From assembly GCA_976226885.1 (NCBI GenBank), contig OZ320315.1, positions 97,030,001 to 97,094,000 of the forward strand: DNA of 64,000 bases, in the 5' to 3' direction. Positions 1 through 64,000 of this stretch are shown here, piece after piece (the stretch's first letter is position 1; every line of letters begins with the position of its first letter). This stretch comes from Iphione sp. A-MEVVRFRX5 (Eukaryota). The translations under genes and the position numbers were made by a program. The notes beneath the pieces are model-generated. The model was not told the DNA's origin and made no database searches. It saw only the letters and a program-made list of their open reading frames with translations.

Positions 1-1340
1 TCAAGTGCCGAAGATATTGTCTGATTACATTTTACTCATTGAACTCATTGAGTCAAATATGAATGGAACCATTGGCATATTTTGTCTCCCATCCCATACC
101 ATTTTAATTTATTTAAACGCAGTTTGTGGTTAATTAAATCAAATGCTTTAGACATATCTAGAAAAACTGTACCCATGTATTTCCCAGAATTAATCAGTTC
201 ATAAATCCTTTTTAACAAAACCCCGCAAGCTATTGAAGTCCCTCTCCCCTGTCTAAAACCAAATTGATTTTGACAAAACAAATTATTTTTCTATATATAT
301 GAATAAATTTGGTTAGATACGATATGTTCCAGAATTTTACTTGGTGCCTGCAATATAGAGATAGGTCTGTAATTTTCTGATTTAAAACAACTCGACTTTT
401 TCTGGAGAGGAGTAATTGTTGCATGTTTCCATGACGCTGGGACAACACCGTCCTCTAGTGAACGATTGAGTTAAGTAAAGAAATATACAGTGCATTTTAG
501 GCTGTCCTTCAGATATCTCATAGGTAAACCTTCTATTCCCGAAGGTTTACAATCCTTCAGTTTCAAGATAAGTTTGTATACTTGGCCAAAACTTTTCAAA
601 TTCTATTAAATTTGGTCTGTCATTCTTTGAGTATGGTCCAATATTCAGTTTTAGTCCAAATTGCAGTTTCTCGGCTATTTCTTTAAATTTATGATTAAAT
701 TCTTCAGACACTGCTGCCCCCTCTATAATTCTCTCACCATCCTTCAATTTGATATCAATCCCACCCTTACGTGATCGACCAAAAGCAACACTACTAATTA
801 AATTCCACAGTCTCCTATCGTTCTCAGTTTCCAGGTAATTATTTTTAATTTCTCTGGCTAATTTGTTTACTAAATTACGAAAATAATTATACACCTGCTT
901 GTAATCTATTATACTTGACTTTATCCATCTTCTCCTGTATTGTCCCGTTCTCTACGGAGATTCAATAATCGTTGGTCCAACCATCCTGGCGTTGTAAGTC
1001 TGTGATATCTTCATATGGACAAAGTTTATCTATTACACCCATAACATTATCCACCCAACGTTCCCAAATTGCATCTACACACATACCTGGGTCAATTTCC
1101 CAATTACAATCATCAAGCATCTCTTGTAGTATTTGAAAGGTATAGTGCTTATCCATTTCTTACAGACCGCATCACTTTCTGAGCTTTCTGTCTTGATTTT
1201 TTAAAATCGACATAAGTAATATAATGATCACTATAACCACTGATTAGAACACCACATTTTATATAGTCCAAAGTTGTGGTATAAATATGGTCAAGACATT
1301 CTAGCCATTTATGGGTCACTTCATTCACCAACTGTTTTAC
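1..1340 (-). mobile_element. Decayed LINE (APE-RT ORF2) fragment
   Basis: ORF 45..281 has QFGFRQGRGT...VFLDMSKAFDLINH...W(F)HSYLTQ (non-LTR RT). ORF 1149..1331 has DHIY...SDHY (APE C-terminus). The linker ORFs between them are broken by stops and frameshifts. Confidence 0.85.
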
Positions 1341-1560
1341 ACAAGAAGAGATTATTTCAGGATTAACAAGTCAACAAGTGCTTAAACACCATTGTAACTG
1401 GATGAAGATAACAAGCTTGATAATAGTATGGTCTTCAGTATTAAATCTAATAGAGAAGAATAAATGGCATTTTGTGCTCCTAGTCTTACAAGGGATAACA
1501 ATTTACAATACATTCATGTGTAGACACTCTTTAGTTACATTCAGATTTAGTATAATCTTT

Positions 1561-2144
1561 TCAGCTCACCTGAAGACCCAATTCTTGAATCTTTCTCCAC
1601 ATGGCCTGAGTCCAATGAAATGTGCATCGCTGGATGTTTGCTCCAGGGAAGTTGGCTTTGATGCCTTTCCATATTGCCACCTCAAAATCGCTTACAAACT
1701 GTGCCAACACAGGCTGATTGGGTAGTGGTTTTCGGAGAGCTTTAAACAGCTGTTTGAACAACAATGTTTAAATATTACCAAAGTGAACCAATAGAACTCC
1801 TTAGGTAATGCATAGAACTACACAAAATAATAGCTTCAATCAGGATCAGTTAACAATATACATTTCAACTTGAAATATAGGCTGCAAAAGTCAGTAGTAA
1901 TGTATAGATTTGATAGGAAACCAAATACGACCCCTTTCATAAACAACATTTTTAAAAAGAATTTTACATTTTTGTAATCAGCTCTCTCCTCTGAATTTTT
2001 CAAGAAGCCGTGAACTGTGAAGTGTTGCTGTAATGGGTCTCGCACTGTTTTGAACGTTCCATCCGCATACCAAGATTTTGTTGTACAGCAATCGATAAAC
2101 ATTGCTCCAACCGACTCTTTCATTACAGGAAAAATATATATCAT
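1561..2144 (-). pseudogene. MULE/Mutator-like transposase fragments
   Basis: WYADGTFKTV...HFTVHGF (1836..2144) and FVSDFEVAIWKGIKANFPGANIQRCTFHWTQAMWRKIQELGL (1561..1764) match MULE transposase domain motifs. Confidence 0.8.
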
Positions 2145-2394
2145 TTATCAATGTCATTGTACTTATTGTACTTCGACCATGGGTGAACCCATGTTGACGA
2201 GGCGATGATATCTGTAGCAGAGGGGGATGGTATATAAGGAGTGGAATATCTTGGGAAGTAACAGGGTGAGAGGGACGGGGTTTTGACTTAAACGTTGTGG
2301 GTCAGGTGGCGGAGGTGGTGGTGGGGAGGTCATGGTATATAAGTATGACCAAAGCTGTGTGTAATGAATTATCCAGCTGGTGTGATCAACAGGT

Positions 2395-3135
2395 TACTAT
2401 TGAATCCTAAAAAAAGCAGTATAATCACAGTACCACCAGGTACGATGAATGTGTTAGCCCAAAGGGACACCGTTAAATTATTAGGAAACTAATCAACTAC
2501 ACTGAGACTTATAAATACTTGGGAATTATTATTGATTATCGATTAAAATTTAACGAAGAACTAAAGAAGATAATATCAATATTGAATGGTAAATTATATA
2601 TGTTAAACAGTTAAAAAACTTAAGAGCAAAGGATTTTTTACTACTTTAATCTATATGGGGTTATGAACATGTAATCCTTCGAAACAAATCGATATCCTTC
2701 AACGAGTACAAAATAGTATTGTCAATTGTATACAAAATGGAAGGAAAAATTGGAACAGAAGAATGAGTCAAAATTGTACTAAAACTACCATATGATGAGT
2801 ATTAATAGAAGAATTGATTTATTTACTGTGACTCTCCTATATAAAATGGTACGGTTAGGTACATTACTCTTGTGTCAGAATAGCAATTTACATCATCAAG
2901 ACGAACTGTGTATACAATTATGTACCCCAACATATGAACTGATTAAAAGATCATTTATAAAGAACAGATATCTTATGTAGAATAAGCTGGACGAATTGTA
3001 TAAGAACTGAGGAACATATCATGAGTATGTAAAGCTTATAAAATGATCTCACTTATGATGCACGACTACTGACATATATATTAGATGTACAATTGTTGGA
3101 AATAAAATTCCATATTATCTTATCTTATCTTAATA
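2395..3135 (+). mobile_element. Plus-strand 3' end of a decayed LINE
   Basis: LNPKKS-like RT motif near 2400, a C-terminal CTPTYELIKRSFI segment (ORF 2792..2980), and AATAAA followed by a (TCTTA)n tail at about 3103-3132. Confidence 0.5.
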
Positions 3136-3240
3136 GGGCTAGAGCGACAGGGTATTTTTTACCAAAATGCTGTGGTAGCCAAGGGGTCTGAACCGTCCCC
3201 TTATATACTGCAGCAGAGGAAGGGAGAATGTATTTTTAGC

Positions 3241-3700
3241 TCACCATCGCAATGATTTGCCATGCAAGAACATGCCGCCCCCCATGTCCCTTTTGGCATT
3301 CATGTCAGTGATGTCCATATTCAAATGAACAATCGTATTGTCAATTATGTGCTGAGTATGATGGTCCACACTAGGATTGATAAGTGCATTGTCCAGATGG
3401 GCATTGTAGCGGCTAATGTTTTGTTGAGTTAAGGTGCAGAATGCGAATTTGTTTGCTCGGAATCGAATAAGCATACTTTTTTCGGACATGGCTGAGTTCC
3501 CATCTCATGCGATAGTAAAGTTCATCGGTTGATCCATCAAGTACTATCTGACAACTCTTTAGAGCCATTCCTAGGCGCGTCAGGTTGTTGGTGCTGGCAA
3601 GAATCATAACCAAGGCAGGCTCACGCTTGTAATCAAGTCCACGGCATACTTTATGACCACTTAAACCATCCATGCCACTCTCTCTATGTTCTTACCATCC
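3241..3700 (-). pseudogene. SGNH/GDSL-hydrolase-like ORF fragment, probably LINE-associated
   Basis: LVMILASTNNLTRL resembles SGNH block III and parallels VILGGTTDVTKL at about 53.4 kb. Confidence 0.45.
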
Positions 3701-3789
3701 CCCCATGCCTGTTATATCCCATATTGTTGTGTGTCGTTTTCTCATTATCAGAATGCCTTTGTTGCTGAGTCGACGGAGTGTTTTCAGTT

Positions 3790-4840
3790 GTTGGCCTGAA
3801 ATCTATAGCGGTCCGTACTGACCAGTAATGTTACGTCCCTCCATATTTATGCGGGCTTCAATACACATTCTGGGGAGGTATTTTTCCAGAGTGTGTTGGC
3901 CAATGGGCTGCATACTGAATGAAATTTTGCCCAAAAGATTTGGCATTGGCCAGCGATAGAACCTCCCAATTTCTGGAATATGGTTTAAATACTTCTTATA
4001 GAAAGCTACGATACACATTGGATGGTCTGGTCTACTGTAGTGTCTGACAAATCGCGGTTTTGAAGTACAGTCAAGAGATCCCGTCACCATCTTGGACAGT
4101 CGTCCTTGTATGTAATGAACTCTCTGTTCAAATCATCTAAACCCAGACTGAATTGTGTTGCTTCTAATGAGAGATGCTCATGTTTTGCCCAAAACCAAAT
4201 AATTTGCAATTGTAAAAATACACTCCGTAGGACAAGCCCTTAGCACTAGTATCATTGATTACGCCGCTGATCCACAGCTGTCTCTCACCTTCAACTGTAA
4301 TCACATCAGCACGTCGAGTATGGACTCCTAGGCCTTCTGCGATCAATTCTTTTCTCCTGGTGTCTAACGCATCCCGGAAAGTCTTAAAATGTCGTCCTTC
4401 TTCAACAACCAAACCTCGCTTTTTCCAAGGACATCACGGATAAAACGTTGAATGCCTGCTGCTATACTGGTGAGGGAGCCTGAAAAATAGTCAAATACAA
4501 TTCGCTGAGTGATTATGGTGAAGCATCGTAACTATTACAGTGCAATAAACAGTGTGTAGTGTATTATGTGAACAGAGCAGCATTCAATTCTTACTTATTC
4601 TAAATTTTTTTACCAGGAGGATATGGGGTGCTGTCTTTTTTGGTGACTTCTGTTATGAGGTGAGCCAACCAGTAATCCAGCAAATACAAATCGGTGTGAT
4701 CCAAGAAGGGGGCCGGCCAGTTCACGTCTTCTTCGCTGTCTTCATGCCAGTTTCTCCATTTTCTTCATTCTCTTTAAATCTGGACTGCCCAGTTGATCGC
4801 ATGCAAGGTATTGGTAGGGATACACTTCTGGATCCTCGTA
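3790..4840 (-). mobile_element. Crypton-like (DUF3504-type) tyrosine recombinase, pseudogenised
   Basis: Manual translation gives IPTNTLHAINWAVQI..W (about 4770-4836) and LDYWLAHLITEVTKKDSTPYPP. The ORF track gives FRDALDTRRKELIAEGLG...ERQLWISGVI...LSYGVYFYNCKLFG and CIVAFYKKYL...FYRWP...QPIGQHTL...NITG. All are typical of Crypton/ZMYM-type YR domains. Confidence 0.8.
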
Positions 4841-5228
4841 CTCAGCTGCTGGGAAGATTGGACAGTCCTGAAATGTTTTCCTTGATTTGAATTTGGAGGA
4901 GACATATCCCCACCTGTAGTCGGATTTGTCTTCGCTGCACCTGGGAATGGACAATGTACACAATCTGTAGTTAGCTTATCATATTGTATGGCAATGGCTA
5001 TATAGTCATACTTACCACGTTGTTCATGATGGCTGCTTTGAGAAGATCATTATCTGAGTCCCCTCCTTGAAATTCCTCCAAACTGGTTTCCTGGGGCAAT
5101 TCCACAACAATTTCTGTTTGAGAGATGATGAGAGATCCCAATTCTCTTGACTGAATCGGCACATCGCTCAGTTGTAGAGGGGGGGGGGTCTAAATCAGAT
5201 AAGGTACCTCGTCCTCACTGTTATGGCC

Positions 5229-5613
5229 TTATAATGGCCTCATTCGCTCCGCGAAGCTCGGCCATATGTACAATTTACGACCTTGATAATAATTGACATT
5301 CATGAATTGGTCGTCCTTCCAAAGATTGTATCCAACCCCATGTCTTTTGGAGTCTGCAAAGAGATACACATCGCCACGCGTCTCTCTCATTCCTTTGGAG
5401 CGTAGTGTAGTATGAATCTCAATTAGCAAATGCCCCAATGGATTTTGCCCTTTGTAGGTACCCGCAGGAATTAGTGGGAAACGAATAAGGGTACCGACTC
5501 CCCACAAATTTTAATGAGCATATTGCTTTGATTATAATGTCGTTCTGGAGGAACTTCGCCAAGATTTCCTGCTTCAATTGGTCTACCAGATCGACATCCC
5601 AGGATTCACTCAT
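5229..5613 (-). pseudogene. NADAR domain C-terminal half followed in frame by an SGNH-like start
   Basis: EILAKFLQNDII and LWGVG...YKGQNPLGHLLIEI match the NADAR KFxQN / WGxG / GxNxLG motifs. They are followed by DVYLFADS...YQGRKL. Confidence 0.7.
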
Positions 5614-5680
5614 TAATCACAACAATAGTCACACAGGAAGGATAATCGATAATCCACTGATGAAATAATGATTTAATCAA

Positions 5681-5905
5681 TTGTATTGCTACACTCTGAT
5701 AACTATGAATGGACATCTCATAGAACAAGTAACCAGATTCAAATATCTTGGAATTATTATCGACAGTCACCTTGACATGATTAATGACCTAGAAGTGAAA
5801 ATCAAGAAAACTCGTAGTTTGCTAAATTTATTACGTGAAGTGAGATCGAGGAGTAATCAGAGTGTAGCAATACAATTGATTAAGTATAATTTGTGTCCTC
5901 AGTGA
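5681..5905 (+). pseudogene. Inverted LINE RT segment
   Basis: NGHLIEQVTRFKYLGIIIDSHL is the RT thumb motif and is the expected continuation of the adjacent minus-strand RT. Confidence 0.7.
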
Positions 5906-5909
5906 TTAC

Positions 5910-7804
5910 TTCTTACATTACTAATGCCATTACATTACATTATGCCATTGACCTGGCACCATTCACTTAACTTCTCAATATCCTGTTGTAAGGTTTGTCT
6001 GATGATTAACGGGTCTTTGTTCCTAATACACAGCACAATGTCATCTGCATACATTGTGCACTCAGATCCTGTGTAGTGTTTGATACTATCGTTAATGAAA
6101 AGATTAAACATCATTGGACCTCAGAGGTAGTTTATGCAAAATACATCCATTAATTTTTGTATAAATTTTTCTATGAGACAAATACGACTTAAGCCACTGT
6201 TCTATTTTTTTAAAACCCATTTAGGACAATATGATGGTTTATTGTATTGAATGCTTTACTGAAATCTATGAAGTGCCCCAACCAGATCCTCTCACTTTAA
6301 TGCCTCATGTATAAAGATTAATAGGTCATTAACTGCAGTCTGTGTTGATTTTTCTTTCTGAAACCCAAATTGTTTTTGTGAGATTAGATTGTTACAGGAT
6401 ATATAGTCACTCATCTGATCGAATACTATTCTTTCTAGAATTTTAGCAACCATTGGCAATATTGAAATCGGTCTGTAGTTCGTAACTCCATCTCTCCTTC
6501 CCTTGCCTTTATAAATCGGCGTAATGAGTGCTTCAGTCCATTCATAAGGGACTATCTGTTTTTGTAAACTATTGAGTAATACTGTAAATTGTTCCCACCT
6601 TTGCATCCAATTGCTTTAATATAAGATCTTCAACTTGTGTTTCTTGAACCATTCTAAAGCTAAAGTCATCATTAGTTGTTGGTACCCAGATAAGATTCAT
6701 TGGATTTTCTTCATGTGCTTGGGTATTTCCAATCTTTGCAAAGAAATTGTTTAATATGTTCGGTACCACTTCTGCATTTGATGCACCTTTGATGTTGATT
6801 GTAGGTGTTTTTCTTGTTTTACCCGTTAACTGCCAATATTTTCTCGGATTCTACTGTGAGTAGTAGTTGGATACACCATTTTGAATTGATCTCTTGACAG
6901 TTACAGCAACTCTCCTAGCATTTGCCAGCAAACAACTGATTCTTTTCTGCAATTTGCTTTCTGGTACATTTACTTATTTGTGTTAGCTCTATGCGTTTCG
7001 GCTGACTTTTCTTAAAAGGATAATTATCTTCAAGGAAAATCTGAATAATTCTCTTCATAAACAACCACTGATAATCTGGATCTTCAAATATTTCATACCC
7101 ACCCCAGTCTAAATGTTTGACATAATGAGTAAAATTGTCATGTGATATATTATTCCATTTTCTATAATTGAAAGATCTTATGTCCACATTAATTCTTCTT
7201 CTTTGTATGATAGTCAAAACCTCATAGTGATCACTTAGAAAAGTTTTGTTTACTCTGCTTGCTCCCTTTACCCTGTGATAAAGGAATACCAGATCTATAC
7301 AACTTCTAGTCTGCAGAGTACATCGTGTAGGGGTTTGGACGAGATCAATTTGTGGTTTTGTCATAAAGTTGTTTATCGAGTGTATTTATATTGAAGTCAT
7401 CTAACAGGCATATGCAATTATCTAGTTGACGGATCACCTCCATATGTTCATCTAGAGTCGTAATAAAGTCTACCACATTTCCCTTTGGAGGTCTATTTAA
7501 GCAGCATAATGCTAAGTTGGGCCTATCCTTTTGCTGTACTTCTAACCATATCAGTTCCATGTTGCTATAAGAAATCAGATATTTACTATTATCAAAGGTT
7601 ATTATTGATAAGCTTTCTTTATAAAAAAATATTAGTCCACCTCCCCTTTTCTTGCTTCTATCTAGGCGTATAATTAAACAGTTGGGTATATCTATTGTGG
7701 CAGTCAAGATGCTATCATTTAACCATGTTTATATCAGGATTAATCTGTTCTATGCATGTTTTTAGTTCCAACCATTTGGGCAAAAGACTCCGTATGTTCA
7801 GCAT
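5910..7804 (-). mobile_element. Decayed CR1/L2-like LINE ORF2 (APE + RT)
   Basis: APE motifs MLNIRSLLPK (about 7800), RLDRSKKRGGG, DDFNIN, SCIDLVF and SDH; RT motifs NYRPISILP, QFGFQK and YADD (about 6045). Confidence 0.9.
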
Positions 7805-8375
7805 CAAAGTTCAAAGTTCAAAGTTCTTTATTTCACATCTCTTTGTATCGAGTAGCACTGAATACATGGAGATCTTCCAGCAAAATGTATAATAGCTGAG
7901 TACTCGTTGTCATTACAATGTTACTTCCGAACAAACAATCCAATTTATAATTACTTCAACAATCCAACTTATAATCAAGATCAACTAATAGGCACACACA
8001 CACGGGTAACACAGGGCTTAATACAACTATAATTAGACAGACCATGTGTCAGACTGCATGTCCAGTACATTGTTTTTTCTTCACCTACTTATTTACACAT
8101 GATTAAGATCATTTCAACACATAAGTAACAGAATAGATTAGGTACAGATAATGCAAATGATTTCACAAAGAGAGACTGTCTCGGTCTTTGCAGCTCTGCT
8201 ACTCCAAACACACTTCTTCTGGTTGCCATTTTACTCCCCCTGGATACCTTGTTCAACCTAAGCATTCTATGCACTAGTAGTACTAACTGCTCCCTTCCTC
8301 TTACTTCAAAGGATTGTAAGCCTGCTTTCCATCTCAGGGACAGGGAAGACTCCCTGCATCTAGTCATTCCCACTT

Positions 8376-10809
8376 TCAAGGCTGTTTTTTTTTTATTTGG
8401 AGCTGGTCAACCATACTTTTGCTAGTCGATACAAACAGAGGTAGGCCATAGTCAATAGCCGGCAACACAAACGATTTGAACATTCTAACCCTGTCCACAA
8501 AGGGAAGTAGTTTCACAAGACGTGATAATACATAGGATCTCTGCCTTACTCGTTTTCTCATGTTTTCTACAAGTGGTTTCCAAGTTAACTTAGTGTCAAT
8601 CAGATACCCTAGAAAGTTAAATTGATCCACCTTACTGATTTTCACAGTTTCTTGATGCAAGTCCAGATCAAACTGACCTGCTCTACCAAATATCATATAA
8701 CAAGACTTCTTGTCATTAAGAACCAGTCCATGCACCTTTACCCAGTTGCTTACATCCTTTATACCCCTCTGTAATTTCAAACGTAGCGCCATGGCATTGC
8801 TTGCTTCCCCATAGATAGTTAAGTCATCCGCATATAAAATACTCTTGGTGATTACCTGGGCTCCCACAACTGGATTGATTACCATAGTGAACATTAGTGG
8901 GCCCATTAGGCTGCCCTGGGGTACCCCTTGTTTCACATGCAGCAGGGATGAGTTATATCCGTTACAGCGCACATATTGTTTACGATTATGAAGATAGAGG
9001 CCCATCTGATACAGATCTCACCCGCCCCCGCAACTCTCAGACTGTGTAATACTAAGTCATGGTTTATTATGTCAAAGGCTTTGGACATATCAAAATAGAC
9101 TGCACCAGTATATTTACCCATATCATTTGCCTCATAAACTCCCTTAAGAAGCTCCGCTACCGCTGTTCCAGTACTTCTCCCAGCACGAAAGCCGTGTTGG
9201 GCTTCTGTGAAATAACCTATACTTTCAAGCTTGTTCACTATCTGTTGATGCACTACCTTCTCCACTATTTTCCCAATCAGTGGGAGAATTGCCACTGGCC
9301 GATAATTCGCTTTGCTTGTCCGTGGCCCCTTCTTGTGTATTGGTACTATGCGTGCGACTTTCCAGTCCAATGGCACAGTACCAGTCAAGACCAGTTCATT
9401 CACAATCGTTACAACATGATCTAAAGAGATCAACAGAGTCTTTGAAGACCCTGGTAGGCAGGTCTGCCATGCCACTGGGTTTTTTGATGTTTATTGCCTC
9501 AATTATTTCTCTGAGCTGACTTGGTGATACAGGCTTCAAATCCCAGGTGGCAGCACTATCGACAAAATCAGTCTGAATTGGTCGAGCTAGCTGTTCTGCT
9601 TGTTCAACAAAATAACTATTTAAAACCTCTGCTACATTTGCCTCGTCTATGTCCTCATCTCCTTCCTTAAGTAATATATTCGATTGTTTTAACTTATCCC
9701 TTCTAAGGACGCAATTGATTGTTTGCCAGTATTCCTTTTGCATTTTGCATTTTCTAAGCTGCTCTTGGAAAAACTTTTTCTTTGCTTTTATCACCAACCG
9801 GCTTACCATCGATTTATAAAATTTAGAGATTCTTAAGTCATCCTCATTTGATGTCCTTTTATACTCCTTTAAAAAATGATCCCTGTTTTTCTGGCCTCGC
9901 TTATTTCTTTGGTCATCCACTCACTTCCTAGTCTTACTTTTCTGGCTACCTTAGGACACAGTTTTTCCACCGCATTTACCATGCCCGACTCCAGGACTTT
10001 CCACCTATCTTCTGGTTCATTATCCTTTTTGTCAACTAATATCTGGAGGCAATCTTCTAACTCATCCCCAAGTTTCCACCTATCATAGTCTTTCCATGCT
10101 CTTCCCATTCTAACCTCTGATTTCTTCTTCTCACATGCCTTTTTATTTACAATATACACCGGTTGATGATCACTCACATGAATGTCAAGAGTTCCTTTCA
10201 TACTGATGTCACTAAGGTTGGTGCAGACTAGATCCAGGATGGATCTACTCCATCAATGGATTATTGTCGGACCATCTATTACCTGAGTTAGCTTGTAACG
10301 GTCAAATATATCTTCTAGCAGTTGCCGCTTTCTATCTTGTCTGCTCCAGTCAGTGTTTAAGTCACCTCCTATAATTATATCAGGGTTGCGATCTCTCACT
10401 ATTCTCTTCAAGTTAACATCTAGATGCTCAGCTAAAATAGTATGCCTACCTGTGGGGGGCTGTAGATCGATCCCACATACAGAGATTTCTTGTAACTTGA
10501 TTTTATTTTTACCCACATGCTTTCAACCTCATCTTTCATTGAGTTCAATTTTATTACCTCTTCTGCTACCACACTTTTGCAGACATACGTGACCAATCCC
10601 CCTCCCCTTTCTTTGGATAATCCAGTCCTGTCTTGTCTGAATACATTGTAGCCATTAATATGTAACTGTTCATTTGGAATACTCGCCTTTAGCCACGTTT
10701 CACATATGCATAGTGCTAAAGGTTTTTCATTTACCATTAATTCAACAACTTCGGAAAATTTAGACATTAGACTTCTTATGTTCCAATAAATAACCGTTCT
10801 TCCCTTCAT
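8376..10809 (-). pseudogene. LINE ORF2 (APE endonuclease + reverse transcriptase), frameshifted
   Basis: WNIRSL, ETWL, RQDR..RGGG, GDLN, SDHQP, NYRPVAILP, QHGFR, DMSKAFD, GVPQGSLMGPLMF, YADD, FLGYLID. Confidence 0.95.
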
Positions 10810-10949
10810 GACTCTCCGTTTTTGTTCTTTCCAATTTTTATTTCACATATTAATCAGTTACAATTTGCTCACGATATAGATGTCTGTATAGAATACACCC
10901 ATCCACAGTAACATGCCATGTAGTTATTCGTTTAGCAGAAGCTATTATG

Positions 10950-11558
10950 AGTGCTGGTATCAAATAGATCACCGGCTGTCAATACAGGAATGTACGACGA
11001 ATGAAATCGACTCTCTCCCTCCCAATTTCCAGTTACATGTGGAGCCATGTTGATATTATCTACCAACAAGTCGGTTCTGAAAACCGAATGACCATACCAA
11101 TTTTCATGGATTCACCAGGATGTTTCTGGTGTGTCCAATCCATTTAGAGAATTCATATCATAGCAAAGGTTATTGAACTTTTCGATCTGTGAACATAACT
11201 CAGTTTGGCAGTACACACATGGAGGGTTGAATAATTTGGCATATGTTGGCAGAAACACCACATATGAGCTCGCACCTGTTCTGAGGCCGTTACAAATAGC
11301 ATTCATTTTATTCCACAAAACATCCGACATGGACCAACAAGAGTCAAATATTATATCGTCGACTTGACCACCCACTCGTACCAATGAGTGCAGTCCCATA
11401 TGTATCAGGGCCACATTGTAGTCCGGATCCTGATATTGGTCCAGGTGATCCACGATATATTCAAGCCTGCGATCAGTTAGCACAACTGATTCCCAGTCAT
11501 ACGAAGCATACACACGGCTGTACACTCCGTGACCCAACTGCAGTCCACGAACATTCAA
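10950..11558 (-). pseudogene. ORF-X: SGNH-hydrolase-like protein between ORF1 and ORF2
   Basis: YNVALIHMGLHSL...VVFLP...PETSW*IHE...GHSVFR. Homologous segments occur at 23.6, 37.1 and 41.9 kb. Confidence 0.6.
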
Positions 11559-11733
11559 AACTAGTTCACCTAGGCAAGAATATTTTATAAATTAAAAGAC
11601 CAGCATCAGTATATTTTGCAACTCAATTCATCATTAGAATGATAAATGCTGACTCATTTCTGGTACATGTATGATATTACTTATACAGTTACATACTGTT
11701 TGCATAATTCGCATAGCATTTTACCGTTCTGAT

Positions 11734-13218
11734 TTATGCGCCAATATGATTACCTTCCATTGTTGCATTGTCATATAGTCTCGATCCACTGCACAGAAAG
11801 CGATCAATACCACATTCAATGATTTCCTTTGAACCTGTGCCTATCAACACGGCTTTTAACACTGAATGCGCCTCAAATTTTGCTCTATGCACCTCATATA
11901 GCATTTGAAGCTCCCTTCTCGCCCATTCATTGGTTCGTTCAATTGAATTACCCAGTTGACGTGCCCTCATTGGGTTACTTTCATTTTTTATTTTGATGGA
12001 CAACCCCTTTTCATTACAACTTATGGCCTTTTGTGATTGAAACGCGTGCTCAACTGAGCAGTACTCCTCCCCATATACAGTAATCTCAGCTGGGTACAGA
12101 CTTGATAGAGGACAGTGCATACCCCTTATTGCCACCATAGCCTCCGTCTCCCTAGTGTTTGCACTCTCAAGCGTGAGGTCGTAGGGCAGTTTATCAATGT
12201 CGGCTGGCTTGTAGCTAATTCCCTCGACAATCAATGTTAGCCCACGTACACCGGCCCTTAGACCTCGTCGTCTCGCCTCTCTGGCTAGACAATGAAGGTC
12301 TTGATGGGTAGACTTGCCCTTCTTTGGTATATCCTCGTGAATGAAGATATAAGAATATTCATCCAAAGAATATTTATCCAAATCCTTCAGTTCAAACCTT
12401 TTAGAATACACTTTGTTCCTGACGACGACTGAATTGAAAGTGACAAGAACCACCGTGTCATAGCCATCTTGGCGTTGACCGAGGCGCTCAACACCATAGA
12501 TATCAGTGTCCCCCCACCTTGAATCAAGTGCATACAATATGTCTGACACCAATTCCCATTCATCAATTTCCTCCCGGTCTGGTATACCATGAAATGATAA
12601 ATTCCAGTGTCTGTTGTAGACATCTGCTAATAAGAGCTCTGAGTTAGCTCCATCGTCTGGTTCAGTCACATCAGTTACAACTTGACCTTTCCCTTCAGTT
12701 GCTGACTTTTCTTCTAGACTTGCCACTCTCCCCTCCAGACTTGCCACTCGTTCGTTAGCTTCCTTTAGAAGTTTAATTAGCTCAATGTTTTTCACTAGCT
12801 TTGCAATCATGCCATCTTGAACTTGGCACCTTTCCTCGCTTTCCTTACGCAGAGCCTGGAGCTCCTTTAGTATGTTCTCCTCATTTACAAGGATAGAACC
12901 AAGTCTCTTACTATGGTCAGTCCAGTGACTCATGTCCTGATTACCATCATCAGCGTTAGGCTCAAGAGTGTCCTGTGGTTTCTCCCGGGGGTCCCCTGTA
13001 TGGGGGCCAGCAGGAGCTGGCGATAATCCAGTGCTAACCCCGGTCTCATCGAGCGCGTCTTTTCCTTTGTCTGCAACGTCTTCAGTATCACTTGTTTCCG
13101 AGGACGAGCTGCTCAGTACAGTAAAGCTTTTACTTCTTCTAGTACACCGCAGGTTCACAAAGGTATTTTGCTCATGTTTCACACCACTTTTGGCTTTTTT
13201 CGTCTTTGTTCGAACCAT
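11734..13218 (-). CDS. LINE ORF1: acidic/basic N-terminus, coiled coil, L1-like RRM region, C-terminal NADAR domain
   Basis: 494-aa ORF with a heptad region (LKEANERVASLEGRVASLEEK) and NLSFHGIPD...ERLG...VLVTF...IFIHEDIP. The NADAR part reads LSSL...YCSVEHAFQSQKA...ARQLGN...W...AKF...L..TG..EIIEC..D, and its last motif (NQNGKMLCEL) lies beyond a frameshift. Confidence 0.8.
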   Translation of the reverse strand: MVRTKTKKAKSGVKHEQNTFVNLRCTRRSKSFTVLSSSSSETSDTEDVADKGKDALDETGVSTGLSPAPAGPHTGDPREKPQDTLEPNADDGNQDMSHWTDHSKRLGSILVNEENILKELQALRKESEERCQVQDGMIAKLVKNIELIKLLKEANERVASLEGRVASLEEKSATEGKGQVVTDVTEPDDGANSELLLADVYNRHWNLSFHGIPDREEIDEWELVSDILYALDSRWGDTDIYGVERLGQRQDGYDTVVLVTFNSVVVRNKVYSKRFELKDLDKYSLDEYSYIFIHEDIPKKGKSTHQDLHCLAREARRRGLRAGVRGLTLIVEGISYKPADIDKLPYDLTLESANTRETEAMVAIRGMHCPLSSLYPAEITVYGEEYCSVEHAFQSQKAISCNEKGLSIKIKNESNPMRARQLGNSIERTNEWARRELQMLYEVHRAKFEAHSVLKAVLIGTGSKEIIECGIDRFLCSGSRLYDNATMEGNHIGA

Positions 13219-13309
13219 TTTTCAGTGATTTTCCACTCAGCACTCGGTGCGCACGTCCTACCACCATGACGGTTAGAAAACAATCATGATGGATAGTTCA
13301 TCTATATTG

Positions 13310-13890
13310 CATGCATTTACGACCAATCTTTGAACGTATAGAAAAATGAGTAATCTGTTGCGCCAGGGGCCTCAAGGCATGCCTCAGCAACAATTACCAT
13401 GCATGGTGATGGAAACGAGTAGTTAGCTAAACCATTGTAGGTGCTAGTAAACTGTACCAACCAGCTTAAGTCAAAATGCACATGATGGGAGAACCTTGTC
13501 GGCTGCTGCAATCACCAAACCTAAATCAGCGAACATTAATTTATAGATGGCGAGTTACAAATTCTGACATCTTTTGCATTATGAAGGAACTTGTGCGACA
13601 GCCAAATGGCAAAAAAGTATCAAAATTTGTTGAAATTGCCCAGTAGGGGCAAGTCAAGAGGGCACACAGGAAAATGCCTGTATGCCCTCTTGAGATCGAT
13701 GACAGACAGATAGGGCTCACTGATAGTGATTTGTGCAACTGTTGCTACGTTCAATATCATAAATGCGACATAAAGACTATTATCAGTAGGCGGAATCAGG
13801 TCTGGCCACACGCAGACCTTGAGGATATGCTTACGGTTGACACAGACCCTCGCGATGGCGCAAAGACCGACAACATGCTCAAGGACGGTT
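13310..13890 (-). mobile_element. Ngaro-like YR retrotransposon RT/RNase H fragment
   Basis: IDLKRAYRHFPVCPLD, LPFGCRTSSFIMQK, IVAEACLEAPGATD. Confidence 0.75.
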
Positions 13891-14419
13891 AGGTTAGGTC
13901 GTCAGGATTCTGTCTCGACTGGTAACATGTAGAAAGCGTACTGTAGTATGTCGTCGACGGAGCAGATAATCGGTACGTGGCCAACGTACACGTCGCGGGG
14001 CCTCTTTCTTCGAGTATGGTGCTTTGAAAAGTACGAATTGGTAGTTTCGCCAGACTCGATAGATATGGAAATGAGGAGCGGCCATTTTGGGCTTGCGCTG
14101 AGACGGCGAAAGCTTAGATGCAAGACATTTCCAGGACTTTTTCATGTGCTTACAAGTCCTCCGTTCTTTGTCGTCAATGAGAGCCCATATTGCCTTGTCC
14201 ATCTTCTCTATACTTTGGAGAATACACGTAACATTGAGCTGTTGAGGCACAGGTGCAGGAGGCTCAATGGATGGGCCGTGCACCGATGCCGGTGCCAGCT
14301 CGGGCCCTTCGTTGACGGTAGGCTGCCTCTTGCAACCTATTTCAACCATTCCACTACGTGGTCGGAGCCAGACTGACCAGTCGTTGACCGGACCAATGAA
14401 GCCTCATGTAGGCGCCATC

Positions 14420-15780
14420 ATCATGAAGCCCCATTACTCGATTTCAGGCTTTCTCTTTGTGTAGTTGGGATGCGGAATGAAACACCGGTTTGGGCACACT
14501 GTATTTTATTACAATAAATACGGGTAAAAGACATAAAATACATCAAATAAATGCCATACGAACAATAAATTGTATATAAGACTGTATGTACAATAAATAG
14601 AGTGTATATATATCACAGGGTGGGTGGGCAGGAACGATTCGTCTGCAGCAACTGAGTGAGGGGTTGGCGCGCACTGATATATATTAAGCCATGCGCCCTC
14701 ACTCGCAATGCCCTAGCATTATCATGCCGCTCCCATTACTCGATTTTAGGCTTTCTTTGTGTAGTTGGGATGCGGAATATAACACTGGTTTGGGCACACT
14801 GTATTTTATTACAATAAATACGGGTAAAAGACATGAAATAAATAAAAAAAAATGCCAAGGGCCAAACCGGTAAGTTAGCAGATAAATTTTTGACTAGGTT
14901 AAAGGAGACTAATGAATTATCACAACGTGCTATACATTTCTGAGCTGTAGATGACTTCCAGCCCCCAAACCTCTGGATTTGACTTTCTGTGAGCCCAGTA
15001 GGAAATGCGTGTGTGGCAGCCGAGCGCCTAAGGCTATGAAGTGAATACACTGATGAATCAAAGCCTAGGTGAGATAAAATCATCCTGAACTGAGATGCAA
15101 GCCACTGTGACATGACAATGTGATAAGTATGTGCATGAGTCAGCAACGACTGTGTTGGTGACGACGTGCGGGACTCAGCCTGCATCAGGTTATAAGTTAT
15201 TACTGGACATAAGGTTGGATGGGCCGCCGTGTGAAATGTGAGCCACCTATTTTGATCATATGCCTGATAATTGTTTGCCCATTTTTGAAACCACAGGAGA
15301 CATCCCTCCCTCAGAACATCTGCCCGCGTTGGGTGTCGGGTCAGATCATATGAGTGGGGTGCCGGAGGGGCAACCTCCGACTGGCAAAGCCCCCCCATAA
15401 TACATGACCAGAATAGCGAACCGCAGCACGACACCCCCGGGGATTCTGAACGTATAATGCAATATCCTTTTAATGTCTCTGAGGGACATGTGTCTTCAGT
15501 CGACGGATGGCGTCCATTGCCAATCACACCTCGCGCGAGGCAAAAGCAGACTGGTCCCTGCAGGCGTCATCCAGGAACAGTCGAACGGCGCCAATGATGT
15601 TCGAGATGGTGCCCGGCGAGGCAAAGTGTATGTGAATATACTGGATGAAGGCCCAGGCCAGGACAGGAGACATCGCCATTGGGTCGCATGGCACCCAGAA
15701 ACAGAATGCCAGGAAGAGGACTGCAGCAGAATGGCGATTCGAGAACATGCCGCAAACTCGCGATGAGCCTCTCTGCACCT
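14420..15780 (-). mobile_element. 3' end of a Ngaro-like element: YR gene plus split direct repeats B1-A2-B2
   Basis: YR motif YSLHSLRRSAATHAF...GGWKS with the catalytic Tyr position read as Cys, followed by a duplicated terminal repeat. Confidence 0.8.
14430..14856. repeat. About 125-bp direct repeat pair (14430-14555 and 14732-14856)
   Basis: Both copies read cccattactcgattt...gtgtagttgggatgcggaat...gtttgggcacactgtattttattacaataaatacgggtaaaagacat...atgcc. Confidence 0.9.
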
Positions 15781-15784
15781 CTGA

Positions 15785-16417
15785 TTAGAGTCTCAACTGG
15801 ATGGCCTGAAAAATTGACTTTTCGTAATTAACAAAGAACCCTAGTGAAGTCAATAGTTTAATAGAAACTGAAATGTTTTCCAAACATTCATCATATGTAC
15901 GAGCAATAATCAAAATATCGTCAATATAGGACACTATGACAACGCCCTCAGATCTAAGGTAAGCCAAGGGAGGCGCCATAACTTTGGTGAACAACCTAGG
16001 TGCAGAACATAGACCAAATGGCAAAACATTATAGACATAGTATTTATCTCCAAAAGAAAAAGTCAGAAATTTCCTGTGAGAAGGATGGATAGGAATAGAG
16101 TGATAGGCGTTCTTTAGATCAATAGATGCCATAAATGAACCTTGAGTAATCAAAGGGAAGACAGATTCGAGGGTTTCCATTTTAAAATGCCTATAGTAAA
16201 TAAAAAGGTTTAATTTTGACAAATCTAGAATCATACGATAAGAGCCATTTGGTTTGGGGCGAAGAAAAATGTTTGAAAAGAAAGAATCAGCAGGCGGATC
16301 ATCAACTAAAGAAATAGATTTGGAAGCCAACAAATTATTGAGTTCTTCATTCACAAACACCATTTCTTCATCAGAAAACAGAATGGGTCTGGGCTTAAAC
16401 TTTTGGAAAAGGGGCAA
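15785..16417 (-). pseudogene. DIRS1-like reverse transcriptase (truncated)
   Basis: FFSNIFLRPKPNGSYRMILDLSKLN, HFKMETL, SIDLKNAYHSIPI, LPFGLCSAPRLFTKV, YIDDIL. The upstream AGCLCQY resembles the DIRS pre-RT AGRL motif. Confidence 0.9.
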
Positions 16418-16744
16418 AGCAAAATCTAGTTTATAACCAGAAACGGCCTGAATAACATCAGTATCCGAGGTAAGACGTTGCTACAGTGTCCTATATTGAC
16501 AAAGGCACCCAGCTTGGAATTGAGGTTTTACTTCCTCACCTGAGAAGGGGCTGTCAGCTGCTTGGACGGGGTGGCCTGGACCATCATCAGGGGCTGGGGT
16601 TGGTTTGCTTGAGATTGTTGCTGTTGTGGTTGATTCACTTGAAACAAGGGATACTGGGTATAGGGAGTATTCTGATAGTTGAACCTCCTCTTGTTGTTCC
16701 CTCTGTAATTTGGGTAATATCTTCCCCTGCCTCTGCCTCGGGGG

Positions 16745-17870
16745 ATTTTGTGTGAACTTACTTCGGTTTATCTCTGTTAACACCAATAGGCATTGTTGTT
16801 TCCAACAGTCCGAGATTTCAATTGTATTCCCCAGGCGACGCACTGTCGTAGGACTGGTCTCTTTTGCGATTTCAGTTGCTGTCGTTTCTTTGTGTGTTAC
16901 CTTTGCCTTCTGGTACTGGTAGGCTTGTTCCGCTGAACTGAAGTTCTTCCCATTGTAGTGTACCATGCATTTGTAAAGGTTTTAAATGGTGACGTGCTCC
17001 CCCCTGAACGCCAGTGTTGTCATTGTGATACAAATTTGCTTCCTCGAGAGTTACAGCTGGTGGTAAATCCCCCTGAATTGCTCGGTGAGTACTCTACCCC
17101 ATCGATTGTTAGGCTAATCCCATGTTTTGTGATAGTTAGTAGATTCTTGTAATCTGCTAAATGACGTAGTGGTATGTCCTCTTGCAGAAAGATATTTTTA
17201 TATTTCCTTGATTTCATTAGGACAAATCTGGCATTGTATGCCACATCTCATGCCCATTTGCATTTAAAGGACAGACGCTCCTTGGTTTCTCGTTTCTCCT
17301 TCCTATCCTTCTTACAGTCGACACTTCGTCATCATCCAGTGCTTCATCAATTCGACTCATTATGTCCCCAACTTCATCAAACAGATTTTCATTCTCATTT
17401 TCAGGTAATCCACGCACTATAAGATTTCTGTCGTTCCAGTAACTCATCCGTTGTATTCTCAACATTGTTTTCAGCGAAATCCTCATTTGTTGTCTCTGGT
17501 ATTGTTTTTAGTATCTCAATCGATTCCTCCACTTTGTGCAGTTTCTTTTCGACTGCCCCTTCGAGCTTATCGAGTCCTTGCTGGTAGTTATCCTGTTGTC
17601 CGGATATCATTTTCTCCAGCCTGTCGAGCCTAATACACAGGTTGTCCAATGTTTCAAGTATTTTGTTTAGTATGGCGTCTACTGCATTTGCCTTTCCATG
17701 CTCAGTTACCTTGTCCTCAATGGCAGTTATTTTTCCCAGTAGAGCAGTTGAGTAGTCATGTTGATTTCTTACCAGTTGTAATATTTCTGTTGCGTCTTTA
17801 CTGTCCTGGGGTACCGTGCGTACCCCTTGAAATTCTTCACCGGCTGTGCCCCCTCCACTCCGGTCAAGGG
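16745..17870 (-). pseudogene. LINE ORF1 (coiled coil, RRM, N-terminal half of NADAR), decayed
   Basis: NLIVRGLPENENE...VRRIGR...PRSV; IFLQEDIP; YNGKNFSSAEQAYQYQKA...VRRLGN...W...SKFTQNP. Confidence 0.75.
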
Positions 17871-18068
17871 TGAGCGATGATTCGTTTATGCGAATGCATA
17901 AACATCATCAGAACTTAACCACTCATTATTGGAAGGTATTGGAAGGCCTTAGGTTCCTCTTCCTGACAGTAGTCACAATATCAGGTTGCATCAGTATCAG
18001 TTGAAGTATACATCTCACTATCTAGCTCTAGGCTATCACCATGTTGCCTAACACTCACGTCAGGAAAG

Positions 18069-19650
18069 TTATCTCTGACATGCCAAATCATTCCTCGCGA
18101 CGTTGTGTATATCAAATAGTAAGATAATGGCATGCCATAGCTTCATCAAAAAGGGATCGGTACTCCTCGTCAACGGGATGGTCAGCATGGCCTTACATGT
18201 TATACCTAACCATGTGACTTGTGTAGCAGGTCCCTGGAGCAGCTTCTTGTTAACTGTGAGCCCCAGTACCCTCCATGAAGCAGTGTGTGTCACTCATCTG
18301 TCGGTGGGCGTAGTGGCTGTCTGGGCGAATATGAGATCGTCGAGGTACATGAAGCACTAGATGCCTCGTGCCTGCAGCTGCCTCGTGACAAACTCGACGA
18401 CCTTCTGCATTGCGAAGGCGGTGAGTCGGGCACCAGACGGAAGGGCGGTGTCGATGTAGAACACCCCGTCGACTTGTAGGCAAAGCAGTGGCCAGTCGGT
18501 GGGGTATAGTGGGAAATGCTGATACGCCCGCTTGAGGTCAATGATGGAGAGGTAGGCTGGGGTTGGAGCATGTTTAACCACACTAAGTCACCGACCGTAT
18601 GCAGGCTGTCAGAGCGGTTAGCGCCGTACATGTATCCTTTCTGGACAAAAGCATTTACTGCCACTCGTTGAGGGTAAGACAAGTCGACTATGATCCTGCA
18701 TGAACCGTTAAACTTCGGTCGAGTCATGAGGGGGGCCGCACATCACCATTCCTCGAAGGGGGGTTTCGGTCAAAGGGGCCGATGATCGTCCCCATCCGAA
18801 GCTCGTCTCCAATGTATTGACTCACAGCTTGTGGTTCAAGGTCGGTGTTAGGGTATTGGTGACCCAGGGGCTACGGCTATGTGCCAGCCCAATTCTGCAG
18901 TTGAGGCTCCACCCTCGTGCATGGTTCAGGGGGGGTTTGAAGAGAAGAAGTGATGTGGGGGACAGCGAGAGGGGGACAGGCAGAGGAGGTCGTTTGGTCC
19001 TCCGTCCACCTGGGGTTGCTGCTGGGTGCCAAGCTCATTCCCAGAAGTGCAGTCCGGTTGGACAGACCTTAGGGGTGAGTCAGACAACCAGGCTGTACCC
19101 TGGTGGTGGGAGGTTCTGTTTGGTGTTTTGTGGGCAGTGGTAAAGTGGCTTCACTCCTATCCAACATCAGGGTCTGCTCATCCATCGATGAGGGCTTTGT
19201 TGAATTCGTAGAACTCTTCCAGTCTGAAGAGTTCTACTGGGCCTTCCTCTTGGGCACTCTTTCAATAGGGGCATGGATCATCTCCTGGCAGTTGGTCGAG
19301 ATGTGCGGGATCAAGAAAGTTTCCCCGCATATGCAAGGCTGGTAGTCTGGTAGATCTACCGGTCTGCGGTATCCCAGCCTTAGTCAATTTACTGCGGTCT
19401 GGATGCCTCTTCGGACGCTCAGTCTGGGGGGAGGGCAGGTCTTTGTAAGCAGCCGATGCCACTCCCAGCTACGCAATGGTCTCACTGAGTCCAGTCTAGA
19501 TCTCCATTGCTCCATGGCTGCTCTCTTCTTGTGGGAATGCCCTGGCCAAGGGGTAGCTGTTGATGTGTGGACGGTTGATGGGCTACAAGGGGGTCATCGG
19601 GATGACCGGTCACAACCCGGTCCCAAGCGTCGTGCCGTAGAGAGGAGGGG
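18069..19650 (-). mobile_element. Ngaro-like YR element fragment (pre-RT region and RT)
   Basis: MTRPKFNGSCRIIVDLSYP, IDLKRAYQHFPLYPTDWPLL, LPSGARLTAFAMQK, VTWLGI. Confidence 0.75.
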
Positions 19651-19656
19651 AGGGGG

Positions 19657-20060
19657 ATTACCGACTAGGACACAGTGTGGGGATAATCACAATTAATTTC
19701 TGAGCAAACATCACAGTATTGCAGCAAATGACTTCGATAAAAAGCAATATAAAAACAATAAACATATATGATAAAATAATAGTACACAGCCCTACTTAAT
19801 CGTCATCAAACGTTGAAATGATATGAGGTCGAAGAAAAAAGTCATGTCTACAGAAGGTAGGGTGGGCGGGTGGCAAGTTCCTTGAGGGTGCAGGTCGAAG
19901 TGGCCAGTCTGTGACTTCACTGCGCCCTCGGCAATGAGCGCCAATTATACCTTCGTCCAATCGGCAACCATTACCGACTAGGACACAGTGTGGGGATAAT
20001 CACAATTTATTTCTGAGCAAACATCACAGTATTGCAGCAAATAACTTCGATAAAAAGCAA
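19657..20060. repeat. 91-bp direct repeat pair (19657-19747 and 19970-20060), 2 mismatches
   Basis: attaccgactaggacacagtgtggggataatcacaatt...ttcgataaaaagcaa occurs twice. Confidence 0.95.
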
Positions 20061-20649
20061 GCCAATCCCCTCTAGTCATCACCTCGCGGAGAGAGTCCCC
20101 CTGAGCAAGGGCAGCCTGCGCCCCACCCCGACGAAGGGTGTGGAGTGTTGGGTAGGGGGGTGCCACACCCGCCTGCTCAATTGCGGCACGCTAGACATGC
20201 CGGGCGACCGTCGCCGGCACAGGGACCGACTCACCAGGGAAAGTACATACCGCGTCAACTAACGCTATGTCGGGAACTCAATGGCCCGACGGGGAGTAAG
20301 GAGTCCCGGAACATCAATCGGCCCCATAGCCACCTGCTCGGCGCTGCCCAGGGGTCTAGTTTTTGACCAACGCGTAGTCACGCTGAGCTGGTTGCCGGCT
20401 ATCCTGACGTCTCCTTTGCACGTCGAACGCCGCAATCGATGGAGGGAACACATTAGACTGTCGTAGGTGGAGAAGGAACATCAGCATTACGCCCGGCACG
20501 ACCGTGGCCCCCAGCGGCGTAGTAGACATCGCCCTAAGTATAGCCTCGACGTCGCTAGTGGTGACTACTGGGCGCTGCGGGGGAGGCCGTGGAATGCGAG
20601 CAATGGCTGCCATTGCATTGGCCACGATCTTGCGGTTCCATGGAGACAC
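19657..20649 (-). mobile_element. 3' end of a Ngaro-like element: YR C-terminal part plus B1-A2-B2 repeats
   Basis: LMFLLHLRQSNV (first catalytic Arg) and TLHTLRRGGAQAA...RGDW. A 91-bp direct repeat follows. Confidence 0.8.
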
Positions 20650-21416
20650 ATTGAATTGAATTGAATTGAAAATGCTTTATTCGCATCTCTGGTTACAAAA
20701 AGCAACATGAGGTCTTCCAGTGACATGATCAGTATTACAAAATAACAGACAAGAGAGGTAATTATAATAACTGAACAAGCAAATTAAGAGTAAGCAGTTA
20801 CAAACACAAAAATTAGCTGTACATTGTTTGCCACTTTAGTGATTCTGAGCATTCAAGAAGCGGTCCTTGCTGTTTCGAGTCAAAACGATGTTACATTGTA
20901 TATGAATTCACATCATTAATTGCACTACCATGCAATAAGAGGCGATGTCATCTTAATTTTCCTTTTAAATTTGGTGTAGTTGGACTGGTGTTAGACTGTT
21001 CCCTATTTTTACAGCCTGGTACCAACTGCTTTTCTTACACTTGGTCATGGTTGGCCTGTAGAGAGGAAGATTGGGGCCTAGACTTCTCCTCGTCCTCTTT
21101 CTAGAAACCTCAAAATTGCATAATTTCAAGTGAACCATTCTGTGAACCAGTAGGATACCCTGAGTCTTGCCTCTGTCTTCCAGACTCTTTAGTTTCAAGT
21201 CCCGCCGAAGGTTTTTGGCTGTTTTTATGGCCTTCCTTTTACAAAGCACTACCCTCTTCAATAGATTATTGTATTCAATTTGCAGGTTAGACATTAATCC
21301 ACCACTGGCGGCAGCCAAATGGCATAGACCATATTTGAATATGGGATCAATGAATGATTTGAAGATTTTTACTCTTTAAACTGAAGTAAACATGTTAATT
21401 TAGAAATACCGAAGGA

Positions 21417-23090
21417 TCATTGTCTCGCCACAGTCCTGATGTGTTTGGCCTGGGCAGTCCACTTAAGATCAGAGTCAAGCCTGAAGCCTAAGAAATTCGA
21501 AACATCATTTTTATGTAGGGTCTGGCCATTGAGCTGTAAGTCAAGATCTAAATTTGGTCCATGACCGAAGACCATGTAGTTGCTTTTGGACGGATTTATC
21601 ACCAGTCCTACTGATTTACACCATCGGGACACATCAGTCAGGCCTCTCTGTAATTTTAGCCTCAAGGTCATTAGGTTAGTTGCGGACACATACACGATGA
21701 TGTCGTCCGCATACATGATGACCTTAGTAATAGCCATATGAAGTGGCAGGGAGTTCATAACCACGGAGAACAGGAGGGGACCTAAGTGGCTGCCTTGAGG
21801 CACCCCCTGGTCAACTGGCAAAACGGTAGAGTCACTACTATTGCATCTTACGAATTGACACCTACCTTTCAGATATGATACAATCCAGCTTGTCGTACGC
21901 ATGGACATGTTAAGCCTACTGAGACATTTAACAAGAAGATCGTGATTAATTATGTCAAAGGCTGATGTAAGGTCAAGAAAGACAGTACCAAAGTGGTTAT
22001 GTCTATTTAACGATTCATAGCATTCCTTCATTAGTTGATCGACCGCTGTGGATGTACCTCTGTGCGGTCTGAACCCGTGCTGCTCCCGTGTTAGTAGAGA
22101 CGATCGTTCTAGATATTCAGACATCTTACGTTGGACATGCCATTCGACTAACTTTCCCATACCATGTATGATTGAAACCGGATGATAATTTTCCTTCGAT
22201 TCTGCTGGCTTCTTTTTAAGGATTGGTCTAACACGTGATGTTTTCCAACACTGGAGAAAGTTGGCACTTAGAATGGAGACATTGATTATTGTTAAGATCA
22301 GCAGTAGGTTAGTCAGTATAGTGTCCTGAAACACTCTCATCGGTACTTGCATGATACCACTAGGTTTCCTATCACTCAGCCTTCTCACTGCCACACGTAG
22401 ATCTTCTGCCCTCATGGTAGGTATGTGCCACCCCATGCGATTCCCTGCAATTTGCTCGGAGACGATTGAAGACTTCGCCGAGTTTGCTATGTTACTTGCT
22501 TTGCTAGTGAACCACTCATTCAGACGTGTCGCAACGTTGTTGCCTGTTATCTGTTCCCCATTATCAACAAGATTAATGGGTTTTTCAACATGTTTTCCTT
22601 TTCCTATGTCAGCATTTATCACATCCCAGTATTCCCTAGCATTAGAACACCTATCTAGCTTTTCTTTATAGTAGTTGCGTTTTGCATTTTTTACAAGATT
22701 TTTTACCATCTGTCGATAGAATTTCCCTATCCTGTATGCGTCTAAGTCACCGTCTTTACGATGCTTGTTGAAGAAATAGTTTCGGTTTTTGATCGCTTCA
22801 ATGATTGCAGGGGTAACCCATTCATTTTGTTTTCTAACTTTGTACCTTTTAATTGGGCATAGATCAACAGCACCTGCACGCATTACCTCCTCAACTGTTT
22901 CCCATACTTGGTCAATGTTTTCATTCGATACTACAGGAAGATCTTGGATCACAGGAAGAACATGATCCCTTAACGCCAATCTGCTGTAATTTCGATAGGA
23001 CCTTGCTTCATATTCTAGTGTGCAATATTTTTGACGACCCTTCTTGTTTCTCAGGAAAACCGGGTGGTGGTCACTGGCAGCATTACTCAT
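21417..23090 (-). CDS. LINE reverse transcriptase (long open remnant)
   Basis: 557-aa ORF with QHGFRP, DLTSAFD, GVPQGSHLGPLLF, YADD, FLGFRLD. Confidence 0.9.
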   Translation of the reverse strand: MSNAASDHHPVFLRNKKGRQKYCTLEYEARSYRNYSRLALRDHVLPVIQDLPVVSNENIDQVWETVEEVMRAGAVDLCPIKRYKVRKQNEWVTPAIIEAIKNRNYFFNKHRKDGDLDAYRIGKFYRQMVKNLVKNAKRNYYKEKLDRCSNAREYWDVINADIGKGKHVEKPINLVDNGEQITGNNVATRLNEWFTSKASNIANSAKSSIVSEQIAGNRMGWHIPTMRAEDLRVAVRRLSDRKPSGIMQVPMRVFQDTILTNLLLILTIINVSILSANFLQCWKTSRVRPILKKKPAESKENYHPVSIIHGMGKLVEWHVQRKMSEYLERSSLLTREQHGFRPHRGTSTAVDQLMKECYESLNRHNHFGTVFLDLTSAFDIINHDLLVKCLSRLNMSMRTTSWIVSYLKGRCQFVRCNSSDSTVLPVDQGVPQGSHLGPLLFSVVMNSLPLHMAITKVIMYADDIIVYVSATNLMTLRLKLQRGLTDVSRWCKSVGLVINPSKSNYMVFGHGPNLDLDLQLNGQTLHKNDVSNFLGFRLDSDLKWTAQAKHIRTVARQ

Positions 23091-24299
23091 TATACCTGAC
23101 TCAGCTATAAAACGCGTTTTGTGAACATTAGATCAATGCAAGATTTTGATGTCTTATGGATTAGTGTTTGAGCTGTGATGTACTGTCGCATGCCATATAG
23201 TTTAATACAGTGATCGATTTCAACCTTTCCCGTTGAGTCACTAAGCCAATTAATATTGAAATCCCCAGCAACAATTATGTCAATGCCCTTCCCTACAGAC
23301 TGTAAGCAAGTGTTTAAATAATCACGAAGAATATTGATGTTAACTGGTGGTATGCAATAGCAACAGCAGAACAATAGCGGTTTCCTGTTATTACACCTTA
23401 ACTCAAGCCACATGGCTTCAATGTGTTCTGTTTGTATGTCCAAGTTAGTAACCCTACGACTACCGGATTGTCCTGGACTGTCATTGATATTATCTCATGC
23501 AGTTTGGGGAATAGACTTCTTATGTTCCAGGTAACAAAAGTACGGCCCTTCGTTGATATCATGATTGGAGCAGTGTTTATTGCCAAAAAGTAAGAGATAG
23601 TTCTCTAGATTATAGGATAAGTGATAGGTAATCCCCTACGTTGCAGGCCCAGTTGTAAATGACGTGGTGGTTGCTGAAGTCGCCTGAGTCCAATTTTTCT
23701 GGCCAGAAGATCACCATGGAGTCCACGAATTTGTGAACTGGCCAAGACGTTTCTGGAGTAGACAAGCTGGCCATTAGATTCATCTCTTTCACCGCTAGGT
23801 TGTAGTGCAGGATCTGAGCATTCAGCAGAGACTGCTCAGCCGATCCCGCCCCATTCAGTAACACACCGTGTATTGGTAGAAACAGAACCCTCTGTCCTAT
23901 AACATTGACGAAGTGTTCTGATATTGCTGATAGATGGGTCATCACGGTCAGGTCCGGGTCCTCATCCTCATCCTCTCTCAGCATCCAACGCTCCTCATCG
24001 GTCGTGACAAAAGAGTGTAGTCCCAGTCTTAGCACTGTAAGACTGAATGGCCCAGCCCCCACTGAAGCGATGTTTTCTGCAACTTCTCGGAGCGTTACAC
24101 CAGTGTAGACGTGAGTAGATATGAAGAATCTCGTAAGTAACCCTCTTGAATGTGATAGGCCAGCTCAGCTCCGGTCTCATCAGTCAGAAAACGTACAGTG
24201 TGATTCATACCTGTGAGGTTCCAACAGAGAGCAGTTTTCAACGAACAGTCTTACCAGTCACAAGATTAATTGTTGTCTAGCAGGCAGCCCACTTTATCT

Positions 24300-24903
24300 A
24301 CACAGTTCATCCCTCAAGCGCATAAGAGCTATGCCTACTTTGTTATTGCCGTGATGATCACTACCATAGTCACATGATTCCCATAGATTTGTCCCCGAGC
24401 CTATTTCAGTGTCATAGGTTGATTCAACCAGATAGTTTGTCGCTTCGTTGCAAGTAGTCAATTAGGCTCAGATTCTGTTTGAACTTACTTTCGGTGATGT
24501 CTTGCAAGATTCGCTGACTTTTCTCCTCCCAGTCATCACTCGGTGTCACGGTATTTCTAAGGTGCCTGATCCTGGTAGGGTTATGTTCAGTGATTATTTC
24601 TTCTGCCAGCTTACTTGCATGTGCCGACAGGGCCTTCTGGTGCTGGTACGCTTGTTCCGCGGAACTGTAAGTCGTGTCCTGGTATTTTACTTGACATTTG
24701 AATAGATTTGAAATAGACACGTGTTCACCCCTGAACGAGAGTGTATGGTTGTTGTGGGAGCTGTTTGCTTCCTCCAACGACAATTCGGCCGGTAGTTCGC
24801 TCAGATTGTCATGGGTGTATGTAACGCCATCCACTAATACCTTAATCCCTCTGACACCTGCTCGATGTCCGAACTCACGTGCATGGCATGCTACTGTTTG
24901 CAA
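24300..24903 (-). pseudogene. ORF1 C-terminus with NADAR domain (one frameshift)
   Basis: SFRGEHVSISNL...YSSAEQAYQHQKA...W...SKFKQN. After the frameshift the manual translation reads VESTYDTEIGSG...HGNNKVGIALMRLRDEL. Confidence 0.8.
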
Positions 24904-24924
24904 ATCTGCAAATGTTGTGGAATA

Positions 24925-27660
24925 TTTTTTTTTAAATCTTTATTTATGCTGGTAAATGTACATTTCAAAATGTGTTGCTCCAGCACATTACAATTTTTTC
25001 AAAACATTAAACATTTAAATGGAATGTAATGCGATGTAATAAACTACTGTACAAAATTATGTGACTGATGGTGAAAATGATGGGGACTCCAACAAAATCT
25101 TACTGATACAGAGCTGAGATTTACACACAAAACAAACTATCCTCAGTTTGAAAAATCTTTTACATCATCATTTACCAACCTATCGTTACCACATACCTTT
25201 GAAGTATTTACTATACAGGAAAGAATGAAGAAAAATGAAAAGAGTAGAGTAGCAGCGGCATTGCCACATGCTGATCTCCCTCCAAAATAAGTAGTAGTAT
25301 AATGCTTATTTTGTGAAGAGGGGTAGCCATAGAAAAAACACCAGTTATATTGTATTGTCTGTAAGGCCGCGGCATTGCCACTAACCATCTCTCTCCATAA
25401 ATACCCGTTCAAGTTTATGGTACTTTAGCATCCCACACCCAACGTCGTCCATATCTCTGTAAAAAGCCCTTCCTACTTTTAATATTCAGATTTGCCTCTG
25501 TTACCCCTATATTTTGCCAAAGTAGGTAACAAGTATATTCTAGTGATCTACGATACGACTCCCTTTTGGGTCGCATAACTTGTACTTGTTTCTTTTGGGC
25601 TAGTCTTGTTTTACCTCCTTCATCCGGAGTTTGCGCAACCTTATAACCAATCCGTAATAAAGCACGGTTTCTCCTTGTCCGAAAATCATTTGCTACCTCA
25701 TCCTTGCTTAACTTTTTATATCCATAGGCTATATTTATTGCCACTTTCCTTGTCCTAATTACTTTTATAGCACCTCTTGTGTTTAGCTGAGTATTCGTAC
25801 TTATCGCATACTCTGAAATCGGTAGAATCATCGACTGTGTTAGACGTACTGCTATCTCACTATTCATGTACCTACGGATACTCCTCATGTAACTTATCCT
25901 TGCCTACATCTTTTTACACATCATGGTCTGATTTTCATACATGCTAAGAAACTCATCCAGCAAAATTCCAAGGTATTTTACCACACGTACAAATTTCAAC
26001 CCAGTGTCCCTTGTTATTTCACTTTTTAAGACTTCATCCTCCTTTCCTATTCTATTGTGAAATAGTACGCAGCATGTCTTCTCCTGGTTTACCTGTATAC
26101 GCATATGATCCGACCATGACAAAACTTCATTCAATGACTTCCTGACCTTTAATGCTATTTCATCTTTTGAACCTGCCTTCACTACTATCGCGACATCATC
26201 CGTGTATATAACTAATTTGCCCGTTGTGATTTTCTGGGCAAGAGAGTTAATAAAAATTATAAAGAAAAGTGGCCTGAGAATTGAGCCCTGCGGTACACCG
26301 CATCTGATTGTTTTTGTACTTGAACTAATACCATTGCAACAAAGAAATTGCTCTCTATTACACAGATAATTTTCGACCGAGGCATAATTTTTCCCTGTGA
26401 TGCCTGAATTTAATAAGACTTGTTTTAACCTTGTGTGATTTACAGAATCGAAAGCTTTTCGGAAATCTATGAAGATACCCACAACCCTTTGCCCCTCGTT
26501 TATTCCCCTATGTATTTCATTAGTTAGATCATAAATTGCCATATCTGTAGAATGCCCTTTTCTAAAACCATATTGTGATTTTACGAAGAACTCATTTGTT
26601 TCAAGATAGGTGTATATCTTCCAGTGAACTATCCTCTCCATGACCTTTGCCGGGAGCGGTAAAAGACTAATTGGCCTGTAATTTTCAACGTTATATACAT
26701 CACTTGATTTGGGTATTGGTACAACCTTGCTCCTTTTCCAGTCGTTTGGTATTTCCCCTTGTTGAAAAGTTTTATTTATCAATTTCGTCAGTAGACTTAC
26801 ATTCTTCCTAAAAAAAGCTCTGACTACTAAGGTTGGTACATCTGATATCAAAGAGGCCTTACTATTTTTAAAACTATTTATGGCCCAGAGAACCTCTTTG
26901 TCATTAGTACTAAAGTCAGGGATCAAAAGTCCAGCATCATCTTTCAGCCAGTGTTCATCATCCACCATCCCTAGCTTACTCTGTATTTTACTTCCAATAC
27001 TCACAAAGAACTGATTCAGTTCTTCCGGAACATCCCCAGGCTGTAAAGTTTCACCTTCTCTCTTAATTACCACATTACTATTTTCCTTTACATTTCCGAG
27101 TCCAAAACTTTTTTTAATAAACCCCCAATATTTACCACTATCATTTGACAACTCTGCGGCCTTACTTGTTATATACCGCCTCTTAGCAGTCTTAATCTTA
27201 TACTGTATTTGTTTACAAATTACTTTAAAAGCTAACCAATCTTCCACCCTTCCTGTATTCTTTGCTAGACTGTATATCTTCCCCCGCCTCCTAATTTCCT
27301 GCAAAATTTCTTCTGTCATCCATGGTTTTATAAGCCGTTTAACAACTCGCTTTTTTAAGGGAATCAAATTATCAAGCACACATGTCATAATACATCTCAC
27401 CCGCTCCCAATACAAATTTATTCCATAGTTTTCATTTACCGTTGCAACTATTTTGGTCGCCATATCAATAAAGGCGTTCTCATTTAGTTTCTTAAAGTTT
27501 CTCACAAACCTCGTTTCCAAATGTCGGATACACTCCCTGCCCCTTATAACACATACAAGGGCATCATGATCAGAGAAATCACAATCATAGACTACCCAGT
27601 CAAACTGCGAGTCACTAACACATCTATTATAATCCAGTAGGCCGCTCGGGGTGTGTGTCG
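24925..27660 (-). mobile_element. LINE (RT and APE end) with poly(A) tail, abutting ORF1 of copy 3
   Basis: RT ORF 25904..27520 (NYRPISLLP, QYGFRK, DFRKAFD, GVPQGSIL, YTDD, YLGILLD). The minus strand reads AATAAAGATTT(A)9 at about 24925-24945. Confidence 0.85.
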
Positions 27661-27959
27661 TCTTGACTTCGTTGTTTGAACTTACATTTTCACTGTCCGT
27701 CTTCCCTTTGTCCTTCGAAAGGGATTTTGTTTGATCTGGTTCTGTTTGTCATACCTGTTGTTCCGTGTTTAGACATATTCCCACTTGTTAGTCCTATTCT
27801 AGACTCAATTTATCGGCCTTTTTCCTGGAGCGCTTTAGACCCGCGTCTTGTCACCTCAAAGTATCATTCTTGTAATGAAAATTTAAAGAATAAATAATAC
27901 TGTTTGCATACCTGTGAGAAAATCCCGCCCTGTCTCTCTTATAATGTGCTGTAAAAGAT

Positions 27960-28705
27960 ACTGGAGTTGTTGGCTGAACTTGGAGATACAAAGCTCCAGG
28001 TCACCTTATCACTATTTTCACATCACGTCCTAGGCTCGCTGCATGCGTGCGAAGAGCAGAGATCACATTCGGGATGGAGGCCGGCAACATCTCTGATGCC
28101 AAGTGTTCGATATATGCACACACCATGGCAGGGGACGGGTTCCGGTGATCGAGACGGAATCGCAGGCAGAAGCGGATAAATCGCTTCACTGCGGACCGTC
28201 GATTCGCCGCTGTGCCTGGTCTAACCGCAGCCCGTTGACGAGTCTCGGCCGCACTCAGTAGGCGGTCCAGCGCTGGATCTGGAATGGAGACCACAGGAAA
28301 GGAAGATAGTTGTGTGATAGTTGTGATAGCTCTGTGATCGACAGAGACTGGGATCAGTTGATATCGTTGAATAAAGCACTCTGCCCTGGCCGCTTCCTTC
28401 GTGGACATGCTCGCCCTGCTCAGAGCATCCGCCACCTACATCTGGATGCCTGGGTGGTGTACCATAATGATCCTGATGTCGCGGAGGTATTGTTTCATCC
28501 ATAGTGCGCAAGCACAGGCGTTGATCACGTAGTCCCGGCCACGGCCCCCATTGAAGACATCGACGGTAGGTCGGTTGTCGCACGCGAGCTGGATTGTAGT
28601 AGCCGGTGGGACCCCTTGCGCCAACAAGCGGACCGCCAGGAGGCAATTTAACGCCTCGAGTTGGCTGATGTGATGTGTGGCAGCCACACTCCTGGGCCAT
28701 GTATA
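27960..28705 (-). mobile_element. Host Ngaro-like element, part 3: RNase H C-terminus and YR N-terminus
   Basis: HISQLEALN...CDN...HHPG..MADALSR; AVRPGTAANRRSAVKRFIRFC. Confidence 0.85.
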
Positions 28706-28876
28706 TGCCATTGCTCATTACTAAATGACAAGTCGATATGTTAAAATGTTTGGAGATCTTTAATTCTCTCACCGTCAATAATTCGACAATAAAATTGGCA
28801 TAAGAATTGTACATTTTGCCATAAATTGCATAAAATACATCGAAATAAATAGCTTTAAAAGAGGGTGTGGAGGGTG

Positions 28877-28960
28877 GGCAGCGATGCAAGGCGAATGAGG
28901 AAGAGTCGATGCAGGGGCTGCCTTTTATAGGGCAACGACCGGTGGCGTGATTGTTATTTT
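28877..28960. repeat. A2 terminal repeat (84 bp; 2 mismatches to A1 at 32955-33038)
   Basis: ggcagcgatgca.ggcgaatgaggaagagtcgatgcaggggctgccttttatagggca.cgaccggtggcgtgattgttatttt at both positions. Confidence 0.95.
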
Positions 28961-28964
28961 AAAC

Positions 28965-29748
28965 TATGCAATGTATACGAGTGTTGGGCGAGGCCCAAGT
29001 CACTTAAGATGTCTTTAAATCGGTTTGCCACGAACTGAGCCGTTACAGGGCTATGGTCCTGTGGATTTACCAATACCGGCTGTCCGGGCCTAATTGTCGG
29101 CGAAAAAGCCAATACGTCCCTATATGCTTCAGGTCACGGGCCACCGGAACGGCCACAGTCCGGAGTGAGTCAAACCACTGCATGGTCTTGGACCATTTTT
29201 GGCTGACTTGCAGACTCGTTTCATGCAGGACGATGTCATCCCTGGTGAGGTGTTGCCGGGGATCGAACTGTGACGCGGTTCGTGGCATCAACTCCGACTG
29301 TCTAAAGCCGGTGTAGAAAAGGAACACCAAACACGAACCGGAGCATGATGCCATCAGGAAGACCGGCCGCGAAGTGCAGAATCGTTTTGAACATAGCAGG
29401 TTCAATCGGTGGATGCTGGAGGACCACCTGGTTGCGGAGTCGTCATGCCCCTTGCAGGGCCAGTTGCACCGGTCGGGTGTCGAACTGGGATGTCATGACA
29501 CCACGATCTTTAAGAAACTCCCGCACAGCCGATAAGGCGTTCGATACGGAAGCCGGAGAACGGTGGTGCATAGTCAGGTAGCCTATGTACATCATGGCCT
29601 GCATAGTAGTTGGCGCCAGCGGGTCAATGCTAAACCGATAGCAAAATGCCAGGTACGTCGTCGCAGACGTCCTTCTGTTCTCCAGAGTCCCCTGCGCCCT
29701 GGCCCGCCCAATGAGACTCATCGAGGGGGTCACCAGGTCTCTCGCCAC
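28965..29748 (-). pseudogene. Tyrosine recombinase, truncated immediately after HSL
   Basis: YLAFC...ASVSNALSAVR; FYTGFRQSEL; ...HSYTLHSL runs straight into the A2 repeat. Confidence 0.8.
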
Positions 29749-29808
29749 CGGATCTGAAGCAGAAAGATTAGAGATCAGGGTCCCAATACAGAAGAGCGAT
29801 GTCCGGAA

Positions 29809-30657
29809 CTATCCATCGCCCGCGATGAACTGGTATTTCGGAGCGCTATGCCATCTTGACAGCGCGTCGGCGAAGTCCATCTCGGCGCCTGGAACATGGT
29901 TGAACTGCAGCATAAACCCATACCGGGCTTGGTGGGACCACAGCGCTCTTGCACATGCCAGCAGCACCGGGTCGCGCCCCCTTCCGGATTGGTAGACTTG
30001 TACTGCCGGGAGGTTGTCGCAGCAGACCCGAACGACTTTCCCCGCCGCGTCCTGGCCGACCATTGCACAGACAGCCAACATCACATTGGCCGCCTCGACC
30101 TGTGAAATATGCATTGCAGACAGTTTATCAGGCAGTCGCTCGGCATAATACAGCACACCATCTGATGCCCCTATCCCCTCGAGGCAGGCATCTGCAACTA
30201 TGGTTTTCACCAGCTGTCCTGTCCCAATAATCTCAACCCCGTTCCAGGACGGGAGGAATTTCAGGAACCAGGAGACGTCCTTCTTGCTCTCGATCCCAAG
30301 GCGCACATACCTACCCTGGGCAGAACGAAGGAGAGCCAACAACCTACTCACAGTCTCCCCGGACGCACGCATCTCGATACATGAAGCAGCTTGCCCAGGA
30401 TGCTCTGCAGATGCTTCCATGTTATTGTGCATGACCGTTCGCAGCTCGCTCAGCAACTCTTTCTGCAATGAAATGGCAATAGTCATCTCGATGGTATTAA
30501 TATCCACACTGAGCCAATTCACCTGCTGTCCTGGGGGCTGCGTCTTATGAGTGGCTTCTGGTAAACCAAGTTGACGGAACAGGTCCCTGGCAGTCGCAAA
30601 CACCCTCCGAGCTTCGCCGATGCCATCTGCTGCAACCACCAAGTCATCGAGATGCAT
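29809..30657 (-). CDS. RT C-terminus and RNase H of the YR retrotransposon
   Basis: HLDD, ADACLEGIGA, HISQVEA, CDN, HVPG...ADALSR. Confidence 0.85.
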   Translation of the reverse strand: MHLDDLVVAADGIGEARRVFATARDLFRQLGLPEATHKTQPPGQQVNWLSVDINTIEMTIAISLQKELLSELRTVMHNNMEASAEHPGQAASCIEMRASGETVSRLLALLRSAQGRYVRLGIESKKDVSWFLKFLPSWNGVEIIGTGQLVKTIVADACLEGIGASDGVLYYAERLPDKLSAMHISQVEAANVMLAVCAMVGQDAAGKVVRVCCDNLPAVQVYQSGRGRDPVLLACARALWSHQARYGFMLQFNHVPGAEMDFADALSRWHSAPKYQFIAGDG

Positions 30658-30678
30658 GAAGGCACAAACATCAGCGCG

Positions 30679-31608
30679 CTAAAGGATACATACAATTGAG
30701 TCGGCTACCCGCTGCATATGATTTGAAGAGCAGCGGGTGCCGAACGGTATACTCATATCCATATAGAACTTTCCCTCCCATTGAAATAACAGGAGGGGCC
30801 AGTCAGATGGGCATGTTGGGAAGTTCTTATAAGCCCTTGCTATATCAATGGTAAACAGATGAGTGTCACGACCGATAGATCTAATGTGGGCCAAGAGGGA
30901 CTCCAATGTAGGGAGGGAGTGATCACGGGTAACGCTGAGCACCATGTTTTTTGGCACACATGCATTTATTGACAAGTCAGGTGGAAATGACATATCAGTG
31001 ATGATTCTCTGCGCCTCCGATTCCCTCTTAGGCCTACTCATGAGCGGGGATATATGGGCCCATTCTTGAAATGGCAAGACATCATATGGTCCATATAGGG
31101 CACCATGAGCAATCTCATTTCGTATATACTCACTGATGTGTGCTGGGTATTCGATGGCGGATGGGTGATTCTGAAGCTGCGTAGTATCTGACACGGGGCC
31201 ATGGTAGCCCATAGGGAAGCCAAACTGTAAAAGATCGATTAGCTGCTGATCGTGGTCGTCCTGTGATAGAAACCAAGACCATGCATCAATGTTCAGTGAT
31301 GATGGAACCTGCCGACGAGCGGCAACCAGATTTGGGTACCCAGTGGCCCTGACAGCATCGTATATATGAGCCAGACTATTAGACAACACTGCCTCATTAG
31401 GTTTCGGCCAATTTTCTTGACGATAGCTTGCCAGCTGGTGGACATCACACAACGCTGCGATTTCAGCGTTATCATCGTTGGCGCAGCACTTACTGATGGC
31501 TTTAAAGTCAATATTATGGAACTGCCCGTTCTTTGTACTTACGTCTGGGGTATGCTGTTTCAATGCGCTTCGGCTGCCCAGGGGGCCCTGTGCCCCGTGG
31601 GGGTTCAA
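30679..31608 (-). CDS. YR-retrotransposon reverse transcriptase (N-terminal part)
   Basis: GFPMGY, NHPSA, SPLMSRPK, RIITDMSFP, IDIARAYKNFP.CPSDWPLL, IPFGTRCSS. Confidence 0.9.
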   Translation of the reverse strand: MNPHGAQGPLGSRSALKQHTPDVSTKNGQFHNIDFKAISKCCANDDNAEIAALCDVHQLASYRQENWPKPNEAVLSNSLAHIYDAVRATGYPNLVAARRQVPSSLNIDAWSWFLSQDDHDQQLIDLLQFGFPMGYHGPVSDTTQLQNHPSAIEYPAHISEYIRNEIAHGALYGPYDVLPFQEWAHISPLMSRPKRESEAQRIITDMSFPPDLSINACVPKNMVLSVTRDHSLPTLESLLAHIRSIGRDTHLFTIDIARAYKNFPTCPSDWPLLLFQWEGKFYMDMSIPFGTRCSSNHMQRVADSIVCIL

Positions 31609-32954
31609 TCGTTTTTTGCCATCTGTGAAGACTTTGCAGACGTGGCTTGTGCAGGAGCGGTTGTCTTACCAAACTGAGATTGGTTGTTCTGTGGTCACTG
31701 CAATGACAGGTACCTGTTCCTCTTTGAGCATATGGAGAGACTATGGTTGTGTCTCGATCCATTGGCTGCGAGACAGAACCTACATACATGCATTAGACGA
31801 ACCTGAGCCTCCATATGAGCATCTGACTTGATGGAGCATGTGGCTGTGCTGTATGCAGGACATACTACCTCAGTCATGGCTTGTGATGCTTCCACTGGGG
31901 CCATACTCAGACGGAGTCTCTCATATGCAATGATATCCTGGTTTCGCCAAGATATCTCATTGTGTTCGATGCGGTAGAAGATGTAATTAGACCATTTTCG
32001 TACATTGGCCCATGGCCTATGCTGGGCATCCTGTGAGACATTACATAAATGATCAAACAAGAAATCCCTGTCATGGTGTGAAACTGAGTTACGGTCTTTG
32101 AGCATTGCAAGAAATGATGCTATGAACTCGGTTTTGGTTTTATACTCGTTACGTTCCTTTGCTGATACACAGGAATCGTGCTCAAGGTACATATGCGGAC
32201 GGGGAATCAGGTTCCTGATCCGAAAATCAAAATTACCTCATGTTGCTTCAGCTTGGGAGACCCAGGGAGCGGCGGCATCGATGTAAGAGTCTATATATTG
32301 CTAGACCGCAGGCCCCTGCCTAAGTTGTGCTGGTGTAGGTACGTGTGAGGCTAGACCAGGTGCGGCTACAGGTGCATGACCAGCAGGCACATTAGACATA
32401 GCGACTTGTGGTGTCTGTGCATTGTAAAATGGAACAGCCTGGGTAATGGGCGGAGCAATAGCTGAATGCATAAAGTTTACTGTACCGTTCACCTGTGGGA
32501 GGCCATGTTGCGTGTGCGAGAGCGGGTGAGGGTCAGGAAGTGTGTTGGCAATGGTGGTTGAGGCCGGCGAGGCACCCTGAGTGTGCATACCAACCGGTTG
32601 CGTGGACTGGGACACATGTACCTGGTGACCATATTGGGTCGGTACGGGATCAGCTGCTGGCGAGACCGGTTGCTGTATAGTAGACACGCTGCCAGCGGCA
32701 GTAGTAATGGTCTGCGTAGTCGAAGTAGACTGTGTGTTGCTCTGAAACATAACAGAAAGTTGGTCAAGGTGAGTTTTTAGACCAGCCAAGTCTGCCACAG
32801 CACGTTCGAGCTTATCAAGCCTATCGGTCATCTTTGGTTTTGTGTTTGTTCCTTTGTTTTTCGCCGGTGTAGCTGCCATGTCCCCCGTCTCTTGTTCTGG
32901 CTCGGTACAGTCACGAGACGACTGGTCCTGGTTGTTCCTCTGTCCCATACCAGC

Positions 32955-33038
32955 GGCAGCGATGCAGGGCGAATGAGGAAGAGTCGATGCAGGGGCTGCC
33001 TTTTATAGGGCAGCGACCGGTGGCGTGATTGTTATTTT
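32955..33038 (-). promoter_or_regulatory. A1 terminal repeat with candidate TATA box (TATAAAA, 33001-33007) about 50 nt upstream of the gag ATG at 32948
   Basis: The minus strand reads CTATAAAAGG inside the repeat, and the ATG follows directly after the repeat. Confidence 0.6.
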
Positions 33039-33064
33039 TAGCTTCAGTCGCAATGCCCTGCCAT

Positions 33065-33993
33065 GCAATCAACTACATGCCTCGATATAGTAGCGACGGT
33101 AGTCCGTTGCACCCACTCCCACGAGGCACGAGTCAGCCTCTATGACAATGGACGGTGCAGGCGGGTCGTAGTAGGACCGACAGTTACAAGCCGTGGCGAA
33201 TTGGGTCAGCCATCGCAAGTCTGCCCTGACCGAGGAGTCTACCCCAACGACATTATCTGTTGCCCCTCGCATGGCATCAAGTAGTCGACATATACAGTCT
33301 CGCGGGCCTAATCACTTGTGACATGTGATTGACCTGCCCCGTGATCCGCTGACATTGCTTGAGGGTCATTGCGTCACTATCCATTATGGCTTCAAAGTCC
33401 GTCATATATTCATCGATCTTGGCTCTTGGTATTGATAGGGTGGCCGCTTCCACATCAACACAAACGCCGAGCCATTTCACACCTTGTGCCGGGTGTTGTC
33501 ATACTGTCTGCTACCGCCAGGCCCAGACTACGAAGCATGTCGATGATGTAATCAAACGCGCGCTGAGTCTAGTGTCGATCAGGGGCCACCACCACGATGT
33601 CATCAAAGTCATCAGGGCTGTGTAGCCAGCTGACTCAATAGCCCTGATAATGTACCCCGCGATGAGCTGCATGTGAGGTGAAGACAAGCGTGTGGCGAAG
33701 GGCATGGCTGTGTCATAGTAATAATTACTATCCACTGCGATGCCCATCAGCGGCCAGTCCGTCGGACAGACTCGGAACTGCCGGTATGCGCGGCTCAAAT
33801 CAATCACCGCAAGGTGGGCTCCATGTCCAGAGGCCCTGAGGTTTCAACGAGGTCGTCTATAGTTGGGAGGGTGTGATCGTATCTTTTCCCTTGAAGGGTA
33901 TTCTTTGTAATGCACGTTGACGTTCTGGGCGTCTGGGTAGGACAGATCAACAATGACATGATACGATGCATGACGGGCGAGACCAATAACCAG
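33065..33993 (-). mobile_element. Host Ngaro-like element, part 2: RT and RNase H N-terminus
   Basis: PWLLVSPVM, HTLPTIDD, IDLSRAYRQFRVCPTDWPLM, MPFATR, WLGV, EADSCLVGVGATD. Confidence 0.85.
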
Positions 33994-34362
33994 GGTTCAA
34001 GTTTCAAGTTTCTTTATTTCACATCTCTTTGCATCAGGCAGTGCCGAATACATGGAGCTCTTCCAGTGAAATGCCCGGGGCAGATACACAAAAGCATTTT
34101 ATTGAGCATTTCACCGACATTTGAGTAATTCTTATAATAAAACATGATTTCTTTTTAATAGTTACAATTACAGCAAGGATAGATAGTAGCAGTAACCTGC
34201 TTATTTAGAAAAACAATCCTTAATGGATAACAATTTTACAAGTACACACACATAAGTACATTTACCTCAACCAATTTCAAATATAGATTCAAATCACCAT
34301 AGCATATTTCTTTCCACATCCATGATGTCAACTTCAGTAGTATATGCTAATCAATGCTGCCT

Positions 34363-35706
34363 CTATTTACCCAACATGTTTTTAAACTCTTTCATCGAGA
34401 GTTTACATTTGCTTGGATACTTGAGTTCATTCCACGCTCTTAACCCTTGGTACCAGAACGATTTCATATATAGTGATTGTTTTGGCCGTTTTGCATTGAT
34501 GGTGGATTTCCTGTTACCGATTCTCTGACATTCTGGACATAGCTGCTGTAATCTATGAATTAGAATCAGTAAGTTGCGCTTTCCTCTGTCTTCAATTGTT
34601 CCCAAATTTGCTAGCTTGCGTAGCTTTTGTAACTCATCAGTTAGAACCTTGCTAGCATTGAAATATAGTGATAGTCCATAGTCAATTACTGGAATAATGA
34701 AGGCCTTCAGAACCCTGATTCTGTCCTGTAGGGGCAACAGGACACTGACCTTCGATAGTACATACGATCTGTGTCTTAACTTTTTAACTGTCTGTTCCAA
34801 CATCGGTTCCCAACTTAGTTTTTCATCAATCATGTGGCCCAAGAGGTTGAAACTATTTACCTTTGTAATCTTAGAGCCATTGTGGACCAAGTCCAAATCG
34901 AATGAGGCAGTACGACCAAATAACATGTAACATGACTTCTTTTCATTCAATGTTAGACCATTCTTTTGTGTCCATTCTGCTACATCCTTTATACCACGTT
35001 GGGCTTTTAGACGTAATGCCATTGCATTGCTCGCCTCACAGTAAACAGTCACGTCATCTGCATACATTATACACTTGTTAATGACCTGACAGGATGGTAG
35101 CGAATTAATTACTAAGGTGAACATAAGGGGGCCCATTAGGTTTCCTTGTGGTACCCCTTGGCGCATTGTTAACAGTTCAGAGTCATGCCCATTACAGCGT
35201 ACAAATTGTTTCCTTTCCCGTAGGTATTCCTTTGTCCAACTGATACATTTCTCACCAGCACCTGTCTTTTTTAGGCAATTCAACACTAGATTATGACTTA
35301 TTATGTCAAAAGCCTTTGACATATCAAAGAATATTCCTGCAGTGAATTTGTTATTGTCATTGGCCAGGTATACCTCCCTTAATAGCTTTGCTACCGCTGT
35401 CATGGTACTCCTACCCGGTCTGAACCCATGCTGTTCCTCACAGTAGAACTCCTTCTTTTCTAGGTTTTCAACTACTTGTCTACGAATCACCTTTTCCACA
35501 ATTTTTCCCATTAGAGGTAGTATTGCTACAGGTCTGTAATTGGCTTTATCATTTCTACTGCCCTTTTTGTGGATAGGCACTATCCTGGCCACCTTCCATT
35601 GATCTAATACAACTCCCCCTACCAACATTTCATTTACCAAATTCGTAATTTCTTCCATCGCTATCAACAGACAATCTTTCATGATTTTAGATACCATCAA
35701 CACCAC
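34363..35706 (-). CDS. LINE reverse transcriptase
   Basis: 447-aa ORF with NYRPVAILP, QHGFRP, DMSKAFD, GVPQG, YADD. Confidence 0.9.
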   Translation of the reverse strand: MVLMVSKIMKDCLLIAMEEITNLVNEMLVGGVVLDQWKVARIVPIHKKGSRNDKANYRPVAILPLMGKIVEKVIRRQVVENLEKKEFYCEEQHGFRPGRSTMTAVAKLLREVYLANDNNKFTAGIFFDMSKAFDIISHNLVLNCLKKTGAGEKCISWTKEYLRERKQFVRCNGHDSELLTMRQGVPQGNLMGPLMFTLVINSLPSCQVINKCIMYADDVTVYCEASNAMALRLKAQRGIKDVAEWTQKNGLTLNEKKSCYMLFGRTASFDLDLVHNGSKITKVNSFNLLGHMIDEKLSWEPMLEQTVKKLRHRSYVLSKVSVLLPLQDRIRVLKAFIIPVIDYGLSLYFNASKVLTDELQKLRKLANLGTIEDRGKRNLLILIHRLQQLCPECQRIGNRKSTINAKRPKQSLYMKSFWYQGLRAWNELKYPSKCKLSMKEFKNMLGK

Positions 35707-37140
35707 TCGGTTTTTTTGTATTCACTTCATTTACCACCTCTCGCATTGCATTTGGGGTTATCTCTTCTATATCCCAGATGGCAGCACCTGTATCAGGGTC
35801 CTCGTCTATATGCTTAGCTAAGGCCTCTGCCTGTTGTACAAAGAACGTATTAAGTATGCCTGGAACCTTCTCTGACCCCACATCATTACCAGCATCTTTC
35901 AAGGCAATATTATTTCCTTTATGTACATCTTTGCCTAAGACACCATTTAGTGTTCTCCAGTACTCCTGTTGTGTTTTGCAATTTAGCAGTAATTTCCTTA
36001 CATACTCCTTTTTTGCTTTAGCCACAAGATACTTCACTTTTGACTTGTAGAACTTCAATATTCTAATGTCATCTTCATTACCGCTCACCCTAAATTGTTT
36101 TAAGTAGTAGTCCCTGTTTAACCTTGCTTCTTTAATTTCATGAGTCATCACTGATTATCTGGTTTTACCTCTACATTGATAATAGGGCATAGTTGATCAG
36201 TAGCATTCTTGACGCTCTCCTGGAAATTGCTCCATCTTTCTTCAAGGGATGATTCATCCCCGCTCCTACTTGCCAACCTTTCTCTGCCTTCCTGTATTTT
36301 TTCTTTTAACTGCACTCTGTCATAGTTTTTCCAACTTCGCTTTGACTTAACTATCTTAATGTGTCTTTCCCGTTGCTTTTTGTTTAGAACAAATACTGGT
36401 TGATGGTCACTCACATGTAGTTTTAGTGTACCTGAATCCCCTATCTCTTTCCAGTTTGTCCAGATTAAGTCTAACACTGATTTACTCGATTTATGTATTA
36501 TTGTCATCTCAGTAATCAGTTGATTTAGTTTGAATTTCTCAAGGGTGATATCTAGCATTTCCTTTTCCTTCCCTCTTGCAGACCAGTTTACATTAAGATC
36601 ACCTCCCACTACAATATCAGGGCCCTTATCTCTTTCTACTCTTCGTAGGCAATTTTCTAGGTATGATATGCATTTCGATTTGTCACTACCTGGAGGGGAA
36701 TATAGGGATCCTATGTATAGGGGTTTCCTATGATCATTCTTTATTTTTAGCCAAATTCCCTCTATATCATCCGATATTTTGTTCAAGTGCGATATTTCTT
36801 CACTTTTTACCAATTCATTTACATAAATCAATAGACCACCACCATGCTTCTTTTTGAGTCCCGATCAATCTCACCTGTACGATACATAACCTTTCTGTTA
36901 TATAAATTCAGATTTTACATTTGGACCCAACCATGTCTCACTTAAACATAATGCTAATGGATGTTCTCTTTCTAGTAGATCTGACACCTCAGGCAACTTA
37001 GACCATAGACTATGTATGTTCCAGTAGATGACTAATCTCCCCTTCATATCAGAATTTTATATGTACATGCACAGGACAATATCACAGACATATATTTTCA
37101 CACATTCAGTAGCCTTTATTTGCGCTCTGTTTTTGTTGAC

Positions 37141-37778
37141 TCAATTGAACGTTTCATATATGAAGTCCACCATTTCACTCTCCCAGGTAGATAGGACATG
37201 CACGACAACAGTTACATTTTCAACTAGCAGTTCTGGCCTAAAAATACTATGACCATTTAACATCTCATGAACTGGCCATACAATGTCAGGTGTTCCCATA
37301 CCATTTCGCGCATTCATCCCCGCACACATTGCATTGAATAATATCTGATTACATAGTTTTACCTGGCAAGTAACACATCCCGAGATCAGAGTCTTCCCAT
37401 ATATAGGTACAAAAACACATGCCTGTACACTTGGGATATTAAGTACAGCGTCAATATCTGACATCATGCCCCAGATATTAGTAGCCATTCCCCAACAAGA
37501 GTCTTTATTGCACTCTCCAGTAGAGAGTGTATTCCTAGGTGAATAAATGTAACATTGTAGTCCGGGTCATCATAGCCATCCAGGAGATTCACCATTAATT
37601 CCAGACTCGCTCCTGCTGATCCCACTGTCTGCCAATCCAGCCAAGTGTTCAACCGAGCAAACAGTCGATAGCTCAGCTCAAGTCCTCTCTCATCAGTGAT
37701 ATAACGAAAACTGAGACTATCCCCTCCTACAACAATGCACACAATCACAGTATCACACAATTGCATTATCCTGTGCAT
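37141..37778 (-). pseudogene. ORF-X (SGNH-like) of copy 2
   Basis: YITDERGLEL...YNVTFIHLGIHSL...VFVP...TPDIVWPVHE. Confidence 0.6.
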
Positions 37779-37913
37779 TATATTTATGTCTCAAGAGTGT
37801 CATATTGATATCATTGGCTACGTCGATTTAATACAACAACACTTCACAGAATCTTCCCTCAAGATCAACTTATTAATCGGTACCTTTTTGACTCCACTCT
37901 TTACTCATCCGTT

Positions 37914-38390
37914 CTAGTCAACTGATTGGCATTTGTTACACAATTCACACAATATTTTACCATTATGATTGAGCCCCTTGTATTTACCTTCCATTGTAAT
38001 ATCCTCATAAAGCCTCGATCCCCTACACAAGAAATTATCCCCGCCACTGTCCACGATATCTTTGCCAGTTGTATTCACTAGGGCCTCACGTAAGGTACTG
38101 TTTGACTCAAATTTAGCCAAGTGCAGATCGTATAGAATTTGTAGCTCTTTCAGAGCCCACTCATTGGTTCCCTGTATTTTACTACCTAATCATCTGGCAT
38201 TGTAGGGGCACTTCTCAGACCTTATTTTTTCAGCGGTTACCTCATTGTTACAGCATACAGCCTTTAACTCTTGGTAAGCGTGTTCAACCGACGCATATGT
38301 CACACCGTCATAGTTTACGTCACATCGAAATAGGCTTGACAAGGGACAATGAGCACCCTGTATTGCTACCACGCTGTCCGTTTCTCTAGT
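37914..38390 (-). pseudogene. NADAR domain of copy 2
   Basis: VAIQGAHCPLSSL...YASVEHAYQELKA...; AKFESN..LREALVNT...D.FLCRG...YKGLNHNGKILCEL. Confidence 0.8.
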
Positions 38391-39184
38391 GTTTGCACTT
38401 TCTAATGAGATGTCATACGGCAGCTTGTCGAAATTGTTAGACCCATAGCTAGTGCCCTCAATTAGGACAGTCAGGCCCGTACACCGGCTCTTAATCCCCT
38501 TCGTCGCGCTTCGCTTGCTACTGTTTGTAGGTCCTGGTATACTGACATCACCCCCCTTGGTATATCCTCATGGATATAAATGTACGAATATTCATCTATT
38601 TTCTTCAACTCAAACCTTCTCCTATAGATTTTGTTTCTGACTGACACTGAATTCAATGATAACAGTACTGGTCTTTCATGGTCTTCCCTGAACTTTCCCA
38701 GTCTCTCGATGGTATAAATGTCTCCCTCGTTGACATTTCTGTCCAGAGCATACATTATGTCCAGTACCAGTTCCTTTAAATCAACTTCATCTCTGTCCGG
38801 GACATCATGAAGAATGAGGTTGTACCTTCTTCGGTATACTTCCTCCTCCAGCGTTTCCCGTTCAGTTGGTTCAGCTGACTCAACCCCCTCCTCCTTTTCC
38901 TCCTTTCCGCCTTGTGTTCCCTTACCTTCTAATTCTCTCACACGATCTTCCAGACTTGTAATCCTATCGTTCATCTGTCTTAGCAGCTTTACAAGATTGA
39001 TATTATCTTGTATAAGTTTTTCAATGAGCTGACTAAGCTCACCTGTTTTGTGTTCCGTGCCCGCTCGTATAGACCTTAGTTCACTAAGTAAGTGCTCCTC
39101 ATTTGCAAGTATACTGTCCAATGTTGTCGCCTCTTGCGTCATGATACTCCTTAGTCCTGGGTTTGGAGCACACCCTCGGTTCAA

Positions 39185-39950
39185 ATGGTGGGGAGTGAAA
39201 AGAACCGTGTAATGCACCCTCTCTTAGCTCAATGTCGACATACCTGCGCACAGCGTTGAGCTGACTCTGTGCTGACGGATGGTTCGGTACTGGTTCCCTG
39301 GTAATTGGAGGACCAATATATCCTAATGGAAATCCGTAGCGGACGCCCTCGATGACGTAGGTATCAAGGGGGTGGCTGGTAGCCCTTGCTTCCCACTCTG
39401 GTATGTTGAGCCGAGATGGAAGATCGGGGCAGGCAGCCTGGTTGTTGTTCAGGCCTGTGCCAGCGACGGTGGTGTATATGTAGGCTTCCGCTGCAGAAAG
39501 GGGGCCACACACAGCTGGCCATGTGAGGTGTCGGTGCTCGGCCAGCAACTCCGTCGCTGGTGGGGTGGGGGATCCTGTCTCCCCTGGTTCGGGCCAGCTG
39601 TGGCCCGGTTGGGTGCAGGGGTGCTGCGCCGTGATGTTTGCCAGTGGGCGGGGGCCCGCCCGGCCACTGGTCGAGGTCCATATATTTCTACTATAGTGCA
39701 AATAATCAGTAGAATAGTTTGGATATGAAAAATTCTTAGTCGTTTTGGGTTGGGAAAAAAGTGTTCTGGAGAAGGGCTGTGGACGAGGAAGGTGGTACTC
39801 GGTCGGGGAAGGGTACAATCTGGTCTGGGGACGTTTCAGTCAGGCTTGTAGGAGTGTATAGCTGTTGCTACTTCGCTCCAAGTCATGGCTGTCTTGGCTG
39901 GAACTCGGGGGAGTGTGTTAGCCTGTCGCGGTAGCACCTTGAGAGAGATT
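39185..39950 (-). mobile_element. Host Ngaro-like element, part 1: pre-RT region up to ...SPPFEP
   Basis: LPSRLNIPEW...YGFPLGYIG...NHPSA...ELREGALHG.F.SPPFEP in ORF 39099..39818. Confidence 0.8.
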
Positions 39951-40079
39951 CAAGGGGAGTTCTTTCTGGACACGAGTTGCAGAGCAAACAGAGAGTATAG
40001 CTCAAATGAGGAACAATGAGTCTATGTGACGTAAGCAGATCTGTATTTTGCATATATTATAAGCTGAAACACACATAGT

Positions 40080-42330
40080 TTTACATACCTGATGTATCCT
40101 GTTCTTCCACTTGAGGTCAGAGTCTAGCAAGTAACCCAATATATTTAGGTTATCACATTTTCATAATCCATCAATGTCAGCTGACAAACCGTTGTTATTG
40201 TTGTGGTTTAATACAATATAGCCACTTTTTGCGGTGTTAAGTAACAGGCCATGCTCTTGTGCCCAGTTTTGCATATGTTTTCAACTAGTTATGTTTTCAT
40301 TCAGTTGATCTGTATCACTACCATACACAACCATGGTTACCTCATCAGCATACATAGTTGCCAGGATATCCAGGGCCAAACCATCAGGAACTGAGTTTAT
40401 GATCATATTGAACGCTAGCAGACCTCCTCAATGATGTATGACCCTGGGTAGTAACCACCTGTTGTCTATCTGTGAAGTAATTTTCTATTAGTTTAACAAA
40501 TCTAAAAACCCGATTCCCTCAGTTTTTGAAATACTATCCTTCTGTCCAATAGGTTGGTCAAGCCCATTCAAATCTTCTCAAGTACATTGCCAGGTAACAG
40601 GAGGGTTGTTATGGGCCTATAATCTTTTGTTTCATGGGTTATTCCTCCTTTATGTACCGGAATCACAAAACCCAACTTCCAATCAGTGACAAACTCACCC
40701 CACTCCAAGCAAAGATTGAATAGTTCAGTTATTCGATCAACATCTCCTTTCATTAAGTCTAATAGTATCCGCGATGGAAGGTTTTCTACCTTTGACGATT
40801 TTGATTTGCTCATCTCCCTAATGGCCAGATTTACTTCATCTTACTTGAAGGGTAACATTTCCCAACTAGCTTTTGGGCTATCTGAACTATCAATTTTGAG
40901 ATCAATACTTCTCGCACTTTCCGTCACCTTATCAATGTAGTAATTATTGAACCTCTGCTGTTTCATTCTCTCCTACTACATGCCCATCAACCTTTGAATT
41001 CCCTTGCGCCTCCCCTAAGCAGCTTGCATAGAACCCTTCTATTTCCATTTATACGATTTTTTTTTACTATTTTGTCAAGATGTAGATATATTTTCATCGC
41101 ATCACCACCTGCTTATTTCTGCTTTTCTTATGAAAATATCTTTTATTAGTTCCCTTAGTTCCGTAGAGATTGGCACTTTAGAGGGTTTGTCTTTGAACCT
41201 TCTTACCCGTTTGGGAGCCACGTCATCTGGCACTGCCACATAGTGAGACTTCATCTTCAACCAGGCACTGTCAGGCTTTCCTTCTCGATCTAAGATGTTT
41301 GCAGCATCACACCGAACGTTTTCATTAACTAGGTCACTTGAATAGTATTTATAGCTTCTGACAGTTTTGTTCAAAAGTTGTGAATAATGTTTAAATTTGC
41401 CTAGTTTGTAGTTGACACTAGTTCCTAGATGATTACTAAGTCCATCAGTCAAGACATCAGCCTCATTGAATCCATAATGATTTGCAATAATGAGATCTAA
41501 ACATGAGTTTCCATTTTTCATCGTTGTCTTATCAGTTAATTGATTTTTGTTCCAATCTGACATCACCACCACGGTGTAGAAATGTCTTTTGCCAGGTGGA
41601 TATATTTTTACAGTATCTCATCATCATCACAGATACATAAATCATCATGCATTTTAATAGTACAAATTGAATTAGCAAACAGCATAATCCCTCCACCATT
41701 CTTTTTCTTCACCTCATTACGATCTTGTCTTAATATTTTATACCCATCGACAGTAAGAAGTCTTCATGCTTTAGCCAGGTTTCTGTAAAAGCATACACCA
41801 TGCACTTATCATTGTTGATATACTCTTTTACTTGTGAAAGTTTATTTGTAATGCTTCATAGATTGTGATGGACAATTGTTCATTTACGAAGGCTCTGCAT
41901 CTTCACTTCCAAATTAAAGTAATTCAGACTTGACACACTCACAAATGTTATTGCACGAGTTACCAGCAATGTAGTGAGGAATCTAGCCATCTTCCTCGAA
42001 CAGCCCATTTCGGAATACAGCTGCTCCCTCCAGTATTTCATGGATTGGCCAGGACGTCTCCGGAGTGTTGTGGCCATTTCCCCAGTTGAAGAGTTCAACC
42101 GTCAGGTTGAAAATTGCAATCTGTCTATAGAGCGTACTCTGGAATGAAATTCCCAAGTGGGTTAGATCTTGAGCAACAATTGGCAAGAAAATTACCTTGG
42201 TAAATCCATTTGCCATGGAGTCTCATACAGCTCCAAACAGCTCTTTATCGTTGTTGTAGATGAGGGACATCACCCCCTCATACTCCCTGATACTCAGATG
42301 GATGATGGCAGCATTCTGGAACCAAACCCA
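40080..42330 (-). mobile_element. Heavily decayed LINE of the same family (ORF-X, APE, RT)
   Basis: TPETSWPIHE (41983..42216), RQDR...GGG (about 41700), SCLDLII, DYRPIT and YADE. Confidence 0.7.
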
Positions 42331-43479
42331 GGGATAGTATACTTAGTCCTCATCCTCTGACTCCTCGTATCCCAGCTCTCGAGCATTGCTCAAGTGCCAA
42401 GGCAGGGGTGCACATGGGTGAAGTATTTGGCATACGCATCTCTCACTGCAATTCCGTCTCATCGCATTCGATGGGCGGTGGGTCTGGTGTCCCTGAAAAT
42501 GTTGGTTTCCCGTCTAGCTGTGTCGCATACCAACTTGATCTTGGCCGGGGTGGTATGGGCCTGAATCATGTTGTGAAGAATGCAACACGCATGTACAACC
42601 TTGGTAAGCGTATGAGGGTCAAGGCAGATGCTGGTGTGGAACATCCTCAATCTCACTGCCAGGATGCCAAACGTGGACTCGACCATATGTCGAGCTCTGG
42701 ACAGCCTCTTGTTGAAGATGGTCTTGTGTCGGGCATTCAATTTTCCAGGGAAGGGTCGCATCAGGTTAGGAGATAAGGGGAAGGCCTCATCGCCGACGAA
42801 GGTGAAGGGCAGAGGCCCTAGATGATCAGCTCCTGGTAGAACTGTTGGTGGTGGTAGATTCAGGGTGCCAGCATTCAGTGCCTTACCGAATGAGCACTGG
42901 CCAAAAATTTCAGCGTCACTGTTCTTTCCATAACTGCCGATGTTGATGTACATGAACTGATAGTTCACGTTCACGACAGCCATTAGGACGACCGAGTAGG
43001 TAGCTGGAATCAAGGGAGATGCAAATATCCACGTACATATCAGAAATAAGGTCGGGCAAACAGATAATCGGAACAACGGAGAGTCGATAAATTGATAATA
43101 GGTAAAACGGATAATTGGGATGTAAATTATTAGGGCACTCAGACTTGTAATTGTAGAATAGAGATCCAGACAATTTGGGGCAAAACATCTTTGTGTTTGC
43201 CATCCACTGCACCTAGGCATGTTGGGTAGTCCCAGCTCTTGCCGAAGTTGGCTGCGACATTCCTCCATTCTTCTATTCTTCTACGGTGGAAGGCATTTTC
43301 ATGTAGTCATCACGCAATTCCTTGTTAATGGCGGTTGCCACCTCACGGATGATCCTGTGAACTGTAGTATGGCCAAGCCGGTACTGCAGTGCGAGGCTCT
43401 TTTGAGATTCTCCAGTTGCTGCATACCTGTGACAAAGACATTACACACACTTATTGACACATTTTCTTTCATTACAGAA

Positions 43480-44070
43480 CTTCACAGGATGACTTTGATG
43501 ATGTCACCACACAAGACAAGGAGGTTGTCGAGATAGACAGACACTCCACTACCACAAACAAAGCGGAAAGCTAAAGACACTGCGCGACAGCCTGTAGGTG
43601 CGAAAAAACAAAGGGTCAGTAAAAAGGTCTCTGCTGGTGTCGCTGAGGTGAGGAACCTCAATGAGAAAGCTGGCACCTTCAATGAACACATGGCTATGGC
43701 AGTCAAGTGTCTTGAGAAGGTGACGCACAGGGATGAACCGTCAACTTCTTCGGCCTTACAATCGGAGTGCGCCGAACTTGTGAAGGAATGGCGTAGTCCC
43801 AAGTGGCGTCCCTGGATACAGATCGTGGAAGATGATACCATAACAGGCCATTGACAAGCACACCTAACACGCGTGTTGCCCAGTATCCTGCAACACCCAC
43901 AACCACCCAACATGTCACTCCAAACAACAGAGTGCAGAAGCGACTCATACATGATGAACCCTCTGAATATGGTCATACTCAGAGCGTCCCTGAAGCTGGT
44001 GGTTTCAGAGAGCTGCTCGGTCAGACGAACAACATTGTCAATAATGTCTATGGCAAACAGTACTATTGAA
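43480..44070 (+). pseudogene. Possible terminal exon of the Harbinger accessory gene, antisense within the transposase intron
   Basis: A pyrimidine tract and AG acceptor at about 43460-43478 is followed by the basic stretch TKRKAKD...KKQRVSKK and ORFs 43648..43854 and 43851..44069. No diagnostic Myb/MADF motif is visible. Confidence 0.3.
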
Positions 44071-44808
44071 TGAAATGATACCACCAGAACAAGCAAGTTT
44101 TTTGATAGGATTGTTTACAATGAAATTCTGTAGTAATATTTCTGTGGTATATACAGGTGATGACTAATTTTTTTTTCCAGCATAACCTTTAGTACATTCA
44201 ATTTGGACTCATATTGTTTACTTGTATTCTATCCTGTCAATCAGATCAATAAAAATTTCATTCTTGAATGCTACTTTGTCAAACTGTACAAGAAATAGGG
44301 TATACCAGTGTAAAACAATAGCAACAATGCTTACAAATATGCATCGGTGCCATTATTAACAGTTAAACCAGGAAAACGGATGTTCGGTAATTATTGCACA
44401 AAAGGTTCAAATTTACATTTGGAATATCTCAACCAAGTTACAGATAATTGGTTGAACGGATGTTCGGTAAATAGTTGGCAAAATGCACAAAATTACATTT
44501 TGGAATAAAACAACACAGTTATCAAGGTAAGCGGAGAAACGGTTAATAGGTAAAACAGATGTTAGGATGTACGGATAATCAGAGAAAAAAAATTTAAAAA
44601 ACAAATTAATAAAAAAAAATGAATACATACCTGAGAAATATGGCAACTCTAAACACAGTAATCAAGGTAATCAGAGAAACGGTTAATCTGTAAAACAGAT
44701 GTTCGGATGTACTGATAATCAGAGAAAAAAAAAAAAAAAATTAATAAAGAAAATGAATACATACCTGAGAAATATGGCTACTCTCTCTTTATGGCAAATG
44801 ATGCATCC

Positions 44809-46500
44809 GTTACGTGGCCTCCTCTTCAGGTATGGTGTCAATCGGTGAAGGACCTCGTTGAACTGGGGAATGGTCAGGCAAAAGTAGCCTCTAAATGCTT
44901 CATTCCAGTGGAGAAAATCTTGGATCAAGGTATGGAAAGCCCCCAAGATGCTCCGCTTCTCGATGATGGGGTCTTGCCAGTACTGATGTTTCCTCTTTTC
45001 GTGAGCAACTTCTTCAACTGTTTTCATGACAGTTGGACTGTAAAATAAGCTTGTTTGAAAGCCTGGAATATCACAGACGTAAGGACCAACTCCTGTGGAG
45101 TAAACATTGTGGCGGCGATACGGATAATCGGGCCAAAAATTGGGTTACGTGGCCTCCTCTTCAGGTATGGTGTCAATCGGTGAACGACTTCGTTGAACTG
45201 GGGAATGGTCAGGCAAAAGTAGCCTCTAAATGCTTCATTCCGGTGGAGAAAATCTTGGATCAAGGTATGGAAAGCCCCCAAGATGCTCTGCTTCTCGATG
45301 ATGGGGTCTTGCCAGTACTGATGTTTCCTCTTTTCGTGAGCAACTTCTTCAACTGTTTTCATGACAGTTGGACTGTAAAATAAGCTTGTTTGAAAGCCTG
45401 GAATATCACAGACGTAAGGACCAACTCCTGTGGAGTAAGCATTGTGGTGGCGATACGGATAATTGGGCCAAAAATTGGGTTACGTGGCCTCCTCTTCAGG
45501 TATGGTGTCAATCTGTGAACGACCTCGTTGAACTGGGGAATGGTCAGGCAAAAGTAGCCTCTAAATGCTTCATTCCGGTGGAGAAAATCTTGGATCAAGG
45601 AATGGAATGCCCCCAAGATGTTCCGCTTCTCGATGATGGGGTCTTGCCAGTACTGATGTTTCCTCTTTTCGTGAGCAACTTCTTCAACTGTTTTCATGAC
45701 AGTTGGACTGTAAAATAAGGCATACGCTTGTTCCAAAGCCTGGAATATCACAGACGTAAGGACCAACTCCTGTGGAGTAAACATTGTGGCGGCGATACGG
45801 ATAATCGGGCCAAAAATTGGGTTACATGGCCTCCTCTTCAGGTATGGTGTCAATCGGTGAACGACCTCGTTGAACTGGGGAATGGTCAGGCAAAAGAAGC
45901 CTCTAAATGCTTCATTCCAGTGGAGAAAATCTTGGATCAAGGTATGGAAAGCCCCCAAGATGTTCTGCTTCTCGATGATGGGGTCTTGCCAGTACTGATG
46001 TTTCCTCTTTTCGTGAGCAACTTCTTCAACTGTTTTCATGACAGTTGGACTGTAAAATAAGGCGTACGCTTGTTCGAAAGCCTGGAATATCACAGACGTA
46101 AGGACCAACTCCTGTGGAGTAAACATTGTGGCGGCGATACGGATAATCGGGCCAAAAATTGGGTTACATGGCCTCCTCTTCAGGTATGGTGCCAATCGGT
46201 GCACGACCTCGTTGAACTGGGGAATGGTCAGGCAAAAGTAGCCTCTAAATGCTTCATTCCGGTGGAGAAAATCTTGGATCAAGGAATGGAAAGCCCCCAA
46301 GATGTTCCGCTTCTCGATGATGGGGTCTTGCCAGTACTGATGTTTCCTCTTTTCGTGAGCAACTTCTTCAACTGTTTTCATGACAGTTGGACTGTAAAAT
46401 AAGGCGTACGCTTGTTCGAAAGCCTGGAATATCACAGACGTAAGGACCAACTCCTGTGGAGTAAACATAGTGGCGGAGATACGGATAATCGGGCCAAAAA
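44809..46500. repeat. Tandem array of about 5 units (335, 335, 342, 342 bp spacing) derived from Harbinger transposase exon 1
   Basis: The anchor gacagttggactgtaaaataag occurs at 45028, 45363, 45698, 46040 and 46382. Confidence 0.95.
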
Positions 46501-46799
46501 ACGTCCGAACAGGGCGAATTCTTCTGTCGAAGTGGTGGTTGGCGCTAAAATTTGGCGGGTTTGTAAACATCTGTTACTAGGGACTGCATCACTTCCGTGG
46601 GAGTCCCCTGGGCTTCCCCAAGTGCAAACGCACTCAAACGCACGGACGCTACCGCATGTAAGGAACACCCCTGTGCAGCGGTCTGCGGCGGTGTACGGAG
46701 AAAAGGTGCGAAAACCAATAAGCACCCCGTCGATGCGTTTACTGCACTGAAACGCACACACATACCAACGCATGTCGCCGCATGTATGGAAACTGGGCC

Positions 46800-47560
46800 G
46801 TAGCCAACCCTTAACAGCATGAGATCATACAAGTGGGTGGTAGAGAGTATAACTCACAGCAGATCCACGATGCCTAGTGATTCCAAAGTTATGGCAATCC
46901 AGGCTGTCAACTGCAGTGTTTCCACGAACATCAGTTCCCCCAGGGTGTGACCACTCTCGTCACCGATAAATACAACTACCGGATGTCTGTTCATTATCCT
47001 ATGACAAAGAAATACATAGGTATTTAACGACTGTAATTGCTCATTAAAAAGATCACGTCTAAGCGACATAAGGGCTTTACCAAGCAGGTTTTTGCCTGTG
47101 TTCCTGACCTAGTGTCTCACTTCGTAACAAGTTTTCACCTGTACCTAGTATGGCATCACCTGTTGATTCCCTCAGGTACTTGTCATTCTTATTGAGTAAG
47201 GTAGACATGATTGCTGTGTATCGTGATAACTTACTTTTGTAAATTTGAGTCACAAGGTCATGCCTCTTGATTTCCCACTGAGAATCCACCTGAATTCTGT
47301 CTGAAATGTGCCTTAGCTGTCCTGCCTGGTGAGCTGTGAGTATATCCTCGGCTGTCTGCTGCCAACCGTGGTATACGTATTATGCTCTGTGGTAAGCATA
47401 TGCCTGTAGTATGGGCTGCCTGAGGAGTGAAAGGAACATGAGGGCCAAACCATATGAGACCGAGCCCCCCCCCCCCGAGGCAAGTCCCTCTATCATATGA
47501 CCAACCAGCCAGATCATACGACACGACAGGGTGCCGGGGAGTCACCAGTCTGGCGCGAGC
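46800..47560 (-). pseudogene. NADAR domain running in frame into an ORF-X start (LINE remnant)
   Basis: WFGPHVPF...TEH...W.IKRHDLV..IYKSK...LRESTGDAILGTG...GKALMSLRRDL...HPVVVFIGDESG...YDLMLLRVG (several frameshifts). Confidence 0.65.
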
Positions 47561-47579
47561 CTAATGTCATCCCATGGGA

Positions 47580-48860
47580 GTGTAGATCGGTCCATGTTCA
47601 CACTATGAGCCTTGAGGGAAGGAATAGTTGGCCACCTGAAGAGGGCGCCATGGCGTCGGACAGCGCCTCGGTGTAAGCGCACAGTTGCTGGGGTGATGGT
47701 CGGCGGCGATCAGCTCTGTAACAAACACAGAACGTGATGAACCTACCACCAAGAGCGGAGGCATGGTTCGCTCGGGTGCCTGGTCGAACTGCGTCAGCTT
47801 GCCTGGGAAGCCCATCGACTATAGGATCTGGAAATGATCAAATAAACCATAGTTGAAGGGCCGTGGGTCAACGACGAGTGTGCAGAGTCGGTGTTGTTGT
47901 ATGAGAGACCTTGCTTTGCAGCTTTACCTTCTTCTTTCGCGGGTTCTTCTTTTCCTCTTCCTGTGTGCTGCCAAAGTTACTGCCAAATAAGAGCCCCCAT
48001 GTTCGCTTCTAGCTGCCCCATCCCAACAAGGACTAGTTTCAGGGCCGCTTGCGGCGGCATAGGCTCAGGCTTAGAGGAGGAAGGTTGCGATGTAGACACG
48101 GTACACGTCCATCCGCGATCACAGTTGAAGCTCGAGTGGTTATTGCAGGATTTTACCCTTCGTCTCATTGGCCCACATTACGTTGAAAGGTCGTCGGCGG
48201 GGTCAGCAGGCGTAGCTGTTTGGTTGATTGGATCGGGGGCCTAGTCCCTTGGGTTGGCATTTTTTGCCAGATCGCTGGGGTGATTCTTCTTTCCTTGGTC
48301 TCAGGCCTCGTGCTCCTAACCAATTTCATCTTCCTTGCACACTCTGTGGTCGGGTGTTGGCAGTCCTTGGTGCCAACACCCAGCCAGCACAAGGCACAGC
48401 AGTGGTAGTATGACACTGCACCATCCTTCGGTTTATGCCTGAGGGAACACTCTGTCATATTGTAGGCGAGGCATGGGACATCTGGGGGAGGCCCTCAGCT
48501 GGGCTTTTACACAAGGATCGAACCATTCTCATGTCTCATAATGCCTCAATATCCTTCCATCGCAAGTTCCAATGATTTATCTGTTTGTATGACGGTGAGC
48601 GACCACTGTCTAACATTACACCATTTGTGGGAGTCCTGTAATACTTCTTACAGAGCTCTGATCAGAGGGTGGTCCTAGGCAACACAGTGGTTCTGGTCAT
48701 CGCGAGGAATCCCATTACATAGTCCAGGGAGGCCCTGTTCCTTATTCCTTCCGCAAGCTCATACAGACTCAAAGCTGTATACCATTTTCTCATGAACACG
48801 ATCATAAACTGGCCTACCTCCAAATGATTTCCATGTCCTCACTATGATTATCTCGCTTGA
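47580..48860 (-). mobile_element. Ngaro-like remnant: gag Zn finger joined to YR N-terminus (RT/RH deleted)
   Basis: HCCALCWLGVG...HPTTEC; AVRPGTRANH...RFITFC...PSPQQLCAY. Confidence 0.65.
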
Positions 48861-49289
48861 ACTTGTCAATGTCTAGAATGATTTGGGTTGTTTTGTGTGC
48901 CTTTGCCAGAATACCAGGCTTGAGTTGGTGTGGCACACTTGTGGATGGGTGAGATTAGCTCGTACCATGGTTTGTCTGGAATGTCACTATGAGTGTTGTC
49001 ATCATAATCCTCCAACATGGATGTCTCCAATTCCTCATCACTGATTATGATTTGGTCTGCCTCCATATTGACCTGTTATGAATTTGAAGTTTGATGGTAC
49101 TTTGGGTATAGGAAGGAATAGGCCTCTGAGGCTAGCCAGCCTTGGCCAATCACAGAGGGTTTTACTATTTTTCAAATACATGTACATTAATATTCGCATT
49201 TTACCGTAACTACTTTGCTGAATATATCCTCATTTCCTGTATCATTGATACAAAGCATAAGTCATCGTCAATGGTGTAGCCCAACAGCC

Positions 49290-49353
49290 GACAGGTACTC
49301 ACCCTTACAATGTGGTGTAGAGACAGGTACTCACCCTTACAATGTGGTGTAGA
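49290..49353. repeat. 32-bp perfect tandem duplication
   Basis: gacaggtactcacccttacaatgtggtgtaga x2. Confidence 0.95.
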
Positions 49354-50690
49354 GATCCAGGTCCAGATGCCTACTCCTACCTGCAGTCATATAGAGAGTT
49401 TTTGATGTATTAACTATTAACCCATCTTTGACACCAATTGTCAAGTGTCTCTCAGGCCCCTCTGCCAACGGATTAGTAGCTGTGGAGACTGTTATATCAT
49501 CAGCATACAGAATTACTCGGTTGATTACAATTGACTGTGGTAGGTCATTAATGATAATACTGAACAATAGGGGTCCCAAATAGCTGCCTTGTGGAACCAA
49601 ATAATTAAAAGCCTCTCTGCCTGAAGAAACATCATTGCAAAACACACATCGGCACCGAATTTCTTGATAGTTTCTCAACCAATTTAATGTTAAAATATGT
49701 ATGGCTAGATGAGATTATTTGGTCAATAACAAATCATGCCGTACCACATTAAATGTTTTTGCCATATTAATCAGACACAACCCTATGTGATATGTTGAGT
49801 TCACAGCTTCATACAACTCTTTTAGGATGTCTGCTGATGCTTTTTCTGTTCCTCTATTAGGAATGAAACCATGTTAGTTGCACCAAAAAGGTTTTTCAAT
49901 AGGTCTCTCCTGATTTCTCTAATATTTTACTGCAAACATTCAAAATTGTTTTTCATGTCGGTTGTAGCACCTTCCTTATGTATTGGTCTCATTCTTGACA
50001 ACCTTCCATGAAGAAGCAAACCAACCTCTCTCTATACAGATATAGAATACATCCCTGATTTCTGCAACATGGCCTTAGAGCACGTCCTTCCATCACAAAC
50101 ATTGGAATCTTTGATGTTACCATCCTGTCACCTTCACTGTCCAATGAAGTACATCACGATTAAACACATCCCAGAAATCACTCTTGTGACTTACAGCTGC
50201 TGAGTCTGTAATGAAAATACTGCTTTTTAAGATAATTCGCTAACCATGTCACCTTTCAGCGATAATACTTTGTGAAGTGTAAATCTTGAATGCCTGTGTT
50301 TATATATGTTGAGATAATCTCCAGGTTACTCGATATAGATAAACCTCTATCCCCACCGAGACATTTTTATAATAAATTAACCCCCCCCACACCATTCTCA
50401 AAATCTCTATCCCTCCTAATTATAGAATATCCTCTATATGGACTATTGCGTCTGGTACTGAATCGTTTAACCATGTCTCGGTCAGGACTGCAATTGTTGG
50501 AGTGTATTTTTCCAATATGTTAGTTATCTCATAAATCTTGTTTTTTATGCTCCTACAATTTAACAATAGAGAAGTGAGCTTGTCGCATCTATTGATTTCC
50601 AACATTTAAATTAATAAAAACTTACACAAATTATCCCTGTGATAGACATCGTTGTGAGTAATATTAGTTTATGAAGGGATATTGCATATA
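49300..50690 (-). mobile_element. Decayed LINE ORF2 (APE start, RT)
   Basis: LLNCRSIKNK...TETWLNDS (50420..50605); VPQGSYLGPLLF, YADD (49337..49678). Confidence 0.8.
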
Positions 50691-50699
50691 AACTTGGCA

Positions 50700-53620
50700 T
50701 ATTTGATTTGATTTGATTGATTTGATTTCTTTATTATCACGTCTCAGTTTTACAGTGAGGTGTAATTGTGATAATGTTGATTAACTAGGAAATACAATTC
50801 TTAAATAGCGTTTCATCATGCATCATACTAATAAAATACTCTCTTATTCACTGCTCTCAGTATACTATTGTAAAGTTACTAGGCTATTGTGAAGTTAGTG
50901 TCGATAATAGGGTTGACGATGCCAATTTCATATTTTCCGTTAGATTGTTCCAAAGCTTTATGCCCTTGTAATGGAAGCTATTCTTGATAAAGGCGTTCCT
51001 TGGCCTGTGTTGCTCCAGGCTTAATCTTCTACCGAGACGAGTGCTGCCCATCCTCCCCCTCTTCGTCCGTAAGCAGCCGATTTTTTGCAACCTGTGAATT
51101 AGTTGAATACATCTAATGTCAATCAGTTGATTAACAGTAGGAAGTGAGAATTTATCTCTTAATCTTTTTGCTGATTGCTCTCGCCGAGCTCTACCATGTA
51201 GAAGTATCTTTTTTAAGGCGTTGTTATAATCAATTTGTAGCCTCTGTTTATCCTTAACACTACAGCCAGTGATAAAGCCAGCTCCATAGAGAAATAAGGG
51301 TTCGATGAAACCCTGAAATACCTGGAATCTGGTCATGAATGGCAGTACACTACTCATCCTAGCCAACATATGACTCCTACTCCTGACCTTCCTCCTCATT
51401 TCACAAATATGTGTATGCCATGATAATTTGTGGTCTAGCCTGAACCCCAGCAATTTGGGCGTCAGGTCCATTCTTAATTTTTTACCATTCAGATAGAGGT
51501 CTAAGTCTTGATTCCCTGCTCTTCCAAATCCTATATAAACAGTCTTGTCCTCATTTATCCCCAGCCCATTTGTTTTTGCCCACCTCTCAAGATCCTTTAA
51601 CCCCACCTGTAGCTTCAGTCTGAGCATGAGTAGGCTTGCTGCCTGTGTAAATATCGTCACGTCGTCCGCATAGGCCACGAGTTCTACCATCTTGATGTGT
51701 TGTTGAATATTATTGACCATAATAGCAAACAGGAGGGGCCCCAATATACTTCCTTGGGGTACCCCTCGCTGTACCTTCACCTCCTCTGATTTTACTCCGT
51801 TACATAATACAAATTGCTTACGTTCAGATAGATACGACTGTAGTAGCCAATCTGGTCCCTTCCAAAGCCTAATCTTATTAATTTATGTATTAAAATTTGG
51901 TGGTTAATCACGTCGAAAGCCTTAAAAAAATCTACTAAAATGCCTCCAAAATACCGCTTTCTATTTATGGCTTCATAAGCCCCAATGAGTAACATAGACG
52001 CAGCCATATCTGTCCCCCTACCCTTGCAGAATCCGTGTTGCCTATCAGACATCAGGTTGCCCACCGATAGTTGCGCTATCATTTGATCATATAGTAGCCT
52101 TTCTAGAATTTTGCCTATGATGGGAAGAATTGCAACTGGCCTATAATTCCTTTTGTCCAGTCTCGAACCCCCTTTTGGTATTGGTGAAATCCTGGCTATT
52201 TTCCAGTCATCTGGAAAAACTCCAGATTTAATGCATGCATTGAAAAGATCCCTAATACAGTCAACGATACAGAGCATGCCATCCTTTACAAGTCTCATTG
52301 GTAGGTTATCAATACCAGAAGGCTTACATGTAGAGATGTTATTGACTATCTTCCAAACCTCTTTGCTCGAGACATACTTGAAACCTCCTTCGATGTCTGG
52401 ATCTTTTAACAGCTCGCCATCCCAGTTCGCTGAAATATGTTTTGCTGAAGACACAAAGTGAGAGATTAGTACATTGGATACCTTCTTTTCATCTGTCAGC
52501 TCATCATTTTCTTTCAACTTTATATTACCTTTTCTATTATCCTTGCCCAATGCCCTGTTTATGACATTCCAATAACTTCTTGGCTCCTTACATGATTTTA
52601 ATTTCTCTGCCCAATAAATGTTTTTAGCTTTTTTGATTTTACATCTTACTAAATCCTTATAGAAGCGAGCAATCCTATAGTCGTCAATTTTATTATACTC
52701 CTTATACATACTAACAAAGTAATCCCGATTTTTGATTGCTTCCCTGATTTCCCGTGTCATCCATGGCTGACATTTGGGTATTACGATGCGTTTGTAAGGA
52801 CATAGGCACCCAGCCGCTTTGTGAAGACTACCTACTATCTTACCCCATTGCACACTCACATCTACAGGCAATTCTGTGTCTGTTTGTGTTACATCATATA
52901 GAAACGGCGTCAAGTCTACCGGGTTGTAGTCCCGCCAGGATCTCCTCCAGGATATAAAGTTGCCATCTCAATCTTTGCAGAATCACTAAGGTGGCACCCA
53001 TCGACTGTACGATAGAACTTATTTACATTACGTGTATTAGATTTCCCATGTATCACGCCTCCAATGAAAGGGTTGGCAAGCTGTGATACTTTGTTAAAGT
53101 GCTTTATCCTGCTGTTGATTATATGCATAGCTCAGTTCAATTCCCGTTTGTTGTGGTTGTGGTGAAAGTCATTAGACGATAATTGTTATACATGTTTATA
53201 TGCATACCAAAGAAATTGTGAAAACACAATAGGTATACCCATGAAATAGGTCTGCAGTCGGGTGTGTGCAGTATGTACCATTATTTCTAGTCTGTTTGCA
53301 ATGAATAAGCCTCATGCATCGTCAGGCAGATATGTGCCGTGAATACGTCCCGTCCTCATTTTGATGGTGCCTGTCTAGTTTGGTGACGTCCGTAGTTCCA
53401 CCCAAGATTACTATGAACCTCGGCTGGTAAACATACTGACAGCTCATTGCATGATCCGCTAGGGACAGTATTCCTGCCCCTGGGTAGCAGTGGACTTCAC
53501 ATACAATCCCTCGCCTCAGAATGTCATTTTGTAATGTACCATCGTCGATGTCATCGTACCGGTCATGTGTGTTGTCTCCCTAGGGGTGCTGGTAAGTGCC
53601 AAGTGACCGAATTTCGTCAA
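50700..53620 (-). mobile_element. LINE with SGNH esterase ORF and RT, no APE domain visible
   Basis: SGNH motifs CYPGAG, GGTTDVT and DGCHL at 52920-53620; RT ORFs 51792..52913 and 50884..51780; AATAAA + (AAATC)n tail at about 50700-50735. Confidence 0.8.
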
Positions 53621-54021
53621 TCAGTGAGAGTGACCATGTATGTACTGCATCCCGCCTGCATGATACTGCAACTTCAACCAGATTGGCTATATGGCCTATG
53701 ATATACATACATTTATTAGGGTATCCAACTTTTTAGCAAAAGCGCATAGGCCAATGATATGTTCAAACGGGTCAAGAATGTCAGCATTTGATGGCTTCTT
53801 GACTTTAGGGATATGATAGACGTGCTTACTCTTGGAATCAGGAAAATTGTTGTGCAAATAGCAGCACCGACAAATGGCTTGGACCTCTTCCTTTTCTCCA
53901 CCTTGTCATCATGGGTGTCTTGAGTTACGGGGAGAACCACGCTTGAAACCGGTTGCTGAAGTCTTGACTCATTTCTCGTGAGCTACCTGGAGGCCCAAGG
54001 AGGAAAAAAGAATCATTGCTT

Positions 54022-56050
54022 CTAGAAAGGCATCGTGCACAACCTGTGGGCTAAGACAAAGTCATCCAGGTATGCTAGAATGGAAACATTTGGAAATTTG
54101 TCTTTTATTTTTTGAGACAAAATTTGAGATATAGACTGAAGGAGAAGGGAGGAATATCTAGTTCCAAAGGGCAGTGAAAGGTCTGTGAAATACTGTTGCT
54201 GGAATTTAAAGGTTAGTAGTGGCCAGTCGAGGGGGTCAATAGGAAAATGCCTATAGGCGCGCTTCAAGTCTATAGTAGCTAAGAACATTGGGGTTGTATG
54301 TGTGGCTATGATGGCGGCCAGGGCATCCGGAGTAGGAAGCTGCACTCTTGCTGGAACATAATAGTAATTGTTACGAGGGATATAACGATTCACATTGCTA
54401 TGTGACAAGTCAATAATAATTCTCTTATCATCAGAATTCTTCTTAACCCTGGTGGTAATGGGGCTAATAGCAGAACAAGGAAAAAACGGATCACAATCAA
54501 AGGTGCCTGATATGGCCCTATATGAGAGCTCAATACAAACATATTTCTGCACATGCGGAGGATCATCTTTTTTGAGGGGGTAAAGTTTTTCACTTGGCTG
54601 TGGGATGCAGTTTCCAACAAAACCCACAGGAAAGCCATATGCAATGAATTGTGAAATCATAAATTCTGATGGGTCCTGTAGCGACAGGACCTGATACCAT
54701 GTTGGAAGGGACAGACATGTATTCAGAGGTATTTTGGCCTCCAAATGGTTGGGAAGGCCTGTGGCCTTAACACTCTGGTAGATTTTTGTAAGAGTTGTGG
54801 GAAAGACGGCTTTCGGCGTGGGCCAGGCTTGGATTTGAGAAGCAATAAGCCTGTAATGGGTGGTGGGGAGAACGTCCATGGCTGGGGTGAGGTCTAGTTG
54901 GTGTTGCTGCATGGAGCCCTCTATGGTTGTCGGGTCGTATGAATCAAGCAGGTCGGTGATGTAGTGGTGCGATGGGCATCCACCTACCATTCCGGGTCCT
55001 GCCTCGGGCGCCTGTATTCGCAGGTGTCGGCGCCCTTCTGGAACTGTTGCCCTGGTTGCGGCTGCCTCCTCCTTGATCGACACTGGTCGTGCTTGTGGTC
55101 TAGCTGCTTGTTGTAGTTGTAGTAGCAGAAGGGACATATATGTAAGAGAAATATGTCGTTAGCTTGGTGAGGAGCTGTTTCTGTGCATTTGCCCCCATTC
55201 CATCTTGGGCAAGGGGCTGAATTTTCTTTTGATAGGTAGCTGTGTCTAACACTGCTGGTAAGGTGGTAATTAATTGCCCTCTGTTTCATTTTTTCAATAC
55301 GTTCTGTTTCAGACCACTTGAGGCGATCATTAGTGGTATGCTGCCACACTTCATATGCCCACTCTTTTATGGCATCCCAGGAGGAGGCATGGACCTCCTC
55401 TCAGACATCCCTCACATGGTCAAGGATTGTATCAATGTCACACTGTTGTTCAACCGATTGATCAAGTAGCATTGACATAATTGCTGCGATATACTGTGGG
55501 AACGTTGCTTTTCTTACATCTGCTGTGGTAGAATCTTTGATGATTATATACTTTGCTGGATGAGGCTTAGATAGTCTCTTACCTACGTTCTCCAGAGCTT
55601 CTGGATACATAGTTGAAAATATCTCCTTGATTTTGCCTGTTTCATCAGCTTTGAGGTGAGATGGTCCTGGAACATTCTGGTGGCCATTGGTGTGGTCATC
55701 GTCATCTGTTTTGGATGGGCCGGGTTGACCGTTGGTGTCGGTTGGGTCATTACGTAAGTGCTTGGCTGCCGATCGGGTCACTATTGTTGATGGCTGTTTC
55801 CTTTGTTTTCCTTTTGCCGATGCTTCAATGCCCATGTTGTCCAGTCGGTCCTCTAGGGATTGTATTTTGGACAACAATTTTGCAATCATTTCGGCAGGAA
55901 TGTTGGGTTCAGCGCCCTCCGGTTGCTTAGGGTCCGGCATGATCCAAGGTTGCGTTTCACGTCTTGCCACTCTCGCATACAGGAACCAACTGATTTTACA
56001 CCGCTGGCCGCGCCAACAGGTACCTATCAGACACTACAGAGGGCGCCACT
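54022..56050 (-). mobile_element. Ngaro-like element fragment (gag, Zn finger, RT)
   Basis: ILDHVRDV; CPRWNGGKC...HICPFC...H...C; YGFPVGF, SPITTRVK, RIIIDLS, IDLKRAYRHFP, LPFG, YLDD. Confidence 0.85.
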
Positions 56051-56059
56051 CACTTGGGC

Positions 56060-59050
56060 AATACCTAGCAAACGCCAGTCGTTGGCTTTACAGTAGTGCG
56101 TGAAGGCTTGACAGAGGGCACGGTGGACAAACTATGGGCGGGTGATGTCTCGGAGGACCGCTTGGGTGTGGAACTCGCTGACTGGTGCCCTGGACATGGC
56201 ATCGGCAACCTGCATACGGGAGCCTGGTATATGGTGGTAAACCAGGCGAACCTGGGTGCGTGCCTGGTGAAACCATATCCTTCTTGTGGCTGCCAGTATC
56301 TCGGGGTCCCTGCCTCTACCTGTCTGAAGACGTGGACGTGCACTGTATGGCCCGAATCAGCTGTGGTGATAAAAGTACAAACAGCAGTTGCTACGGTGTG
56401 TTGCTCAAGTTGCGATATATGCATGGACCTACTATATAGTGGTATTTCACATGCATAATACCCGCGCCCATCGACAGTGCCTCAGCCCTGTAGACTGGAG
56501 TCCGCCTCGATTGTCCTAGCGTAACATTGATGCTGTACTAATGCCTTACCATTCCAGTCGGCCATGTAGGCAATAAACCACTGCAGATCTGCCTTCACTT
56601 CCTTATTAACCCTGATGAAAAGTCTCTCTTGCAGGGGCCATGCACTTGGCAACGAACAGCAGTTGACTGAGGAGGCTCTGGAATTGTTGTCATGAGCGCC
56701 TTCCTGCCGTATGCATCATGAATGGCCACCTTTATCTTATTTAGCTTCTCCGAGGGGATGGATAGCGTCATTGTAGCTGTGTTGATGTGGATGCCCAGCC
56801 AGACCAGTGCATGCCTCAGTGTCTGTGCCTTGGCCTTGGCTTCTGGGAGACCTAGGCTGGTGCGGAGGTGGCGTGTTTGATGAAAGGCGGTCCATGCAGT
56901 CTTGAGCATCTGGAGTGACAATTAAATCATCGCGGTACATTAGAGCATGAATATCTCGCTGACGTAGCATATAGACAATTGCATCTGCCACCTTCTGCAT
57001 GTGACATGATGAATGCTAAGAGGGGCCAATCAAGTGGGCAGGTGGTAAAGTTCTTGTACGCCCGCTCGATGTGCAGGGTAAACATATGGGCCTGAGGGCC
57101 CACGCTGCGAAGTACCTGTGTGAGGGAGTCAATTGTGGGCAATACATGGTCCTGGATGACAGTCCAACAGTCCAACTCCTTCTGAACGTAGGCGTCAACT
57201 GCAGTGGGGTGTTGAGATGCACTAGAATGATTCTCAAGGTGGCCCGTGTCTGACACGGGTCTGAGGTACCCTAATAGGAAGCCGTAGACTAAAAAGTCCA
57301 GTAATTGTGCAAACTGGGGAGTGTCAGCAGTTCGTTACGCCAAGTATGGAGATTTAGCGTGGTCGGTAAGGGGCAACGGGAGCCAATAGCATTGGGGACA
57401 CCTGAAATCCTCACGGCTTCATACGCTTCAGCAAGACCATGGGGCAAGGCATATGGAGCTAACCTTGGCCAGTAGGTCTTACGATAATGCTGCATGTCTG
57501 TAGAGCTATACAAGAGAACGGTACCTAGCGTGCCATTGGTGCATGCTTTACTAATCTTGTCAAATGGTAACGATAGCTGCTGTTGCTGTGCTGTGGTGGA
57601 GCTAGGTAAGCAAGCCCGTACCTGAGTATGGCTCTGACCAGAGGGTTGATGTTGGCCGTGGTCCTCTGGTGAGGCTGCGGAAGCGGCCCTCACTCGTTTT
57701 TTGGCTGTGTTGTAGGGGCCTGATACCGGTGCTGTTGTTGGTGTTGGTAAAGTAGGTGGCTGCTGGTGCCAGGAGTGCAAGTTCCTTGCGGACTGTGGCT
57801 GGGCATTTGCAGTAGTCTGTCGCTGTGTAGACGTGGCCTTGAGGTGCTTTCCACAGGCTCTGAGCATATGAGCATGTCGGGCACCAGAAAGCGCATAGCA
57901 GTAGGCACATACATGAAGAAACACATGGTTATCAGTACAGTGAGAAGGAGCATGCGTTTTGGCCATATTCAGGGCAAGGAACCTCCACTTGTGTTGGTTT
58001 TGTGGACTTAACCTCTCCTGATGTATACGAAAGTCATCTTGCCAGGTAAACTTATCTTGTCAAGGACATTGTTGGACCACCTGAGAATTGGCTCCCAGTC
58101 TCCCCGTTTAGCGTCTTGGGAGACAGAGCATGTTCTAATATGGCCATCCTATCTGCATACGAGGTTGAATTGTCGTCTAAGACCAATGACAATAGTGTGG
58201 GCATGAACTCTTTGTAAGTCATAGAGGCCCTATACTCGGCCTTTGCCTTTGGTGCCCAAGCCATCCTTATCTAAGTACATGTGCGGTTTTGAGATAATAT
58301 TGCGGATACGAATGTCATGGTTACCTGCCTGAGGGTTGTCACTCGAAAGCCAAGGTGCCGCAGCCTCTAGGTACGAGTCTATGTATTGTTGTGTCCCCGG
58401 TGTTCTACATAGCTGAGCCGGTGTGGGAGCCTGTATTTGTTGAGGGCAATGCTGCACAAAGTGGTTTGCATTGGTCAAGGCGGTGGCAGCATGCTGTGAC
58501 TGGGCCGGTCAGACAGGTGCAATACTGGCTTGATCGGTTTGAGCAGCAAGACATTGGTCCATGTGGTAGGGCTGAGCTGGCTGCACCATTGCTGTCGTCT
58601 GTTGCCTAAAATGAGAATTATTTTGTTGGTCAGTAACTTTACCCTGTGAAGCAGGTTGCTGTGTCTGCACATTTGCCATGGCCTGCTGGACAAGAGTGGA
58701 TAATTGAAACATATGCTGTTTCAATTCATCCACGTCTGTAACGAGTCACTGCTGGGTGGGCACAGCCAACGGGCGCTGGCGCCGAGGTGTAGCCGGGTCA
58801 CGGTTGCCCTCGGTCCGGTCTGGGTGTACGTTGTCGGCATTCGGAGCATTATTCTCTTGTTGAGCTTCTTGTTGGTTGACTGCTTCGTCCTGGTCCGCCA
58901 TGATAAAAGAAAATATATGAAATTGCGGCTTGGATAGATACGAACAGAGATGGCGAGTAGTGCCTTCAAGCAAATCACAGCAATGACTAAGTGAGCGTAA
59001 AGCCGCCCCCTGCCGCAATGTCCACGCATTAATATGCTAAACCCATTAAT
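56060..59050 (-). mobile_element. Ngaro-like element, decayed (gag, Zn finger, RT, RNase H)
   Basis: HVCAYC...H...C; LPTIDSL...IERAYKNF..CPLDWP; YRDD; WLGI; HISQLE; HIPG...ADAMSR. Confidence 0.8.
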
Positions 59051-59199
59051 CACAATACGCAACCTGGGCTTAAAACAATTTTATTTTGATTTACTCACAT
59101 GGACACTAAGAATGTAGATAAACACAAATGAGACACAAGTGAATTAAATTGGCAATAGCAGGTTAATGTTAAAATAAATATATGTTTATGAACGTATAA

Positions 59200-60190
59200 T
59201 TGTGGCCTTGACCGCGCTTATGATGTTGTTGACCGAGGGAGGAGACATAGTCGGGTGTGGTCGAGGCAGAAGGCAACAAATCTTTTAACGGCTGACCGTC
59301 TATTGGCTAAAGTCCCGGGCGCACCGCCTGAGTCTGCATCTCTGCCCGGGGTCGAGTGTGTTGAGATGTGGGTCTAACACAGAAATAATCGTATTGAATG
59401 GCCAAAGAAGAAAAAGAAATGGGTTTTAACGACATTTAGGCAATGAGACGATCAGTATTAACTCTGTGGGCCGAGAAAGTGTGATACCTAGATAATGCGT
59501 CCGCAAGTTCCGGGTCACGACCAGGTACATGCTAAAAAGAAATTATGTTCAATAGGGATGCAATATGAGATCATCTTTCATCAGGTCCGGCCTGTACTGA
59601 GGGGTGTCAGTTTTTTTTGCAGCTGCGACAGTTGAGTCGGGTTTGTCCTGTCGTCAGGTTTGTCCTGTCGTTCCAGCCTCTTGAACTGTGGTTTGTGAGC
59701 AGTTGGGAACCTACCGTCACGGTAATGCTGGGTTGACTCGTCCTGTTTACCGTGTAACCTTGTCTTTCTCACGCATGCCTGTGCGGTGTGGGTACGCTCA
59801 GAGTTACCCACACCATACCAACAGACCGCGCAGTGGTGTGACTGGGTAATAACATCAGCTGAATGGCCGTCTTGCTCCATATAAGAGCCTGCATTATAAA
59901 AGTGGCAGGGGGCTCGTTTCAAATCGTCAGATACAGTCCCGAGGACCAGCGACTGGTGCGTATGCATAGATTGTATTACGTCATCATTACACCAGGTAAT
60001 TTTGTCATGGTTGACCACCAGCATGTCACTGCATCTTTGCATACCTCCACAATATGGTGCAGAACGTGCTTTCTTAGAGCACGGTCTCTTGCGAAGGTGC
60101 AGAGGCCGATGACATTCTCAAGGACGGTCAGGTCGTCGGGGTTCTGTCTAGACTTAACTGAAGCAGTCAAATTTAGAGGGAGAGTCATGT
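59200..60190 (-). mobile_element. Ngaro-like remnant: gag Zn finger, RNase H end, YR N-terminus
   Basis: APCHFYNAG...HHCAVCW...H...C; HVPG..ELADALSR; AVRPGTLANRRSAVKRF. Confidence 0.7.
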
Positions 60191-60430
60191 AGGGTCTTTG
60201 AAAATATATTTGTCTTTAATTGGGTCGCATATATGCTTACCAGCCACATTGGGAAACTGAGGCACCTCGTCGTTTATTTCTTTTTCGGGGGTTCGGCTTG
60301 TGAGCAACCATTTTTGTGTTAGAGGGATCGTTTCCATTGTTGTTATTTTCTGTGGCTAAGTCATATAGTATCGAGAACCTGTTATGTGTGTATTGGTATG
60401 GGCGTATGTCGATCACTTACTAGTTTTTTC

Positions 60431-62160
60431 TCATAGCTGTGAACACTTTGGCCTTCTGTTCATTGAGGGCCCAAGTGGAGGTCCTTTTCGTCGGGTGGTT
60501 CTCTCTGATTCTGATGCAGGTCTTTTCAGCTGGTTGGGCCTGGAGGGACCTCTCTGGTTTGTGCTGGTACCCCTCAGGTCCTGTCCCCGAAAAGGGCGTA
60601 GGTAAGACTGACTTACTGGCGCTACTACGTTGGTGGTCAATGAGGTCATCAGGATGTTGCTCTCACAGCATGGGAGGACTGAATGTATTTTCTGCGATCT
60701 GTGATAGCCCTGGTCTCCTGGAGAAGAATCACATCTGACTCTTCTTTGCTGGTATAATTGATGAGGGTGTCACAGTGTTTCCTGAAGCCATTGAGATTCC
60801 CGGAGACTATTGTGATGCTGTCAGGTCCTTTAGTGTTGTGTTTGGCCATGGAACCCATTATTGTTGTGGGGTGAGGAGTCTTGGGTTGGCTTGGTAGGTT
60901 GTAAATTGAGCGAGGAAGTTACTGAAGATGGGGAAGAGTTCAGGATTGCAGGTGAGGACCTGCTGCATTGTGCTTGCCATGTTTCTGCAGGATTCTATCT
61001 GTCCGGGGGTGATGGGTGTTATATGGGTGGGGCTTGTGGTGTAGCTATAGTTGCAGCAGGTAGGCAGGTTGCATTCTGTGCCACTTGGGCATATGTATGG
61101 GTGGGTTCTGCAGAGTGTGATGGTGAGGGCAGGGAAGGTGCTCTGGGGGCCTTTGGTTCTTGGCAGGTCAGCTGTTCTAGCTGGTCAAGTTTTGACTGAT
61201 GATCAGTACCAACAGTATTCTTGGGAGGTTGTTGGCTGCTCGGGGAGTCTCCCTGGATGACATGTCTGTTTACATATCTCAACTTCTCCTGCCAGACTGG
61301 GCATGCTCTGGATCTGGCGTAGTGGTTGTCTTTACAGTCCCTGCCCTTAGGTTGTGCGGATTCCCTGCATAGGCTGGTCCTGTGGATACCTGGGTATCTT
61401 CCACAATGCTCCTTCTGGGCTGTACACCACTTCCACATGTGGCCATATGCTTGACATCTGATGCAGTGTAGTACTCTTGTGTAGGTCTGCTCAACCAGGT
61501 GGGAGCCAAATGGTCTTAGATTGAGGGGTTTGCTGCAGTCAATTGGAGATCCAGAGACAATCTCCATGACCTGTATTGGCTTCCGTGCTTTCTGAAGCCT
61601 TCTGGCTTGGAGAATGCCTTTTCCTCCTAAGAGGTCCTCCGTGCTGACCCAGAGGGGGACCCCTAGGAGCATATATTTCATGCGGTCATGTCTGATCTTT
61701 GTTGGCTCCTCAGAGGTGGAGAGGATGGCAGCTGTTTCCTTGTCATGAGCCCAGACCAGGATTCCCTCTTGGGCAGACCCTATCTGCTGCCTTGAAGGGG
61801 TTTCCGGTATCTGTGTGGCATTTGAAGACTACGTTCTATGTTGCATCTTGTTTTTTTGTGGTCTTTGGCTGTGGACAAGGGTGAAGCCTTCATTGTCCTC
61901 CTCTTGCTGCTTGGGTATGTCTTTAACCCAGCTGCCACCTCATTTGCTGCATGTTTGGTGGCAGGCTGGGTACAAGTAGGGGGGTTGTTGATGGGTACCA
62001 TGGCAACAATGGTTGTCTTTGCTGTCAAAGAGCTGGCCCTGTCTTCCAACGTGTGGTGCCGATTCGACCACTGCGTGGCAGATGAGTCTCCCTTTCCTTC
62101 TCTCTGCAGGTCCTACTCCTGTTCTGGTCTCTGGTTGGGATCTCCTTTGCTTTTGCATTT
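60431..62160 (-). mobile_element. I/Jockey-group LINE 5' part: gag-like ORF1 with CCHC knuckles and APE start
   Basis: CIRCQAYGH...C...C...H....C...C...H......C (61019..61681); GNLNGFR...DVILLQETR (60649..60858). Confidence 0.75.
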
Positions 62161-62479
62161 AGAGTTGTCTGACCCTTAGGCTTCAGGGCGGTTGGGATGG
62201 TAGGGCCATTCTTGGGCTCAGGAGTGGCAGTGACATCCAGGGGGGGATGTGGGGGGGGAGTTGGGTGCTCACTGAGCTCCTGCTTCTTGTGATCATCTTG
62301 ATGGATGTCAACTGCACATGACCTGAAATACCTGAGGAGCCCAGAAGAGAATGCCTAGCCAAGTCACCTGCAGGAGGTATCTTAACTTTGCAGAGGATAA
62401 CTGTACTGCCTACAGAGTTTCCTATATTCATATTTTGATTATTTCTTAGTCTCATGATGAGTGTTTGTATCATATTGCT

Positions 62480-63150
62480 TTGATTTGCGTTTATAAATTA
62501 GGAGAAATCAATGAGTGTCCCTTCTAATGAAGTGGTCTTTTGGGGGAATGTTGTCAACTGAAGTACTGACTGTGAAGCCTCCTATGTCAAAAATAGTGTC
62601 TTCCATCATTTCAGATTTATTTCATCGAGGTTCGTAAAATTAAGCATATTGCTTCTGTAATTGATAAGAAAACCTCCTCCTGTAACCTCTGCGATTGTAC
62701 CTGCCCCTGCCCCTGCCTCTGTAACGGCCTGAATAGCCCCTGGCAGGGAACTGAGGTTGGCACCTGACAAAACCCCATGAGGCGAGTCATAGTCTCCGGA
62801 GATTCGATGTCTCTAAACTGTCCCCAAAAAGCATCATAGCTAATGCAGGAGCGTCTGGAGACACCAATCTTTTGTGTTCAGGGGCAAGAAAGGGTTTAAT
62901 GTCATCTCTCGGCATTTTTATAAAGTAAGAATCAATGAGACCCAAGACAAAACCAAGGACATTATGGTACATATGGTACAACCCTTTCCAGATCTGTAAC
63001 AGCGATACAAGATGCTGGGTGTTAAAGAGGTCATCTACGGTAGGTAAAACGTGTGTGAGAGATACCATTGACAACATTTTTCTGAATGTAACTTTTCACG
63101 TCATACACCTCTGCATACGACAGATCAACAATTACCCTTTTGGTGCCATC
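62480..63150 (-). pseudogene. DIRS1-like gag/ORF1 fragment
   Basis: RDDIKPFL..EHKRL...P...LFGDSL followed by an RG-rich stretch. Confidence 0.5.
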
Positions 63151-63199
63151 ACTCTTGTCCCTGGTCATGAGGGGGGCACTACAGACCACGGGGAAAACG

Positions 63200-64000
63200 G
63201 AGGTATGACAAACTGTGGATGGCGCGAGCCATAGGGGTGGTTGTCGAGTTGCCCCCCCTCCCAGCAGTAGGGGGGCTTGCGTACTGCATAGAAAAGCCGA
63301 ACTCTCTGCCGTTGAGGACTAGCTCATCATCAGGATGTCTTGTAGCAATTGCTCACCAGAAGGGGAGTGAAAGGGTCAAGGGGGATCTGGGCACTGCAGG
63401 CATTGTTGACGCCACGAACCTCGACTGCATCATACAGGTACTGAAGGTGAGGCTGGGCGAGCGGTGTTAGATGTGGCCACACATAAGCCCTACGGTTACA
63501 GAGAGCATCGCTGTACACCACGACAGGTGGCTGCTCCCTGAAATTAGAAAAGAAAATGGGGGAAAGGCCGGCTGTGTCGGGGGAGGTCTGGTGTACTACA
63601 ACCCGACGTGAGTAGTGATGGAGGGGGGCTGGGCTGTTGGCGGGGCTGTTGGGGCAACAACAGCCCCGCTGTCGTTGATGGAATTGGGATAGATGCCAGG
63701 TCTGGGTGAGGTGTTATGGTATGGGCCCCTACCCCCGCTCATCAATGGTTGGGCGGGGGCCCAAGCTCCTGGACTTGTTGTGGAGGTTCGGCTGTAGGTG
63801 CAGAGCCGGTGGGACAAATGACTGCAGACTTGCACCAGCTGGATATGCAGTACCGACCTGTTGTAGCGGGGTAGAGTGCACATGCGCTGCCGAGAGTTAG
63901 TTACAGTTGCAGGGTGACGTATTGACGACGTTGGGGCTTCACCTATAAGGCAGCCCAATGCTGGAACGCAGCAGCGTGTGCAGTGTACCGAGGTGCACGT
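63200..64000 (-). mobile_element. Ngaro-like pre-RT region fragment (runs off the window edge)
   Basis: YVWPHL...YLYDAV..RGVNN parallels NWPKP...IYDAVRATGYPN at 31.4 kb. Confidence 0.55.

What the first reader, a model, noticed from the sequence alone, without database searches (positions are those of the whole stretch)
1..64000. Extreme strand bias of unrelated transposon fragments: candidate uni-strand piRNA cluster
Seen: about 30 fragments of LINE, Ngaro/DIRS, Crypton, MULE and Harbinger origin all code on the minus strand. Only three short plus-strand pieces were found (about 2.4-3.1, 5.7-5.9 and 43.5-44.1 kb), and no host gene. Established: uni-strand piRNA clusters such as Drosophila flamenco accumulate nested TE fragments antisense to the cluster transcript. 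Inference: a long plus-strand precursor yields antisense piRNAs here.
Basis: inference. Interest (0 to 1): 0.75.

Follow-up and report, generated by a model that had tools for sequence, protein, structure and literature searches.

The report
One-strand transposon array, candidate piRNA cluster
Almost every jumping-gene remnant in this 64-kb window and in the 100 kb on each side points the same way, the layout of a locus that makes transposon-silencing piRNAs, but no RNA data could be obtained to show that it does.

Summary
In the window, 35.1 kb is homologous to transposon proteins on the minus strand and 0.375 kb on the plus strand. Over window plus 100-kb flanks the figures are 120.9 kb and 3.7 kb.

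About 50 LINE copies, about 20 DIRS/Ngaro-like pieces, 8 Cryptons and 1 Harbinger lie on minus. On plus there is one full LINE and two pieces of at most 200 bp.

Duplication does not explain this. The region has almost no DNA self-similarity, and its LINE copies share a median of 37% amino-acid identity. Younger elements sit inside the coding bodies of older ones in the same direction, including a Crypton inside a LINE esterase ORF. Relatives elsewhere in the genome lie on both strands.

No host-gene domain, tRNA or Rfam RNA was found.

The piRNA-cluster reading fits the anatomy but is untested. The content is LINE and tyrosine-recombinase elements, not Gypsy, so it is not flamenco-like in cargo.

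The scan reported the same array before on adjacent DNA; together those notes suggest about 0.7 Mb.

The parts
1..1340 (-). LINE ORF2 fragment (ORF2 residues about 174-774; runs over the left edge of the window)
   Evidence: ORF2 profile hits
2786..2959 (+). Short LINE ORF2 C-terminal fragment on the plus strand (residues 834-891), one of two exceptions in the window
   Evidence: E 8.7e-05
3283..5381 (-). LINE esterase ORF (EST 54-179 at 3283-3643, EST 10-46 at 5271-5381) split by a Crypton fragment (DUF3504-type tyrosine recombinase, 3812-4316) in the same orientation
   Evidence: DUF3504 assignment
5699..5899 (+). Short LINE ORF2 fragment on the plus strand (residues 721-787), the second exception
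   Evidence: E 3.4e-17
5941..7728 (-). LINE ORF2 fragment (residues 38-699)
8152..13215 (-). Near full-length LINE: NADAR ORF1 (11740-13215), middle ORF C10 (10983-11564), APE-RT ORF2 residues 5-891 (8152-10797)
   Evidence: Pfam RVT_1 and NADAR; profile map
13329..16273 (-). DIRS/Ngaro-like pieces: RT, C8, C12 and a complete tyrosine recombinase ORF (14739-15566)
16739..17904 (-). LINE ORF1 (NADAR) fragment
18159..18742 (-). DIRS/Ngaro-like RT plus C8 fragment
20986..24924 (-). LINE: ORF2 residues 5-903 (571-aa open frame), C10, NADAR ORF1 fragment. Closest relatives elsewhere in the genome are 69-75% identical in protein
25505..27664 (-). 5'-truncated LINE, ORF2 residues 181-902 (614-aa open frame). 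Part of it (24921-26219) is 93% identical to a copy on C1
28004..33038 (-). Near-complete DIRS/Ngaro-like element (C7, RT, C8, C12, tyrosine recombinase) with 84-bp direct repeats 97.6% identical at 28877-28960 and 32955-33038, plus a second truncated copy at 28004-28708
34378..39190 (-). Full-length LINE: ORF2 residues 6-915, C10, NADAR ORF1
39147..39557 (-). DIRS/Ngaro-like RT fragment
40020..42204 (-). Decayed LINE (ORF2 residues 48-776, C10)
42462..43280 (-). Harbinger/PIF transposase fragment (DDE_Tnp_4, Plant_tran)
44809..46500 (.). Tandem array, 342-bp unit x 5, 96% matches, open on the minus strand for 404 codons. A related copy lies 17 kb left of the window in direct orientation
47098..48482 (-). 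NADAR ORF1 fragment and DIRS/Ngaro-like C12 and C7 fragments
49228..53537 (-). Two LINE copies (ORF2 residues 3-755, decayed; ORF2 residues 234-915) and an esterase fragment
53607..60203 (-). Several DIRS/Ngaro-like copies (C7, RT with a 378-aa open frame at 54025-55158, C8, C12)
63055..63506 (-). DIRS/Ngaro-like RT fragment

Best explanation
The window is an internal piece of a very large array of transposon insertions. I measured at least 264 kb; the scan's notes on adjacent DNA suggest about 0.7 Mb. Independent insertions of many LINE lineages, DIRS/Ngaro-like retroelements, Cryptons and a Harbinger have been kept almost only when they point along the minus strand.

The most likely cause is that the plus strand is transcribed as one long precursor and cut into piRNAs, that is, a uni-strand piRNA cluster or 'transposon trap'. 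A minus-oriented insertion then yields antisense piRNAs against its own family. That benefits the host, and such an insertion does not bring sense-strand termination or splice signals into the precursor. Plus-oriented insertions do neither and are lost.

Shown here: the orientation bias, the independence of the insertions, the nesting in situ, and the absence of recognisable host genes.
Inferred: transcription, its direction, and processing into piRNAs.
For: 1. Bias. In 264 kb, 120,893 bp are homologous to TE proteins on minus and 3,696 bp on plus. LINE ORF2 chains are 53 minus and 3 plus loci. Esterase hits are 26:0, NADAR ORF1 39:1, Crypton 18:0, DIRS/Ngaro RT 27:0, tyrosine recombinase 9:0. 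In Pfam, 28 minus ORFs carry RVT_1 against 1 plus ORF.

2. Independent insertions. A blastn self-comparison finds only two tandem arrays and short matches; all 56 pairs are direct and none inverted. LINE copies share a median of 37% and a maximum of 73% amino-acid identity.

3. Insertion in situ into element bodies, in the same direction.
- A LINE is split exactly at ORF2 residue 454/455 by a complete LINE, at window coordinates 147096-154181.
- Two further LINE-in-LINE cases have poly(A) or (AAT)n tails at the junction.
- A Crypton splits a LINE esterase ORF at EST residues 46/54.

4. The bias is local. Relatives of one LINE elsewhere in the genome lie 41 on plus and 34 on minus (my count of the rows), and the top RT hits are also mixed.

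5. No host-gene domain on either strand; no tRNA or Rfam RNA.

6. Precedent. A sliding-window scan for TE strand bias found flam-like clusters of 227-1,085 kb in Drosophila species, and small-RNA sequencing confirmed those it was tested on (PMC10643416).
Against:
- The promoter and both borders lie outside the DNA I could fetch.
- Most copies have no close relative elsewhere. The best matches are 65-71% in DNA and 69-75% in protein. piRNAs made here would therefore match few living targets. The DNA search skips very common words, so this is a caution, not a proof.
- AATAAA is not depleted on the plus strand beyond what composition predicts: observed/expected is about 1.2 on both strands.
- Substitutions within the two tandem arrays show no strand asymmetry, but only 93 events could be scored.
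Confidence: 0.55

Rival explanations
1. The array lies in a giant intron, or in a long non-coding transcription unit of a plus-strand host gene. Sense-oriented transposons were removed because they disturb splicing and polyadenylation. No piRNA role is needed.
For: An antisense bias of LINEs and LTR elements in introns is well documented (PMC3088655). A note from this scan reports co-oriented recombinase relics antisense to a host gene elsewhere in this genome (unchecked). I did not reach the borders.
Against: No host-protein domain was found on the plus strand in 264 kb. An intron of several hundred kb would be exceptional for an invertebrate. From general knowledge, the intronic bias is a modest excess, not about 97:3, and it is weak for DNA transposons; here Crypton is 8:0 and Harbinger 1:0. 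AATAAA is not specifically depleted on plus.
Confidence: 0.17
2. The direction is set at insertion, not by selection. New elements target existing ones in a fixed direction: LINEs prime on the tails of other LINEs, and recombinase elements integrate into homologous copies. The array then grows co-oriented without any transcript.
For: Many LINE clades with microsatellite tails insert into like tails, and DIRS elements are known to pile into their own copies (general knowledge, not tested here). Junctions of two nested LINEs show poly(A) or (AAT)n tails.
Against: The nested insertions sit in coding bodies, not in tails: ORF2 residue 454/455, ORF2 about 277/320 and 614/641, and esterase 46/54. 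Four mechanistically unrelated classes share the direction: target-primed reverse transcription, retroelements with a tyrosine recombinase, a tyrosine-recombinase DNA transposon, and a DDE transposase. There is no common satellite or telomeric scaffold.
Confidence: 0.1
3. A direction-dependent process other than transcription biases which insertions occur or survive, for example a fixed direction of replication-fork movement across the region, or a chromatin domain.
For: LINE integration shows a mild preference relative to the replication direction in human cell assays (general knowledge). CpG o/e is 0.55 with a TpG/CpA excess of 1.23 across the region, which suggests germline methylation (no genome baseline available).
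Against: The known replication effect is far too weak for about 50:3 and is not known for recombinase or DDE elements. Substitutions in the local tandem arrays show no strand asymmetry, though on few events.
Confidence: 0.06
4. The co-orientation is a by-product of tandem or segmental duplication of one composite unit.
For: Two small tandem arrays exist: a 1.39-kb unit x 5.3 at about 50-43 kb left of the window, and a 342-bp unit x 5 at 44809-46500.
Against: Outside those arrays there is almost no DNA self-similarity. Paralogous ORFs share a median of 34-55% amino-acid identity, and none exceeds 80%. Each LINE copy is as far from its neighbours as from copies on other chromosomes.
Confidence: 0.02

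Closest known systems
Uni-strand piRNA clusters in general (Drosophila flamenco and cluster 20A; uni-directional clusters described in other animals)
   Same: Hundreds of kb in size, gene-poor and packed with nested transposon fragments. Nearly all fragments lie in one direction, as expected if they are antisense to a single long precursor (PMC10643416).
   Different: No small-RNA, transcript or promoter evidence here. The organism is an unnamed non-model invertebrate. The bias covers every class seen, including DNA transposons.
flamenco and flam-like somatic clusters of Drosophila
   Same: Layout and size range (227-1,085 kb in PMC10643416).
   Different: In flam-like loci the bias is carried by Gypsy/ERV elements only. 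Here no integrase, protease, gag or env domain was found, and the cargo is LINE (NADAR ORF1, esterase, APE-RT), DIRS/Ngaro-like, Crypton and Harbinger.
Antisense bias of transposons in host-gene introns
   Same: The same direction-dependent survival of insertions in a transcribed region (PMC3088655).
   Different: The magnitude (about 97:3 by bases), the extent, the inclusion of DNA transposons, and no detectable host exons in 264 kb.
Telomeric head-to-tail retrotransposon arrays (HeT-A/TART type)
   Same: Co-oriented LINE copies.
   Different: The position is internal (97.0 of 118.4 Mb), many unrelated lineages and classes are present, and insertions sit inside coding bodies rather than end to end.

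Membership tests
Uni-strand piRNA cluster | Large gene-poor region dense in transposon fragments | tested here: met
   46% of 264 kb is homologous to TE proteins. Only TE families appear in Pfam on either strand. No tRNA or Rfam RNA.
Uni-strand piRNA cluster | Transposon fragments overwhelmingly in one orientation | tested here: met
   120,893 bp minus against 3,696 bp plus; 384 against 10 domain hits. Whether that orientation is antisense to a transcript is not known.
Uni-strand piRNA cluster | Abundant 24-32-nt small RNAs with 1U bias from one strand only | not testable with these tools
Uni-strand piRNA cluster | Long single-stranded precursor from a discrete promoter | not testable with these tools
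   No RNA data.
flamenco-like somatic cluster | Enrichment and antisense bias of Gypsy/ERV elements | tested here: not met
   No rve, RVP, gag or env family among the 133 minus ORFs of at least 150 aa. The families are RVT_1 (LINE and DIRS type), APE, NADAR, DUF3504, DDE_Tnp_4 and GDSL.
Tandem or segmental duplication | DNA similarity between repeated units | tested here: not met
   Only two small tandem arrays. Paralogue identity has a median of 34-55% aa.
Telomere-type head-to-tail LINE array | Terminal position, dedicated LINE families joined end to end | tested here: not met
   The window is at 97.03 Mb of a 118.4-Mb contig. Insertions are nested in ORF bodies and four TE classes are present. 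Telomere-repeat hexamers are at background level.
Intronic antisense TE bias of a host gene | Flanking exons of one host gene, spliced across the region | tested here: inconclusive
   No host domain among the 150 longest plus ORFs. Small exons cannot be excluded, and the borders were not reached.

The most novel reading that the evidence does not exclude
A master piRNA locus of about 0.7 Mb in a non-arthropod invertebrate in which orientation selection acts on every transposon class, including cut-and-paste and tyrosine-recombinase DNA transposons. It would also hold the only surviving copies of many LINE lineages, making it an archive of extinguished invasions and not a store of fragments of currently active families.
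Probability: 0.3. Interest if true: 0.7.

Novelty: new member of a known kind. Interest (0 to 1): 0.5.

Why it matters
If small RNAs confirm it, this would be one of the largest and cleanest uni-strand piRNA clusters outside insects. It carries LINE and tyrosine-recombinase elements instead of Gypsy-type retroviruses. That would show that the 'trap' layout, and selection on insertion direction, are general solutions and not a Drosophila speciality.

It would also give a ready test of the trap model. Many lineages here are represented once and have no close copy elsewhere in the genome.

If it is only a long host transcription unit, it is an unusually extreme case of orientation selection.

Tried and rejected
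- Borders. I did not ask for loci through another tool.
- Duplication. Rejected.
- Poly(A)-signal depletion on the plus strand. Not seen beyond composition.
- Splice-donor hexamers. No strand difference.
- Telomere hexamers. Background level.
- Strand asymmetry of substitutions within the two tandem arrays. 93 events, none significant.
- Target-site duplications at three nested junctions. Not resolved, although tails were seen.
- MULE. No Pfam support in any ORF tested.
No support.
- CpG o/e of 0.55. Suggests methylation, but no genome baseline could be fetched.
- Literature searches for piRNA clusters in hemichordates, annelids or nemerteans found nothing that applies.
Full report
**Where the window lies.** The window is G000:C4:97,030,001-97,094,000 of a 1.18-Gb genome in 89 contigs. 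I fetched 100 kb on each side (L001-L020). All statements therefore cover 264 kb, from window coordinate -99,999 to 164,000.

- Stop-to-stop ORFs of at least 150 aa number 39 on minus and 1 on plus in the window. At 200 aa or more the counts are 23 and 0.
- In 8-kb bins the imbalance continues through the whole 264 kb. The only clear plus-strand island lies about 76-68 kb left of the window.
- Pfam on the minus ORFs gives RVT_1, Exo_endo_phos and Exo_endo_phos_2, NADAR, GDSL lipase, DUF3504, a weak Phage_integrase and DDE_Tnp_4. Homologues of the weak integrase ORF carry PF00589.
- As a matched pair of scans, 133 minus ORFs of at least 150 aa hit only transposon families: RVT_1 in 28, NADAR in 9, APE in 8, DUF3504 in 2, DDE_Tnp_4 in 1 and GDSL in 1. 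A few spurious hits come from one tandem-repeat ORF.
- The 150 longest plus ORFs hit one family once, an RVT_1.

**An annotation-free test agrees.**
- I ran all-against-all blastp on every open segment of at least 50 aa. It gave 2,993 minus-minus pairs and only 159 pairs between opposite strands.
- The opposite-strand pairs trace to two places: a LINE at -77 to -72.7 kb and a 230-bp piece at 5672-5902.
- Plus-plus pairs are the antisense shadows of minus coding sequence, or tandem repeats.

**Profiles built from the region's own ORFs, kept in reference coordinates.**

| Profile | Minus hits | Plus hits |
|---|---|---|
| LINE ORF2 | 195 | 8 |
| Esterase | 26 | 0 |
| NADAR ORF1 | 39 | 1 |
| Middle ORF C10 | 20 | 1 |
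| Crypton (DUF3504) | 18 | 0 |
| DIRS/Ngaro RT | 27 | 0 |
| C7 | 16 | 0 |
| C8 | 27 | 0 |
| C12 | 7 | 0 |
| Tyrosine recombinase | 9 | 0 |

- Chained into copies, this is about 50 LINEs, about 20 DIRS/Ngaro-like pieces (28 chains), 8 Cryptons and 1 Harbinger on minus.
- On plus there is one full-length LINE (ORF1, C10 and ORF2 residues 12-910, at -77.9 to -72.7 kb) and two short ORF2 fragments in the window (2786-2959 and 5699-5899).
- In bases: 120,893 minus and 3,696 plus over 264 kb; 35,126 and 375 in the window.
The one at 43.5-44.1 kb has no support, and MULE was not found.

**The insertions are independent.**
- A blastn self-comparison of the 264 kb finds only a 1.39-kb x 5.3 array (about -50 to -43 kb), a 342-bp x 5 array (44809-46500) and short matches. 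All 56 pairs are direct and none is inverted.
- Paralogous ORFs are distant. LINE APE-RT copies share a median of 37% and a maximum of 73% identity. The medians for the other families are ORF1 34%, esterase 37%, Crypton 55% and DIRS RT 45%.
- One LINE ORF (21420-23132) has its closest relatives elsewhere in the genome at 69-75% identity. Those relatives lie 41 on plus and 34 on minus by my count of the rows.
- The best RT hits genome-wide are likewise mixed in strand.
- DNA searches with 17 kb of the window found mostly 65-71% matches and one piece at 93%. That tool skips very common words, so rarity is not proven.

**Insertion happened in place, into the bodies of older elements, in the same direction.**
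- One LINE is split exactly at ORF2 residue 454/455: its C-terminal part is at 147096-148457 and its N-terminal part at 152856-154181. A complete LINE (ORF2 residues 3-907) lies between them.
- Two more cases are split at about residues 277/320 and 614/641 by full-length LINEs. Their poly(A) or (AAT)n tails abut the junction.
- In the window, a Crypton fragment (3812-4316) separates esterase residues 10-46 (5271-5381) from residues 54-179 (3283-3643).
- These cases argue against tail-targeted growth and against any mechanism specific to one class.
- A DIRS/Ngaro-like element at 28.0-33.0 kb has 84-bp direct repeats that are 97.6% identical. A 924-aa ORF2 at L014:3403-6174 is fully open. The array therefore holds young copies as well as decayed ones.

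**Nothing else was found.**
- The window has no tRNA and no Rfam family.
- The one notable plus-strand ORF in the flanks is L018:3308-4411, which reads as a signal peptide, LRR, mucin-like stalk and transmembrane segment.
- It has 98%-identical copies on C15 and C26. It is therefore itself a dispersed sequence, not an anchored host gene.

**Interpretation.**
- A region-wide directional filter acting on four mechanistically unrelated transposon classes is best explained by transcription of one strand.
- The only known kind of locus with a bias of this size is the uni-strand piRNA cluster.
- A strand-bias scan of exactly this type found flam-like clusters of 227-1,085 kb in Drosophila species, and small-RNA sequencing confirmed those it was tested on (PMC10643416).
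- I therefore rank that reading first, at 0.55.
- Indirect sequence tests were uninformative. AATAAA is not depleted on plus beyond composition. Substitutions in the tandem arrays show no strand asymmetry on 93 events. CpG o/e is 0.55, but there is no baseline.
- The main rival is a giant intron or other long host transcription unit (0.17). It cannot be excluded without the borders.
- The cargo differs from flamenco because no Gypsy/ERV domains are present. Membership in the flam-like subclass is therefore not claimed.

**Earlier notes of this scan (unchecked leads).**
- The same one-strand layout was reported 60 kb to the left and at 122, 184, 370 and 432 kb beyond the window's end. Three follow-ups reached the same verdict, also without RNA data.
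- Together with my 264 kb, that suggests about 0.7 Mb.
- Another such locus is noted 18.9 Mb further along the contig.
- The three-ORF LINE layout noted just left of the window matches what I see: NADAR ORF1, then an esterase or C10 ORF, then APE-RT.

Noticed in passing
L018:3308-4411 (+), window coordinate about 137.3-138.4 kb: An intronless 368-aa plus-strand ORF that reads as signal peptide, LRR N-cap and LRR, Thr/Pro-rich stalk, transmembrane segment and proline-rich tail. It has no Pfam hit. Copies 98% identical lie on C15 (two) and C26, and there is a wider family of about 50 loci, so the gene was dispersed recently.
   Followed up: partly
window 8152-13215, 20986-24924, 34378-39190; L012-L013: LINEs with three coding parts: a coiled-coil plus NADAR ORF1, a middle ORF (either a GDSL/SGNH esterase or an unassigned 'C10' ORF), then APE-RT. 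NADAR in a LINE ORF1 is unusual. It is present in at least 18 copies in 264 kb.
   Followed up: partly
L014:3403-6174 (-): A fully open 924-aa APE-RT ORF2 inside the array, so this may be a still-competent LINE copy.
   Followed up: no
window 20986-23541 and genome-wide: The genome holds a very large number of distinct LINE lineages with open ORF2 frames of about 930-980 aa, each only 48-69% identical to this copy. The array copy has no relative above 75% protein identity.
   Followed up: partly
window 44809-46500 and L009 (about -17.2 to -16.6 kb): A 342-bp tandem repeat (114 codons) that stays open on the minus strand for 404 codons. A 74%-identical copy lies 62 kb away in direct orientation. 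It may be a repeat internal to an unidentified element.
   Followed up: no
L005-L006 (about -50.3 to -42.9 kb): A tandem array of a 1.39-kb unit, 5.3 copies at 93% identity, with a 223-aa open frame on the minus strand and no Pfam family.
   Followed up: no
whole 264 kb: CpG observed/expected is 0.55, with TpG/CpA at 1.23 and GpC at 0.94. That is the signature of germline CpG methylation across a gene-free transposon region. No genome baseline was available.
   Followed up: no
window 28877-28960 and 32955-33038: 84-bp direct repeats, 97.6% identical, bracket a near-complete DIRS/Ngaro-like element, which points to a recent insertion.
   Followed up: no

What the first reader, a model, noticed from the sequence alone, without database searches (positions are those of the whole stretch)
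7805..13284. LINE family whose ORF1 carries a NADAR (ADP-ribose-base hydrolase-like) domain: candidate retrotransposon counter-defence module
Seen in sequence: a 494-aa ORF1 with coiled coil and L1-like RRM region ends in a NADAR-like domain (LSSL / SVEHAFQSQK / RQLGN / W / AKF / TG..EIIEC..D / GxNxxG). It is followed by an SGNH-like ORF and an APE-RT ORF2 with a normal tailed 3' end. Established: known accessory ORF1 domains of CR1/L2/Jockey-group LINEs include RRM, CCHC, PHD, esterase and L1-like modules. NADAR proteins include E. coli YbiA (an N-glycosidase) and the antitoxins that remove ADP-ribose from guanine modified by DarT1. Guanine-specific DNA ADP-ribosyltransferases exist in animals (pierisins, clam CARP-1). 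Inference: the LINE RNP may carry an eraser for ADP-ribosylation of its RNA, cDNA or target DNA, much as viruses use macrodomains. I know of no description of NADAR as a LINE ORF1 domain, but I could not search for one.
Basis: partly seen in the sequence, partly recalled or inferred. Interest (0 to 1): 0.92.

Follow-up and report, generated by a model that had tools for sequence, protein, structure and literature searches.

The report
Dead LINE copy with NADAR-tipped ORF1
This is a decayed copy of a three-gene jumping element (LINE) whose RNA-packaging protein ends in a real, evolutionarily conserved NADAR enzyme domain, of the kind that strips ADP-ribose off DNA and RNA bases. The fusion is old and widespread, it was mentioned once in a 2025 paper, and its function has not been tested.

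Summary
Window 11734..13218(-) is a 494-aa ORF1 whose C-terminus matches Pfam NADAR (E 5.7e-16, above the curated cut-off). It is followed by an SGNH-fold ORF, APE-RT remnants and a tailed 3' end.

This copy is dead. A frameshift removes the last NADAR helix, the middle ORF is truncated, and ORF2 lies in seven pieces.

Intact sister copies in the same 1.18-Gb genome share a three-ORF layout:
- ORF1 (~500-550 aa): coiled coil, RNA-binding-like core, full NADAR.
- Middle ORF (~200 aa): SGNH fold.
- ORF2 (~925-950 aa): APE and RT.

The NADAR domain folds like E. coli YbiA and Phytophthora NADAR (TM 0.78). It keeps the catalytic Glu/Lys/Glu in nearly all copies and is as constrained as the ORF1 core. 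At least 83 public protein clusters carry the same fusion.

In this genome the middle ORF lacks the esterase Ser/His, so it is a pseudo-esterase.

The novelty claim is weakened. PMC12477816 (2025) already notes NADAR in oyster 'Tx1' LINE ORF1s, and this scan has met the fusion on other DNA of this genome.

The counter-defence idea is plausible but untested; I found no host DarT- or pierisin-type ART. The clade (CR1/L2-like or Tx1) is unresolved.

The parts
13219..13284 (-). Presumed 5' UTR. The 5' boundary is not verified.
Evidence: No TSD was found. No close copy aligns upstream of ORF1.
11734..13218 (-). ORF1, 494 aa, cut short at the C-terminus. It has a basic/acidic N-terminus, a coiled coil (about aa 105-175), an RNA-binding-like core (about aa 190-359) and a NADAR domain (aa 360-494).
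   Evidence: Coiled-coil matches. A marginal match to the human L1 ORF1p coiled-coil/RRM junction was obtained with a sister copy (E 0.0075).
11737..12141 (-). NADAR (YbiA-type) domain of ORF1. The catalytic Glu (SVEHA), Lys (QSQK) and Glu (IIEC) are present. The last helix is missing from this frame.
   Evidence: Pfam PF08719 E 5.7e-16. Alignment to 2B3W and 8BAU through a sister copy. Family alignment. Model pLDDT 95 and Foldseek TM 0.78.
11684..11734 (-). Frameshifted remainder of the NADAR domain (last helix, '...NGKMLCE...') in the -1 frame.
   Evidence: Translations in three frames, compared with intact copies.
11013..11555 (-). Middle-ORF remnant (SGNH-fold pseudo-esterase). It lies in two pieces, and the start codon and first ~20 residues are missing.
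   Evidence: Profile matches at 11115-11555 (159 bits) and 11013-11111 (28 bits). Family alignment. Fold. Catalytic positions.
8134..10812 (-). ORF2 remnants: APE endonuclease (about 10120-10812) and reverse transcriptase (about 8391-9440), in seven frame pieces.
   Evidence: Pfam Exo_endo_phos and RVT_1 on the pieces. Profile of intact ORF2s.
7830..7886 (-). Conserved 3'-UTR terminal hairpin. It is shared at 75-93% identity by families whose ORFs are only ~65% alike.
   Evidence: There are 16 predicted pairs, mostly invariant, with 2 compensatory changes. The single-sequence z-score is only -0.98.
7827..7832 (-). AATAAA polyadenylation-type signal.
   Evidence: Read directly from the sequence. 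Invariant in 8 aligned 3' ends.
7804..7826 (-). 3' microsatellite tail, (GAACTTT) x 3.3.
   Evidence: Sister families end in (GAAACTT)n, (GAATCTTT)n or (GACTCTTT)n.

Best explanation
Window 7804..~13284(-) is an old, inactivated copy of a three-ORF non-LTR retrotransposon. It belongs to a large and deeply diversified lineage in this animal genome.

In intact members the three genes are:
- ORF1p, a multimerising, nucleic-acid-coating protein (coiled coil plus an L1-ORF1p-like core) whose C-terminus is a compact YbiA-type NADAR domain.
- A second gene that encodes an SGNH-fold protein. In this genome it has lost the esterase triad.
- ORF2p, which supplies the APE endonuclease and the reverse transcriptase.

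Shown here:
- the domain identities;
- the conserved gene order;
- retention of the NADAR catalytic Glu/Lys/Glu;
- purifying selection on the NADAR domain as strong as on the ORF1 core;
- the same fusion in many unrelated public assemblies.

Inferred: the NADAR domain is an active N-glycosidic hydrolase carried on the LINE ribonucleoprotein. It acts in cis on the RNA, cDNA or target DNA that ORF1p coats. Its most likely activity is removal of ADP-ribose from bases (guanine N2, possibly cytosine). That is the only nucleic-acid activity known for NADARs, including YbiA itself. This would keep the template and the new cDNA readable.

Whether the ADP-ribose mark is placed by a host restriction enzyme (true counter-defence) or arises some other way is not known.
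For: NADAR identity:
- Pfam 59.6 bits in the window copy and 84 bits (profile 10-161 of 163) in intact copies.
- The AlphaFold model has pLDDT 95.2. Foldseek gives TM 0.78 and E 1.4e-8 to E. coli YbiA (2B3W) and to the P. nicotianae NADAR-ADPr complex (8BAU).

Catalytic residues (numbering and mutagenesis from PMC11543638):
- The E43, K50 and E125 equivalents are present in 18/18, 18/18 and 16/18 copies of this genome.
- They are present in 82/83, 82/83 (K or R) and 82/83 ORF1-linked public representatives.

Selection:
- NADAR dN equals that of the ORF1 core (0.10 vs 0.07, 0.21 vs 0.21, 0.19 vs 0.18). It is well below the N-terminus (0.2-0.6).
- In the one unsaturated pair, omega is 0.15.

Linkage and abundance:
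- The order ORF1-NADAR, middle ORF, ORF2 appears in 12 fetched copies, 5 of them fully open.
- It appears three times within the window itself.
- There were 3965 first-look ORF1 candidates in the genome.
- 83 of the top 150 NADAR representatives carry the ORF1 core.
- ORF1-NADAR is followed by APE-RT in five loci from two other assemblies.

Biochemical precedent:
- All NADARs tested, including YbiA and phage gp30.3, reverse guanosine ADP-ribosylation on DNA (PMC11125620) and on RNA (PMC11833690).
- Phages use orphan NADARs against DarT1 (PMC11825919, title and abstract).
Against: - No enzymatic, expression or mobility data exist. No sequencing run was listed for this stretch.
- R79 clamps the ADP-ribose pyrophosphate in 8BAU. 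Its equivalent is not conserved in ORF1-linked NADARs: N/S/G in this genome, and D most often elsewhere. The W133 equivalent is Leu in 15 of 18 copies of this genome. The substrate may therefore not be canonical ADP-ribose.
- No host DarT, ADPrib_exo_Tox or Enterotoxin_a-type ART was found. This is inconclusive.
- YbiA's first described activity is on riboflavin intermediates, not on nucleic acids.
- E. coli YbiA did not rescue DarT1 or YarT toxicity in cells (PMC11125620).
- The window copy itself cannot make a complete NADAR domain.
Confidence: 0.4

Rival explanations
1. Counter-defence in the strict sense. The host, or a pathogen of it, ADP-ribosylates guanines of LINE RNA, cDNA or target DNA as a restriction. 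The ORF1p-borne NADAR erases the mark, as phage gp30.3 does against DarT1 and as viral macrodomains do against PARPs. This is a special case of the best explanation.
For: - Phage orphan NADARs do neutralise DarT1 (PMC11825919).
- NADARs reverse guanine ADP-ribosylation on both DNA and RNA.
- The domain has been kept by selection in a selfish element for a long time.
Against: - No DarT, ADPrib_exo_Tox or Enterotoxin_a-type ART was detected in this genome. The controls were silent, so this is weak evidence.
- No evidence exists anywhere that animals ADP-ribosylate TE nucleic acids.
- The domain is the plain YbiA type. It lacks the N-terminal extension and Lys that mark DarT1 antitoxins (PMC11543638).
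Confidence: 0.2
2. The NADAR domain is an active hydrolase, but on another substrate. Candidates are an RNA-processing by-product, an NAD- or ADP-ribose-derived metabolite, or another N-glycoside. The authors of the 2025 paper loosely proposed 'processing the RNA intermediates'.
For: - The catalytic Glu/Lys/Glu are kept while the pyrophosphate clamp (R79 equivalent) is variable or acidic, and the W133 equivalent is Leu in this genome.
- YbiA was first characterised as an N-glycosidase of riboflavin intermediates; this is reflected in the TIGR02464 name.
- The RNA-processing suggestion is in PMC12477816.
Against: - Fusion to a nucleic-acid-coating protein argues for a nucleic-acid substrate.
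- Every NADAR assayed so far hydrolyses guanine-ADPr.
- NADARs are inactive on phosphate-end ADPr.
Confidence: 0.25
3. The domain is a non-catalytic module. It could be an ADP-ribose or nucleotide reader that steers the RNP (for example to PARP-marked DNA breaks), or a purely structural C-terminal cap of ORF1p.
For: - Some lineages have lost the last-strand Glu (L031 has Asp, L042 has Ala).
- Earlier notes of this scan report other copies with degenerate catalytic motifs. I did not check these.
- The companion SGNH ORF has itself become a pseudo-enzyme.
Against: - The three catalytic residues are kept almost universally across more than 80 diverged ORF1-linked clusters. That is hard to explain without catalysis.
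- By contrast, the multi-NADAR host-type proteins do show decay at these sites.
Confidence: 0.1
4. The NADAR part is a neutral passenger or an annotation artefact: a captured host exon with no role, or a chance ORF.
For: The window copy is dead and has no close relatives. The best DNA match is 83% over 1.5 kb.
Against: - The Pfam E-value is 5.7e-16 and the model is confident.
- Intact fusions occur in many families.
- dN/dS is well below 1.
- The same fusion occurs in other assemblies.
Confidence: 0.02

Closest known systems
ORF1 proteins of Crassostrea gigas 'Tx1' LINEs in Repbase, noted to contain YbiA-family NADAR domains (PMC12477816, Genome Biol 2025)
   Same: A NADAR domain of the YbiA type sits on a LINE ORF1 protein of an invertebrate. 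The function is unknown, and the authors suggest processing of the RNA intermediate.
   Different: The paper gives one sentence and a supplementary alignment, with no architecture, selection or residue analysis.

The elements here have three ORFs with a separate SGNH-fold gene. Their ORF2 is compact (~925-950 aa) with no C-terminal CCHC, and they end in a microsatellite tail. From memory, these features fit CR1/L2-type elements better than Tx1.

I could not test whether they are the same clade, because I had no Repbase access.
Ectocarpus Gypsy LTR retrotransposons with a NADAR domain at the N-terminus of Pol (PMC12477816)
   Same: A retroelement has recruited a YbiA-family NADAR domain.
   Different: It is an LTR element and the domain is on Pol, not on the RNA-packaging protein. 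The authors found its nearest relatives to be bacterial, so this looks like a separate acquisition.
SGNH esterase of CR1/RTEX/Penelope ORF1 proteins, e.g. zebrafish ZfL2-1 (PMC3905857)
   Same: It is an accessory SGNH-fold module encoded upstream of ORF2 in non-LTR elements. PAF-AH-like structures are among the fold matches.
   Different: There the esterase is a domain of ORF1p and keeps the Ser-Asp-His triad and its activity.

Here it is a separate ORF. In this genome the Ser position is E, Q, A, D, W or R, and the His position is H or Y in equal numbers.

An external relative (L049) still reads TDSRG...DGIHP.
E. coli YbiA (2B3W) and Phytophthora nicotianae NADAR (8BAU)
   Same: The fold matches (TM 0.78). 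The catalytic E43, K50 and E125 equivalents and W89 are kept. It is a 'naked' YbiA core with no extension.
   Different: Sequence identity is 23-27%. The R79 equivalent is not conserved, and the W133 equivalent is Leu or Phe in this genome. The domain is fused to a LINE ORF1p.
DarT1-associated NADAR antitoxins and phage T4 gp30.3 orphan antitoxins (PMC11543638, PMC11825919)
   Same: The superfamily is the same. gp30.3 is a precedent for a mobile genetic element carrying a NADAR to undo base ADP-ribosylation.
   Different: Those proteins have Asp or His in place of the last-strand Glu and have N-terminal extensions. The structural match here is poor (TM 0.46 to 8BAT). No DarT was found in this genome.

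Membership tests
NADAR superfamily (Pfam PF08719), YbiA subfamily | Sequence match above the curated Pfam threshold | tested here: met
   59.6 bits against a cut-off of 35.1 in the window copy. 84 bits over profile positions 10-161 of 163 in intact copies.
NADAR superfamily (Pfam PF08719), YbiA subfamily | YbiA fold: a helical core flanked by two small sheets | tested here: met
   The model has pLDDT 95.2. Foldseek gives E 1.4e-8 and TM 0.78 to 2B3W and 8BAU.
NADAR superfamily (Pfam PF08719), YbiA subfamily | Catalytic Glu and Lys (E43 and K50 of 8BAU; E88 and K95 of E. coli C7 NADAR) | tested here: met
   Present in the window copy (SVEHA, QSQK). Present in 18/18 copies of this genome and 82/83 public ORF1-linked representatives.
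NADAR superfamily (Pfam PF08719), YbiA subfamily | Glutamate in the last strand (E125 of 8BAU), which defines the YbiA subfamily | tested here: met
   The window copy reads IIEC. 16/18 copies of this genome and 82/83 public representatives have Glu.
NADAR superfamily (Pfam PF08719), YbiA subfamily | ADP-ribose pyrophosphate contacts (R79 and W133 of 8BAU) | tested here: not met
   The R79 equivalent is N, S, G, A, E or K in this genome and mostly D or K elsewhere. The W133 equivalent is Leu in 15/18 copies here but Trp in 73/83 external fusions.
NADAR superfamily (Pfam PF08719), YbiA subfamily | Hydrolysis of base-linked ADP-ribose | not testable with these tools
   This needs a biochemical assay.
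DarT1-NADAR (BC4488-type) antitoxin | Asp instead of Glu in the last strand, an N-terminal fold extension, and a linked DarT1 toxin | tested here: not met
   The residue is Glu, not Asp. TM to G. lovleyi NADAR is 0.46. No PF14487 match was found in the genome, and the controls were silent.
L1-type ORF1p (coiled coil, RRM, CTD; Pfam Transposase_22) | Sequence or profile match to L1 ORF1p RRM/CTD | tested here: inconclusive
   - One sister copy hits human L1 ORF1p (2YKP) at E 0.0075 across the coiled-coil/RRM junction.
- The family profile finds only coiled-coil proteins in the PDB.
- There is no Pfam hit.
- ESM features score Baculo_FP_2nd at 0.92 and Transposase_22 at 0.89.
SGNH/GDSL hydrolase (LINE esterase) | Flavodoxin-like SGNH fold | tested here: met
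   The model has pLDDT 94.3. There are 85 PDB matches at E <= 0.001, with TM up to 0.76, including PAF-AH Ib.
SGNH/GDSL hydrolase (LINE esterase) | Block I Ser nucleophile and block V His | tested here: not met
   The Ser position is E12, Q2, A, D, W, R (no Ser). The His position is H8, Y8, A, D. The register is supported by the in-frame alignment DERG to DSRG with external L049, although that match is statistically weak (E 0.009). No Pfam SGNH family matches.
APE-type non-LTR retrotransposon | APE endonuclease plus reverse transcriptase in ORF2, and a 3' tail | tested here: met
   Intact copies match Exo_endo_phos, Exo_endo_phos_2 and RVT_1. Remnants are present in the window. The tail is read from the sequence.
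APE-type non-LTR retrotransposon | Target-site duplication flanking the copy | tested here: not met
   Only a 9-bp match was found, and it is out of register. The copy is old.
CR1/L2-group versus L1/Tx1-group LINE | Placement in an RT phylogeny with reference elements | not testable with these tools
   No Repbase or reference RT set was available.

Indirect evidence:
- There is no conserved C-terminal Cys/His motif.
- ORF2 is ~925-950 aa.
- PF14529 matches.
- The element ends in a microsatellite tail.
- It has a companion SGNH gene.
- Two ORF2 relatives carry PHD fingers.

These lean towards CR1/L2, but that judgement rests on my memory of the clade features.

The most novel reading that the evidence does not exclude
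[quoted passage not shown] A very large, ancient lineage of LINEs survives it by carrying an active guanine- or cytosine-ADP-ribose hydrolase on the protein that coats its RNA and cDNA. This would be a eukaryotic parallel to phage NADARs that defeat DarT1.
Probability: 0.15. Interest if true: 0.9.

Novelty: new variant of a known kind. Interest (0 to 1): 0.6.

Why it matters
ORF1 proteins of LINEs are generally seen as nucleic-acid chaperones. The only enzymatic accessory described so far is the SGNH esterase.

This lineage has a second enzyme domain with three properties:
- It is kept under strong selection in hundreds to thousands of elements.
- It belongs to the one hydrolase family known to remove ADP-ribose from guanine in DNA and RNA.
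- Its biochemistry has been worked out only since 2023.

If the domain is active, it would point to base ADP-ribosylation (or a related N-glycosidic lesion) of retrotransposon nucleic acids in animals. No such biology is known there. It would also give a direct handle on the unexplained presence of NADARs in molluscs, cnidarians and other invertebrates, some of which may simply be LINE ORF1s.

The idea can be tested at the bench with existing substrates and assays.

The particular copy in this window is an inert fossil. The value lies in the family.

Tried and rejected
- Homology searches. Two word-indexed searches with ORF1, one whole and one on residues 215-525, returned nothing. That database evidently lacks close relatives in the allowed length range, so the result says nothing about absence. 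The ORF2 search gave 438 hits, but the source names were uninformative.
- Taxa of relatives. 29 of the 30 representatives looked up came from unnamed ENA, Logan or NCBI records. Only the abalone Haliotis rufescens protein was named.
- Host identity. It was not determined.
- Host ART genes. Searches with PF14487 (DarT), PF03496 and PF01375 found nothing, and the tool's control genomes were silent too. This is inconclusive.
- L1 ORF1p membership. The profile-versus-PDB search and the Pfam scan of 18 members were negative apart from coiled-coil matches. Atlas features gave leads only.
- LINE clade. Atlas look-alikes of the RT were not discriminating, and the PDB holds only L1 and R2 structures.
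- Target-site duplication. None was found.
- Expression. No sequencing run was listed.
- 3' hairpin. It is not significant on one sequence (z -0.98), and covariation is weak.
- Middle ORF in external loci. The middle-ORF profile found nothing in L045 and L046 and only a weak hit in L047.
- Further loci.

Full report
**1. What is in the window**

On the minus strand, 11734..13218 is an ATG-initiated ORF of 494 aa. Its residues 368-478 match Pfam NADAR (PF08719) at E 5.7e-16 and 59.6 bits, against a curated cut-off of 35.1. They also match NCBIfam TIGR02464 at 65.6 bits.

Downstream, in this order, lie:
- a 148-aa ORF at 11112..11558;
- pieces matching Exo_endo_phos and RVT_1 at 8134..10812;
- a 3' UTR;
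- AATAAA at 7827-7832;
- (GAACTTT)3 at 7804-7826.

- The NADAR match stops at profile position 132 of 163. The frame ends '...EGNHIGA*', while the last helix ('...NGKMLCE...') continues in the -1 frame at 11684-11734 (compared with intact copies).
- The middle ORF has lost its start and is broken near its C-terminus.
- ORF2 is split into seven pieces.
- No target-site duplication was found.
- The only DNA relative above 70% identity is an 83% match over 1.5 kb of ORF2.
- The 5' boundary at 13284 could not be checked.

**2. The family**

A six-frame search of the window's own genome (1.18 Gb, 89 contigs) with ORF1 gave 3965 first-look candidates. It gave 94 scored matches at 31-67% identity, most of them open frames of 490-570 aa.

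I fetched longer stretches around fourteen of them. Twelve show the same order:
- ORF1 (~500-550 aa);
- a 60-190-nt spacer;
- a middle ORF (~200-214 aa);
- a spacer;
- ORF2 (~925-950 aa).

Five are fully open: L033, L035, L036, L037 and L042.

In intact copies the NADAR match is complete (profile 10-161 of 163, 84 bits). ORF2 carries Exo_endo_phos, Exo_endo_phos_2 and RVT_1.

The 64-kb window itself holds at least five further pieces of the lineage, all on the minus strand. Two of them (21.0-24.9 kb and 34.4-39.1 kb) repeat the three-gene order.

**3. The NADAR domain**

An alignment of 18 domains (A1) gave an AlphaFold model with pLDDT 95.2. Foldseek against the PDB finds only NADARs at significant scores:
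- E. coli YbiA (2B3W) and the P. nicotianae NADAR-ADP-ribose complex (8BAU), both at E 1.4e-8 and TM 0.78;
- the DarT1-linked G. lovleyi NADAR (8BAT) at only TM 0.46.

It is therefore a plain YbiA-type core, not the antitoxin type.

I mapped residues through the HMMER alignment to 8BAU, using the residue roles given in PMC11543638.

| 8BAU residue | Copies in this genome | Public ORF1-linked representatives |
|---|---|---|
| E43 | 18/18 | 82/83 |
| K50 | 18/18 | 82/83 (K or R) |
| W89 | 18/18 | 82/83 |
| E125 (last strand; defines the YbiA subfamily) | 16/18 | 82/83 |
| D130 | 17/18 | 61/83 (10 more have Asn) |

The window copy has all of these residues.

Two ADP-ribose phosphate contacts are not kept:
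- The R79 equivalent is variable, and is often Asp in external fusions.
- The W133 equivalent is Leu in this genome's clade.

Pairwise Nei-Gojobori estimates show that NADAR dN tracks that of the ORF1 core (0.10 vs 0.07, 0.21 vs 0.21, 0.19 vs 0.18) and lies far below the N-terminal region (0.2-0.6). Synonymous sites are saturated in most pairs. In the single unsaturated pair, omega is 0.15 for NADAR. The domain is under purifying selection in the lineages that propagate.

**4. The middle ORF**

It has no Pfam match, but it is conserved (A2 and A3). Its model (pLDDT 94.3) has an SGNH/GDSL fold. There are 85 PDB matches at E <= 0.001, with TM up to 0.76, including PAF-acetylhydrolase Ib.

The canonical catalytic positions are not kept:
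- The residue after strand 1, at the helix N-terminus where 'GDS' carries the Ser, is E, Q, A, D, W or R.
- The block V His position is H in 8 copies and Y in 8.

An external relative (L049) has, between ORF1-NADAR and ORF2, an ORF that reads '...ITDSRG...YGG...DGIHP...'. It aligns in register with this genome's '...ISDERG...HLG...' (hhalign E 0.009, a weak match). This supports the mapping and suggests that this genome's version is a derived pseudo-esterase.

Known LINE esterases are domains of ORF1p and keep the triad (PMC3905857).

**5. The rest of ORF1**

The coiled coil is supported by repeated weak matches to coiled-coil families.

The 'L1-like RRM' is only marginally supported:
- One sister copy matches human L1 ORF1p at E 0.0075 across the coiled-coil/RRM junction.
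- The family profile does not retrieve L1 ORF1p from the PDB.
- Pfam is silent.
- Language-model features point to Baculo_FP_2nd (0.92) and Transposase_22 (0.89) clusters.

**6. Spread outside this genome**

A profile search of 1.84 billion representatives found 24045 NADAR proteins at E <= 0.001. Of the best 150, 83 also match my profile of the ORF1 core upstream of NADAR.

I examined five of these in two other assemblies (ENA ERZ25767047 and Logan ERR14368249). All are followed by an APE-RT ORF2.

In a tree of 209 NADAR domains, the 18 from this genome form one clade (SH-aLRT 97). ORF1-linked and multi-NADAR domains are interleaved on a weak backbone, so neither the number nor the direction of transfers can be stated.

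The only named relative is a Haliotis rufescens gene model with seven NADAR domains.

**7. Prior knowledge**

Full-text searches found one relevant paper, PMC12477816 (Genome Biol 2025). [quoted passage not shown] It also describes NADAR on the Pol of an Ectocarpus Gypsy lineage and suggests RNA processing as the role.

What exists, though, is one sentence without analysis. Notes of this scan also report the same fusion on other DNA of this genome. I treated them as leads and checked the shared claims myself.

**8. Clade**

I could not place the RT in a reference phylogeny.
- ORF2 is compact.
- It lacks any conserved C-terminal Cys/His motif.
- It ends in a conserved 'KSF-x-Y-x-G-x-K-x-WN-x-L' motif.
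- It matches PF14529.
- The elements end in 7-8-nt microsatellite tails preceded by a conserved hairpin.
- They carry an SGNH gene.
- Two ORF2 relatives have PHD fingers.

Whether the oyster 'Tx1' families are the same lineage is open.

**9. Mechanism**

Shown: a conserved, probably catalytically competent YbiA-type NADAR is tethered to the protein that coats LINE nucleic acids.

Established elsewhere:
- Every NADAR assayed, including YbiA and phage gp30.3, removes ADP-ribose from guanine in ssDNA (PMC11125620) and in RNA (PMC11833690).
- They do not remove it from phosphate ends.
- Phages use orphan NADARs against DarT1 (PMC11825919).

Inferred: on the LINE RNP the domain clears base-linked ADP-ribose, or a related N-glycosidic adduct, from the template RNA, the nascent cDNA or the target DNA.

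The stricter counter-defence reading needs a host enzyme that writes the mark. Searches for DarT, ADPrib_exo_Tox and Enterotoxin_a-type ARTs found none. The tool's controls did not ring either, so this is not evidence of absence.

The altered phosphate contacts leave room for a different substrate.

My odds:

| Reading | Odds |
|---|---|
| Nucleic-acid base de-ADP-ribosylation in cis | about 0.4 |
| ... of which true counter-defence | about 0.2 |
| Another substrate | about 0.25 |
| Non-catalytic role | about 0.1 |
| Passenger or artefact | about 0.02 |

**10. Verdict**

The feature is real and interesting at family level. The copy in the window is dead.

It is a new variant of a barely described kind: a three-gene LINE with NADAR-tipped ORF1p and a separate pseudo-SGNH gene.

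Noticed in passing
window 16742-17432, 20989-24924, 34372-39136, 40020-42201, 46869-47361 (all minus strand): There are at least five further fragments or copies of the same NADAR-LINE lineage in the window. Two of them keep the order ORF1-NADAR, middle ORF, ORF2. All lie on the same strand as the finding.
   Followed up: partly
window 5941-7728 (-): An older APE-RT LINE fragment of another family abuts the 3' end of the element. Further ORF2-only LINE pieces lie at 51-1340, 25499-27583 and 49228-52943.
   Followed up: no
window 7830-7886 (-); also window 33995-34073, L031:6548-6625, L034, L035, L036, L037, L032: The last ~80 nt of the 3' UTR are 75-93% identical between families whose ORFs are only ~65% alike, and more than 20 genomic loci match them. 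They can form a three-part hairpin that ends in AAUAAA, followed by a family-specific 7-8-nt microsatellite tail. This looks like a 3' recognition element for the reverse transcriptase. Covariation support is weak (2 compensatory pairs).
   Followed up: partly
P0001 (Haliotis rufescens XP_048255699.1, 4240 aa); also P0002, P0004, P0005: The highest-scoring relatives of the LINE NADAR profile are proteins with 3-7 tandem NADAR domains and no ORF1 core. In the abalone protein four of the seven repeats are identical. Many of these domains have lost catalytic residues. They could be host genes or mis-joined gene models.
   Followed up: partly
P0069 (3974 aa, on ~70-kb contigs; 13 cluster members): This is a giant protein with two NADAR domains and a weak match to the virion RNA polymerase domain of N4-like phages (PF21769, 23.6 bits, below the cut-off). 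It may be a phage protein, injected with the DNA, that carries NADAR.
   Followed up: no
L049:2691-3413 and L049:422-2509 (Logan ERR14368249); L048: This external clade is nearest to this genome's NADARs. Its ORF1 is longer (696-788 aa), and in L049 the middle ORF still has the canonical SGNH Ser and Asp-x-x-His motifs. L045 and L046 (ENA ERZ25767047) show no detectable middle ORF in the 700-900-nt gap.
   Followed up: partly
L031 (closest full relative of the window copy) and L042: The YbiA-defining last-strand Glu is replaced by Asp in L031 and by Ala in L042, in ORF1s that are otherwise open. Some lineages may therefore have changed or lost the activity.
   Followed up: no
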